Assembly (NCBI GenBank): GCA_024137785.1
Contig: JAHRHZ010000046.1
Coordinates: 16,799,431-16,863,430 of the forward strand
DNA: 64,000 bases
Reading direction: 5' to 3'
Origin: Ginglymostoma cirratum
Taxonomy: Eukaryota
Every line of letters begins with the position of its first letter. Position 1 is the stretch's first letter. The notes below the pieces were generated by a model that was not told where the DNA came from, made no database searches, and worked only from the letters and a program-made list of their open reading frames with translations. The position numbers were made by a program, and so were the translations under genes. Shown in pieces: positions 1 to 64,000 of the stretch.

Positions 1-372
1 ACATGTGACTACAATAAATCAAATCAAACTTTCTACTTATTTACTAGCTTTCACCACTTGCAAATGTTTTAATTATTTAGATCAAGCTGTAACAAGGAAA
101 GATTCCTCTTAGCCCAGCCCAACATTCATCTACTTTTACCAAACTGGTGGTCAGATTGTTTGAATCAAGCATCAATCCTTAGATTTTTCCAAAAAATACA
201 TGAATGGTTCTAAGCCTGCTTTAACTCAATTTTATTTGTGTTCTCATTCTGTTTACCTTGCGCATTTTGAATTATTGTACATTGAGACATGATAAGGTGG
301 TCGCAGGTGTATACAATTCAGCAATTATAAAAAAATCCATTCAAGCAGAAGGTGAAAAAGAAATTATTAAAC

Positions 373-472
373 GAGTTCTGAAGATGATGTTGGACTGAAA
401 ACAAAAATGTTAACACTCTATCTCCCCAGTTGTTGCCAGACCTGCTGAGATTGTCCAGCATTTTCTGTTTTT
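373..472 (+). mobile_element. Older copy of the 100-bp hammerhead-headed element
   Basis: GAGTT-CTGAAGA...TGAAA...TGTTAAC...TGCCAGACCTGCTGAG...TCCAGCATTTTCTGTTTTTATT, collinear with 10282 and 24859. Confidence 0.65.
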
Positions 473-3400
473 ATTATTATTATGCACATGACCTTGGTAC
501 ATTAGGAGCATGTTACTGGCTTTGCAGAGAATGCAAAGGAACATTTCCAATCTATTACTGTGAATTTTAGCAGGAAGCTAACTTGAGATTTTTTTTAAAA
601 AAACTGGACAATTGGAGATGGATTTGAAGTAATATCAGGAGGATGTCTCTTAGACGTGAGTTGGGCATTTCTCGTTAACAGATCATGAAGGTGGTTTAGT
701 CCTGAAATGCTGTAGATTAACAGATTTAAAAATGAATGCATTTCCCTTTCAACATGCCTCCTCTTGAAGAGGAGAACAGAAATAATATTTCTGTTCCTTT
801 AGTTACCAGTACCATATACCATTCCTTACACTAGAGGTTGTTCAAGAAAGCTGTGACACTGGGATGGATTTTACAGCTGTAAATTGTGCAGACTGTTCTC
901 TTATTCTTAAGTACGACTTAAGTATTCTTAAGTACAAGCCCTGCTTGTCTCCTATAATATGTAAGGCAAGTGTGGACAGAATCAGAAGCCCACACACCAT
1001 TTTACAAAAATCGATTTTCATTAATTATTGAACTTTTAAATAAAAGTTGACTACTTTTCATTGGCCACTCCAACTTTTGCCAGTTGTGTGGGGGAATGTT
1101 TGAAGTCACATATGCTAGGTTTGAGTAGACAACACAGGGCAGACATTAAGGCTTGCAAACAGGACCGTAGATGTATGTGGCAACAGTCTGCTGCTGAAGG
1201 TGACATTGTTTGGTTGTTAGGACACTCTATTTGTTCAGTTTTTATAGGCTGATATAACACTTGAGAGAGAGCCAAGGAGGTCTTCAAATTGGCGTCTGGA
1301 GCCACCTGGTTCATGGCATGACCACTGGTCTGCCAGCTGTCCTGCCCTAAATGCCCATTTAGGCCTTGAACTTCCCATTTCACAATGCAATTTGACTGGT
1401 ATTCCCTTTAGTTGGCATCTGATTCAAAATGGTGAAGGTGAGAATGAACACTGTCTTCCTCCCTTATCCAGCAAGAAAATGTAAAACCAATCCATTGTCT
1501 GTGTTGTGTATTAGCAGTGCAATAGCAGGCTGAAATATCTTGCCATGAAATGGGACATTTTATCAACCCAACTGGGAGAACGATTTTGCCTTTAACACCA
1601 TTTGTGAAAACCGAGTAACTTCTGGCCAAAACCCTTGCCAGACAGTGAGTAAATCTTGTTGAGTTGATGCATTTTAATTTTGTGCTTATGGAGGATTTTG
1701 CTTGACTTGATATTGGATTCAGTTGGCAAGATTAAATGAGACAGCAAGCAATTAAATGTTACAGCAATACTTCACAGTGGTAGTGGCAAGTCTTTGCTCG
1801 GTCAATGTATTGCAGTGAATGATTGTTTTACTTGGAGGCCCTTTTAAAAAAAAAAAAAAGCACTAATTTTGTTTTGAAGTTTGAGGAGCAGATTGCATAA
1901 TTTTCCAGCTTGCTTCGCAAAAGATCGCCCATTGCAAACCAAATTGTTGTTGAGTTTACCAGTTATTGTCAAAAAAAACTTGTCTAAAGAACAGTGGATA
2001 TTTTTCCTATTGACCTGTGTGGATTACAGAGATATTAGAAAATGCCAAACGTAGTGGTGAGATTCACAGAATATTAATGATGTTTCTGACCTGGGTGCTA
2101 ATGCTGAACTGTGACTGGGTTGTATTTTAACTTCAAGAAGACTTCAGTGGGAACTCAGCTTTTTCTGTAGATTTGCTGTGGTGCAGTCTTGAGAGGTTTG
2201 AGGAGCATGCTGGGCAAAACTTGCCAAAGCTGAGCCTTACTTTCGCTTCTCGTGTGTTCTGTACATGTATCGACAGGTTGCAGGGTCTGCTAGTTTCAAA
2301 GCACTGTGCAAATGTGCTGGAAAGCTGTAAATGGAGCAAGTCAACATCTTATTTTGTCACCTTGCGCAAACAACTCCTATTCTTCGGTGACTCAACAAAT
2401 TTCCAACTTAATCAATTTAATTCTAAAATAACACTGCGGTGCCGTAGTAGCCCTCTTCATTATGTGTGGACCAAAAGACTGCGTGCACCTTGGAGAGGTG
2501 ACATTTGAGAGCTGCACAGGCAATGCCCTAAACTTGGAGAATAATTTGACAAAGATCCATGTCTTTATACGTGAGATATCCACCCATTTTGATCTGAGTT
2601 TGACACAGTAAAATTCATTTTCCAAAGAAAATTGCAATTCTATTTCTGTTATAATTTTGGGAATGTTAAAAGCCTCGCCATGTCAAAACTCTATCCTCCC
2701 AAATAATTAATTTCTGAAGAAGGATGATATAATTGAACGTGATGCAGAAGATTGAATACTGTAAAATATTAAATCTGAGAGATTGCTGTGTCGTGGGAAT
2801 GGCTTGCGAATGAGGTTTTTGAAGAGGGATCTTTACAATCCCTGTAGCCTGAATTGGAAAACAATATATTATTGGCTAAGAATTGACATGAATTTTCAGT
2901 GTGTAAGTTATATTGTTCGCTTCCTGAATTGTTCATTGGACTGGGTTGGGTCATGCCTCACTGGGATAGTATACTGGAAATCAACTCCCAGGATCATCAC
3001 AAAAGTTAGCTTCCACAGAAGTATGTAAAATTCCCCAATTTACTTGTCTTTTAGAAATAGGCTAATCATGTGGACCAGGTTTCTGTACTTAATAAAAATT
3101 GCGTTATATTCCAAGTGAATACAATTTAACTACAAGTACACAGTTATGAACCATTGACACAAGTCTACTAATTAAAACTCTATATAAATCCTTCATAAAC
3201 TCCTTTATACACAGTTACGCATGCACAGATGGACAGAGGTAAAACTAGGAAAGGCGGTTTAATGGTCTCGGTTTGTAGGATCTGCTAAGATGATTCTTGT
3301 GCTGATCAAAACACTGCTCCCTGATCTTCCTTCTCCAGGTGTTTCCACTGGTTTGCAGGAGGCACAGGGAGCAGGTTCATATTAATAAAAGGTCTCTGGT

Positions 3401-4386
3401 GAATTAAATAAAAGTCACGACTTAGAGCTACTGCTGAAGGAAGAATAAACCTGGTTTTCTTCAGGCTTAAAGTAGCATTTACTGTAGCAAACTGTAGTTG
3501 TATATTTCTCACTTGCTTTCTCACAGCTCCAAGCTGTTCAGCTATTGGAAAACTAATCACTTGGTCCTTGGCAGGCAGAAGGCCAAATCCACAAATAAAT
3601 CAGTTTCTTGATGCCAGCTGAAACTGCATTTCTGCACACTCCTCAGCTCTAACTGATCTGCAAACTACACTTCAATTACTGCTTGAACAAACAGCTCTAT
3701 AAACACTGCTAACAATAAGTGTCTGATTGCTTGCTGTAAAAAAAAACTACAGTAGTCTTTCAGCAAATTTTGGCTTTTACAGTAGTTCTTTTCCAATTTC
3801 AGTGCACAATCAAAGATGTAGGAAAAGTAAAGGTCTTTACAGTTGTTACAAAGCCTGACAGATTAAGGAATTCCTGGGTTGGATCACTTATGTTGATTTT
3901 GCTGATTATGAGATTAGATTGTGCTTCAGAAGATGGAAAAATAGCATAAACTAATAATGGTGACATATTCTCTGCATTTGAAATCTTACAAACTACACTG
4001 TTTGAATCAAAAATGCAATTTGGCTTATATCGTGATGAAGTAAGTAGAAAATCATCCAAGATCACACAATAATTACTGTTTTTTTAAAGAACACAGTTTC
4101 TGTAGTAACACAAAGTTGTTGTTGACATTTACCTCTTGAATCTCTTTCCAATGTTCAGTCATCTCACAGACTTCCTCACACTGAAGTTAGCACCAAGAAA
4201 ACAAATCTGTTAATTGAGACAAGTGTTAATGGACTGCTACTTAACTGATTTGTTGCACTTCTTATGTATAAAGAGGAGTCTATACAATTTGTGTGTGCCA
4301 CTTGGTGTAATGCACGTAGCATCAGTCTAATTTAACGGTGATTATGTGCATTTTCAAGCAAAACCACATTTCTGAAAGGCACAAAC

Positions 4387-5075
4387 AGAGTCATAGAGCT
4401 GTACAGCAAGGAAACAGACCCTTCGGTCCAACTTGTCCATGCCAACCAGATGTCCTAAATTAATCTAGTCCCATTTGCCAGCATTTGGCCCGTATCCCTC
4501 CAAACCCATCTTAGTCATATACCTATTCAGATGCCTTTTAAATGGAATAATTGTACCACCTTCCCCCAACTTCCTGTGGCAGCTCATTCCCTACACACAC
4601 CGCCCTCTGTGTGAAAAAGTTGCCCCTTGGGTCCCCTTTGAATTTTCCCCCTCTCAGTTTAAACCTATGCCCTGTAGGTTTGGACTTCCTTATCCCAGGG
4701 AATAGACCTTGGCTATTCATCCTGTCCATGCCCCTCATGATTTTACAGATCTCTGATGCTCAGCCTGTGAGACTCCAAGGAAAATAGCCCCAGCCTATTC
4801 AGCCCCTTCATATGGCTCAAACCATCCAACCCTGGCATCATGCTTGTAAATATTTTCTGCACCCTTTCAAGTTTCACAACATTCTCCCTATAGCAGGGAG
4901 ACCAGAATTGAACGTAGTATGCCAAAAGTGGCCTAACCAATGTCTGCAACATGACCTTCCAACTCCTATACTCAATGCACTGACCAATAAAGGCAAGCAT
5001 ACGAAATATTATCTTAACTATCCCGTCTGCCTGCAACTCCACTTTCAAGGAACTGTGAACCTGCGCTCCCAGGTC
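4387..5075 (-). mobile_element. CR1-clade LINE 3' fragment (elasmobranch HER1-like)
   Basis: ORF 4743-5048 LVRPLLAYYVQFWSPCYRENVVKLERVQKIFTSMMPGL..LNRLGLFSLE; ORF 4538-4738 GHRFKLRGGKFKGDPRGNFFTQRAV; 3' end GGGTCTGTTTCCTTGCTGTACAGCTCTATGACTCT. Confidence 0.9.
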
Positions 5076-6204
5076 AACTTTGCTGAATGGAATAGAAATG
5101 CTTTTGTGTTAAATTATGCACATACATTGAGGATCTTGCAGCTCTTCAGTTCTAGAATTTGATGTTTCAGGTTTGTCTATTTATCAAAAGTTGCCCAAAT
5201 GGCTTTCTGCAAATTGCTTATCTGGATTCAGCAATTTTCATTTCATAGTTGCTGCAACTAAAATCGCCTGCCTCAGGACAGGCTGGATCTTGAACCTGAG
5301 GTACACACGTACATGGCTTCATACTGCACCATATCTGATGATGGATGCCTTTTAATTGTTTCATTTACTCCTTCCACCACCTTTAGACTATACTTAGAGT
5401 AGATGGTTGCTCTGTACGTTAGATTTTATTCAGCAGTCACTCAACTTAAACAGGTGAATAGCTGTGCAATGAAGCAATGCAGCCTAGTATTACTACATAA
5501 TATTACCAAATTGTAAAACGAGGGGCAAAGTAAAATAGGTTTAAACTTCATGCTTTGAAGGTTACAAAACCCTGGAGTCACATTTCAATGGTTGCTTGGT
5601 AGTGCTTTATTTTCCCCGATGCTACTTGCATCGACTGTTAAGAGTAATGAACCATCATTAGTGTTGCAGTTGAAAATTGTGCCAGCAAAAAAAAAGTGGC
5701 ATTCACTAACTCCTTTTGTCCCCAGACAAATTGCTGAGGTTGAACTATGCCATGAGTACCAGGGACTGTACATTATCTTTGAGACTCGAAAAATCATGCC
5801 CATAGTAATTTCTGGTAGTGTTTTCATATTTCTCTTTAAAGATTTTAAACATTTACAGTCTCTGCCTCATTACATTCAAAGGAGGCATTCCTCACAAAAA
5901 CAAATAGCGCATCACCAAGGAGCCATTGAGATATGGCTCTAGGGCTTCTCTGCTTATCAGGAAGTTTAGTATCTGCTATATTTTATTGTATTACACTTTA
6001 ATAATTTGATGAAGTAATATTAATGGGATACATTGTTTCATTGCACAGTTAGTTTGCTTTGGTTGAGGGCTTGCTACATTAAGTAATTGAATTTTAAAGT
6101 TTCAACCTACTATTTTGTATGTTCTTTTATATTTGGGAATCAAGTTAATGTAGGAACTTTCCCTCTGACATAGCAGCTATAGCTCTTTTGATAGGATATT
6201 TATT

Positions 6205-6545
6205 TAAATCAGATTATACGTTCAAGTCCTACTCCTAAGATTTCTGCACATAATGCAGGCTGACATTTTGGTGCAATACTTGGAAAGTGCAATATTGCTG
6301 GTGGCACTGCCTTTTGGATAACATGTTAAGCTGAGGCCTCGTCAGGAGGATGAAAATGATCCATGGTACTGTACATGGTGACAATTTATTCTTGGAGCAT
6401 GTGAAACAGACTATCTGATTATTTATTTCCCTGCATTTGTAGGAGCTTGTTTGTTTTGTATTCTAAGTTATCATAGAGACTACACTTCAACTATAAAGCA
6501 TTTTAACATCCTAAGGGAGCGAAAGGCACGTTATAGATGCTTTTA
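6205..6545 (+). mobile_element. Deu-domain SINE (SacSINE1/AmnSINE1-like)
   Basis: GTTCAAGTCCTACTCC..GCACATAATGCAGGCTGACA..GTGCAATACT..TGCCTTTTGGATAACATGTTAAGCTGAGGCCTCGTC resembles the recalled Deu core; tail AAAGGCACGTTATAGATGC. Confidence 0.7.
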
Positions 6546-7157
6546 ATTTTTTCTTTATCTTGCTAAATCTCTCTTCCTGAGCAAACATTTAATCTGCTAA
6601 ACACCATTGAGAATCAACTGCTGGCTACTTATCTAAGCTCTCTGGTTCCATGTTCTTCAGAAGGCCAGACTGTGTGAATTTAGTTTGCAAAATCCTACAT
6701 TTCCATTGCCCTGATTGACATTTGGCTCCACTTACTCCTTGTCATCTGTGTCAACTTTATAATTTGCATGATCTGTCGTCTTTCATCTTTTCTCATAATT
6801 CCACCTATCTGCATTTTCCTTTTTGTTGCATAACCATGGTTTTGTTTTTCATCTAATTCAAAATGTTCTCACCGAGACAACAGCAAGTTCCACAAAATTA
6901 TTTTTTTAATTTGTTTGCTATAGCATTTTCTGTCTTCGTGCTGGTACTTGCTCAAGATGAGTTGGATGACACCAGAATATTGACCATCAGAGGTGGTTGC
7001 CACGACCTCAGTCTTGTTCACATGAATATACAGACCTTCAAGCAGAAATCACTGGAAAGTTATCAGAAGCAGGAGTGCTGATAATGTTCTCTACCATTAT
7101 TTCTGAAGGAAGCTGTGGTCAAATATAGTACCTTTAACATATGCAGTCAATAAAACT

Positions 7158-7340
7158 GTTGTAGCCCTACAGGATCGCAGTAGGGCTATTCTGTCATAGA
7201 GACAGATGACCAATGGTGGTTTAACCTGAGGGTCACCATGCCTTAGGTCAGAGGGAGGGAGAGATTAAGAAGTAAAGCAACGTCAACTGGTGGGGGAATT
7301 TAACCCTGTTGGCGTTACTCTGTAAATTAGCTGTCAAGCC
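7158..7340 (-). mobile_element. Short tRNA-headed SINE-like repeat
   Basis: Minus strand starts GGGGGTTGGTTAGCTCAGCTGGCTTGACAG (A box)...GGGTTAAATTCCC (B-box-like); ends in hairpin AGCCCTAC..GTAGGGCT. Confidence 0.6.
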
Positions 7341-7654
7341 AGCTGAGCTAACCAACCCCCTAAAGTATTGAATAAGATTAGCTAACCCAGCAGATGGATT
7401 TAAACCATGAGAGGAAGCTCAGTGGTGTATTCCGTATTTTTATTCCTTACCTCACAGCTTTATCTACATAAACCATTGCCCCATTAACAAAAGAAAAGTT
7501 TATACTGTGCTAGCAGGTGATCACGCAACATTCATCAACAGAAATTCATAGAATATACAGCATTGAACAAATCATTTGGTTGAACCAAATTCAACTGGTT
7601 TTCACTGCCTTTCTCCTGAAACCACCCATATGGGTTTCGTTGATTAAAGATAGA

Positions 7655-8010
7655 AAGAATTTTCATTTATATAGCACGTTGCACAACATCGGTGCATCCC
7701 GCACTACTTTATTTCCATGAAGAATTTTGAAGAGCTGTCACTGTTATAATATTGACCATGGTAACTAGTCTGTATATAGGAAGGCCCCACAGAGGATTGT
7801 GATTATGACTAAATGATTAATTTTTAGTGATACTGGTTGAGGGATATTTATTGTCCAAGGCCATATGGATCCCACAGTCATCTTCCAAGTAAAGCAATGG
7901 GATCTTTTGTGTTTATCTGAAAGTGCAAGACATGGCCTTGTTTTAACATTTCACCCTCAGCACTGGATTGCTCAGATCTCTGGAGTGGGGCTTAAATCCA
8001 CAAGCCTATG
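7655..8010 (-). mobile_element. Deu-domain SINE
   Basis: CATTTATATAGCACGTTGCACAAC...CAATGGGATCTTTT...TCTGGAGTGGGGCTTAAATCCACAA, reverse of the 6205 type. Confidence 0.65.
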
Positions 8011-8551
8011 GAAGTGCTATGGCAGGAGATCACTTTGTATCACTAGAATGCCACATGCAACCTCATCTCTGATTGGGCTTTACAAGTGATCCTTTGATTA
8101 TAAAACCATGTGTTTGAAGAAAATAATCATTGCCTCACATCTGAATGTCTCAGTTACTGTCTGTAATATTGTCATTAGTATAGTTGTAGCAATTTCAACA
8201 CAAAACGTTGAATAGATTATCTGTTGATGCTTGATGTGTGGCCAGTAATTTGGTTGCATGGGATCAAGAGATTAGGATATGGGCCTAATAGACAGGATGA
8301 ATTCATCAGGTGTCTAGATAAAGTAGTTAGAGAAAAATTGTTTACATTGTCAGAGAGGACAAATTGTAAGGGGATTGGCAACAGAATAAAGGTGTGTGAG
8401 GGGGGTAAACCTTATTTTACATAATGGTTCAGATCTAGAGTTCAGTGCCTGAAAAAACCCGTTGAATCTTGCCTTTCAAAAGGGAATTAGATAATTACTT
8501 ATCAAAAAAAACTAGTGGAGTATGGGAAAATGGGATTATCTGGAGTTCTTA

Positions 8552-8801
8552 GAGATAAAAGGTACTGCAGATGCTGGAGAATCCGAGATAACAAGGTGTG
8601 GGGCTGGATGAACACAGCAGGCCAAGCAGCATCATAGGAGCAGGAAAGCTTGACATTTCGGGCCTAGACCCTTCTTCAGAAATAGGGGAGGGGAAGAGGG
8701 TTCTGAAATAAATAGGGAGAGAGGGGGAGGCGGATAGAAGATGGATAGAGGAGAGGATAGGTGGAGAGGAGGCAGACAAGTCGAAGAGGCGGGTTGGAGC
8801 C
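8552..8801 (-). mobile_element. 3' terminus of hammerhead-bearing PLE-type repeat
   Basis: Near-identical to 43509-43661 and 39988-40103; minus-strand CTGAAGA-AGGGTCTAGGCCC-GAAA-TGTC at 8679-8652. Confidence 0.85.
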
Positions 8802-8804
8802 AAT

Positions 8805-10690
8805 TAAGCCTATTTCAATGCAGAATGCAAGAGGGCATGCCAGGAGCAGCACCAGGCATACCTAAAAAAATGAGGTGTTAACTGGTGAAACTACCAAACA
8901 GAACTTGTCGCACACAAAACAGCAGAAGCAGCAAGTGATAGAGCTAAGTGATCCCACATCCAATGGATCAGATCTATGTACTGCAGTCCTGCCACATCCA
9001 GTCATGAATGGTGGTGGACAGTTAAACAAATCGTTGGAGGAGACCGCTCCACAAATATCCACAACCTTCTTGATGAAAGAACCCAATACGTCAGTGCAAG
9101 AGATAAGCCGAAGGAATTTGCAGCAATCATCAGCCAATTCGATTCACTCCACGTGACATCAAGAAATGGTTGGAAGCGTTGGGCACTAGAAAGCTTATGG
9201 GCCGGTGCAACATTCCGGCAGTAGTACTGAAGAATTGTGCTCCATTATGTGCTGCTGTCTGAGCCAAGCTGTTTTAGTACAGTTAGAACACTGGTATCTA
9301 TCCAACAATGTGGAAAATTGCCCAAGTAAACATCCTGTAAAGAAAAAGCAACCAATTACTGCTCCATCAGTCTGCTCTCAATAATAGTAAAGTGATGGAA
9401 GCTATCATCAACAATGCAATCAAACAGCACATTCTCAGTAATAACCTGGTCAATGATACCCAGTTTGCTTTCCACCATGGTCACTCAGCTCCTGACCTCA
9501 ATACAGTCTGAGTTCAAAAATGGACAAAATAGCTGAATTCCAGACATGAGATGAGAGTGACAGCCCTTGACATCAAGGCTACATTTGATTGAGTGTGGCA
9601 TCAAGGAGCCCATCAAAGTTAGTATCAATGGCTATCAAGGAGCAAACACGCTGTGAGTTGGAGTCATATCTGATAAGTAGGAAGATAGGTGTGGCTTTTG
9701 GAAGTCAATCGTTTCAACTCCAGGATTTCTCTGTAGGGGTTTCTCAGGGTAGTGTACTACGTCCAACCATCTTCAGCTACTTCATCAATAACCTTCCCTC
9801 CATCATAAGGTCAAAAGTGGGGATGTTCACTGATGATTGCAAAATGTTCAACACCATTCACAACTCCTCAGATACTGAAACAGTTCATGATCAAATGCAA
9901 CAAGATTCAGACAAGATCCAGGCTTGGGGTGGCAAGTAACTTTAGTGCCATACAAATGTGAGGCAGTGACCATCTCCTGGAAGTGATAATCTGTTCAGTG
10001 GGTGTTACGATCACTGAACATCCTTGAACATCCTGAACTATCAACATCCTTCGGGTTATCCATTGACCAAAAATTCAACCAAACTCACTACTTAAATACA
10101 GTGGCTACAACAGCAGGTCTAAGGCTAGGAATACTGCAGTGAGTAACTCACCATCTGACTTCCCAGTGTCTGTCCAACATCTACAAAGCACAGATCATGA
10201 GTTTGATGGAATAGTACCCATTTGTCTGGAAGGATGCAGTTCCAACAGCAGTCAAGGAGTCTGACACCATCAAGGACAAAGTTCTGAGGAAGGGTCACTG
10301 GAACCGAAACATTAACTCTGTTTTTTTCCTTCACAGATGGTGCCAGATCTGCTGAACTTTTCCAGCAACTTTATTTTCGTTCAGGACAAAGCAGCAGATA
10401 CATGAGAACACTATGTTCTGCAAGTTCCCTTCCAAGCCACTCATCATTCTGACTTAAAAATATCACTTTTTTTAAAAAATATATCGCTTTTCCTTCACTG
10501 TTGCTAGGTCAGAATCCTGGAATTTCCTCCTTAATGGCATTTTGGGTCAACCTACAGTACATGGACTGCAGTGGTTGCAGAAGGCAGCTCACCACCACCA
10601 CCACCACCACCTCAAGAACAGCTAGGGATGGGGCAAAAAATTCTAGCCAACCAGCAATGTTCATGCCCCTTGAGTGAATAAAAAAAAAGC
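8805..10690 (+). mobile_element. Decayed CR1-clade LINE (RT region to 3' tail)
   Basis: ORF 9589-9939 GVSQGSVLRPTIFSYFINNLPSIIRSKVGMFTDDC (RT motifs); upstream ALDIKATFD*VWH; ends TGAATAAAAAAAAA. Confidence 0.9.
10282..10382 (+). mobile_element. About 100-bp hammerhead-headed mini-element inserted in a LINE
   Basis: TSD AGGACAAAG 10273-10281 / 10383-10391; GTT-CTGAGGA-AGGGTCACTGGAACC-GAAA-CATT-AAC then CAGATGGTGCCAGATCTGCTGA...TCCAGCA. Confidence 0.82.
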
Positions 10691-10699
10691 TAAAATCCA

Positions 10700-11790
10700 A
10701 ATGCATTTGAAACAGTCCCATATGAGAAACCTGTAAGCGAAGTTAGAACTTGTGGAATAAAAGGTCCGTTGCAAAATTGATAGGAAACAAAGTCATATGT
10801 TTGGATATTTTTCAGGCTGGAGAATGGTTTGTAATGGAGTTCCCATGCGCTGGTGTTGGGACTCTTGCTTTTCCTCATCTATAATTAGTGTACAGTATAT
10901 AATTTGCAAGTTTGCAGATGATGAAAAAGCTTGGAAGCATTGTAAAGTGTATAGAACTTTCAAAGGATATTTATAAGTTGGTGAAATGGGCAGGGCAGGG
11001 CATATGGGAGGTAGATGAAGTTCAGTGTGAAGAAGTTTGAAGTGTTCCATTTTGGTAGAAAGAATATTGAGAAACAGTATAAAATACAAGGTACAATTCA
11101 AAAGGGTGTGCACAAACAGAAGTCTGGGTGTTTATGTGCATTTAAGGTGGCAGGAAGGTCAACAGAGCAGTTAGGAGAATCTGTACAGTCTTAAGCTTTA
11201 TAAGAATGGATGTAGAGTACATGAATAAGGAGGTTATTGTATAAGACAGTAGTTAGACCTCAGCTGGAGCTCTGTGCACAGATCTGCATACCATGTGTCA
11301 GGAAGGATGTGAACCTATTGCAGAAATAGCAGAAGAGGTTTACAGGAACACTTCCAGAGATTCCTTAGAGAAGAGATAGCCAAGAAGAAACTTGATAGAT
11401 GTTTACAAAATCATGAGGGGTCTGGACACTACAGAAAGAGAGAAATCATTCCATCTAGTAAAAGGGCCAAATACAAGATGGCATGGATTTTAAAGTAATT
11501 GCAAAAGAAGCAAATGCAATGAGAGAAGACATTTTCACAAAGTGATTAGTTAGGGTCTCGATTAGGGTCTGGCTTAAAGTCCCTAAAATTTTGATGGAGA
11601 TTGTCTTGACGGAACCTTTCCAGAGAAACTTGAGATGATTAATTGAATTGAAACAATGTTCAAGGTTGTGCAGGTATTGCAAAAAGGCAGGAGAATGGCA
11701 TGACGTGACATTGCTCATTCAGACAGCATTACAGGTATGATTTGCCAAATAACCCCAGGTACAGTGATAAATTTGTGAATTTATGCTCCA
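10700..11790 (+). mobile_element. Decayed CR1-clade LINE of another family (RT C-half and 3' end)
   Basis: TTTGCAAGTTTGCAGATGATGAAAAAGCTTGGA (KFADD-like), AAGACAGTAGTTAGACCTCAGCTGGAG (KTVVRPQLE), CAGAAGAGGTTTACAGG (QKRFT). Confidence 0.8.
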
Positions 11791-13139
11791 TCTTCACTTT
11801 TTTTTCCACCCTTTAAGTAAAAGTAGGTTCTGTCAGTAAAATAAACACACAAGGCCCTATAAGCATGTCTGACCAATGAGACCTTCAGAAAGCAATGCTG
11901 CAATAATTTTTGTTGCTTTTTTTATTTCTAAATTGTCTCTAAGCGACTACTCTTTCCATCGCGTATTGAGTTCTTGTATTGCTTGTGTGTAAAGTGCTGC
12001 ATGCAGAGTCAAATGTATCCAATTGTGCTTTTGAGGGAATATGTTTCAAAGTTCAAACAAGGTCAAATTTTGTGCAAACATTACAGCATAAACTTAAAAT
12101 GACAGAAAATATCTTTCCCAGAAATCAGTTTGATCTCTTTTGCTGCTTTTTGTGAAGATTACAGATTTAGTTCCGAGTTGTCTATGAATGACAGTCATCT
12201 TTTCTCCCAATTACCAATGGATTGGGGCCCTATCAGCTGGAGATATGGCCACCTTTGGCAGAGGCGCACACCAAAAAATTGCTGATACTGTTCAGTTGTG
12301 CACCGGTAGGTGGTGGAGACAAGCCAAATCACATCCCTTTGTTTGTCCTTAGCACCTTCTCTGTTCCATTGTACTGTTAGATTGTCTAGCTAATTGGAAT
12401 TTTTTGTGGCTATGTCATTGACATTTTCACCTCTTCTGTGCCCAATTGGAAATAACTTACACTGCAGCGCACTTTGTTAATTTGAAAAATACTAGATTAA
12501 ATGTTGTTGCTGTCATGAAATGTCATTTTCTGTGTGTTCTAAGATATTTTCCATAAACACTTTTTAAATGCTGTTCCCTTGTAGTTGAGAGCGGAACTAA
12601 CCTGCTCGTTACTTTTTGATGGTTAATGAGTCCCATATCAAAGCTCAGGATATGCAGATTCAGAAACCACATCTACACCATATGGTTAATGACTCTCTCA
12701 ATACACGCATTTCCACTGAGTGATACGGTTGATCAGATTACCTGTGGTTTAACTCCTAATGTCAGTGAAACACTGCTTAATTTTATTGCCAAAATTAGAG
12801 TATTCAATGTTATTTTGTTAACTTTTGCAAATTACTGTGTATATCATTGGTTGATGTTCTTTGTGACTTGCTGAGTGAATGTACTGCCCTTTGCAATGAT
12901 TTACGGGCAAAAAGGTGCCAGATATTGTTACTCAATCAAAGTAAGGCAACATAGAAGCTCCCCAGAATCTCTAGATTAGAAAGGGTAAAATCAAACTGCT
13001 GGACAGGGAATATGCAAACAGTTGGGACATCTTCCATGCTGAGATAGCTGCAGATATATATTGTGTCAGCACACCAGTAAGAGGCACATGAGTGAACTAA
13101 GAGTCCTAATGATTGCAATGGAATTTGAATGTTATGTGA

Positions 13140-13480
13140 GGGGGCATCTTTGGGGAGACAGTGGTCATGTCACCAGATCAAGGGACCCTGGTGATGTGGA
13201 TTCAAATTCCCTTATGTCAACTGGTGAAATTTTAATTCAGTGATTAAATCTGGAACCCAAAGCTGCTCATGTGGCTCTCAGTGAATGTAAAAGCCCTTCT
13301 GGTCGCTTGGGGAAGGAAATTGGCACCTTGGCCAATATACCATTTAAGACCAGCAATGTGGACTCTGAACGGCCCTCTACAGTGGTCTGGCACGTCAAGT
13401 CACTCCAAGGACAATTGGGCATGCACCAACAATTCCTTGCCAGCAATGCAGACCTTTCATGAAAGAATCAAGAAGAAATG
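13140..13480 (+). mobile_element. Older copy of the same SINE
   Basis: GGATTCAAATTCC B box, GGTGAAATTTTAATTCAG, AAAAGCCCTTCTGGTC, CAGCAATGTGGACTCT, same tail. Confidence 0.7.
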
Positions 13481-14380
13481 AAAGACCAATGAAATATTTT
13501 TGTCTTCATTTTGTAGTCATTAAATTGTACAGTTTGAACTGGAGCTCTTTTTTCTAAATTGTGCCCAATTCAAACATCAAATGTTCAAACATCAAATGGG
13601 TCAAGTATGGATTGATCAGATCTTGAACTTTTTAAAAATAATTATCCATTGCCAATAACCATTTCACCTCTACTGTGCATAGCTAGAGTAGTGGTCTTCT
13701 CCACTGCACCCCGTGCATCTCCTGAGGGATCCTTATTCATCTTTTAATAGATCGGATCCATAAACTTTCTAAGTCAGCTCTACTTTATTTAATACCTGAC
13801 GAAGATTATCTTGAATGAAAAGAATTGGGTTCGGAGAGAGTTGCCACTTAGTCCAGGATATCAACCTGTATAATATTAATTTTGCCACTGTTGTAAGTTT
13901 CCTATTTTGGCAAAATAATTTCTCACTCTATCATAGTTTATATTTCATTCAATTAAAACTTGTGCCTGGGTGTACTAACAGCAGATTTGACATAAATGGA
14001 TCACATCACCTGTTCTTCTGGTAAAAGGGCCTTGCAGCTAATATTCACTTGCCTCAGTTCTTTTTCTGTCTTCAGCATTGTTATTCATAGGCACTGTGTA
14101 ATACCTTCATCAGCTAATCTGTAGCTGCACAACAGGCTGCCAGCACTTTGAGAAAATGTAATGTTTTGTATACAACTCTTCAAAATTGAACACTGAAAGG
14201 TAAACATTCTGTGAAATTCAGAGTGAAGAAATTTGAACAGGGGAACTTAATGGGTTCAGTGTTTGCTTTTTTTAAAAGCTGAGATAGCAAATTATTGTGT
14301 AGTATAAAATTATCTCAGTAAGGGAGTGGAAAGATGCGGTTGTTCATTTGCTCGCCGAGCCGGTTGTTCTGTGGTGTGCA

Positions 14381-14414
14381 GACGTTTCATTACCACTTGA
14401 GGCAACATTGTCAG
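14381..14414 (-). ncRNA. Degenerate type-I hammerhead ribozyme motif in PLE terminus
   Basis: CTGACAA-TGTTGCC-TCAAGT-GGTAAT-GAAA-CGTC, with short stem I (GCA/TGC); core G8 mutated. Confidence 0.7.
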
Positions 14415-16435
14415 TGCGACCTGTAATCGCAGTGTTGGTATTCTGCTCCATTCTGAATTTGTATGATCCTCTGGTGTGGTGAGTCACGTCACTTTTTGGT
14501 TTCTGTTTTTCAGCAGCAGCCTGCATAGAGTCTTTTTCTATGTGTTTGTTAATGGAGTCCCGTGTTGAGAATCAGGCCTCCAGAAATTCCCTTGCGTATC
14601 TGTTGTTCACTTGTCCCAGTATACTCGGTTTGTCTTAGTCGAACTGATGGCCTTCATTGTCTGTGTGTATTGAAACAAGTGAATGTTGGTCGTGTCTTTT
14701 TACTGTCAGCTGGTGTTTGTGTATCCTGGTCGTCAGTTGCCTCCCCATTTCTCCAATGTAATGTCTATTGCAGTCACTGCATGGGATTCTGTATATCACA
14801 TTATTGTCAGTATGGGGTCTTTAGTCTTTGATAGCATTTGGCACAATGTTGATGTAGATTTGTGCAAAATCATGACCCTTTGCGGTCTAAGGAGTCTGCT
14901 TATCATTTCTGATATATTTTTGATGTAGGGTAGGTTATTAGTGTCTTCTGTTGTACTGTCGCCTGACTGTCAATTGTTTTGTTGGCATTGGCGAACAAAG
15001 CTGCTTGGGTATCCATTGTTGGTAAATATCTTATGCAGGTGTTCCTCTTCCATTCTCTGGAGTTCTGGGATGTTGCAGTGTGATATGGCCCATTTTAAAA
15101 AGTATCTTAATGCAGCTGTGTTTGTGCATGGAGGGGTGGTTGCCTTTGAAGTTAAGGATTTCGTCAGTGTGTGACCTTCCTGTACACAGTTGTTTTCTTC
15201 CTCTCTAGTGAATTTTTTGCTTACGAGGATGCTGTTAACAAGTTGGTGGGTTTCTTCTACTTTTGTGCATTTGATCATTACGAATATGTCTTCCACATAG
15301 CTTAGCCACAGTTTCGGTTGGATTAAAGGAAAGGCAGTGTGTTAGACTAGATTTATGCCTCAGAACGCCCTTCACATCCAACAGCCAAATAGACAAACAG
15401 ATTAACGGCAAACCAATGGGATCACCTGTCTGGGGTCTCACCACAGAAGCAGTGATGCAGAGACTGGAACACATAATCCAACTGAAACTGTGGATAAGAT
15501 ATGTGGACACCACATTTGTAATAATCAAATGCACAAAGGTAAAAGAAACTACCAACTTGTTAACAGCATCTTGCAAGCAAAAAATTTACTAGAGAGGAAG
15601 AAAACAACAAACAACTCCAGTGCTTAGATGTAACAGTAGAGAGACTAACTAACGGCGAATTCCGGACCCGAGTGTACAGGAAGGCCACATATACGGGCCA
15701 AATCCTAGACTTCAATAGCAACCACCCCTCCATGCACAAACAGAGCTGCATTAAGACACTATTTAAAACGAGTCGTATCACACTGCAACATCCCAGAACT
15801 CTGGAGAATGGAAGAGGAACACCTGCGCGATGACAATGGATACCTAAGAAATTTTGTTCACTGATACCGACAAAACAAACGACAGTCAGAGGACAAGGTA
15901 CAACAGAAGACACTAGTAATTCTGCTCTACGTCAAAAATATGTCAGAAATGACAACCAGACTCCTTAGACGGCATTGGATCATGATTGTGCAAAAACCTA
16001 CATCTACTGCGTCAAATGGTATCAAAGACTAACTGACAATAAACCCCATACCGACAATAAACAAGACTAACATGATATACAGAATCCCTTGCAGCGAGTG
16101 CAATAGAGATTACATTAGAGAAATGGGGAGGAATTGATAACCAGGATACACAAACACCAGCTAGCAGTAAAAAGACACAACCAATATTCACTTGTATCGA
16201 TACACACAGACATGAAGGCCATCGGTTTGACTGGGACAAAGTGAGTATACTGGGACAAGGGAATTTCTGGAGGCCCGGTTCTCAACACAAGAATCCATTA
16301 ACAATCACCTGTAAATAGAATCCGGATACAGACTGCTGCTAAAAAACAGAAGCAGAAGTGACAAGATCCACCACACAAGAGAATCACATAAACTAGGAAT
16401 GGAGCAGAACACTAGCGCTTCGATTAGAGGCCGCA

Positions 16436-16469
16436 CTGATAATGTTGCCTAGAATGGTAACTAAATGTC
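16436..16469 (+). ncRNA. Degenerate hammerhead motif (second arm of the same PLE)
   Basis: CTGATAA-TGTTGCC-TAGAAT-GGTAAC-TAAA-TGTC; same stem II, two core substitutions. Confidence 0.6.
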
Positions 16470-17343
16470 TGCACACCATGGAACAACCAGTTTGGCGAGC
16501 AAACGAATAACCACGTCCACATCCTGAGCTACAAATTTTCGTTAAGACCTTAAGACTGGAAAGATATTATTTTTTAAAGTAGTACCTATTGGAAGTAATA
16601 AGAGGTCACAACTAAGATATGAGGTAAAATAATGGAACTACAAAAATGTACAGCATAGTCATGTGGCATATTGTCTACGTCTACGCTTTGCTAAAGAAAT
16701 CTGAAACCAATCCCATAGCCTCACATCTGCAAAGCCTTGTATTGAAGGTTAACTGCTATTGAGATGAAATGGGCTCTCTGATTCACTTGAAATAATACTT
16801 GCATGAAGGTGGCAGCACGAGACTGAGTGCAGCATGATCGAGAGCTCAAATTCAGGAACTTAGTTAGTGAAGGATAAGATACTATTCTGGCCTTTGAACT
16901 AGAAAATCAGTGGTCCAAGAAAGAGAACCCAAGACAGCAAGATGTGAAGTCTGGAGACTGGATTGAGATATGCAAATAGGTAATTAATTAAATTTTAATC
17001 AGTTTAAATTGGTTTAAGATGGGAAGATATAAGTATTATATTTGATTTATTGTGGAACTAGTTAAAAATCACTGAGTGACGTTTTAACCTTGAAACCTAA
17101 TTAATTGCATTTTTGAAAAAAGTTAAAATAAGCATCTGCAACTTAAGGGATTTTCAAATTCATGAACTAGAGCTTCAATGTGGACACTGTAATCCATCAA
17201 TAGATGGAAAGTTTACCTGTTCACTTGATTCTAAGAGTCACGTGACAATTTTTAGCTAGGTACCTCCGATACAAAGAGTGGCGTATTTAAGAGATAATAA
17301 TGGATAGGTGTTAGCCTGTGGAACTGTCCAATGGTTCTGAGGT

Positions 17344-17371
17344 TCTTGCATCTTGCATCTTGCATCTTGCA
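17344..17371 (+). repeat. (TCTTGCA)x4 tandem repeat
   Basis: Direct reading. Confidence 0.9.
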
Positions 17372-18289
17372 TGGTGAAAGGAGGGACTGCAGAAAGATGA
17401 ACAAATTAGCCACAACAATGTGATGCACAGGCAAAAAAAAAAAACAAGTGGACGTATATTGCAGATGTTGACAGTGACATGGGCATAACACGAAGGAAGA
17501 GGGTGTGCTGAGTGAGCATGAGCAGCCAGGGCATATTCAAAATCAGAAACCACAAAGGCAATTCTCGCTGGATTACTAAGTGATTACAATTTGGCTTAGG
17601 GCTAATAAGATCAGAGAGTTGAATGCATGACTCAAAACTCGTTGTCAAAGAAATGGTTTTTGATTCTTGGGGACTAGCACCAGTATTGTACAGTACCAAT
17701 ACAGTACACAATATTTCTTTGGAACACTACGTTCTGTGTATTTTTAGTCAACCTGTTTTCACATGTTATGACGTACCTTTTGGAGCAGGACCTAAACCCC
17801 GGCTTTCGGTCTGTAGGTAGCGATGGTGCCACAAGAGCCCTCAACAGTGTGATCTAGACCGAAGCAGAGAACAGGCTTCCGTAAATCTGGTAATGGATAT
17901 TGGGACCGATTTCAATAAATGACCTTGTATTTCCTAATAATGATCGTAATATGGTAGACTCTTGCATTCAATTTGATGATGAGGCATTTGCGTATGAAAT
18001 TGCAGTTGTGTCTTCAACCTAAATGCAGGCAATTAGAAGTGTATGAAGACAGAATTGATCAACTTAGATTGGGAAATAATCTGGTAGAGAGGCGGTGGCT
18101 GCCATTTTCGGACATCTTTCATAAATAGACAAAGATATATTCTATTGAGGAAGAAAGACCCTACCAATGAATGTGATATCCATGGCTCACTAATGAAGTC
18201 AAGAATGGTATTAATTGGAAGAAAAGATGTAAAATGCTGGCCAAATTGGTGATAAGACACTGGATAAGACATAGACAAGATAAGACATT

Positions 18290-18490
18290 TCTTCTGGAAC
18301 ATCACCAGACTTTGGGACTGCCTTTCACAGGGGACAGTAGAGGCTAGGATAGATAGACTGTTGATTACTACTTGGGCCAAGGGCTGTTAGAGGCAGGCAA
18401 GAAAGTAGAGTTAAGACCGCAGTCAGATCAACTGTGAATTTATTGAGTAGCAGAGGAAGCTTGATGGGCCACGTGCATTCTATTTGTCAT
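18290..18490 (+). mobile_element. CR1-clade LINE 3' tail fragment
   Basis: AGGCTAGGATAGATAGAC...GGCAAGAAAGTAGAGTTAAGACCGCAGTCAGATCAACTGTGAATTTATTGAGTAGCAGAGG, collinear with other tails. Confidence 0.65.
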
Positions 18491-18839
18491 TTTTGTGTAC
18501 AACAAAATTTTCTTGACTGTTGTAAGTTGGCAACCTCAATATGTAACACTTGAGGCTGAATTTCCCCATGTGGTGGGTCATGGGATGAGGATTATAGAAA
18601 TGGATATCATACCATGCGCACTGTTCCTAGCACTTACCACCGTGATCCCATCTTAGTTTTGCCAGCAAAAGAAAAAACATTGGGAGGTCTATCCCCATGT
18701 CATTGTCACTAGGATTTAACCCATAGTAGGAAGGGCCTGTGCTTAAGGGGGACCACTCTCCTGCTGCCCACATGGAGGTCAAATTTTTACACCTGCTACC
18801 ATTACCAGTCAATGTATAAATCCTATCTCAAATCTTATT

Positions 18840-19240
18840 AATTGTTTAATGAGGAGAGGTTGAGTAGGTTGGGACTGTAATATTTGATACTGAGAAGAAC
18901 TGGGGCAAGTCTTCAGGGACTTGACTGGGTGTATGCGGAGAGGTTGTTTTCCTTTGTAGGACAGTCTAGAACCTGTAGATGTAATTCCAGAAGAAGGGAT
19001 CACATGTTTAAGACACAAATGAGGATGTGGAATATTGTACTGCAGAGGGCTGTCAATGCTAAACCATTAAGTATGTTCAAGACTCAGATCAGTTTACAAT
19101 CAGTAAGGGAATCAGGGCTTTAGAGAGAAAGCTGTAAAGTGGAGTTGAGAGTTATCAGATCAGTGATGATTTTGTTGAAAGGCCGAGCAGACTAAATGGG
19201 CTAAATGGTCTACATTTGCTCCAATATCTTATCATTTTTG
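18840..19240 (+). mobile_element. CR1-clade LINE 3' end
   Basis: GAGGAGAGGTTGAGTAGGTTGGGACT, GLDWVYAERLFSFVGQSRT, tail TCAGATCAGTGATGAT...AATGGGCTAAATGGTCTAC. Confidence 0.75.
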
Positions 19241-22200
19241 ATTTCTTAAAAAAATAAGAAATTCACAAAAGAAAAACAGTTAGAAAATTTAAGGTTGCGG
19301 CCTTGAATGAAATTGAAAAACTTGGTATTGGTAGTAGGATTAAATATGAATCTATTTTAAAGTAAATGTGTACCAATATAATATGTCGATTGCAGAAAAT
19401 AATTCTTAAACTGGATATTGTATAGACAGCAAAAGCTTTATAATTGAATACCTGAGAAACTGGAGTAAGAAATGGGTTATTGATAGATTACTGTTGTGTA
19501 GAAATGTTGCCTTTTTCCTTATTGGATCAGCCTTCTCCAGGAATTACTCCTCAAGCCTTTGTGATGTATCCTGTTTATATCACACATCTCAAAATGAAAT
19601 GAAGTTAATTAGGTAAAGAGGTAGAATGGATAGATATAATGGTGCACTGTATTCCTTTGCGTAATGGTTTCAGCACAGCTGCAGGCAGTGCAAGTCCTAA
19701 TTACTTTATTGTGTGTTGAGGGTTTTGAATGTTAATTTGTTTTGAAATGAGCATTCAAAGTACATATCTGAAGAAATGATCCCTTCTTTACTGTTGCTGG
19801 ATGACATGGGAGTATTGAGATAAGTGCAGGCCAGAGACTTCAGAGGGTCTGTGATTCTATGACTGGGATAAGGGGGCCATTTTTCGTGAACATAGAAAAC
19901 AGGCATCTGTACGTTCTCCTGTGGTGCAAAATAAACATGCTCTATTACTGTAACAATAAAGTAAAATGGAAGTGGATGGAAATTTTCCATGTCCTTATTT
20001 ATTTTCTCTTTCATAGACTGTGGTAAAATCTCTTTTTTAATGTTGGAGTAGATTTTTAAAAAAGAAACAAATCCTTGTATCACAATCAAAAATTCTAATG
20101 GTATTCTCTGCATGGACCACTAAATGTGTATACGTTAGCCATTCTGTTTAATTATTTGCCTTGGATGCTTTCAGTTTTAACTTGGGTAACTTCTAAAGAG
20201 CAACTTTAATTTTCAGATTTTCCTGTTTTCAATAGTAGAGGAAATTGTAAATGAGGGATCTGTTTCCACGCTGTATTACTCTTTCTGTTAAATGAAGTTG
20301 ACAGAAAGGTGTGTAAATTGCCTATTGAAACATTCCGTTTGGGCTTTAGTTGAGTTGCTGAAAAGGACCTTATTTTTAATTTTATCCATGCATTGTTAAA
20401 ATCAGAGTAATGGGATTGATGTCTGTGAAAATTTATTGTGATAGAGAAATTCAAATTACTATTGCCCAATCTGCCCATTATATTGAAAATCCAACAGTTG
20501 CATAAAAATTGGAAGTATTTGCATTAAATGTTAGTCTTCGCAGTAAAACTGAGACCTCTTCAATTATTGCATGCCCACGTGTCAAACTGTTTATTAGGAA
20601 CAAAATTATTTTGCATACAATATTTGAAATTAAACCCAATCCTAAATATTTTTCTCACACGTTTCAAATTTTGGGTAGCTTACCTTTTTGAGTTAGAACT
20701 ACAGGTTCTGGTGAACATCTGTTTGTTCTCCAAGTATTCAATCTTTAAAGTATTGGCAGGCCATTTGAAGGAAAACACCACCGCCTTAGCCTGTTATCAG
20801 CTGAAATAATCTGATTATTTTGCCTGTGTTGTAATTAAATGTAAACAACCTGGTTTATTGCCTCACCTTTCTTGTCCTTTGAGTTTCAGCATGGAGAAGC
20901 GATGCCTGAGATGTTACATTTATTGAGGTTGTATGGTAGTGAACAGAATGGAAAAGGGAAATTTGTGATAGTACTTGGCAGGTCTAGCAGATTTAGATTA
21001 TTTTGCATAAAAGGTAATTTGAGAACTCATCAAGAATCATTTCTTCAAACAGTGTGATTCAAGAAGGGGTGCAAAGTAAAATCTTGTTGCTTGTGAAATC
21101 CGCAAGTTGACTTAAAGTTTTTTGTTGTTGTTGAATTAATGTGCGAAGATTGATCATCCTCATTTGTCGTTATTTTCTGATTTGATGTGAAAGATCTGCA
21201 GATCATTAAATCTCTTTTTTGCCCAGTCTGGAATCCCCCTCAGAATTGGAATTGTGTCCATTCAGAACATGAGTTTTATGTTCTCAAAGGTGTCTCACAT
21301 TTCATATATCTTATTTTCATTGTCATTTCTGATAACTTTAAGTCTGTTTGTAAAAACGAGAGCTGATTACCTTGAATTAAACTGTATACTTCATATAATT
21401 GTCTCCCTTTTCCCCGTCCACAATGATTTTGTGGGAATATAATGTGTTTGACCTGAAGTTCATGGTAATTGTTTGGCCAGTGTGTATATTGCTTTAGTGT
21501 ACTAAGAGTGAGCAAGCTTTATATAGACACAATTTATTAAATGAGCACAGTATTAACCTCATTAATGTGTAGATCATGATGAAAATAAAATAAAAGGTAT
21601 TAAGATAAAGGACGATCAATTAATCATATTGTAGAATTGGGTATTTTCATTGGTTTGTGACCACATTTATGGATTTGTTTTATTCAACTGTAATTATCGT
21701 ATTTATTTGAAGAAAGATGGGGTGAGGTGGCATTGGAACTGCTTGGCAGCTCAGTGATGAAATGCATTGGTGCTGAGTCATGTATATTGGGAAGTTCTCA
21801 GACCTGATCACTATTTTAAATGAAGTCACCTCAGCTATGGTAGCAGTAAAGCTACTCACATTAATTATTGATTTTTGTATAACCAGACTTCAGAGACGGG
21901 AAAGAAAAATCAATATTGCTCACTGTCCAGCAGCTTCTGGTAGATGATTGAGTTCAGCATGACAGTGATGTTTTTGTAGTTGAATTGGCCAGAAAAGCTC
22001 ACATAGGCTGCAACTGAAGAATGGCATTTTGAGTGAGGCAAGGTAAGGATCAACCCCTGCAGCTGAATGCATCTGAGTCATCGCCTACTGGTAGCGTTCA
22101 AATGAAAGCACTTTTATTCCTTTCATTGTATCTGTGCTGTATGCTTATTATGATACATTGGCAAGGCACAGGAAACATGAGCATATTCGTGATAATGTAC

Positions 22201-24858
22201 CATGGTGTGCAATCTTGATCTCTTCACCAAAGAAAATGCACACAGGAAATGCAATGTGCACTTTACAAATGAAAGCATCCAAACTACAAACAGCAGAGAA
22301 TTAAATTGCAGTCAGTATTTCACGTATCTGGTAGGGGTAGTTCTGATGAACAAATCAAATTCTGTTGATTGGAATCGAGTTCCTATAACTCACCTTGGAG
22401 TGGGAGTTAACATTTGTCCACTAGATAAAAGGCTGGTCTTTGAAGTATGATTGAGCAGAATTTGCATGTCTATGCTATATATTGATGTGTGTCTTCTCTT
22501 TCCTCACCCCTTCGTGAAATGTATCTCAAACTAAGATTACTGGTATTTCATTTGCTGCTGAATTCCCCATATGAGAAGGTCAAAACCTGTGTCTTGTTGC
22601 TTATGCTGAAATATATTTGTTCTGTGTTTCTGCGGGCAAAGCAGGAATTTTAAACGTAAATACAATTCTCTGGTGAAGCACTTGGAAAAACTATCAGGGG
22701 TTTAATCTATATTGCATTTTGTTTCTTGATGGATTAATATTAGATATCTTGGAACTGGTCTTGAGCTTAAATGTCCCTCAGTTGGAACAGCTGTTGTAGC
22801 TCATTCAGAGACTTCTGTCAACTTAACTTTTTATGTTCCTTTCAAATTGCTTTAAAAGAAAATGAAGGCATCTTTGATATATGTTTGGGTTATATTCAGG
22901 TGCTCCACTTGTACCTAATATTTTTTTTTCTTTAATTGAAGGCTAAACAATTTTATCTTTGCTTGTCCCTTTATAAAAGGTTCTATTGTGCATTTTAAAA
23001 CTCCTGTTGTGCGTTTTTTAGAAGTTTCCTTTTTATTTTAGCTGCACAAAAATAATGAAGTGAATAAAAATGCACCATGGTTTTTTTTCATTTTTGAAAC
23101 TTTGGACTTTGGTTCCTTCTTATTAAAGGAGATTTCTGTTATTCTTGAGACTTTTTTCTTTAGCGTTCAGTAACATAACTCATGAGTAGAAAGCTTTGAA
23201 GAACAACATGCAGCAAACAAATTGTCTTAAACATGTCAATGTCAAACATCTTGTTTTCAACCTCTCTTGTGTTTTAAAGGTTAGATTTGAATTGAATTGA
23301 ATTTATAAACATAGTACATCCTTGAATTTTTTCCAGTAGAAAGTTTTTAGGTTTATTTTCCATATGTTTTAACCATGACGTTTTGAAAAAAATATAGCTG
23401 GGATATTTACCGTGAACAAGTTCTTACTATGCCTTGCACTTTCCTACAACATTAAAAATCATTATTTTTGGCATTACTGTGATGAAGTGAGTGTGTGGTA
23501 AGTTATCACGCTGTTAGGAGTCCAAAACTGAAAATGATTGGCCTTAACAATGTTATGACAGCAGAGTTTTATGGAAACTTCTGTCTTTCATTTCTGAGGA
23601 TACTAATTGGAGTATATTTCCACTGCCATTGCATGTCTGGGTAGACTTTAGTTCTTCACCTTGGCCTCAAAATTGATTGTTGCCAGGTCAGTCAACTTGA
23701 GAAAGGCACATTGAAGTTAAACTAAGTTTTGCCTGTCACGATCCCATAAATTTTCCACTGAATAGAATTCTGGAAGTCTGAGTAATCTTCTTTCCCCACT
23801 GCAAAGACCACTTGAGGCTGAAGGAAATAAATGAAACACAAAACAGATTAGGGAAATGATAACAGAAGAATCAAAGACTCAGTATGTTCTTGGTGTTTTT
23901 TTATAAAACACCCTGTCAGTAAATTATCCATGTTGGTAGGCTCAGATTCGATGCAACTTTTCAACAAGATGCTGTTATCTTTCTTAAAATTTCAATCAAG
24001 ATTATGGTTTGTTTTTGATACTTGAAATTAATTTGATGAGATTGGTGTACCACACAAACATGGTGAAGAATTCAAGTGGAATGAAAGGATTAATCCTGAG
24101 TAGTCTTTCAGGTAAAACCATTACTGCAGATCAGAAGGCATAAATATTAATGGGTAAATGGTGAGCTTGGGACTGGTGCCAGAAACACTTCCTTAGACAG
24201 TAATCAACTGCTTGGAGTGATCAAATGGCAACAACGTGGATGGAAAAGATTCTTGTCACGACTCAATTGGCACTTGCATACTGTGATTGGAGGAGAAGGG
24301 TTGAAATGGTGTCAGATAGTTTCTCTTTTATCATTGCAGTCTTTCTTTTCGCGCTTGTCTGATTTCTTTTGTTCACGTTCATAAAACTAAGTACAGAACA
24401 TAAAAGTCAGCTCCCCTCTCCATTCATATTTCATCTCTCCTGGACTTATTCTAGTCTTTTGTGTCTTGCTCATTGTTTCATTATACCAGCAAACTAGAAT
24501 TGATCACTAATATACAACAGATGTGATGCCTGCACACCAAAGTTTGAGATCAGGATTGCTTGATCTCATTATGGGTTAGATGCTCTGAGATTTTGAGAAA
24601 TTACAGTCATTTACCTTTTCTGTGCTGTTTTTGTATAAAAGAGCATCTCTAAGCACTATACAACAGAAAAATACAACAGATCATTGTTGCACAGTACAAG
24701 ATGGGATTCTGAATTATTATTTACAATGAACATAAAATGGCAAAGTAAACTATCGAACAGGATAACAAGGGTTTCAGAAAACTTCGTTAATTGATAAAAA
24801 TCTAAAGTGGCTATCTGCACCAGTTGTAGATCTGATGATGAGCAAAGCTACTAAAGCT

Positions 24859-24958
24859 CTGATGAGGAAGCACCGGATTTGAAACATTAACTCTGCTTTC
24901 TCCTCACAGATGCTCTAGACCTGTTTAGTTTTGCCAGAAATTTGTTTTTGTTTCAAAT
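24859..24958 (+). mobile_element. About 100-bp hammerhead-headed mini-element
   Basis: TSD CTACTAAAGCT 24848-24858 / CTGCTAAAGCT 24959-24969; starts CTGATGA...GAAA-CATT-AACTCTG; homologous to 10282-10382. Confidence 0.8.
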
Positions 24959-25729
24959 CTGCTAAAGCTTTGTTTTCTTTGCACACTTAGAAGGAAGCCC
25001 TGAAACTTTGCCATGAACCATAAAATTTAAAGGGTAAACTAGAATGTTGTTGGTGTGAAATTAAGATTATTACAGATTCTATATCACATCGTAGTATGTG
25101 CCTATGGCTCCATAAGGAAGGTAAACACTATTTTCTTTGGCTCCTGACACAAACTCCATCCTTCTTCCTGATAAATATCTGAGGCTCAAACATACTGTTT
25201 GTCGATTTAGCAAATTCACCAAAAGTATGGAAAACAGAAAGGTTCATGAGGCTGGATGAGATAGGTTTGAAGGTAATTCATGTGAAGTATAAACACTGAG
25301 ATAAACCGTTTGACCATTATTACTGTTGCTCGATTCTGTATTAATATCTTTAGGATTGCCATTGACCAATCTCTTAACTAGACCTGACATCTAAAGAGTG
25401 TGCATACAATTTTTTTTTTTTTAATTCATTCATGGCCAGGACAAAGTAGTCTACTTGATTGGCACCCCATCCAGCTTTCCAACCCTTTAATCCCTGTCAC
25501 CTTGAACAATAAGAGAGGCGGAGGCATTAGAACGCCACCGTCTGCAAGTGCCCATTAAAGTTACTTACCACCCTGAATTGGAACAATATTGCCATTCTTT
25601 CATTGTTGCTGGGACTCCTCCTTCACTGCACTATGGGTGTAAGTACAAAACAAGAACTGCAGCAGTTTCCAGAAGCTGATCACCATTCCCTTCTATGGGA
25701 ATGTTAGGAAGGTTGTGGGTTCTGGTGAC

Positions 25730-26070
25730 ACTCTAGCACCTGAGCACAAAACTCCAGGAGGATACTGCAGTGCAGTGCTGAGCAGCTGCTGTACAATTCA
25801 AAATGTATTATTTCATGTGATACATTTATTGAAACCTGGTCTGCCATTCCAACTGAACATAACGAACGTGTGGTATTACTATGAAAAAGAGCCGTGAAAT
25901 TATCCCAGCTTCCTAGATAGTATTAATCACAACCTCACTAACAAAACAGGTTAGCTAGTCGTAAATGAGGTCACTGACTGTGGAAACTTAAATCTGTGCT
26001 GCTGTATATCCTACAATACAGCAATGACGACTGCATCTTTGGACATCTGGCATGGTGAAAGGTGCTCTCT
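25730..26070 (+). mobile_element. Deu-domain SINE
   Basis: CTGAGCACAAAACTCCAGGAGGATACTGCAGTGCAGTGCTGAG...TTTGGACATCTGGCATGGTGAAAGGTGCT. Confidence 0.6.
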
Positions 26071-27015
26071 CTCACTGTCTGTCACACGTGCACACCTCTC
26101 TTTTATTCTCCCCCCATGCCATTCCTCCCCACTTTATTCATTTTCTGTCTCTATGTCTCTCGTCCATTCTCGTAGCCCTTCTCTTGCTCCCCTCCCTTCT
26201 ATGAGCCTAAACCTCACACCACCACCCCCCAACCATCTTTCCTAATTCTTGGTATCATTTTGTGTCCTTAACTGTCTCTCATTTCCCAAACCACCTCTCT
26301 TGTCCCCCAAACATATCTCCCAATTACCATCCATTTGTCTACTTGGGCCCCTGAACGTCCCTCTCACTTTGCCCTTAGCCCTTTCACCATGCCTGGGTCC
26401 ATCTGTCTTTTTTTATGTGCCATAACCCCCCTCCCCCCAAAACCATCTTTTTTCATGCCTCTGACCATTTATTTCTTGCCCTACTTATCCATGATCATCT
26501 ATTTTGCTCCCCAACCATGTCTCATCCCCCGATTTCTTTCTCACTCTCCCTGACCATCTGTCTCATCCCTCCAGATCAATTATTTCCCTCGCATCCACTT
26601 TCTCACTAACCCCCCCTTCTCCCTCTCTCTCTCACCATTTGTCTTGAGCCATTTTTCTCACCCCTCTCTCTCCCTCGACTCACTCACACTCTGTCTCTCT
26701 CTCTCTCCCTCCCCATCTTTCTCTAGCACGTGCTCTCCTCCCACCCTCCACCCTGCTCTGTTCACTGTACACGCACTTGTGCTGTCTTGCCACCCCCTCT
26801 CCTCCCCTCCCTATCTCTGCCCAATTTCTCTCATGTCCTGTTTCTCACCCCTTTTTCTCCTCCTTGCACCTGTGTCTTGACCTCGTCCCCTCCCCCAACA
26901 CCCTGCTTCTCCATATCTCTCCTTGCCCACTTTTCCGAAGCCCCCAATTCTCACCCTGCATCATCCACACTCTTCCACTCACCATCCTCTCTTTCCCCCA
27001 ACCTTGCCTTCCCAT
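26065..27015 (+). repeat. About 950-bp C/T-rich low-complexity tract
   Basis: Very few G on plus; degenerate CT/CCT/CACC units; gives spurious S/P/L-rich ORFs. Confidence 0.85.
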
Positions 27016-30000
27016 GGCTAAGGAGAAAGGGAGGAGAATAGTGTCTTCGGATGTTATTCTTGATGAGCTGCTTCTGTATGCTATGAATATAGGTTTTACT
27101 GGTAGTTCAGATAACTCATTGGTACTTATGGAGAATGTAGAGCATTGCTGCCTTGTACTCTACCAGGGTTAAAAATGAATATAATAAAATATTTAATGCT
27201 GTATTGATGGTTATAACTTTTTCTTTCACTGAAAGGAGACATCACATGAATAAAGTTGGAAATGTATTTGAGAAAAATAAGAAAAATTAAACACAACTCA
27301 TGGCATAGTTCAGAACCCTATGTGGAGAATTTAAATCTCTTCAATGAACTCCATCACTCAGCCTTGCAGAGAAAGTAACTGATAGGAAAGAGAATATGAA
27401 AGTACAGCATCTCCTGTGTTTGGGAGTAGAGACACATATTCTTCCTTTTCTCCTTTGCCCTTCCCCACACACAGTGCAGCCTGACTACACTTGAGCAATG
27501 GCTGGCTATTCAACCAGTATACAGAGTTATGCAAGTACTCACTGTATTCATGTAAATACTATGTTAAAACAACTGTGCATCACCAATTTGTAACCCAGGG
27601 TATGATATTTTTGTCTAATAATCAAACAAGTGTCACTAAAACAAAATGCATTATAAACAATACTTACTTGAATAGAATGTCAAAATAAATCTCAGAATCA
27701 AATTTGAAAATCTTTGGAAGAAATCAGCCAATTTTTTTTACTTTAATGAAGTAATGTGAAAATCATGTGGATGAATAACAAATTAAGTAACAAGTCACTA
27801 CAGATTCTCTACAAATTAATGTGAGCCAGCTGTGTACGGACTCCTTGACCTATGTGAGAGTCACTGAAATGAAAAGCCAAGCAAATGGCTTCCTGTGCCT
27901 GGTCTGGCAGAATGTGATGCTGCAGTAAGTCCAGTGCTGGCAAGGCAAGGACAGCTGTAGATTATGCAATGAGCTTCAAGCTATTCTTAAAAGGAAAATC
28001 ATTTTCAGTATCCAAGAAATTAAGTATTCAATATTGATTCCAAAACAGAAGGGGCAAGCCAGTCTCCCAAAAATTCCAGGCTGTCATTCATTGAAGGTTA
28101 TATCGCATTTCATTAATAAATATTGCACCTACTTCAGTGGTGTGTAATTGTTTTGAAGTGCCCTAATTGTTTTGAAGCCTTTCTACAGAAATTCATGATT
28201 GAAAAATCAAAATGTCTTGTATGTATTTAAGATTGAATGAAATTTTGTAAACAATATGCTTGAAATGAAGCGCGCACAAGAGAAAACTGATGATGAATTC
28301 CTCAGGACTTGCTTGCAACGTAGTGTTTGTCCCTGAATCTTCTGAATACAAAAATAAATTGACAAGGGCAGTCAGAGGTTCTTGTCTATGAATCTCTGTC
28401 TCTTCTATCTGTTTCTGTACGTTTTTCCTATCCTTTTCAAAACTAAGATTAGGATTAGACCTTCACATGCACTATTTATTTATATTAGATGCTGTCAAAA
28501 GATTGAGATAGGTTGACAATGCATTCTGTTAACTGTTAATGTAGCATTTGGGGGAATGCTGTAGTTACCATCAAAGAATATTTGGGATTGAAAGCACAGA
28601 ATGCCCTGTTGGCTGTTACAAATTGATTATATTTTATAAACCAAAACCTTTTAAAATCTCATTGAGCAGGTTGATTTAATTAATTTGGAAGAATCTATGT
28701 AACCTAAACTTGGGATCCCAACGCTTGCTGATCTACCTAAGCCCCTGCTTCCCCAAAACAGTCAAATTAAAAAGTTAATCAATAGTTTTGTCGCCCTCCC
28801 CAACACTCCCTCCACCTTTTAAACTTAATTGTCTTACTAAGCTTTTAGTCACATCTTCTAATATCGTCCATTGATTAGCTGTCAATTCTTTTGCGTCTGA
28901 TAACTTTTTTGAGAACTACTGTCGGGCAATTTCCCTTTTATTGAAAGAATTTGATGAATACAATTTGTTAAATATGGCATTGACTTTAAGCTTGTTGCAT
29001 AGTGAAAGCTATTTCACAGGCAAAAGTAATTTCAGAAAACTTTTTTCAAAAATCAAGTCGACAAATTCTATACATTAAGTATTACTAAACTACTGCTGGT
29101 CTCACTTTGGTGGGCTTTATTTCTACTCTTCCGTACACTTTTTTTTTATCTGTTGCAATCCCTCCCCATCCCCTTTTTAAAAATAAGGGCAACTACTTGT
29201 GTAATGGGTGATTTATTCTTATAGAACTCTTTAAGGTTGCCAGGGCACTCGGGTGCACAGACAGATATATAGATGTCTGTTTTTAATGCCCACATTTCAA
29301 ATCCACTTTCATTCTTTGCTCTCTGAATGTTATCTTTGATCAGATGTAGCAATGTGATTGATAATTCATTGCAAATTAAAAGTAACAATGTTAATTAATT
29401 CACAGCAAAGGCCCATAGCACCTACATACTAGTACAGCTATCAGCTGCTGATGTTAGCGATTAATGTTCTAGAGTACGCTATGCTGAAGTAGCAGAACTT
29501 CAGCTGATTAGAGTGCTTGGTGCATCAGCTCCCAGTACCCCACCTCCTGATTTCTGCATAAAACACAATGGCACATTCATGATTACCATGCAAGACCAAT
29601 CATTGCTTAATCAACATCGTTCTTGTGGACCTAATTTAGTAGTTTAACGCTACTTATTTCTTTTGCATGGCTACTGTCCTATCCACCAGTGGGTTTATGA
29701 AACAGCAATTCCATTTCAATCCAGTCAGTCAACATTTAAAAAATGCATAATTAGCCAGCCAGTGCTCTATGCGTGCTAATGTTGGATTAGCAGCACAGTC
29801 AGCAGATGGATTACAATAGTAAAATTCAAATAACTTTTACAAGAATAAAGATTGATATTCATACATTACAGCAATTGGTGCAAACTGTTGAGTTTTCTGA
29901 TTCTTAGTCCAAAGCAGACATGAGTGGAGGGATATATCATTTAAACCATCGATGTGTCCACAGTTTTAAACCTGAATTTTCTAACCTTGCCAAGTAGGAA

Positions 30001-30519
30001 TGCTTTTTGTAATTTTCTTTATGGCTATCATTTTCAAAATGATACATTTTTCTCCCTGCAAATATCCCCACCACCTCTAATTTCCAGGTACTGAGGCATT
30101 GGATCATGTTTTTAAATAAATCACTGGCAATGACAGAAGATCAGTAGAAAATTTTAATATAGTGTCAGTTAACCTTTTCAATGCTAAATGTCCTTCACAA
30201 TGTGCAATTGACATACTGCAGCTGGAATCTGCCAACAATAAAACGAAGTACTTATAATGGTGAAAAGTAGAATGCAGGGTTTGAGAAACAGCCAACATTA
30301 CGTAATGTTTTATAAATCATTGTAGCCTTGACAAATGCATTCTATTCTTGTTGAAGTTGTGAAAGGGTTACTGCTTCATATTATGCCCAGATTCTCCCCC
30401 TCCTTTTTCCCTTACTTTGGGTTTACTGCAGTTATTTTCAGAATCCTGTGTCAGCAGTGGTTTCTGAAGAAGTTCCATACTGCCTTTCAGATCAAGTAAT
30501 GCTCCTACCTGTTCTTCCC

Positions 30520-30563
30520 ATATATATATATACACACCACACACACACATACACCGCGCGCGC
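30520..30563. repeat. Alternating purine-pyrimidine compound repeat (TA)n(CA)n(CG)n
   Basis: ATATATATATATACACACCACACACACACATACACCGCGCGCGC. Confidence 0.85.
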
Positions 30564-30789
30564 TCTTACACAATTTGCATCTAAAAGCAAGATTGTGTCT
30601 TACAGTAATTAGCAGACTCATCCACACTTCCACCATTTTATAGAATTCACAGTAACACTGGATGCAGAAGTGTATGTTTGTACAGAATCATAGGGTTGTC
30701 TTGTAGTGGAACGAACCCTCGCTGGTTTCACCCGGATGCAAATGTTGTCTGGCGATTTTTCTTCCATTATAAATTAAATCAACTCTTCT

Positions 30790-31226
30790 CAAAAAAAATC
30801 CCTTTTTTATTGCCTTTTTAACATTTGGCACAGTACAAATTGGTGCTTTTACAAGATAAACCTGTAAAGTCTGGTATTGGGCTTAGAAAGAATTTCCGTA
30901 TAAATATGTTTTACTGCATCCTCCTAGCATTGGCTTTAAAAATTACAGAATGCCCTTTTAAATTGGTTCGGCCCCATTTCTTTTCCCCAAGTCATGAAAG
31001 CATCTTGCTTAGTCTCTTCTTAAACATAAGTTACAGGTTAGAAAATAGTTTATTTTTATATATATATATATAATCACTTTTTTAAATCAGCCATGGTTGC
31101 TTTGATATAAGCATATACAAGAAAACAGTCTGAGTTTTGCACTTTTTACAAAATTCTGACAACTTGTGCATTCTATTGCATTATATATATATTTTATATA
31201 TATATATATATATATATGTACAGAAG
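30790..31226 (-). promoter_or_regulatory. LRRC4: Proximal LRRC4 3'UTR with candidate poly(A) signals and RBP/miRNA sites
   Basis: Follows the stop codon. AATAAA on minus at 31054-31049 and 30811-30806; Pumilio element TGTACATA 31222-31215; seed matches listed in findings. The true 3' end may be further downstream. Confidence 0.6.
31182..31217. repeat. Interrupted (TA)n just 3' of the LRRC4 stop
   Basis: Direct reading; second (TA)n at about 31057-31072. Confidence 0.9.
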
Positions 31227-33125
31227 TCAGATCTGAGTCTCCTGAACTTTCTCCTTGGTATGTGTTTGTATAATAAAGGGCTCAGGTATTGTAGTGTGGA
31301 GCGAGTTACCCAGGCTGTTCTCTGTCCAGTGAGCCCCGTGTGCTGGTTTGTACGTGTTATAGTTCATGTGGTCGTGAACTGAGGGCACTACGACTGCTCC
31401 TTCTGATGGTGTGATGTCCTCGCCCACATTAATGATCTCTATAGTCCTGGCTGCCGCCACCGTGCTGCGTTGTTGATGCCGTTTGCGAAGTTTGTAAAAG
31501 ACTATAAGCATGGCAGCTGCCAGCAGCGTCACCGCAACGAAACAGCCGATGATGATCTTCGTGGTTTTCATAACTTCGTCTAGGCTGGTGCGGGTCGTGT
31601 CCATGGTGGCCAACGTGGGGATCACTGGCACTGTTTTTGGATTTCTTGCACTCTGTAACAGCACTGTGGGAGTGGAGATGAATGCTGGCTTGTAAGTGGG
31701 TGGGGTCGACAGAAACGGTGGTACTTTAGTCCTAACGGTGTCGGGCGTCGTTTCCACGGTAACTGTTGAAAAGTAGGTGTAATTTGATGTGTTGATCTCT
31801 GCTATGCTTACTCTCAGGAAGGCTGATGCATCAGCATTTCCTTCCACATTGGTGACCATACATTTGTAGGTACCAGCATCTGTTATTAAAACATGCACGA
31901 AGTATAGGGTTCCATTGTTAAATACTGATATACGCGGATGTGTCGATCCATGACTCAATACCGTGTTGTTCGGCAATAACCACCTGACGGATGACATGGA
32001 AGATGTTCGACATTTCAATTTGGCTGTTCTCCCTTCAGAGATGTTTAGGTTTTGTGGCGGTTCAACAATGACTGGCCGTGAGCACTGTAAAGTGGCCTTG
32101 TCTACTTCGGTCAAGTATTTCCCCCTCATGTGAGGTGGGGAATGGCACCGGCCACAGCAAGTAGAGTTCGTGGGGATGTACTCCCTCAGCCACCAAGCAA
32201 GCCAGAGGATATCGCAGTCACAATTCCATGGATTATGATGTAGGTGCAACTCCACAAGGTACTTCAGTGGTGCAAACAGATCATGTGGCAGCGAAGTAAG
32301 GTTGTTATGGGCCAGATTTAGCTCCACCAATGCAGTGAGGTCATCGAAAGCATTTCGTTCAATCAGATTTACTTGCGAGTTCATAAGCCAGAGCTTTTTT
32401 AGTGATTTTAGCCCCTGAAATGATCCTGGTTTAATTGCTGGGAAGTGGTTGCTAGACATTTCCAATTCCTCCAGCCTCACCAGTGGTGAGAGATTAGGCA
32501 TATCCCTCAGATTACACATCCCTAGGTTAAGGTATTTTAAGTTAATTAAGCCCTCAAAAGCACCATCCAGGATGTACTCTAATTTTCTAAGCTCTCCCAA
32601 ATCCAGACGCAGCAGTGATGGCACCCTGTTAAAAGCGTATGATGGAATGCTTTCAATGGGGTTGTTCCTGAGCCACAATTCACGCAGCTTTGAAAAGGAC
32701 TCAAATGCGCCACTTGGTATCACAGTCAGCCTGTTCTCAAACAACTCCAGTGTGTTAAGGCTAGTCAATCCATTAAATGCACCAACCTCTATTTGCCGGA
32801 TGGAATTCCGGCCGAGTTGCAAGACCTCCATGTGGTACAGGTGTCGGAATGTGTCTGCCTTAATGAGCTGGATATTGTTCTCCATAAGGTTGAGGTACCG
32901 GGTATTAGAAGGGATCCCTTGAGGGACCTCTTTGAGACCACGGCGAGTGCAGACGACTTTGCTGAAGTGATTACTGCAGGAGCAGATAACTGGACAACTC
33001 TGTTCTCTGTTTGACGCTTCGCACACACTCCACATCCGTACCGTGAGGTAGACGAGAAGAACCAGGGCAGCATTCCAGGTGTGATGCACAGTTACCTGCC
33101 ACAAGAGATTCATGATGTGGCACAT
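31227..33125 (-). CDS. LRRC4: Leucine-rich repeat-containing protein 4 (NGL-2): signal peptide, LRRNT, LRR array, LRRCT, Ig domain, TM helix, C-terminal PDZ-binding motif; CDS in one exon
   Basis: 632-aa ORF. N-terminus MNLLWQVTVHHTWNA matches human LRRC4 MKLLWQVTVHHHTWNA. Also CSCSNHFSKVVCTRRGL (LRRNT), HHNPWNCDCDILWLAWWLREYIPTNSTCCGRC (LRRCT), SLDEVMKTTKIIIGCFVAVTLLAAAMLIVFYKLRKRHQQRS (TM) and KVQETQI terminus. In-frame TGA (33128-33126) directly precedes the first ATG; conserved Met is at 33113. Confidence 0.97.
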   Translation of the reverse strand: MCHIMNLLWQVTVHHTWNAALVLLVYLTVRMWSVCEASNREQSCPVICSCSNHFSKVVCTRRGLKEVPQGIPSNTRYLNLMENNIQLIKADTFRHLYHMEVLQLGRNSIRQIEVGAFNGLTSLNTLELFENRLTVIPSGAFESFSKLRELWLRNNPIESIPSYAFNRVPSLLRLDLGELRKLEYILDGAFEGLINLKYLNLGMCNLRDMPNLSPLVRLEELEMSSNHFPAIKPGSFQGLKSLKKLWLMNSQVNLIERNAFDDLTALVELNLAHNNLTSLPHDLFAPLKYLVELHLHHNPWNCDCDILWLAWWLREYIPTNSTCCGRCHSPPHMRGKYLTEVDKATLQCSRPVIVEPPQNLNISEGRTAKLKCRTSSMSSVRWLLPNNTVLSHGSTHPRISVFNNGTLYFVHVLITDAGTYKCMVTNVEGNADASAFLRVSIAEINTSNYTYFSTVTVETTPDTVRTKVPPFLSTPPTYKPAFISTPTVLLQSARNPKTVPVIPTLATMDTTRTSLDEVMKTTKIIIGCFVAVTLLAAAMLIVFYKLRKRHQQRSTVAAARTIEIINVGEDITPSEGAVVVPSVHDHMNYNTYKPAHGAHWTENSLGNSLHTTIPEPFIIQTHTKEKVQETQI

Positions 33126-33200
33126 TCATAATTCACCATAGTCTGGGTTCGGCACTGATTTGAAAATCGGCTCTACCCCGGCACAGCAGGCAACCAGTGC

Positions 33201-33282
33201 CTTTAGCCATCGACAATGAGAGAGGGAGGGGAACGGGGTGGGGGAAAAGAAAGATGCAATGAGGACGGCCTGTCACACCTAC
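33201..33282 (-). other. LRRC4: Probable 82-nt intron in the LRRC4 5'UTR
   Basis: Minus strand: GAG|GTAGGT donor at 33282, pyrimidine tract (TCTTTCTTTTCCCCCACCCCGTTCCCCTCCCTCTCTC), acceptor TAAAG|G at 33201. Coding exon would start 87 nt above the conserved ATG, in line with the non-coding first exon of mammalian LRRC4 (recalled). Confidence 0.65.
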
Positions 33283-33699
33283 CTCTACAAGAGTGTAGTT
33301 CCTTTTTTTTTCTTGCACTAGAAACTAGTGCTATTTTTCCTTCATCATCCTTAAATAAAAGAAATCACAAAATGGCTCCTAGTAAATCCAAACAGTAGAA
33401 AGGACCAACAGAGAGGTGAGGCCCAATCGGCTATGCAGGTGCATGCATCCTCTCTACCCCAGAGAGTAGCGCCATCAACAGTCGTGGTGTTTGTCCTCTG
33501 AGTTGAGAAAGCTGTTGAGCAAGCTCCATCGCTCGTGTAGAATCCAAGCAATGCGAATTATGTAGATTTTTTTGTTGTTTATTCCCCACCTTTTTGCTGC
33601 TGCAGTCGATCTTTCTTTCTCAGTGTATCCACGCTCTCTGGTCTGTTTCACTCTCTGCCAAGATCGGCTGATTTAAAATCAGCTATGAACAGCACATTG

Positions 33700-34700
33700 C
33701 AGTCAGTAGCTTAACTAGCCAGTTCTCCACCAGTAGACGCAGCAGCTGCAGGCTGCCTCCCGCACAGTTAGCAATAATCCGTTGATTGCTCCGGGGGGGG
33801 GGGGGGGGGGAGAGAGAAGCGATTGGGGAAGGAGAGATTGCTGGAGAGCGCTCTCTTTCTCTCACTGATGAAATGGAAAGCTTCAGTGATGAGCTTTTTG
33901 TTTTGGCAGAATCAGCATCACAACAGAAGGAAAGAAAGCTCTTTTCTCTTGCCTGTATTTCATAGGGTATCCTTTTTTGTTTTGAGGTAGTGAATTGTGG
34001 CAGCTTTTCTTTTTAGCCTTTTGTCCTGTTAATAAGGTCTTTGTTGGCTAGTGACTGCAACAGCTGCAACAGGAACCTCTGTCCGCCGGAACGTTTCCTT
34101 TCTTTCTTCGGTCATTCTCGCTTCTCCCTCTAACAGTGTTGCAGACAGCCACACAGGCTGCGCTCTCATCCCTTTGTCCTTCACTCTGAACGTGAATGTA
34201 TTGCTGACGCATGTCGTAATAAGCAGTACATTGGTGTGATGCAGTACTCTTGTATGTATTGATAAACCCCCGCGTCCCTGACCTCCCCAACCCACCCCAC
34301 TCTCTTCTCGAGGGATTAATTATAAAAGCCTCCAGGAATGCTTCCTTGGTTTAGTGGCAGATTTTTAAGAGCACATATAAACTCTGGTAGGCTCTCTCCC
34401 TATGGCTTCACCTGTTTTAGTTTCTTCAGAGTGCCTTTGATGTGGCAGCCTACTCTTTGAAGTAACCAGATGTGTAGCTGTGATTTAAGCCAGTTTACTG
34501 TCCTGTGATTCCATTGGGATAAATATGAATTGATGTTTCGGCTGCTGGAGGCCGGCAGGATGCAATTGGTCAGCTGGCTGCAAGTGTTACGTCATTCCTG
34601 TAGTGCTGAGTTGGCTGCTCTGACGGCAAGGCTGTCTGTTGGGAGTTCAGAGAAATATTCTGCCTGCATCGCAATGGAGAAGGGGAAAGAACCAAATTGG
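33700..34700 (-). promoter_or_regulatory. Putative LRRC4 promoter region
   Basis: Locally GC/CpG-richer and repeat-free. CCAAT on minus at 33826-33822, G18 run 33793-33810, CRE-like TGACGCA 34205-34211 and TTACGTCA 34587-34594, TA-rich box near 34315-34327. TSS cannot be determined from sequence. Confidence 0.5.
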
Positions 34701-36164
34701 AACCCTTAATTCTGACATTTAAACACAATTCAAAAACAAACTACCTCTTCAAATTTTTAATGTTCCTCTCTTTACCTTTTCATTTTCTTGCCTAAATGTA
34801 ATATCAGACTACTTGCTACAACCATTAGTCTTGTGTGATTTTTAAATATTGCGTTACGATCATATAGTTGTGGATCAGCTATTCCATACCGCATCTTTTT
34901 TTCTACTGAATCCTACTGTAGTGACCGATCTGTTTGTACTTCTATTTGTGCACGTTGAACTGAGGATGCGATTTTTGATGATTGGCGACTCCACATCCTA
35001 CGTAGAATGATATTTATTTATATTTTGAAGGAGATTGAAAGAGCCATTTAGAAGACTTCCCTCACTAGAGGACTGAGCACTTTGTCACTTTTTTTGGTCA
35101 ATTATTGCTGCCCATAACCCTTTCCACCCACTACTCCTCTATTTGGGTGAAGATGTATGGTCATGATTAGAAAAATATCAAGTTGTTGTCACAATGGAGT
35201 GATATTGCATTGTGCAGAGTTTTAAATTGGAGCTTGACTGGTTCAAATTCAACAACAATTGCTCAGATCTTTCAGTCTCTGGATAATCTTCAAGGTGCTC
35301 TTGGAGATCTTCACCAAGACCAAGTGAAAAGTTCCAATGCGTTTACTACATGGAATGTTGAAACTCAGCTAGGCAAATTTACCTGGTGCTTGATAATCGT
35401 CATCTTCTCCAACTATGAATTAAATGTTTGAGACTTCTGATTGGCTTAGTTGAACAGATAGCCAGGAAAGGCTGGACACATTAAAGCCTGCCGTAACTCT
35501 TGGCAAGCTGGTGACCTTCCAGTGATTCATATTTACCCCCTCCTTGACACCTGCTTATCTACAGCTTTAGCCTCCACCTACTTGGTACCTGCATGCATTT
35601 GCTCATGTGGTGCTCCACTCCATTAACCACTCTCTGAGCATGTTCAAAATGTGCTTGAAACCTTTAAATCATTGAGTACAAAAGTAGTGTTGAAGAAAGG
35701 GGACATGGCTTCAGCACCAATCCAGTCTATTGCTAGCTGTAAGGATTCCTTGCCTGGACTAGACTGCTTCAGCCGGAAAGTCTCTTGAACTGGAAGTTCA
35801 TACTGAGAACTCCTCAAAAGGTAAGTGTACATTTTTTTAAAATCTTGACTGGGGTTAGAAATAAAGTTTTTGATGCTATCAGAAGATTTGGGCCATTGCT
35901 TTTTAGTTGTATGCTTATTGTCATGAAAACCCGACCAGTGATGGATCAGTTTCCTCCAGTGCTTTAGATATCAAATGTACATGTTTACATACCAGAACTT
36001 TCATGTATGAAATGGTTTCTGAGTGACAACAAAGCCTTGAATTAGTATTGCTTGTTAAGCTTTGGAAGCACAGCTATCAGAAGGAGTGAAGATTCCGCTG
36101 GATGGTGCTGTTTTGAATGAAGTTAGAGATTTAAGCAGAAGTTAGTCTCCCCTCCTATAGAAAA

Positions 36165-37290
36165 AATTGGAACAGAGGAGCAGGACTAAGCCATTCAGTC
36201 CATTGAACTTGCCACACCATTTGATATGGTCTCTCCCCACTCCTCCAATCCCATAACTGCATACACTACAGTAACCACAAATCTATGAATGACTTTCTTA
36301 AGCTTACTCCAACCCTGAGCCTGTATAGCCCTTAATGGTAGAAAATGCCAAAGGTTCCTGACTGAGTTTAAAAAAAAAAAAATTCTAATTTAAGACCTAA
36401 GTGCCATCTCACATTCTCGCTCTCACACACGCACACATGCGCACACACTCCAGCCTTGCTTTAGACTCGCCAACTGGAGAAACAGTGTGCCTGCATCTAC
36501 CCTGTCTATCCCTTGAAATATTTTGTGGATTTTATTGAGATCACCTCTCATTCTTTGAAATTCCAAACAATACATGTCAAATTTGCCTTCTCTCTTCAGA
36601 GGACAGCCCTGCCATCCTGGGAGCTAGTCTGTTTTACATTTATTGCACTCCCTCAATAGCAATGATATCTTTCCTGAGATAAGGAGACCAAAACTGAACA
36701 CTCGCTTCAAGTGCCATCTAATTAAGCTCTTGTACAATTGAAGCAATACTTCACTACTCTGGTACTCAAATCCTCTTGCAGTAAAGGCTAACTATTTTTT
36801 ATTTAACCAATTTTTCTAATTAAGCTGTTCAGAGATGAACACCTCTGGAGCAGGTGGGGTTTGAACCTGTCTCTCCTGGTCAGGGTTAGGGACAGCACCA
36901 CTGCACTACAAGCATTCTTCCCAGTGGCTTACTGCACCTGCATGGTAGCCTTAAGTGATTTACCAATAAGGATACCAAGGTTCCTTTGATATGTCTAAAC
37001 TTTCCAACCTTTTACTGTTGAAGAAATACTTTGTACATCTGTTTCTCCTACCTAAGTGTATAACCTCACGTTTTTCCACATTACACTCCATCTGCCATTC
37101 ACTAAGCATGTCCAAATCGTTGGTCTACATCATCTTCACAACGCACATTCCCACTTAGCTTTGGATCGTCTACAAATTTAGAAATGTTATGTTTGGCCCC
37201 AAACTCCAAATCATTGATATATATTGTGAAACGCTAGGACCCAGTTACTGATCCCAGAAGCCACAGCTTGTTAATTCGAGAATGACGCAG
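36165..37290 (-). mobile_element. CR1-clade LINE 3' fragment with a small tRNA-like SINE insert (about 36825-36920)
   Basis: GCCATTCAGTCCATTGAAC..CACCATTTGATATGG 3'-end motif; GGAGACCAAAACTGAACAC (VQFWSP on minus); TCGTCTACAAATTTAGAAAT (ISKFVDD on minus). Confidence 0.8.
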
Positions 37291-37439
37291 TGAACAGGCA
37301 GCCCAAGAATCCACCAGCAACTGGATCCAGCCTGTATGGCAGAGGGTTATCATAAACATCTCTACACTTTAAAGCGAGAGCAATTCCCTATTTGTTGAAC
37401 CTTAACACCACTGCAGTTCATTTTACAATACAATGGTCT

Positions 37440-38630
37440 AATACAACCGAGTACTACTTGGTAAATCTTGAGTACTGCTGATGAACGACACATTTTGTTG
37501 AGGTTTGAGGAACACAGCAGGTCAGGCAGCATCAGAGGAGCAAGAATGTTGATGTTTCGGGTCGGGAAGATTTTCTGAAGAAGGGTCCCGATCCAAAACA
37601 TCAACCTTCCTGCTCCTCTGCTGCCTGACCTGTGTTGCTGCAGTTCCACACTGTGTTGTCCTGACTCCAGCATCTACAGTTCTTGCTATCTCCTTTTGTT
37701 GAAGCTTTACATCTTACATTCATCAGGACACTTCGCAAGAATTCCTATTAATGCTGCACAACAGGGGACTGATAATTGATTAGCAAGTGGACTCTGATGT
37801 AGGCTTTGCCATGGGGAAGATACTACTTATACTGATTTAGACTAATTGTTCAAAGCATTGACCTGAGAAATGAACCGGTGAGTGGCAGTTTTGTGGGTAG
37901 AAATGTGTACATGTTCTTTCTGTCTGTGAAGAACAGAGTACTGGGAAGCTCCATGCTTGTTGTATACCCAAATGATATATTACTTCCACTTCCAGAAGTC
38001 ACTGCTTTGCATAGACCTCAAAAATCTGTAGCAGCAAGCAAAGTTACCAGGGAATGTTAGCTTCCATGCGCCACGCTGCAAGTCTGAGTGACAGTCCTTA
38101 AATGGTTCTCGGCATCTTTCCTTGCACATTTGGAATTATCCAGCAAAAGTTGCCTAAGCGCACAATCTCAATTATGTTTGATACTGTGTTGAGCTTCGCA
38201 AGCACAGGCTTGAATATGATCAATACCTTTCTTGTTGGAAACAGTCAGAGGTCGTGCTTTTTGATGCAATCCACAAGTCTTTGGGATAAATGTCTTTGTG
38301 AGGCCAGGTATTGTCAAAGGCCTCTCCAAGGCACAGAAATTCATATACCACCTTATTAATTTGTACAATAGAAAAAATATCACTTTGGCATTACCACAGC
38401 ATTCTGTTATGAACACTACTCAAGTAAATATTAATGGGCACGTTTTTCATAACATTGCCTCTACCAATCAGATTGCACCTGCCATCCAGTCAACAGTCTG
38501 TTCTCATGCAGTGTAAATGTTGATTTCCCCTTGATTTAGTACTCTTGAGAATTGTCCTGATGAGTTCAAGAAGAAAATTTTCAGCACATTGTGTCTTTTT
38601 CAACAGTTCTCAAGTCTATACTACAAAACT
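37440..38630 (-). mobile_element. Second Penelope-like family: 5'-truncated GIY-YIG region (minus) with an inverted terminal-repeat copy at about 38440-38630
   Basis: Frameshifted minus-strand remnants VYEFLC...SQRLVDCIKKH...DCALRQLLLDNSKCA...VLHRQKEHVHI. 37450-37745 (minus the nested insert) is the reverse complement of 38540-38628. Both carry TGTC-CTGATGA hammerhead boxes (37726 minus, 38557 plus). Confidence 0.75.
37502..37693 (+). mobile_element. Fold-back PLE-terminus mini-element with decayed hammerhead, nested in the element above
   Basis: TSD TTTTGTTGA at 37493-37501 and 37694-37702; arms about 37513-37567 and 37586-37635; CTGAAGA-AGGGTCCCGATCC-AAAA-CATC at 37575-37602. Confidence 0.8.
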
Positions 38631-38959
38631 GTTATACCTTCAAACACAATTCAGTTACTTAATTTAGAACTAAGGGCAGTGCATGTCTACGTCTATTGTA
38701 CTACAGCAAAATCATATGGGAGTGTACACTGAGGCACTTTGTGAAAATGCTTAGAGTGCTGTTGCCTGCTATGAAGTTAGCTTTCAGTTGGTGTTGTTGT
38801 TTTGAGCTGCCTATGTTGTACTGTGGTGTTTCCCAGTCCAAATGTGCAAATAAACTGTATGAGTGTTCTGCAATGCTGATATCAGATACACAGGCCTTGG
38901 TGAATTATTGGAGATTTCTTTGGCTGTGAATATGACAAGTTTCATCAAAGGGTTAAAAT

Positions 38960-39230
38960 GTAACACAGTCATGAATAAATCCAATGGGAAGCTCAGGAGA
39001 AACTTCTCTATCCAGAGAGTGATGAGGTTATGGAACTCTCTCAAACTTGGGGAGTTGCTGTAGCAAATAGAATTAATGTGTTGAAGGGGAAGTCAGGTAA
39101 ACCCCTGAGGGAGAAAGAAATAGAAAGCTATTTTGAAGAAGTTCAGGAGGAGGCTAGTGAGGAGTCTGAGCACCAGAAATGGGCCTGTTGGGCTGAAATG
39201 CTTGCTTCCCTGCAGAAGATACTGTATAAT
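38960..39230 (+). mobile_element. CR1-clade LINE 3' end
   Basis: ORF 38863-39063 ends KSNGKLRRNFSIQRVMRLWNSL. Confidence 0.7.
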
Positions 39231-39931
39231 TTTGAATCCAGCAGTTTTATTTTTCTACAGATCCTAGCCACTGGCCTTAGGAGGCTTTTTTATTGCAATC
39301 GACTGTGTGAGACCCAACAATAGCATGTTTAATACACTGTAATTGCATCTTGCAAAGATCTTGCATCTAACCTGTAAGAAGAGCCAAAAGTGGAGGTCAT
39401 TTTTAATCATCCTCATTTATCTTATTGTTTTAAAACCTTGTACGACAACATTACAAGTGAAGAAATAATTTTTTTCACCTTTTTTCTCAACAGTCTTTCT
39501 CCTTGGTCCTTAAAGACTTGATGATTCCACATGCCTAAAAGTGCTATCCAGTACCTTGAGTAATTAACCACTTCTTAGTAGCATGCGAACTGAGAGTAAG
39601 CGTGTATTCACTGCTTACCCTGGGACATCAGAACTGAGTGTGCCTTTAACCTGCTGTCACTCAGCGCTCTCCAGTGAGAGCAGCGTGATTGACAAATTTT
39701 TACAATCCCTTTCTAGTGACTTGCAATAAATGTATGCTGAATCGGCATTCCTCTATTGTTGTAAAAAGAATTTTAGACAGGAAGGAAATCTTGCATCCTC
39801 AGTTTTAGCAGGGAAGTATTTCCTGGTTAGGATAGACAGTATCGAATGTATATATACAGATCTGACACATTCCTTGCAGACTTTAGCTATTCAACTATAT
39901 TTGCAATGCACCCTAACTGTCCCTGTATATA

Positions 39932-40103
39932 GCAGGCCAAGCAGCATCATAGGAGCAGGAAAGTTTGATGTTTCGGGCCTAGAAGGGTCTAGGCCCGAAA
40001 CGTCAAGCTTTCCTGCTCCTATGATGCTGCTTAGCCTGCTGTGTTCATCCAGGTCCACACCTTCTTATCTCTGATTCTCCAGCATCTGCAGTACCTATTA
40101 TCT
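39932..40103 (+). mobile_element. Fold-back mini-element of the same family (53-bp arms plus unpaired 3' tail)
   Basis: Arms 39931-39983 and 39988-40040, loop AGGG; TSD CTGTCCCTGTATATA (39917-39931) / CTGCCCCTGTATATA (40104-40118). Confidence 0.88.
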
Positions 40104-40699
40104 CTGCCCCTGTATATAAGTGGCTGCATGTTTATTTATTCATAGATTTCTGTTGTCTCAGTTCTTCTGAATTTTTGAAGTGCTGCATTGTAGTGGCATA
40201 GTACGTGGGCACTCTCATCAGGGCTGTGTGTCATAGATTGCTGGGACACAGGCCTGCTTGTTCCTCAGTCATGTGTCATGTCTCCTCCCGTTTGTTCCAC
40301 CAGCATAAATTTTCAATCTCAGTTACACTAGTATACAAAAGAGCTGAGGCAAGTCACAACCTAATGAGAAGAGATGGTAACCCCTGAACTGCACTGACTC
40401 ACTTCATTCATTATTGTGGAATGCAGAAGTTGCTTTTGGTTGACATTCTAAGTACATGAATGTTGTTGTTTAGACTGGAACATGAGGTGTGTTAGATTTG
40501 TTTTTAATTGTTTTATCCTCCTTCCAGAATGCTGAAGGCAGTACTTGTGCCCCAGCCTCTGACAGCTAATTCAGTGCATTATCCAATTTGGAACTTTCTG
40601 ATGTGTATGCCAAAATTAACCAGGAAACAGAAGGAGCTTAACCCTCCTTTTTCCCTTTCTACTGGATCAAATTATGCAACACAGGTAGATCGCACTCTT

Positions 40700-40990
40700 A
40701 CTCTGATAATGGGTTGTGGATTCATTCCCACTCCAGAAACATAAACACAAAATTTAGTCTGGCCCTCCAGTACAGTGCTAACAGAGCAAGGCATTTTCTG
40801 AAGTATATTTCTGTTAAAAGAATATAAAAGATTCTGTAACGCTCATAGAAGAGAAGGAGGGGCGTTCTCCCTGTGTCTTGATGAACAGGTAGGTTAACTA
40901 GTTATTCAGCTCTTCTTTGTTAATTTATTGGGTAAATGGTTGTTGTGAAGCTCACTTTTTAAGTTCTTTGGACTATGGACTAAAAATGGG
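40700..40990 (+). mobile_element. Deu-domain SINE
   Basis: GGTTGTGGATTCATTCCCACTCCAGAAACATAAACACAAAATTTAGTCTGGCCTCCAGTACAGTGCT. Confidence 0.6.
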
Positions 40991-42599
40991 AAAAAGATGT
41001 TGCTTGAACCAATGAAACTGGACAGTATGATGTTTGCCGTTTTAAAAACCAGTTACTAGAGCATATTGCTTTATTGAAGCACTGATAGGCAAGTCCAGCC
41101 AAACCAACACTGTCTGTGTGTTCAGGGCAGTTCTGCGCAGAGATATCCTTTTGATTGGCACCAGCTGTTGTGGATTCAAGCGAGCTCAGTAAAGCATCAG
41201 GTTCTTGTTTGGTTCCTGAACAAGAGGCTACAGGCTTTTGTATGGACAAACTACAAGACCATTCAGTCTGCGAAGAGAAAATATCCATTTCTCTTTCTCT
41301 CGTTTCTGTGTGGAGAAGTAAAAGAAAATCCTTAGTAACTAGTTACTGTCACTCAGCTTTTCTCTGTAAGGTGCTTTCTGTGCAAGGGAAATGGGAATTT
41401 CACCTTTAGAAATTCTGAAAGGATGAATTCTTAACAAGTAAATGAAAGGTTGAGGATCAGTGTACCCACAATCTGTACGATCAGCAAAGAATTAGAAGGA
41501 ACTGAAAAGGAAACAACTTAACAACATCTGTAGTCTGAACTCGTGCTATTGAAGTGTCTCTCCCTGTTGTTTGTTTTTTGTCCACCCAAAATATTCATGA
41601 CTATCTTTGTATGTCTATCTATGTATGTGAACAGGAATTTTGTTAAAAGGGCAAAATTCCAGTTGTATAGTTATATATTAACAACTAGGTTTGTCTACAT
41701 TTTGATATTGGTGAAGAAGAAATGATTATTAACTGGTTTGCATGTTATTTTAACAGTTGGATAGAATTGGGTCGGTTCAGTGGTTTAAGCAAATATTCAC
41801 GTTTTTGATGATGCTTGGAATAGTGGGACTTGATTTCCAGTGCACTATACAATGTCACTTCACATTGTGATGTGTTTTAGTTAATTCTGTGTTTGAAAGG
41901 TGCTCTGTAAACTACTTTCAAGACTTTATTGTTCTGACAAATGTATTGTGTTAAATGTTAGAATGTTTAAGCTCTTGTTCCTGGTGAGAGCCTATTCATT
42001 ATACATTTTGGTTTCTATCACCACCCTTGATAATTACTAGAAAACAAATTCTGAAATTACGACATTTTACTAGCTAGTAAATGCAGTAATTTTTCCTATT
42101 TGAGATTGATGCTTTTCAATAGCTCAGCACCTACTGGCCCTGCATTGGTATCATTTATTAAAGATTGTGGGTTGGTGATGTTTGGGCTTATTCCCATCGA
42201 GCCAGCAAATCTGTTTACTTTACATGCAGTGTAATGTTGGAAGATTTTAACAGTGCTGTACGTTCACAACTTGTAATCTGGTAGACCGTATTTATGTTAA
42301 AATTTCATATTTGCATGCTAAATCTGCACATGCTTTATTTTTGACCAAGTTCCTTATGGTATATGGTTGAGAGTCTGTTTGCAGCGTGCCCAAGAAATTC
42401 CACCAGAGACTTTGGAAGTGGGTACGCAAGCAAGTACTGAAAGGAGATTTGCTATGAATTCCAAAGCTTTGGACTAGCTCAAATTCTTGAGTAAGCCTGA
42501 TACAAGATAGGAATTGAAGAAGTAGTGCATATGTTTTAACACATGCATTTTGAAATGAAAATATGTTGGAACCCCCATGTGCCAAAAAAGCCTTTGAGT

Positions 42600-42940
42600 T
42601 GTAGCCCTGTACTCTAACTCCATCCGACTCAGAAGATTGTGTGTTCAAATGCAATTTTGCGACAAGAACAGTAATCTAGGCTAGCTCTTCAGTACAGTGA
42701 GGGGTATTCACTGCCAGAGGTGTTTTCCTTTATATGAGGTATTAAACAAAATCTGTACTCTGGGGATGGAAAATTAAAGAAAATTTTCTGAAACACATTA
42801 TCTGGTTATTTACCTCATGGCTACTTTTGACATCTTGCTATATGCAAATTGACTGCTACACTTGCCTACATAACCCATGAAAAGTAGTTCATGATCTGGA
42901 TGTGCTGGGGGTGTTATATAAATCCGAACTTGTTCTTACT
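42600..42940 (+). mobile_element. Deu-domain SINE
   Basis: TCAGAAGATTGTGTGTTCAAAT..AATCTAGGCT..CAGTACAGTGAGGGG..CACTGCCAGAGGTG..ATGAGGTATTAAAC. Confidence 0.6.
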
Positions 42941-43108
42941 GTACAGCCATATTTCAGTTAATCAATTGCTTCAGCCATATAGATTTCCAAACTAAGAAGA
43001 AATTAAAACATCAAGAGTGTGAAAATGAGATAAAAGGTACTGCAGATGCTGGAGAATCCGAGATAACAAGGCGTGGGGCTGGATGAACACAGCAGGCCAA
43101 GCAGCATC

Positions 43109-43508
43109 NNNNNNNNNNNNNNNNNNNNNNNNNNNNNNNNNNNNNNNNNNNNNNNNNNNNNNNNNNNNNNNNNNNNNNNNNNNNNNNNNNNNNNNNNNNN
43201 NNNNNNNNNNNNNNNNNNNNNNNNNNNNNNNNNNNNNNNNNNNNNNNNNNNNNNNNNNNNNNNNNNNNNNNNNNNNNNNNNNNNNNNNNNNNNNNNNNNN
43301 NNNNNNNNNNNNNNNNNNNNNNNNNNNNNNNNNNNNNNNNNNNNNNNNNNNNNNNNNNNNNNNNNNNNNNNNNNNNNNNNNNNNNNNNNNNNNNNNNNNN
43401 NNNNNNNNNNNNNNNNNNNNNNNNNNNNNNNNNNNNNNNNNNNNNNNNNNNNNNNNNNNNNNNNNNNNNNNNNNNNNNNNNNNNNNNNNNNNNNNNNNNN
43501 NNNNNNNN
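43109..43508. other. Assembly gap (400 N)
   Basis: Run of n. Confidence 1.
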
Positions 43509-43529
43509 AGAACCCTCTTCCCCTCCCCC

Positions 43530-43565
43530 ATTTCTGATGAAGGGTTTAGGCCCGAAACGTCAAGT
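43530..43565 (+). ncRNA. Minimal type-I hammerhead ribozyme with intact core
   Basis: ATTT-CTGATGA-A-GGGT-TTAG-GCCC-GAAA-CG-TC-AAGT: CUGAUGA and GAAA boxes, 4-bp stem II, palindromic ACGU stem III, GUC cleavage triplet, 4-bp stem I. Confidence 0.75.
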
Positions 43566-44229
43566 TTTCCTGCTCCTATGATGCTGCTTGACCTGCTGTG
43601 TTCATCCAGCCCCATGCTTGTTATCTCGGATTCTCCAGCATCTGCAGTACCTTTTTATCTCTGTTTCTGATATAACTGTTTTTAAAATCTTAAATTTTAA
43701 AATGCTAGTCAATGAGTTGAAGTGAATTCTGTAGTTTGCTGTAACCAATTTTATTACCATAAAAATAGTTTGAAAGGGGGAGAAAAAGAACCTAACTGAT
43801 GAGGATTAGAATTCCAAACAGTTCAGCAAAGGAAGTATTTGTTATGCAAACTTTGGCAGCTCCTTTCTTTCAAAAGCCAAAGCTGGAGAATTGCCTTAAA
43901 ATGGTTTGACATTTCAAACAGTTTAGGCCTGAGCCATGTATAAAAATGTTGCTTTGCTCTATTTACTACACCCCTCACATATTTCTGTTTTGAGTCTCTT
44001 GCTTATTTATGTCTGATTTGTATGCAAATTTTCACTTCACTCAACTTAATGGCTGTAGTTCTCTTGCCCTCCTGTGCCTGGTTTCATCCAGAGTTAAGCA
44101 AGTAACCAATGTTAAGAATGTGGTCTTTTAGTGCCTGTTTGAAAACCAATTACATATTTCTAAATGAAAAGGATTATTCATCCTTCAAGCGTTATGCAAA
44201 AGATGTGTTTTTTAACTAAGGTATAACTA

Positions 44230-44570
44230 GGGGAGGTGATGGCCTGGTGGTGTTATCACCAGACTGTTATTCCAGGGACCCAGGTTTGAATCCCACCACG
44301 ATAGATGGTGGAATTTGAATCCAATAAAAATCTGGAATTAAGAGTTTAATGATGACTGTGAATCCATTGTGGATTGTTGGAAAAACCCATCTGGTTCACT
44401 AATGTCCTTTAGAGGAGGAAAATGCCATCCTTACCTGGTCCTCCCAACATGTGACTCCAGGCCCACTGCAATGTGGTTAACTCTCAACTGCACTCTGGGT
44501 GTTAGCGAAGCGAATAAATGCTGGCCCAGCCAGCGATGCTGTCATCCCATGAATGAGTTTAAAAGAAAAG
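44230..44570 (+). mobile_element. tRNA-derived SINE with LINE-derived tail
   Basis: A box TGGCCTGGTGG, B box GGTTTGAATCCC, body ...AAAAACCCATCTGGTTCACTAATGTCCTTTAG..., tail AATAAATGCTGGCCCAGCCAGCGATGC...CATCCCATGAATGA. Confidence 0.85.
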
Positions 44571-44712
44571 TTTGTAAAATATGTTACTCCTATTCATTCC
44601 AGTCTTCCATCTTTGGGATTGATACTTATTCTTGTGAATATTGCAATCTATGCTATTGTATTTCTTACTTGCTGGGTCATTATGAACAAAATTGCAATGA
44701 AATGACCGAAAG

Positions 44713-44850
44713 AGCATAAGAAGCAGGAACAAGAATAGGCTGTTCAGCCTCTCAAACCTACACTGCCATTCAATAAAATAATGGCTGATCCAACATTTTT
44801 CACGTCCACTTTCCTGCCCTTTCCCCATAACCCTTGATTCCCTTCCCAAT
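44713..44850 (-). mobile_element. CR1-clade LINE 3' tail
   Basis: CATAAGAAGCAGGAACAAGAATAGGCTGTTCAGCCTCTCAAACCTACACTGCCATTCAATAAAATAATGGCTGATC, like 52759. Confidence 0.75.
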
Positions 44851-46339
44851 AAGACCACAAGAACTGGCCATTATGTCAAATGCCTTTCAGCTGCTGAAGA
44901 AACAATACTGAAATAAATTAGATCTATCTGTACCTAGACCTACCTACATGATGTATAATGATGTTTCCTTGAGACTCAATTTAAGCTTTGCTATTCTAAT
45001 ATATGTATATAACTTAATAGAAGCTGTTATAGCACAATTTACTTACTTTGGTATCCAGGAGCTGACTGCTGAAAGGCTCGCTAATAAATCTTTTCCCTTC
45101 AACTGCTGACATTTAAACATATGAGAAGCCCAAGATAAGTGGTCCACATTTGAGATGTGGATGGCAATGTCCCAGAATGGGGGACAGTTCCTGTAGTTGA
45201 TGGAAGCATGGGGTCGATTTGGGTCGATTTTGAGCAGTGATTGTTTTATAGAATGTAAAAACAGAAGTGAGCCATTCAGTCCCTTGAAGCAATGGTGGAA
45301 ATATTTCAGTAGGTTTTGCTAATATACATTCCCAGCAAAGAGCTTTGCCAACTGACTGAATTCATCAGAAGTTTGACCACGTCAATGTGATATCCAAGAA
45401 GACTATCTGACCTCAACTCTTGAACTTTTGATGCACGTTCCCAGCAGTGTAAGGAAACGGCTTGAGGGTGTAAGCCTAAAATCATTTTCAGTGATGATGT
45501 GAACAATTATGATCTCATGGTGAGCCTTTCTTTATAATACACTATCTTGAATATTGTTGTGAGATGTTTATATCTCTGCATGGTGAAGCAGTCTCAGTGT
45601 ATTAATTTAAGTATTGGATAGAAAACAGCAAAAATGAAATCACTACCCACAGAAAATAGTTGTCTTATCAGATTTTGAGCAATTGAATATTGGATTCAGG
45701 AAGCCGAACCCCAACCTTCTGGTGTTTAAATGATTTTTATCAGTGTTTGTGATGTGTGCTTTTGAATTTGGCAAAGGTCATCAATAATCATCAATTTTTT
45801 TTTAATACTGTTATTGGTGAAACATTTACATGAATCTTTTGCTCCAAGAAAAAAACATTCACCTCAGTAAGAGCGAAAAAGTTGCATCGAAGCAACAAAA
45901 AGAAAGCTGGTTTCCTGCTGCAACTGAAAATTTAAGTTGTAGTTTGAAGAGAACATCTGAGTAAGCACAAAAATCAAGAAAATTTGCGTGTTTTATAATT
46001 GGATTTTTGCAAGTTACATCTCTGAAACCTTTTGCCCATATTTGATTTGATTGCATGTTTTTTCTGGAAGCAAACATCTGTGAAGATTTGAAATGGGAAA
46101 AGGGTGGTAGTTAAGTGTCAGAGTGACGTAATTGTGTTGCAGCCCAAAGCAACAGTGATGGCAGTCATAATAAATAAATGACATAGGCTATGTGTGATTT
46201 AGTTGAAGAAGGGTGGGATAGATTGTTGGAAAACAAGCATGTAAAAATAGCTGAGCTGTAAACGGCCCAAAAGTTGAACCAAAGTTCACTTTTCCATGTC
46301 ACATTGGATGCAAATGACAGTATGGCACTATTTTGAAGA

Positions 46340-46550
46340 AAACAGATCCTTGGCCAATATTCTTCAAACAACATCACAAAAACTGATCATCTGGTGGTTA
46401 TTATATTGCTGTTTGTGGGAGCATGCAGTGCACAAGTTGGCGGCTGGTTTACCTCCATTGCAAGAGTAATGACATTCAAAAGTACTTATTTGCTGTAGAG
46501 CACTTTGGGATGTCCCATCGTCTTGGAATGCGCTTTTTAATACAAGTATT
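46340..46550 (+). mobile_element. 3' half of Deu-type SINE
   Basis: TCCTTGGCCAATATT..CAACATCAC..ATATTGCTGTTTGTGGGAGC..GCACTTTGGGATGTCC. Confidence 0.6.
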
Positions 46551-49500
46551 TTTACTGTTAAAAGTTAATAGAAAGGGAAAATAAGTTGACACCAAAGCTG
46601 CAGACCACTCACTGCTAGGCATGATGCCTAGATAGATTTTCAAACGTCATGTCATCTCAATTTCTCAATGTATCATTTTTAAACTTTGTTGTGAGTTAGT
46701 TTTATTATCATCAGATTTTGGCTCCTAAGGGTTTATTTTAATCTGTTCAGTCTAACATAAAGACATCCCTTCTGCTTTGAGTGAGAACAGGGAAAGAGTG
46801 ATGGAAGGAACTTGTACTTTTCTAGCACTGTATCACATCCCCTTTGAGACTTCAGAAATTGTGGCTGTACAGTTACTCATGATATTTTTGTCTGATGTGG
46901 TGAGCCTGTAATAATTACAGTTACAGTAAATTGTTTCTGTACATGACCTGATCCACTTGAAGTCAGCCTTGGCTTTGACTGTGGTTTTGTTGGAGTTGGA
47001 ACTTAACGGAAACAACGCAAGAAATCAAGATCAGCACAAGATACATAAATCAATATCAAAGAGGAAACGGAAGAAGCAGGAGAAAGGCTATACCACCCTA
47101 AGGTGCTTAGCAGTCAGCTAAGTCATTGTTGTTATGTGGACAGATGTTGCAATCTATTTTGGTAAAACCGTGTTCCATACCAGCAGATAACTTGATTTTT
47201 TTGTGCTCGTGTTTGAGGGAGAAAATTTAAACATTACAAAAGTAATCTGCTCCTCTCTGCAGAGTGCACTGACATCTTTTCACCTGAGTAAGGTGACAGA
47301 GCTTCTGTTTAACTCGTCATCTAAAAGATGCAACACTCCATCATACTACAGCAAAATGTCAGCCTAGATATGTTTGCAGTCATGATATATTTCAGAGTTT
47401 AAGATGTCTGTTCTCTTGATCTTTGATGTCATTTGGCAGATATTTACTGGAATGTTACTAAGTTCTTCCTCTTTCGTCTGTGTTTAACTTGAATGCTACC
47501 TGTTTTTTTCCATGTAAATAGCTGTTGTCCCTGTTCAATTGATTTACGTGCAATTTTGATGGTTGTACATAGTGTTTTGTTAGTTGAACATGGTACAGAC
47601 AGCATTTGATAAAAGTTTCATGTGTGAATACTGGGCTGTCTATCCATTGTAACCAATGTACATGGAAAAGGAATATGCTTTTAGTTCCAGGGTCAATGAA
47701 GATTGAATTTCAATATTGGTTTGATTGGCCTGGATTGATTTTGTGGGGAAAAAATAAAGATGCTTGATTTCAATGCAGCAGAATCATAATCTGAGAGTCT
47801 GTGATAAACTCAAAGATCTGTGTGCATCATTTATCAAGGAAAATCTATTTTTAACAAGGAATACTGTTGAAAGCTTCTTTGCTGCAGGAGATTAATGCTG
47901 TCATGGACATTAAAACATTACATCACCAATGTTTTGTCTTGTTAATTATTGTTATGTTTAACTAATAATTAAGTACAGTGGTCTGCCCTAATATGATCCT
48001 ATGTGTTTTGTTCTGATTCTTTTGAATGAATGTGAGAATCCTTTAAACTGACCATGTGGTTTGTCCTATTTTGATTAGTTATTTGTTAGACCCAGGTCAC
48101 ATTCATTTCTGGCGAGGGCACAGCCCATTGCAGTAATAAAGATTTTGCTCATGAAAGAAAAACTATCCATAAGTACTGTTTAAAGGGAAATGTATCCCAA
48201 GCATAATCCCAACAAAAATCTGTTTTTTAGTAATGTTGTCTGAAGAATTAACATCGACCGGGAAACGCCTTTGCTGCTCAGATTCATCGAATGCAATTTT
48301 GCATCCATACTCCAATGCAGGGCCAGCCTTTCATCCACATTTCTGGAGTAGAACCTGAACCAACAACCTTTCAATCTAGGCAGTATTTAAGTGGAAATGT
48401 AGTTGGATATGTTGATCTGAGATTTCCTAAGAATCATTCTTGATCAAGCTGACTGGAAGTGTTTGACTTGGCCATTGAACTGGATGATTAGCCTCAATGA
48501 CCCTACTACAACTCTAATGTAGATGTTTTTCAAGCTAGGTTTGGCAGTGGGGTATGCATTGTACTTATACAAATCTTGCCAATTGAGGAAAGCATTTCAA
48601 AATATGAATGACATGATATTATAAAAGTATATTTTGCATTTTTAGAAAACAAATTGTTCTGAAATACTTTAGGAAGTTGTTCAAAATCATACATCATACC
48701 TGGCCTGTAGAGTTTAATGCTAACTCCACTCCATGCTCCAATTGAGAAAATTTAATTGGAATAATTATATAGGATTATTAACTGTTTGCATTCGTAGAAC
48801 ATGCTTTGTCTACTATTTTTAGCTAAATGGGATAACACCTCTGCTAAAATAGCCAAGGATAATGAATAAACTAACCTATTGTCTAAAGGTAATTAGCACG
48901 TTTTATTTTCTCCCTATGATTTAGATAACGGGAAATATCTCTGTGCCCAGGTTCACCAGTGCAAGTCTGAATTATTTTTTTCCCTAATTTCCAAGAATAA
49001 CACTTCCTTGAGCTAGGTATCGGTCATGATCTCTGCCAACCTGACACTCACTGTTCTTGCACTGCTGCCCCTGGTGGCTGCAGCTTTAATATTAATGACA
49101 TTTGTGTCCATCTGAAAGATGTTTTCATGGCTTAAGGGCTGGGACAGTTGGATATGAGATTTGAATGTAATCGCTGCCTGCTCTTTGTAGACAATTCAAT
49201 ATAAGGTTCTCTGAATCAACGTTAATTAGTTACATAAAGCATTCTGTTGACCTGACAAATTTCAACATATTCTTACTTCACACTTACTGTGCAGCAAACC
49301 CATGCTCTTGGGTTCCTATTGACTTAATATGTTGAGCAGTGCGCTTAACGTTCCTGCCTCTCTGATTTATCCTTCGGGGTGCTTAACAATTATCACTTTT
49401 TAAAACCATATCAAATGATTATCCAGAGGTGTATATCCCACTGGTTTACTTTTTGACACTGTCAATCCCTCTGTGGAGATCATTGAATACTAGTTACCCT

Positions 49501-49975
49501 GTGGATTTCTTGGTGTGCAACGCTTCTGAACCATGACATCAATACGAGCGATTCCCAAAGAAAGAAACAGTCAGTGTTTACCTAGAGTTGGGGAATGGGA
49601 ATTGAATATGTATAAATAATAAAATACAATTGCATTGCTAGTTTTTTTAATTATTCAGGAAACAATTCTTAAAAGTTTCTTTTCATTTAAATAAAAGAGC
49701 ACTCCATTAACTTCATTGGATTATGTTATCCACAACAGAATCATTACTACTTCAGTTGTCCTTGTGATAGAATTTGAGCGAGTGCACTAACAAAATAAGT
49801 AGTAGGACCAGGAGCAGACCTTTCAGCTGCTCTAACATTCTATGCAATCTAAGCTAATCTCACTTGATCGCATGACACAAGCTGTTACCCAACCCAAATC
49901 AAAACCTAAATTCAATACAACAGCTGTGATATACGATGTATCTGGCGATAACTTTTCTAAATGACTCATGTAGCT

Positions 49976-49980
<5 letters not shown>

Positions 49981-50032
<52 letters not shown>

Positions 50033-50045
50033 GATGATGATGATG
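49981..50045 (+). repeat. Compound microsatellite (TTA)17 followed by about 5 TGA units
   Basis: Direct reading. Confidence 0.95.
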
Positions 50046-50169
50046 AACCATTCTATTTTGTGTGTTAAAACTTGACATTAATCTACGAAGTCAGGTTGAG
50101 TTAAAATCAAATAACTCAGAACTCTGATTTTGTCAAAGTTGCCACCAAATGAAGGCAAGATGAAGCTTT

Positions 50170-50530
50170 TCCAGAAGTGGAAAACAGGCAAACATATTCA
50201 GCTCCAGTCCACCATTCGATAAGATTATGGCTGATCTGATTCTTCTCAAATTCCTCGTTATGCCTGATAACATTTCACCCCTTACTTATCAAGAATCCAC
50301 CTGTCTTTATCTCTGCCTTTAAAGAAATCCAAATACTCCATTTCAACTGCTTTTTAAGGAAGAGAATTTAAAAGACACTCAAGTCTCTGGGAGAAAAAAG
50401 ATGTCCTGATCTGTTTTAAATGGCAAATTCTACATTCTCCCAGAAGAAGAAACATCCTCTCCGCATCTATCTTGTCAAGGACCCTCAGGGTATTATGTTT
50501 CAATCAAGTCGTCTATCACCCTTTAAGCCC
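50170..50530 (-). mobile_element. CR1-clade LINE 3' end
   Basis: CCACCATTCGATAAGATTATGGCTGATCTG...AGAAGAAACATCCTCTCCGCATCTATCTTGTCAAG. Confidence 0.7.
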
Positions 50531-52758
50531 TGGTAGGTTACCTCTGCTCCTCAGTCTTCCAAGTTGAGGTTTCCCTCTACTTCCTTCTCCTGGACTTGCA
50601 TTCCTGCTCAAAACTCTGATTAAGTTCAAACTTCAATGTGGTGTAAGTGCACGTACCAGTGGTTCAGAAGTGCTGAGCCGGGCCTTTTACATTCCTTGTT
50701 TTTATAGAAGTGCTGGCATGTGATCCTTCCCTCTACTAATCCATGAATGCAAGGAAGGGCTTCAGAGAAGAGCAGCTTTAAAAAACATTTTAAAATGTCA
50801 TGGATTGATAAAACCCCAGCTTAGCATTTCTGAACCTTTTTTAGACCCCTCTTCTTCCATGACATTAAAGCTATAGCTTCAAATTGAACGTGGAAGTTGA
50901 ATGGGAACACACATCCAGGAGAGGGATGTGGCATGTGGGTGAGTCAGAGAGGGGGATAAAGACTGTAACACATGGAAGTTGGGAAGTGTGGAGACTATGC
51001 AGCTCAAGTTCAGCAAGGGGAAAGATGCCACAATTTGGTGGTCAGAGAGCTGGAATGTGTCAATTGGATTGAACAGGAAACACTGTTAAACAAATACCAC
51101 GACATTCAACAAGTTTACAGGCCCCATTAACTTAGAAATGTTAAAACAAAACAGTGCAAAATCGGGCAACTTCAAAGGAGAACATAGTATACGTCAGTTA
51201 CTAAAAACGTGAAAGATGCTTAGTATACAAGTCTTAGTGAGTCATGCTGTGAAATGAGTAAAGGACTGTCTTGCACTAGTAGATACTGTATGTGGAAATT
51301 CACCAGCTGAAATCCTGTGAAGCTAGAAATAAATTGTACAACTTTGGCAGTTTTGAGTGAATGATATGGCAACATGAAGAAAGTTTCAAAAATTTCACTT
51401 AGCTTGAGATGACACTTAATAGCTGCATCAAATTGCAGCATGACTTAAAAAAAAATCATTCCTGTGGCTGCCTGATCCTTTTGTAGTGTAAAGCTCAGTT
51501 CCAGTCCTGAAATTCATCGAGTTGCTCTGGCATTAGCATTGTGCAAATAGCCAACTCTGGCATAATAAAAGCAAGATTTTGCCTGCTGAAAAGATGAATT
51601 TTCAAAGTGAAAAATTGATTATGGCCCATTTGTGGCCATGTGTTGTCATTGTACACTGTGCTGATGCACATGAAATTCTTTGAAGTCTTAAACCTTCCCT
51701 GATTGCTGTGAAATTGGTTTTAAGTAAATCATCATTCCATTTGTACATCCAGTCTCATTATACAGTCTCACCCTTGCTCCTTCATGCTGTGCCACAAATC
51801 ACTCTCTCAGGAGTAGAAACTGACAGTTGAGTTTGTCCCAAATCTCTATCAAATATTACCTAGGGTAGGATGAGTGGATTGTCTTCAACTGCCTTGCCAT
51901 TCCTCTTTCTTCCTGTCCAAATGAAGAATATCTGTATAATAGCTTAGTTCTTGCGAAGGAGCAAGCTCTCTGTGATTCTTAATGAACTCTCACTTCCTGA
52001 CTCTCACCCCTGAGGGTCAGGTCCTTGGTTCAACTTGAGTAGAAAATACAGACCAGTACTGCAGTGCAGGACTGAGGGAGAACTGCTCTTTCGGAAATGT
52101 TGTTTTACTTCAAAGGAGAGCTGGGGATATAATCAGTATCCTGGTTGATATTTGTTCCTCAATCAGTGCTATAAGAATGGATTAACATAGATCACAGCAT
52201 ATGAATCAACCAAGCATGTAAGACAACTCCATTTGCCCAGCCCTTAAAATCATGTTTTTGCATATTCTTAGCATACTAGTCACTTCATTCTATACTTTTC
52301 ATCAGTAGTCAGCCTGAATGTGTCTCCAAGAATGCATGTTTTACCTAATGGTATCTTATAATTGGGCAAGGAGGGATAAAGCAGGTTATATGGTTGTTTG
52401 CAAAGGTGCCCATTGATTATGGTGAAAGATGTCTTTGTAGAATTGACAGTTGATAAAACATGCCATAGAATGAGATTTTTTTTTTTTACGTTTCCCTTCC
52501 AAACAGCTCGATGTGCAGCTGCACACTATGGATTGCAGATTTTCAAGAAGGCAGTTCATCACCAGTTTATCAAGGGCGATTAGGGATGGACAATAAATGC
52601 AGGTCTAGCAAGCAGTAACTGCAGCCTGTGAGCAAATTAAAAGAAAAGCAGTCATCACACTCACACCAACAATTCACATTTTATATTCAACATATAAGTT
52701 GACTTTGGTCTCTTTTGAAGATTGACCTGTATGCTATAATCCGCAGAACTGTATTCAT

Positions 52759-53035
52759 TATAAGAACATAAGAACCAGGGGCAGGAGTAGGCTGTCCGGC
52801 CCTTCGAGCCTGCTCCGCCATTCAATAAGATCATGGCCGATCTTTTTGTGGACTCAGATCCACTTACCCGCACTCTGACCGTATCCCTTAATTCCTTTAT
52901 TGTTCAAGAAAAATCTACCTTAGCTTTAAAAACGTTTACTGAAGTAGAATCAACTACTTCACCGGGCGAGGAATTCCATAGATTAACAACCCTCTGAGTG
53001 AAGAAGTTCCTTCTCAATTCAGTCTTAAATCTGCA
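52759..53035 (-). mobile_element. Young CR1-clade LINE 3' end
   Basis: ATAAGAACATAAGAAC tail, GGAGTAGGCTGTCCGGCCCTTCGAGCCTGCTCCGCCATTCAATAAGATCATGGC with CpGs retained; RRNFFTQRVVNLWNS on minus. Confidence 0.88.
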
Positions 53036-53654
53036 CCTTTTCATTGTGTGAATGATGGCTTAATCGTTTTGAATTTCTGTAAATCTGTGGTTTTGGGGCA
53101 TACCAAGAGGAACTAAATGTATAAGAATGTTGCAATATCTGAAATATACTTTAGGCATTTGGAAATCTGTCCACTCGCCAGACTGGATAGCAAATCTAAT
53201 TTATATATAAATGAAAGTATTTAAGTTGAGGTAGTGGGATAGATTTCTCAATTCTATGTTTTGAATCATTATGAAACCTACCATTATTGAAGGAACACTT
53301 TATTAGCAAAATTTGATTGTAAACAATAATGAAGTGATTTTTTTTTAAAAGTGAAAACATTTTCCTTCTGGTTTGTTCTTTATTTCTTAGTAACTTCAAA
53401 AATTGGTTAGTCTTAACAAAGTGCCAAGAACAGAGTAAGATTATGGTCTTGGATAGAACTGATTAATATTGATTTATGTTGTTATGTAGAAATAACACAG
53501 AAAACTTTTGATGTTCTGTGCTTAACCTTTGCTTTATTGTGCCAAGTACGTAATTGTGATTTAAAATAAATGTGTACATGTGAACAATGAATTCAATACA
53601 AATTTAGGAAATAAATGAGTGAACTTGATTTTATTACCACTTTATGTCCTTGGC

Positions 53655-54050
53655 CATGCCAATGAACCTATTTTTGAAGTATGGTCACTGTTATAATATT
53701 AATACACAGTCACTTTGTGCACACCAAACTCCCAAAAATAGCAACATGATCATGGCTAGATACACGTTTTCTTGATGTTGCCTGAGGGATAAACAAATAC
53801 TGCCAGGATACTGAGGAGAACTCCCAGCATACCCTCAACAATATCCTCAAAATAATGTGATTGGTTCTTTTGCATCTACTTGAGAGGAATGGCAGGGCCT
53901 CAATTCAGCATCTCATCGAAAACAGATTACACGTCTGAATGTGCTGCATCAGTGTGTCAGTCTAGATTTTGTGCTTGTGTTGAATGGAACTCAAACCAAA
54001 ATCTTTTAATGCCGAGGCGAAAGTGCTGTCACAGAACCATGCTGACACCA
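53655..54050 (-). mobile_element. Deu-domain SINE
   Basis: TTTTGAAGTATGGTCACTGTTATAAT..CAAACTCCCA..GAGGGATAAA..GGGCCTCAATTCAGCATCTCATCGAAAACAG..CAGTGTGTCAGTCTAGATTTTGTGCT. Confidence 0.65.
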
Positions 54051-54510
54051 TGCTCAAATTTGTATTTGTATTAGGCCTTATCACGTCTCTTAATGCATTC
54101 ACGTATAATTACATACTTTGAAATGCAGTGATTGGAACCAAATATGTCGGGTGCTTTGAGTACGAGATCTCATGAGCTGAAATGAGTCTCATGAATGGAC
54201 AGTATGTCAGTTTTTGATGGTAATGATTAAGGAAGGAATTTTGGCCAAAACCACCAAGGAAAACTTGCAATCGTGTTTGAGTTGTAAAATTGGATCTTTT
54301 CCATCCACAGGCAGCTAGCATTTGAACTGTTGCTTTCAAAGTGAGTTGGTCTGCATTAAAGATCTGAAAATATAAGCCAGCCTTCTCGAGACACATGGCA
54401 TGGTCCGATAGCCATATCATCTGAGGTTAGAGAGAGATTTCAGTCCAATCCCGTGTTACACGTGCTGGAACTCGCACTGACCTATTGACACCAGAGCCTT
54501 TGGTAACCCT

Positions 54511-54635
54511 GAGATAGTAAGAACTGCAGATGCTGGAGTTAGAGGTAACACAGTGTGGAGCTGGAAGAAGCGTCCCGACCCAAAACGTCAGCTTTCCTGT
54601 TCCTCTGATGCTGCCTGGCCTGCTGTGTTCCTTCA
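54511..54635. mobile_element. Rearranged mini-element of the same hammerhead family (tail on minus joined to an inverted internal part)
   Basis: GAGATAGTAAGAACTGCAGATGCTGGAG... joined to GTCCCGACCCAAAACGTCAGCTTTCCTG...; GTAACC repeat at 54503-54508 and 54636-54641. Confidence 0.75.
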
Positions 54636-54754
54636 GTAACCTTGGTATACATACTATACCTGACCTGTCTTTGTTGGCCACATTCTAAAATATATGTGAT
54701 CTTGTGTATCACCCTGATGGCAATGTGGATTTACTGCTTTTGCATTTTTTCATT

Positions 54755-55430
54755 ATTTATTTGTTTACAAGCAGTGGACATCACTGATGAAGCCAGTGGC
54801 CAAGAATTTCCAATTCTTAATTGCCCTTAGGAATGTGGTGTTCAACAATTTTCAAGAATACAACTAACTGGCTTATTGAGGCAAGCAGTTAAAGATGGCA
54901 CTTAAAATGTCAACCATACTGCTGTGACTCTGAAGTCCAAAAATTATAAAAAGAGATTTCCTTCCTGAAAGAGATTTATTGAATCAGATAAGTGATTGAA
55001 ACAATCTGATAGTTTGATGTTGCTACTATTGATGCTGGTTTTTGTTTTATTCCAGATTCGTTTAATTAACTGAATTAAATCCTAGAGCTGCATGATGATT
55101 TCCAATTCATGTTTCTTAGATTGCTAGTCCAGTAACATGAACCTTTCATTTAACTTGTCATGGGAAGTGTGTATGACCGGCAAGGCCAGCATTTATCACT
55201 CATCACTGGACGCTTTTGAGAAGGTGACGGTGATCTGCGTTTGTGAACCACTGCAGCAAATTTGGTGTAGGCAAAACCACAGTGCTGTTAGGGAAGGAGT
55301 TCTAGGATTTCTTTGCAGTTTCATTGAAAAAGTAGCAAAAGTATTTCCGAGTCAGGATGGTGTTTGGTTTAAAGGCTGATTTGCAAGTGTTGGTTCTCCC
55401 ATTCACATTATTTCCCTTGTCCTTGTTAGG
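54755..55430 (-). mobile_element. Decayed SINE copy (about 54755-55135) and adjacent LINE 3' fragment (about 55145-55430) with the same tail
   Basis: GTGGACATCACTGATGAAGCCAG..TAATTGCCCTTAG and CATGGGAAGTGTGTATGACCGGCAAGGCCAGCATTTAT..TTGAGAAGGTG are reverse complements of the tail at 10585-10688 and 44500-44560. Confidence 0.65.
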
Positions 55431-55445
55431 TTGTCTAATTAGTTA

Positions 55446-55480
55446 TGGTGTTGTGTTGTGGTGTGGTGTGGTGTGGTGTG
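55446..55480 (+). repeat. (TGTGG/TGTGT)n pentamer repeat
   Basis: Direct reading. Confidence 0.85.
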
Positions 55481-57584
55481 ATATGATGGGTGGATTTAAT
55501 AGAAAAGTGTAAATGTCAGTCTTCTGCACCCTGAACTAAAGCATCCGATTTAAAAAATCCACTTTGGTCAACTTGTGAGCCTGACCAAGCAAACTAACTT
55601 TGTGACCTACTCAATAATAAAGTGAGTTCTACTTAAAGTACAACTATTATATATTAATATCTGTGCACCATCCCAATTTTACGAATGCTTAAGCATTGAT
55701 AAAATGTATTGAAGATGTCTGGAATTCTGTTAATCCCATTACTTTTTTTTGAATGTTTGAAATTTTCTGTCTCCTTGACTTGGAAGAAATAATTCAGTTT
55801 TTAATTGATTGAGAGTAGACATGCTACGTATTCCCTGGGATGTTTAATTCTGTTCTCTGAATGCTGTGCTTATTCTCCTCCTCCTAAAGTATAGGTATGA
55901 CTCAACCCTTCAGCATTATGTTGATCAGGTACTGTGGCCATTTTTCTCCATCCCAAACCCTCAACTTCATTTAACATACTTCAAATACTTTCTCTGACCA
56001 AGAGTGATGAACCTTAATCTTAGTACTTTGCTCCAAATGGTTAATGTAAAATGTCGTCTCATGGGGGAAGGGGACTAAGCAGAGATTTGTCAACAACAGT
56101 AAGAAATGTAAATGAGTGAAGAATATTTTATTGGTGCAGTGCAGATATACTGTTTGAGTGCTGAGTTGTTGTACATTTAATAAGCAGTAAAACAGTAATG
56201 GTGTGATGGAGTGATGATGTGGAAAAATAATCTTTCATTGCTCAGCATCAGTAATATTCTGACAATGAATTGCAAATGCTAACCTCATTCTCATTGACAT
56301 TAATTTAAATGTTTGTGCGGTTCAGTCTCTTTAAAACATTTCTTGCTCCCCCTTAAACGCCCTCCTTAAATCTGCAAGGAATCAAAATGCATGGATCCAG
56401 ATAGTTGTTAATCACTGTACGCTTTACATATTTAGCATAAGGATAGGAAATGTAAAATACATGAAGCAAAATTTTCAAATGTAGAGGTGAACTGTTTGTG
56501 GATTAGATCATAATGTTAGAGCATTACATCAGGCCATTCAGTCCATCAAACATATTCCTTTTATTCACAAAACCATCTAATCTTATTCTATTCCCTCGTT
56601 TTTCCCCTCTATTTCAATAAATTATTTTATTCACTTTAAAAATAAATTATGATATTTGCTTCAAAAACTGTTTTCTAAGTTCATAATTAAAAGTTAGGTT
56701 TTTGTATTTTGTATCTGTTGAATTCAGGAACCTCAATTGTTATGACACAGTACTAGAAATGCCATTGGTGAGTTTAAATCTTGCCAAACCCTTCAAAGAA
56801 GGTAATTTACTAAGAGCGCCTGATCCAGATTAGTTGTGTTGATTTGATCCCTACAGATGAATTAGGAATGAATACATAATAGTAGCTTGTCAATGTCTCC
56901 CACATCTCAAGTACAAGTAATACAAAACAAAATTAAAACCATTCACACATTTATGGTCCTGTTTCCATGTGCTGATAAAGTTTATTGTCTTGCATTTCCA
57001 TATATTAATACCCATTTTCTGTTGTCTTCAATTTAAAAGCTGAAAGTATACGGTTCATTCTTTCTTTCCACGCTTTGAAAGTGTATTAGCTCACATTTGA
57101 CTCCATCTGTTGTCTCCTGGCCTATTCTAATCTAGCTCCCAAAGCCCTAGACTAACCACCCATCCTTCCCAATCTTTCATGTACCTTCCACAATCTTCAA
57201 ATCTTTCCATTTTTTTGACATCAGATTGAATACTCAATCAGTTCTTAAATCCAGTTCAATATGTGTTGATGTGTATATAGTATATGTATTTTGTGTGTAT
57301 TCACATTGTCGTTCTGTCAACATTTAGGAAGAAAATAGACAAGTTAATTTCTAGCTGTCAGACAGAGAGTTTCATAAGAACTATAAATTGAAGGGTTTCC
57401 ACCTAAAATGTGAACCTGCGTTTTTTGTTTTTTTTCTTGTATGTTGATAGAATAGAGCAAGTCTATCAGATCTCTATAATCTGAAACCTAGTGATTAAGT
57501 CTACAAAATAGTGGTGTAATTTCTACATGTACAAGTTTAGAAATTTGTGGTATTTTTAAAGCTAATTCTGCTGAGGATGGGGAC

Positions 57585-57795
57585 ATGGAGAACAAAAAGT
57601 AGAAAATGCCTGAAGCATTTAGGCTGCGTTCTATTCATATAGAGAACAGACCATTGATGCCTTGGTTATTTTCCTTCCATAACATCTAATGAAAAGGCCA
57701 TACTCATACTTGAAAAGTTAATTTTTTGTTCTCTCCCTGAAATGCTTTCTGGCCTGAATGCTTAGGTCATATCCTGTGTTTGTTTCAGATTTTAG
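57585..57795 (+). mobile_element. Highly decayed fold-back copy related to the 100-bp family
   Basis: CTAATGA...TTGAAAAGTTAA...TCTCTCCCTGAAATGCT...TGTTTGTTTCAGATTT preceded by a roughly inverted segment (AACAAAAAGTAGAAAATGCCTGAAGCATT). Confidence 0.4.
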
Positions 57796-59559
57796 AGGAG
57801 CTAAATCCTGTTATGTGCCTGGGTGTAATTTCTATAAAGGAGGCAGTAGAATATGTAAAACCGAATTTCTGATACCCTGCAACTCCAAATATATCAGGAT
57901 TATGCTTAAATCCCTTGTCATGATTAGAAACAAGGTAGTAAACACCTAAACGGGGCACATGCATGTGGGCTGGGAGGACACTGTCAGTCATTATTGCAAT
58001 GAAGGAAGCCATTTGACCCATTGAATCTATCTGGCTCTCTGCGGAACAATTCAGTCTAAAACCATAGCCCTGCAACTTAATTTTCCTCAAGCGCCTATCC
58101 AATTTCAATCTTTGAATCTCTCAGAAACCACCTTCCTTGCACAGTATCTTCAACATATTTGTAGTTTGCATGCCTGGAATGCTTGGTAGTGAAAATAGTA
58201 TGTTGCCGATAGCCGCTCATTTATTTTCGTGTTTCAGATTGGGTTCTGCATCTGTCCAGCACTTAAACAGATAAACTAATTTATTACTTCAAATGCTGCC
58301 TGGAGCATGGATTGGGTTGTAGTTCAGTTATGAACAGAACAGTAACGATGAATCACCAATAAACAGCAGCTGGAAATGCTTATTTCATTCTTAATAGGCC
58401 ATATGGCAGCATTTTTTTCTTTTTTTGAACATTATTTTTGAATCAAGTGAGAATAATTGTGTGTGAGTGCATGCCAGATTCAAGCAGGCGCTAGTATGTT
58501 GTTGTATACAGTGCTGAATGAATGTATGACCTGGCATTGAGTGACAAAAAGCATGTCTTTTTTAAACCTGTAATGCTGGTGTTCACTTTGTTGTTCAGAG
58601 CAATAAGTTGTTTCATTCATGCGCTGCCTTTCCAGGATGGGATACTTCTTTTGCAACCTGGCCTTGGTACTGAATTTGCATGCTGTGGCAAATGTTGGTG
58701 CAGTTTTTTTTTCTGATGGTTATAATTTAAAAATAGCATCATTCCACTGCTCCAAGACCTTCTCAAATTGCCCTTGTCTCATTTTTGTATTTTGACAAAT
58801 TTCTCCTCCTCCATTCTTGTCGTGCTGGAATTCTGATGGGTATCATGATGTTTGATTGAAAACATTGTAACGTATAATTTAGTTTAGTACAGTAAGGGGC
58901 TTTCTTTCATAAACTGGGTTTGAGGCTATATAGATGGGTTGCGATCGATAAATGTACCTTCATGTCAGTTAGAGAATAGGAATTGTTGGAGAGAAACTTA
59001 ACAGTGTTGTCCAATTGGGAAAAATAGTTCGTCACAACTTTGCACTTCAAGTATCAATAAATGCAATTGTTCCAAAGTTTCAACACATCTGTAAATCTCT
59101 AGTGTATCATTCAAGTGGTCCTTATTTACACTAATCAAGATTCTGTTTGTTGTTCACTCCCAGAATTAACTTGGTCTCTGAATTTCATACAGATGAATTT
59201 TTAAATAGGTCCCATGATATTATGATTGGGAAACTATATTTTCATCTTTCTCCTTGATGTGGATGTCAAATTTAGGACCTCCTGATTTTAAAGTCTTAAG
59301 TGGTGAGCTGCAGTGTTGCCAGATCGCTGGGTGATTCCTATCTACATTGATGATTTATGCCATAAGATGAAGTTGCCGCAACAGAATCTTTACTTTATAC
59401 TGCTTCACAGGGAGCAGTAAGCAATACAACTGAGCAGAGGTACTTCTTTTTAAGGAAACTTTGAATTTGGGCACTAATTTAGAAAGGTAGGAAAAGAAGT
59501 TAGCATGGGACTTTCAGAGGACATGACGGGGATGGCCCAAATATGCTCAAAGGAAACAA

Positions 59560-59900
59560 GGAGGAATTCTTGTTGGGGCTGATACAAAGAGAGTGCCTCT
59601 TCTGTGAGGAGGAGTATATTTAAAGGTAGTCAATATGAGAAAGTCACTAAAAAAAAATCCATCAGGGAATTCAGTAAAAACATTTTACCCAAAGAATGAT
59701 ATTGATGTGAAACTTGACGCCCAAGTATATAATTTAAGGGGAAGTTAGACATTCAGTAGAAGGAGATGAAGTAGAGAATAATAGATAGTTCCAGTGCTAA
59801 TTTTAGATGAGGAAAAGTGGGGTCATGGAATGAAACATAAATTTGACCTTGGACTTCTTGGACCAAATGCCCCGTGTCTGCCTTATACCCTATATTATGT
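59560..59900 (+). mobile_element. Old CR1-clade LINE 3' end
   Basis: AAATCCATCAGGGAATTCAGTAAAAACATTTTACCCAAAGAATG, similar to 38960-39230. Confidence 0.55.
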
Positions 59901-60241
59901 ATGTCCGTGTTCTTTTCAAGCTATGTCTACGTTTCTAGTCAATGAAAATATAAATTAATATTTTGGATAATGCATCTTCTAAACACTATGTAAGATGTTT
60001 AAGGCAATTTGGTGATGTTGCTCTGATCCTGATTAATGTGGTCAGGTTTGTTGTAAACATAGTTTGACAGCAATCTTAACCAGGATTATTGGCTATAAAC
60101 CACATCCATCAAAGAACAGAGGTTCTATCAGCAGAACTTTCTATCAGATACACATTAAATAAATGGGTAGTTGCTGATTTATAGAGTGGTGGGGTCTAAA
60201 CCCTTAAACTGTAAACAAAGTTGATAAAGTATGGAATGACA

Positions 60242-60258
60242 GACCACTAGAGGGCAGT
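60242..60258 (+). promoter_or_regulatory. Candidate CTCF site
   Basis: GACCACTAGAGGGCAGT matches the core CCASYAGRKGGCRS. Confidence 0.5.
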
Positions 60259-61545
60259 TAGCATAATCAACTTTGGTGTTTCCAAAGATCTAAATGAAGG
60301 TTTCATTGGAACAGAAGCAGAAGAACTGCTTAAGCAGTTGCAGATAAGCCACAGCATTAAAATCAGTTAGATTATGAGGTCAGAATTACAGGAGCCCAGT
60401 TATCTTAGGCATCTGGAAAAAATGACAGAGGGAGGTATGAAGTCATGGAAGGGTTTGAAAAAAGGAATAAGAATTTTAAAGTTGAGGCATCGGCTCCTGG
60501 TGAGCAAATATTGGACAGTGACTACAAGGTGATGGACAGTGATCCTTCTAAATTATATGGCTGGTGTGTGGAAGCATTGACTTTCACTTCTGGAGGTTGT
60601 TGGCGCAAGTGGATCTCGGAGGTCTGCAGCGGCAGGAAAATTTAGTGGAAATATAGCTGAGTCCTAAATAAGGATACAGGCATTAAAATATTGGATGATC
60701 TGAAGTTTATGGAGTCTATGAATGTGGTACGCTGGACGCAAGTACGTTTGAATAATCAAGTCTAGAAACTTACGACCACACTGCCTCAAGCCTCCAATAC
60801 CACAAATTTGAGTTTGGAGGACTTCCTCTGTGCTCATTTTCATTCTTGGTTAGAATTCAACAAGTGTTCAGCAGCTTCCTGTAATTCAATATAGCTTTCC
60901 TTCAGGAGTGTCAGACTGCCTTAAGAGTGTAAGACCGGGCACCCTATAAATATGTTACTTAGCTCATTATTATATGTTGATATAGCTACCAAACTGGGGA
61001 ACACTCACCCCAGCACTGCAATCTGGTAAATGAGATGGCAGCAACAATTTCCCTGCTGCTTACCTCCGCCTTAACGGGTGAGGCAGACCATGAATCATGA
61101 CTACTTTTCCTGGTTAACAACATGGACTAATTTTTACCCTGTGATGTCAGCATCAAGCATGTCTCAAAGAATTGCATTGTGGTTAGAGTAAATATTCTTC
61201 TCCACAATGGTATCAGGCTTTTCCAGTGCAAGTGTAGCATGTATCAGATGAAAAATGTGGGCAGTATTTTGTAGTTTTCATTTTTAAGAAAAATAAATTA
61301 TTATGATAAATTATAGAAAATATGAAACATCAAGTAATGTCTTTGAAAGCAAATGCCTCAGTACATTCTTGCTCTGTTAAATGGGCTAGCCATAAACACA
61401 GTGAAAAAGTCCACGAATTAATGATTTGTCACAACCCTTATTCCTAAGCTATAGAAGTGAAATTTTTCAATTTTAGCCATTATGTTTACATGTTGGAAGA
61501 TAGAATGTTAGAGCTTGTAGCTTACAGCGTGTATCTGTTGCATTG

Positions 61546-61591
61546 CTTACCCTAAACATTTATCCAGTCTTACCCTAAACATTTATCCAGT
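61546..61591 (+). repeat. Perfect 23-bp tandem duplication
   Basis: CTTACCCTAAACATTTATCCAGT x2. Confidence 0.95.
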
Positions 61592-61774
61592 TTTCTTGAC
61601 TATTCAATTAAGAGGGAGTTGAAGGGTTCCAATAGATACTTTAGGACTAAGGAGGTGTTACTTGGTATTATCAGTTAGAATATTTAGAATAGTGAACTGT
61701 CATTGTAAACAAAACAAGCTCCTAATGTTTTGCAGCATTCCAAACCCAAATGTTTGAGTTTTGGGTAAAATAGA

Positions 61775-62150
61775 GACTTATCTTTACAAACTGCCTTTCA
61801 CAACCTCAGGAAACCACAGAAGTGTTTTATAGCCACGCAACGTTTAAAAACACGGAAGCCATTTGTGCACCTGAAGCTTCCACGAATAATAACATGATAA
61901 TGGTCAAATAAATTGTTTTAGTGATATTGTTTCAGGGTTCAATAATGACCAGAATGCTAGTTGAGCTCTCCTACTCCTTCAGATTACGTTAGGATATCTT
62001 TTACATCTACCTGATGCTTCACTTTAATGTCTCATAGGGCAATGTCTGTCATAGTGCAACGTGCCTTAAGTGTGACACTGCACTTTTAGCCTATATATTA
62101 TGCTGAAGTGTCCTTGGTAGAACTTCAGCCTTTGACCTTCTGTCTTGGCA
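61775..62150 (-). mobile_element. Deu-domain SINE
   Basis: TGCCTTTCACAACCTCAGGA..GCCATTTGTGCAC..TCTTTTACATCTACCTGA..TTTAATGTCTCAT..AGCCTATATATTATGCTGAAGT. Confidence 0.6.
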
Positions 62151-63099
62151 GCTACGCTATTTATTTAATCAAGGCAGACTTGTCTGCAATTAAATCACCC
62201 AATAATGACTGGTTCCTAACTGAAAAACTGTCAGGTTTTGACTCTTCACTCAATAGTTCTTTCTGTGCGCTCAAGCTTTAACCATAGAAGCATCTTCAAA
62301 ATTCTGGATAAAAATAATAAATATGGACCTCTCCAGAAATGCACTGAAAGCATCTCACTGTTTATTTTGTAGCAGTCCTTCCATTCTCCTCTTCCTCCTT
62401 GCATCACGATTCTTTCGGTTTGTAATGATTCAATTTTCACCCATGTTGTTCGGTCAGTGAAAGGAAAAATGACCGGAAATTGTTATCTGTGCACTACATT
62501 CATCCTACTTCTCCTGCATGTCATGCTGCATGTGCACCTTTTTGTCAGCAAATCGTCTTTGCTGTATTGGATACCTTTCTGTAGTAGTACTCTTCAATCA
62601 CAACCTCTTATGAGCTGTGTCATAGAATTTGAAATGATAAGTTTATATTATTGTGCTGTACCAATAGATTGCAGTGAGACTCAAAAGTGAATGTTTTTCT
62701 TTATTCTTTCATAGGATGTGAGCATCACTGGCTGGATCTGTATTTGTTATCTACCCCTAATTGTCCTTTGACTTGCTAGGCCATTTTGGAGAGCAGTTAA
62801 GAGTCAAATACATTGTTTTCCATCCCTCAATTGAGGGATAGAAATATTCACTAGTATTAATAGACTGTACTTTGTGGGCTGGTTGTTTTAAGCAATAGTT
62901 GCTGTCTATCTGTCATAATACTCTTCAAATTTACGGGCCCAATATGGTTGTATGAAGTAATGGTTATTTCTGCTTTCTCATTGAAAAAGGCACGTACAAA
63001 TCTTTTCTTATCACCCTTTTTTGTTTATTGCTAAATTTCTCTCCTGATGTTAAGGCTTGGTTTGCACAGGTACCATTGTCCTCTGAGACATCTGTGCCT

Positions 63100-63660
63100 T
63101 AGCTCAGAAAGAGGCCATTCAACCCATGTTTACGCTGGTTAGCTTCAAAAACACAGTTTAATCCCACTCCCTGTACCTTCCTTACCGTCCAGCAATTTTT
63201 TTTATGCTTCAAGTGCTTATTAGATTCATTTTTACAATCTACTGTTAAATCTTTCTCCAGCACACCTCAGATTATTCCAGATCCTTGTAACACTCTTGCT
63301 TCTTTTGCTGATCCCTTAAATCTGTGCCCTCTGACCCTCAAACTATTCACCAATGGAAATAGTTTTTGTTATCGATAGATCCAGATATGATCTTGAACAC
63401 CACAGCTTTTCTGAACTACTCTCACCTGAAGTATCTCATTTGTCAATGTACACTGATAAACCCTTTCTGTTCTCACGAAAGCCTTCATATTCTTCCTAAA
63501 ATGTGGTGCCCAGAATTGAACACAACTACAGTGGAGACCAAAACAATATTTTGTAAACAAAAATTCACCTTCTGTACTTTATAAAACCTTAGGATTTCCC
63601 CCATGCTATTTAACTTCTAAATCTGACCCGCTACATTCAGCAACTTGCCGGCATGGACAG
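63100..63660 (-). mobile_element. Old CR1-clade LINE 3' fragment
   Basis: ORF 63369-63560 CVQFWAPHFRKNMKAFVRTERVY; AGAGGCCATTCAACCCAT tail motif. Confidence 0.7.
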
Positions 63661-64000
63661 TAAATCTAATTTTGACCTTATTACATTGTCTCTTACTCTG
63701 ATCTTACCTAATATTCTGCTATTTCTTACTCTAATGCTAAAATCCTTTGTGCACCTTGCTTCTCCTTTCTAATTCTATATTTTGGCTCCCACTTTCCCCA
63801 ACAGTAGGGGTAAACCACCTCCCCAGGGCATTGGTCCCATTTCACCTTAAGTATTGCTGAGCGTTGTATCCTGGCAGGTTACATAATCAATTCATAGCTG
63901 ATCTTCCATCTTGTTCTCATTGGGCATCAAACTTCCCAGAAAGATTTGCTAGCTTGCTCTTGAAACTGTAAGCACAGACACCAGTTATTGTACATCTGCA

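Follow-up and report, generated by a model that had tools for sequence, protein, structure and literature searches.

Insertions in the window

The window, that is, the whole 64-kb stretch of shark DNA analysed here, contains terminal-repeat insertions of four families (A, B, C and D) of Penelope-like elements (PLEs), whose coordinates are collected in Table 1.

Table 1. PLE terminal insertions in the window (positions are those of the 64-kb stretch)
Feature	Position	Strand	Details
Family D-type solo terminus	372..475	+	site 378; profile match E 1.1e-10; stem II decayed; start just 5' of core
Family C solo arm with tail	8551..8808	-	site 8679; 94% over 259 nt vs locus L181; 5' truncation ~130 nt upstream of core; literal core; palindrome CG>TG
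Family D solo terminus	10280..10382	+	start at A(-4); 9-bp TSD AGGACAAAG at 10273-10281 / 10383-10391
Family A left arm, tail-less	14336..15346	-	tblastn E 2e-67 vs ORF of locus L191; broken RT-thumb/GIY-YIG remnant; hammerhead relic CTGACAA near 14381-14416; pair TSD TGGAAAGAT at 14327-14335 / 16557-16565; arm identity 79%
Family A right arm with tail	15347..16556	+	broken RT/GIY-YIG remnant; hammerhead relic at 16436
Family D solo terminus	24853..24961	+	TSD CTAAAGCT, 14 bp with 2 mismatches
Family B left arm (ends approximate)	37460..38244	-	core 37726 decayed, GAAA lost; tail split by C2 insertion
Family C2 head-to-head insertion	37502..37693	.	left arm tail-less; right arm (37573-37692) with tail; TSD TTTTGTTGA
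Family B right arm (5' end approximate)	38405..38630	+	core 38557
Family C fold-back insertion	39932..40106	.	both arms truncated into core; tail on right; TSD CCCTGTATATA; predicted hairpin -106.5 kcal/mol
Family C ends facing outward	43027..43662	.	tail on both arms; interior unreadable (N)
Family C2 head-to-head insertion	54510..54636	.	tail on left; right arm truncated into core
Very old D-type terminus (probable)	57680..57795	+	E 0.001 in targeted 260-nt search only; no literal core

An initial annotation had reported about a dozen hammerhead motifs in four contexts. The contexts hold, in that 12 of the 13 named sites are termini of the four families, but the motifs are mostly degraded: a literal CTGANGA occurs at 8 of the 13 sites, CTGANGA together with GAAA at 6 (38557, 8679, 43534, 378, 10284 and 24859), and only 43534, the right arm of the outward-facing pair, passes a strict minimal-hammerhead descriptor as the window's one fully intact copy. 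The two family A sites read CTGACAA and CTGATAA (that is, G8>A); GAAA is missing from 16436 and from 37575 as well as 37726; and at 39988 and 54562 the 5' truncation runs into the core. Nevertheless, the window holds 10 literal core pairs versus a shuffle mean of 2.84 (1 of 200 shuffles is as high), and family profiles, seeded with window copies for C, C2 and D and with other loci for A and B, find 12 of the named sites at E<=2.5e-6 and none in reversed control DNA; site 57686 was missed by this profile scan.

Flanking repeats were scored against 150 random pairs. Of the TSDs claimed earlier for paired arms, those of A, 37575 and 39988 (11 exact, 15 with one mismatch) stand, with scores of at least 9 (1/150 random pairs), as does that of the solo copy at 10284; the score at 24859 is 8 (3/150). 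By the same scoring, the repeats flanking 54562 (a short one), 43534 and B, and likewise 378 (ATTATTA) and 8679, are at chance level. The two B arms probably form one pair, although no TSD above chance flanks them. The C2 element at 37575 is nested within the tail of the left B arm, an arrangement that the initial annotation overlooked.

Linkage to Penelope-like elements

All four families are tied to PLE RT/GIY-YIG sequence, in agreement with the original assignment. They appear to represent at least three lineages: C is Neptune-type, D Neptune-like, A Penelope/Poseidon-type and B an old third lineage, these clade names being taken from motifs rather than from a reference tree; ORFs of the four families are 26-33% identical.

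Family C locus L181 has the structure pLTR-ORF-pLTR, with cores 3,530 nt apart and a 12-bp TSD. The family matches Pfam GIY-YIG (E 2.6e-5) and RVT_1 (E 1.5e-4), its closest named proteins are from carpet sharks (87-91%), and it has a DKG motif and a CX4CxxC linker; this corresponds to the Neptune-clade CX2-5CxxC linker that precedes EN (CNSRKCYTC in L184), a feature also found in Nematis (PMC8557442). Family A occurs as direct terminus pairs in L191 and L196 and matches RVT_1 (E 9.6e-7), Pfam detecting RT only and EN being recognized by similarity and motif; because the linker is absent before EN in the A ORF of L191, A is read as Penelope/Poseidon-type. The linker is also absent from the B relatives P0200 and P0247, and B is given no clade name.

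For family D only the EN C-terminus was found upstream: the terminus lies 250-265 nt after the GIY-YIG C-terminus in L186 and L085 and 600 nt after the match in L091. Of 30 loci chosen by EN remnant, 21 carry the family B terminus on the remnant's strand, mostly ~550 nt downstream. These remnants themselves have no Pfam match and word-indexed protein searches with them were likewise empty; RT and GIY-YIG proteins are found among their 518 relatives at E<=0.001. The PLE-protein matches that lie close to B in L138, L389, L417 and L430 are parts of separate insertions. A direct pLTR-ORF-pLTR copy was seen for neither B nor D.

Copy number and arrangement

The dense population proposed from the window is real genome-wide: pattern matching finds 51,102 exact copies of the family C core, extrapolation gives ~1.2 million PLE termini, and PLEs make up ~7% of visible bases in a random genome sample. 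The window itself is not special, however; with 15 termini in 63.6 kb, versus 102 in 377 kb of the random sample, its density does not exceed that of the genome at random. The ~7% share suggests that PLEs are a larger part of shark genomes than is usually noted.

The hallmarks of EN+ PLE insertions, namely an optional 30-40-bp tail, an inverted 5'-truncated arm and a TSD, are all found. Exactly one tail is present in 36 of 38 head-to-head pairs of C (those with both arms readable, of 40) and in 35 of 37 of A (binomial p about 1e-8); D pairs are less clear, 7 of 11 having one tail and 4 of 11 none. In the window, the expected tailed copy with an inverted tail-less partner recurs in A, 37575, 39988 and 54562, but D and 8679 are solo and 43027-43662 has two tails. 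The idea of one insertion architecture shared by all families was not borne out, because A does not share the fixed 5' start that C and D have, as described below; moreover, solo and inverted insertions are about equally frequent.

3' and 5' ends of the arms

Family C has two preferred 3' ends ~35 nt apart, 104 of 224 lying at +85..99 and 91 at +120..136. Its 5' ends are also nonrandom: 58 of 156 resolved arms start at -8..-1, and only 4 in -50..-9 (44 of 233 C arms were left out of this 5'-end count owing to N or a locus edge), and D behaves alike, with 23 of 40. In family A, 0 of 39 resolved arms from 60 new loci start just 5' of the core. Across the genome, 85,248 copies match -2..+20 and 38,801 extend to -11, and the fixed start is common to five subfamilies that also hold long copies. 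An exact 7-15-bp TSD flanks 9 of 37 unpaired fixed-start C arms (control, 0).

Of the 189 C arms whose 5' side is usable, 161 span the predicted scissile bond, and neither C nor D arms show a clear 5'-end pile-up at the cleavage site. A peak of C 5' ends at +29..34 proved spurious, having been produced in alignment by a subfamily that has lost 1 nt.

Origin of the insertions

There is good reason to be confident that the sites are 5'-truncated, decaying insertions of PLE terminal repeats with a minimal type I hammerhead motif, generated, as seems likely, by target-primed reverse transcription of uncut RNA: the fixed ends suggest that the RNA was probably left whole when copied. On this account the PLE protein would nick both target strands and priming would occur at two internal RNA start sites (in family C, at +94 and +129 from C3); use of both target ends, each with its own start site, would give a head-to-head pair. 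Less securely, C and D RNA may have its 5' end ~30 nt downstream of a TATA-like box and 3-4 nt ahead of the core; priming in the 5' repeat would then yield run-off copies of 100-135 nt. In family A, which has a TATA-like box at -48, 4 of 20 arms at -20..-14 in the first 30 loci had hinted at a TATA-set start; in 60 new loci the TATA+30 prediction held for 1 of 39 resolved arms, and the transcription-start step thereby lost its one prediction.

The fixed C and D start could alternatively reflect DNA-level events, for which there is a lesser but appreciable chance: cleavage by the endonuclease at ATT/GTT within the element's own repeat, pairing of the cDNA end with T-rich ends of the target, or a fold-back of that end onto stem I. 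The anole enzyme does favour 5'-ATT-3' and cuts its own repeat (PMC11167929), and C has ATT at -4..-2; at least four T precede the core in 18 of 57 fixed-start arms versus 0 of 54 long arms; and family A, with no T run before the core, has no fixed start. Yet two further ATTT sites ~30 nt upstream in C are nearly free of breakpoints (1 in -50..-21), and D peaks likewise at AGTT, where TATAAA lies 33 nt upstream.

It is unlikely that ribozyme-cut RNA is the regular template, with insertions starting at the cleavage site. Starts at +28..+31 do occur in 11 of 156 resolved C arms, where ~4 are expected from neighbouring positions, but the remaining excess includes two arms of one duplicated insertion, falls at +30/+31 rather than +29, and has no counterpart in D (0 of 40 at +30..33).

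TSD-flanked solo units of 100-135 nt exist, and might be taken for SINE-like elements or for non-LTR retrozymes spread via ribozyme-cut circular RNA; the latter are likewise short non-coding hammerhead units related to pLTRs (PMC7229834; bioRxiv 2026.07.22.740005), and pLTR-derived retrozymes are reported from one cartilaginous fish (bioRxiv 2026.07.22.740005). Published retrozymes form head-to-tail arrays that carry canonical hammerheads and have circular RNAs, whereas the shark copies are dispersed, solo or head-to-head, with minimal motifs. Either origin of the short shark copies is improbable: a scan of the window revealed no tandem arrays of hammerhead units, adjacent same-family termini in the random sample are head-to-head in 15 cases versus direct in 3, the short units begin 3 nt before the core rather than at the cut, and short and long copies share subfamily variants.

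That the motifs are chance matches, or ribozymes no longer even in the source elements, is very improbable: despite a weak 3-4-bp stem I in C, a GUU cleavage triplet in D, a 2-bp stem II in B, and an Rfam check, suggested earlier, that yielded no hammerhead among 15 matches at E<=10, the majorities of four unrelated termini each keep CUGANGA and GAAA cores, G10.1-C11.1, a palindromic stem III and stems that differ in sequence with pairing kept, as first noted in the window, and the strict descriptor has 15 matches in the random sample versus 0 in reversed and 0 in 10 shuffled controls.

State of the hammerheads

Within A, stem pairing is 89%, with 2 pairs showing two-sided change, but covariation does not stand out from shuffles, 55 of 500 of which reach its score. 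In C, the hammerhead is not the predicted minimum-energy fold (-3.5 vs -9.3 kcal/mol as a monomer and -5.3 vs -28.8 as a dimer). The hammerhead is likely to function only in source elements having two direct repeats 2.5-3.5 kb apart, either dimeric or assisted by protein, and is probably inactive in dispersed copies. The cores decay at the pace of flanking DNA: differences from the majority affect 14 of 1,160 core positions, 17 of 1,390 neighbouring positions and 62 of 464 CpG sites, and 48 of 116 cores are intact. An apparent protection of core positions (p 5e-6) vanished once the subfamily-diagnostic positions 33 and 45 were excluded.

Among poly(A) reads of run X21, 44,120 of 12.9 million map to the repeat, both strands alike, and 86% of these continue into unlike sequence; run X22 contributed 14 reads. 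No pile-up of read ends on the repeat was seen in the fragmented reads of run X21, whose coverage shows passive transcription of dispersed copies and is uninformative on RNA starts or cuts.

Relation to known systems

The PLE/hammerhead system itself is not new; pLTR hammerheads, inverted arms, tails and TSDs have been published. Minimal type I hammerheads (min-HHRs) sit in metazoan PLE pLTRs (Cervera & De la Pena 2014, PMC4209133). In the accessible text of that paper they share with the shark motifs the core, G10.1-C11.1 and palindromic 15.2-16.2, as well as an unpaired base between 9 and 10.1, present here in A, C and D; B differs in its 2-bp stem II and 6-nt palindrome and lacks this base. 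They are also mostly solo or in opposite-strand pairs 100-700 bp apart, with several families per genome. EN+ PLE insertions, as described in the available portions of Arkhipova et al. (2013, PMC3846280) and Craig et al. (2021, PMC8557442), likewise have head-to-head arms, an inverted 5'-truncated arm, a 30-40-bp tail on one end, an 8-10-bp TSD and partial tandems; there the tail is 'often' on one end, with no count and no fixed 5' start given. The insertion layout is known from other animals (PMC3846280, PMC8557442 and PMC4209133, as far as their accessible text goes); what is added here is the very high copy number, the one-tail counts and the fixed 5' start of C and D arms, for which no description was found in the literature available to us.

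For Anolis Poseidon in vitro, two internal RT start sites set the tail, the hammerhead is dispensable for insertion (Frangieh et al. 2024, PMC11167929) and no RNA reads end at the cut site (PMC11167929). The two 3' ends of C resemble these start sites; the fixed 5' start, by contrast, is seen here in the Neptune-like families and is absent from the Poseidon-type A.

These data bear on what the hammerhead does in PLEs and on how their inverted, one-tailed insertions arise. The strict one-tail rule constrains the insertion model, and with about a million termini, one family being young, junction statistics come within reach that small families do not allow. A tentative proposal, which may well prove wrong, is that transcription of Neptune-like shark PLEs begins 3-4 nt 5' of the core, which would make stem I the capped RNA 5' end. 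A dimeric RT-endonuclease would then prime at each end of the target from a different internal site and run off that 5' end, giving hundreds of thousands of 100-135-nt SINE-like copies without a non-autonomous master. If so, ribozyme cleavage would remove the RNA's cap and serve as an off switch, not as a replication step.

The accessible min-HHR survey, including its supplement file 2, contains no sharks (PMC4209133), and in the literature available to us no shark-specific description of such elements was found, a whale shark paper naming Penelope once. The survey counts ~4,000 min-HHRs in coelacanth and ~9,000 in Xenopus, versus the exact copies of a single core found here, and 126,247 canonical hammerhead motifs are reported for axolotl (PMC7229834; bioRxiv 2026.07.22.740005).

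One-tail rule and fixed 5' starts

The hammerhead-bearing families are designated A to D, and their termini (pLTRs) occur as solo arms or as head-to-head pairs of arms. Families A, C and D are alike in the organization of their 3' ends and unlike in their 5' behavior, because family A lacks the starts at -8..-1 found in C and D. Hence the single insertion architecture proposed in the initial annotation holds for the 3' rule, which is common to these families, but not for the 5' end, where A has no fixed start.

Positions are numbered from C3 of CUGANGA (+1), the predicted family C cut lying between +28 and +29. Family C 3' ends (n = 224) form two groups, at +85..99 (104) and +120..136 (91). 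Exactly one arm carries the tail (an optional 30-40-bp 3' extension) in 36/38 family C pairs (15 of which have N between the arms; 2 more pairs are unreadable) and in 35/37 family A pairs; among 11 family D pairs, 7 have one tail and none has two. Because independent start-site choice would give one tail in only about half of the pairs, priming at one end is likely coupled to priming at the other.

At the 5' end, 33 of 233 family C arms are >200 nt, 44 are unresolved and 156 are resolved; 58 of the resolved ends fall at -8..-1, just 5' of the core (mode -3), as against 4 at -50..-9 and 11 at +28..31. For family D, 23 of 40 resolved ends (from 45 arms) lie at -8..-1. Just 45.5% of family C copies matching -2..+20 extend to -11 genome-wide, a share that unreadable stretches and upstream variants may bias. 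By contrast, 64 of 126 family A arms are long and the 59 resolved ends are spread out, and none of 39 resolved arms at 60 new family A loci starts at -8..-1. Family C also shows a second, smaller pile-up at +6/+7 (16/156). An extra T precedes the core at 18/57 of its fixed-start junctions (14 as A-TTTT or longer) and in 0/54 long arms, which may reflect template-end slippage or target microhomology.

Proposed mechanism

Head-to-head pairs would arise by priming from both ends of the target. According to PMC11167929, the tail results from internal initiation at two sites, and the RNA used in vitro is mainly uncut. The pLTR houses the promoter in PMC2377424 (TATA-less there) and PMC3846280 (putative TATA and Inr). 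Family C has TATTTAT at -35 and CCATTTC, and family D has TATAAA at -33 and TCAGTT. Under the TATA-Inr spacing rule, the C/D fixed start would be the RNA 5' end. This reading has at best about an even chance, because the transcription-start prediction failed in family A (of the 39 resolved arms from new loci, one starts at TATA+30), because RNA reads are uninformative on the C/D start, and because it is also possible that the fixed start arises by cleavage or annealing at ATT.

Element families and lineages

The assignment of all four families to Penelope-like elements (PLEs) is borne out by RT and/or GIY-YIG sequence linked to A, C, D and, via relatives, B. Family C loci with long upstream homology contain both, and at locus L181 direct pLTRs flank the ORF of an element bounded by a 12-bp TSD. 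Among named proteins, those closest to the C protein are from carpet sharks. Because it contains the CX4CxxC linker, which marks the Neptune type as defined in PMC8557442, family C is classed by sequence as Neptune-type. It is young; at L184 3035-5977 (-), a 981-codon stop-free frame extends across the terminal repeat and reaches into the hammerhead. Two ray gene models named as kinase-domain and chitinase-domain isoforms (P0005, P0020) match the C ORF at 65%, representing either exonised PLE sequence or annotation artefacts.

The family A window arms retain broken RT-EN remnants, and loci L191 and L196 have direct repeats ~2.5 kb apart. No Neptune linker was found in family A, which is therefore assigned, by exclusion, to the Penelope/Poseidon type. 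In three loci the D terminus lies 3' of a GIY-YIG C-terminus 45-55% identical to that of C. Family B copies resemble one another at 70-75% and show variable truncation (up to ~1 kb). In 21/30 loci an EN remnant is present 5' of the terminus, and RT and GIY-YIG proteins are among the relatives of this remnant. B may represent a PLE lineage whose hammerhead is unusual in its short stem II. Because A, C and B's relatives are mutually only 26-33% identical, A, B and C are taken to represent three PLE lineages, with clade names based on motifs. The region upstream of B has several CCAAT boxes and a TATAAA that lies 44 nt 5' of the core. Another Neptune-like terminus, designated E, occurs at L196 (about 1330-1740, -), L050 and L111; its stems (stem II GAGTC/GACTC, stem I AGCT/AGCT) show two-sided changes relative to D, and at L196 an A element is inserted into it.

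Motif structure and decay

As initially annotated, stem II differs in sequence yet pairs, and stem III is palindromic. Majority stems I and II are UGCA/UGCA and GUUACC/GGUAAC in A, 3-4 bp and GGGU/GCCC in C, and AGUU/AACU and GGGUC/GACCC in D, all with palindrome ACGU; B has UUGUC/GACAA, a 2-bp stem II and AAGCUU. The A-D design is that of the minimal hammerhead in PMC4209133. The predicted cleavage triplet of the D majority is GUU, not GUC. In family A, 89% of stem cells are paired versus 26-42% in slid controls; its covariation score is matched by 55/500 shuffles.

Among 116 family C arms spanning the motif, the literal core persists in 93 and the whole motif is intact in 48. CpGs diverge ten times faster than non-CpG positions. 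Because non-CpG divergence is alike in the core (14/1,160) and at neighbouring positions (17/1,390), inserted copies are likely unselected. Folding predictions prefer structures other than the hammerhead, which in fold-back insertions would end up buried in a hairpin.

Genome-wide abundance

Exact pattern counts over the 4.36-Gb genome (each 0 in the reversed control) gave 51,102 copies of the C core, 156,717 of a downstream C 31-mer, 13,343 of the D core, 1,064 of one A subfamily and 206 of a B pattern. Sixty 10-kb stretches at round coordinates (21 wholly N; 377,280 visible bases) contained 102 termini (C 43, D 42, C2 9, E 5, A 2, B 1) and 15 strict motifs (reversed, 0; 10 shuffles, 0). If the visible part is representative, the genome would hold ~1.2 million termini (0.96-1.43 million), and strict motifs would number ~170,000 (97,000-286,000). 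The dense population initially proposed is thus genome-wide, but the window is average rather than a hotspot (PLE-like sequence, 4.8% versus 6.75% of visible sampled bases).

Small PLE hammerhead variants reportedly described by Lunse et al. (2016/2017) may cover the B-type motif. Neither a description of these shark families nor a report of the fixed start was found in searches of an open-access library; the retrozyme and PLE families catalogued for one cartilaginous fish in the supplements to bioRxiv 2026.07.22.740005 may overlap them. The value lies in how many copies there are, in a one-tail rule backed by counts and in a fixed start limited to particular lineages.

Sites within the window

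Of the 13 hammerhead sites initially named, 8 have CTGANGA and 6 have it with GAAA, but the literal core is missing in the rest, and only 43534 passes a strict minimal-hammerhead descriptor. Both A copies have a G8>A core substitution. Rfam gave no hammerhead match in the window. Literal core pairs number 10 versus 2.84 in shuffles (1/200 as high). As repeat-family termini the sites fare better: profiles of six termini (three seeded by window copies) recovered 12/13, with 57686 a marginal match, and none in reversed DNA. The proposed fusion of a tailed to an inverted tail-less arm with a TSD stands for A, 37575 and 39988, and 54562 has one tail, but 8679 and 43027-43662 depart from it. B's two arms are probably a single old insertion: left-arm homology spans at least 544 nt, its tail being split by the 37575 insertion, and the right arm ~145 nt, with no recognisable TSD around them.

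Features of the window
Feature	Position	Strand	Structure	Evidence
PLE-like insertion, A	14381, 16436		head-to-head, one tail	TSD above chance
C insertion	37575		head-to-head, one tail	TSD above chance
C insertion	39988		head-to-head, one tail	TSD above chance
C insertion	54562		head-to-head, one tail
C insertion	43027-43662		two tails, interior unreadable
C arm	8679		solo
D copies	378, 57686		solo
D copy	10284		solo	TSD above chance
D copy	24859		solo	TSD marginally above chance
632-aa ORF	31227-33125	-	single exon, LRR + Ig	domain matches
LINE-like remnant	9589-9939	+		weak RVT_1 match, E 7.6e-5
LINE-like remnant	4743-5108	-		no RVT_1 match
Dispersed repeat pair	44710-44844, 52762-52898		direct	71%
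Dispersed repeat pair	5459-5612, 5902-6051		inverted	68%

By the terminus profiles, neither dispersed repeat pair is a hammerhead terminus. The LRR/Ig ORF, which resembles LRRC4/NGL-2, is surrounded by insertions.
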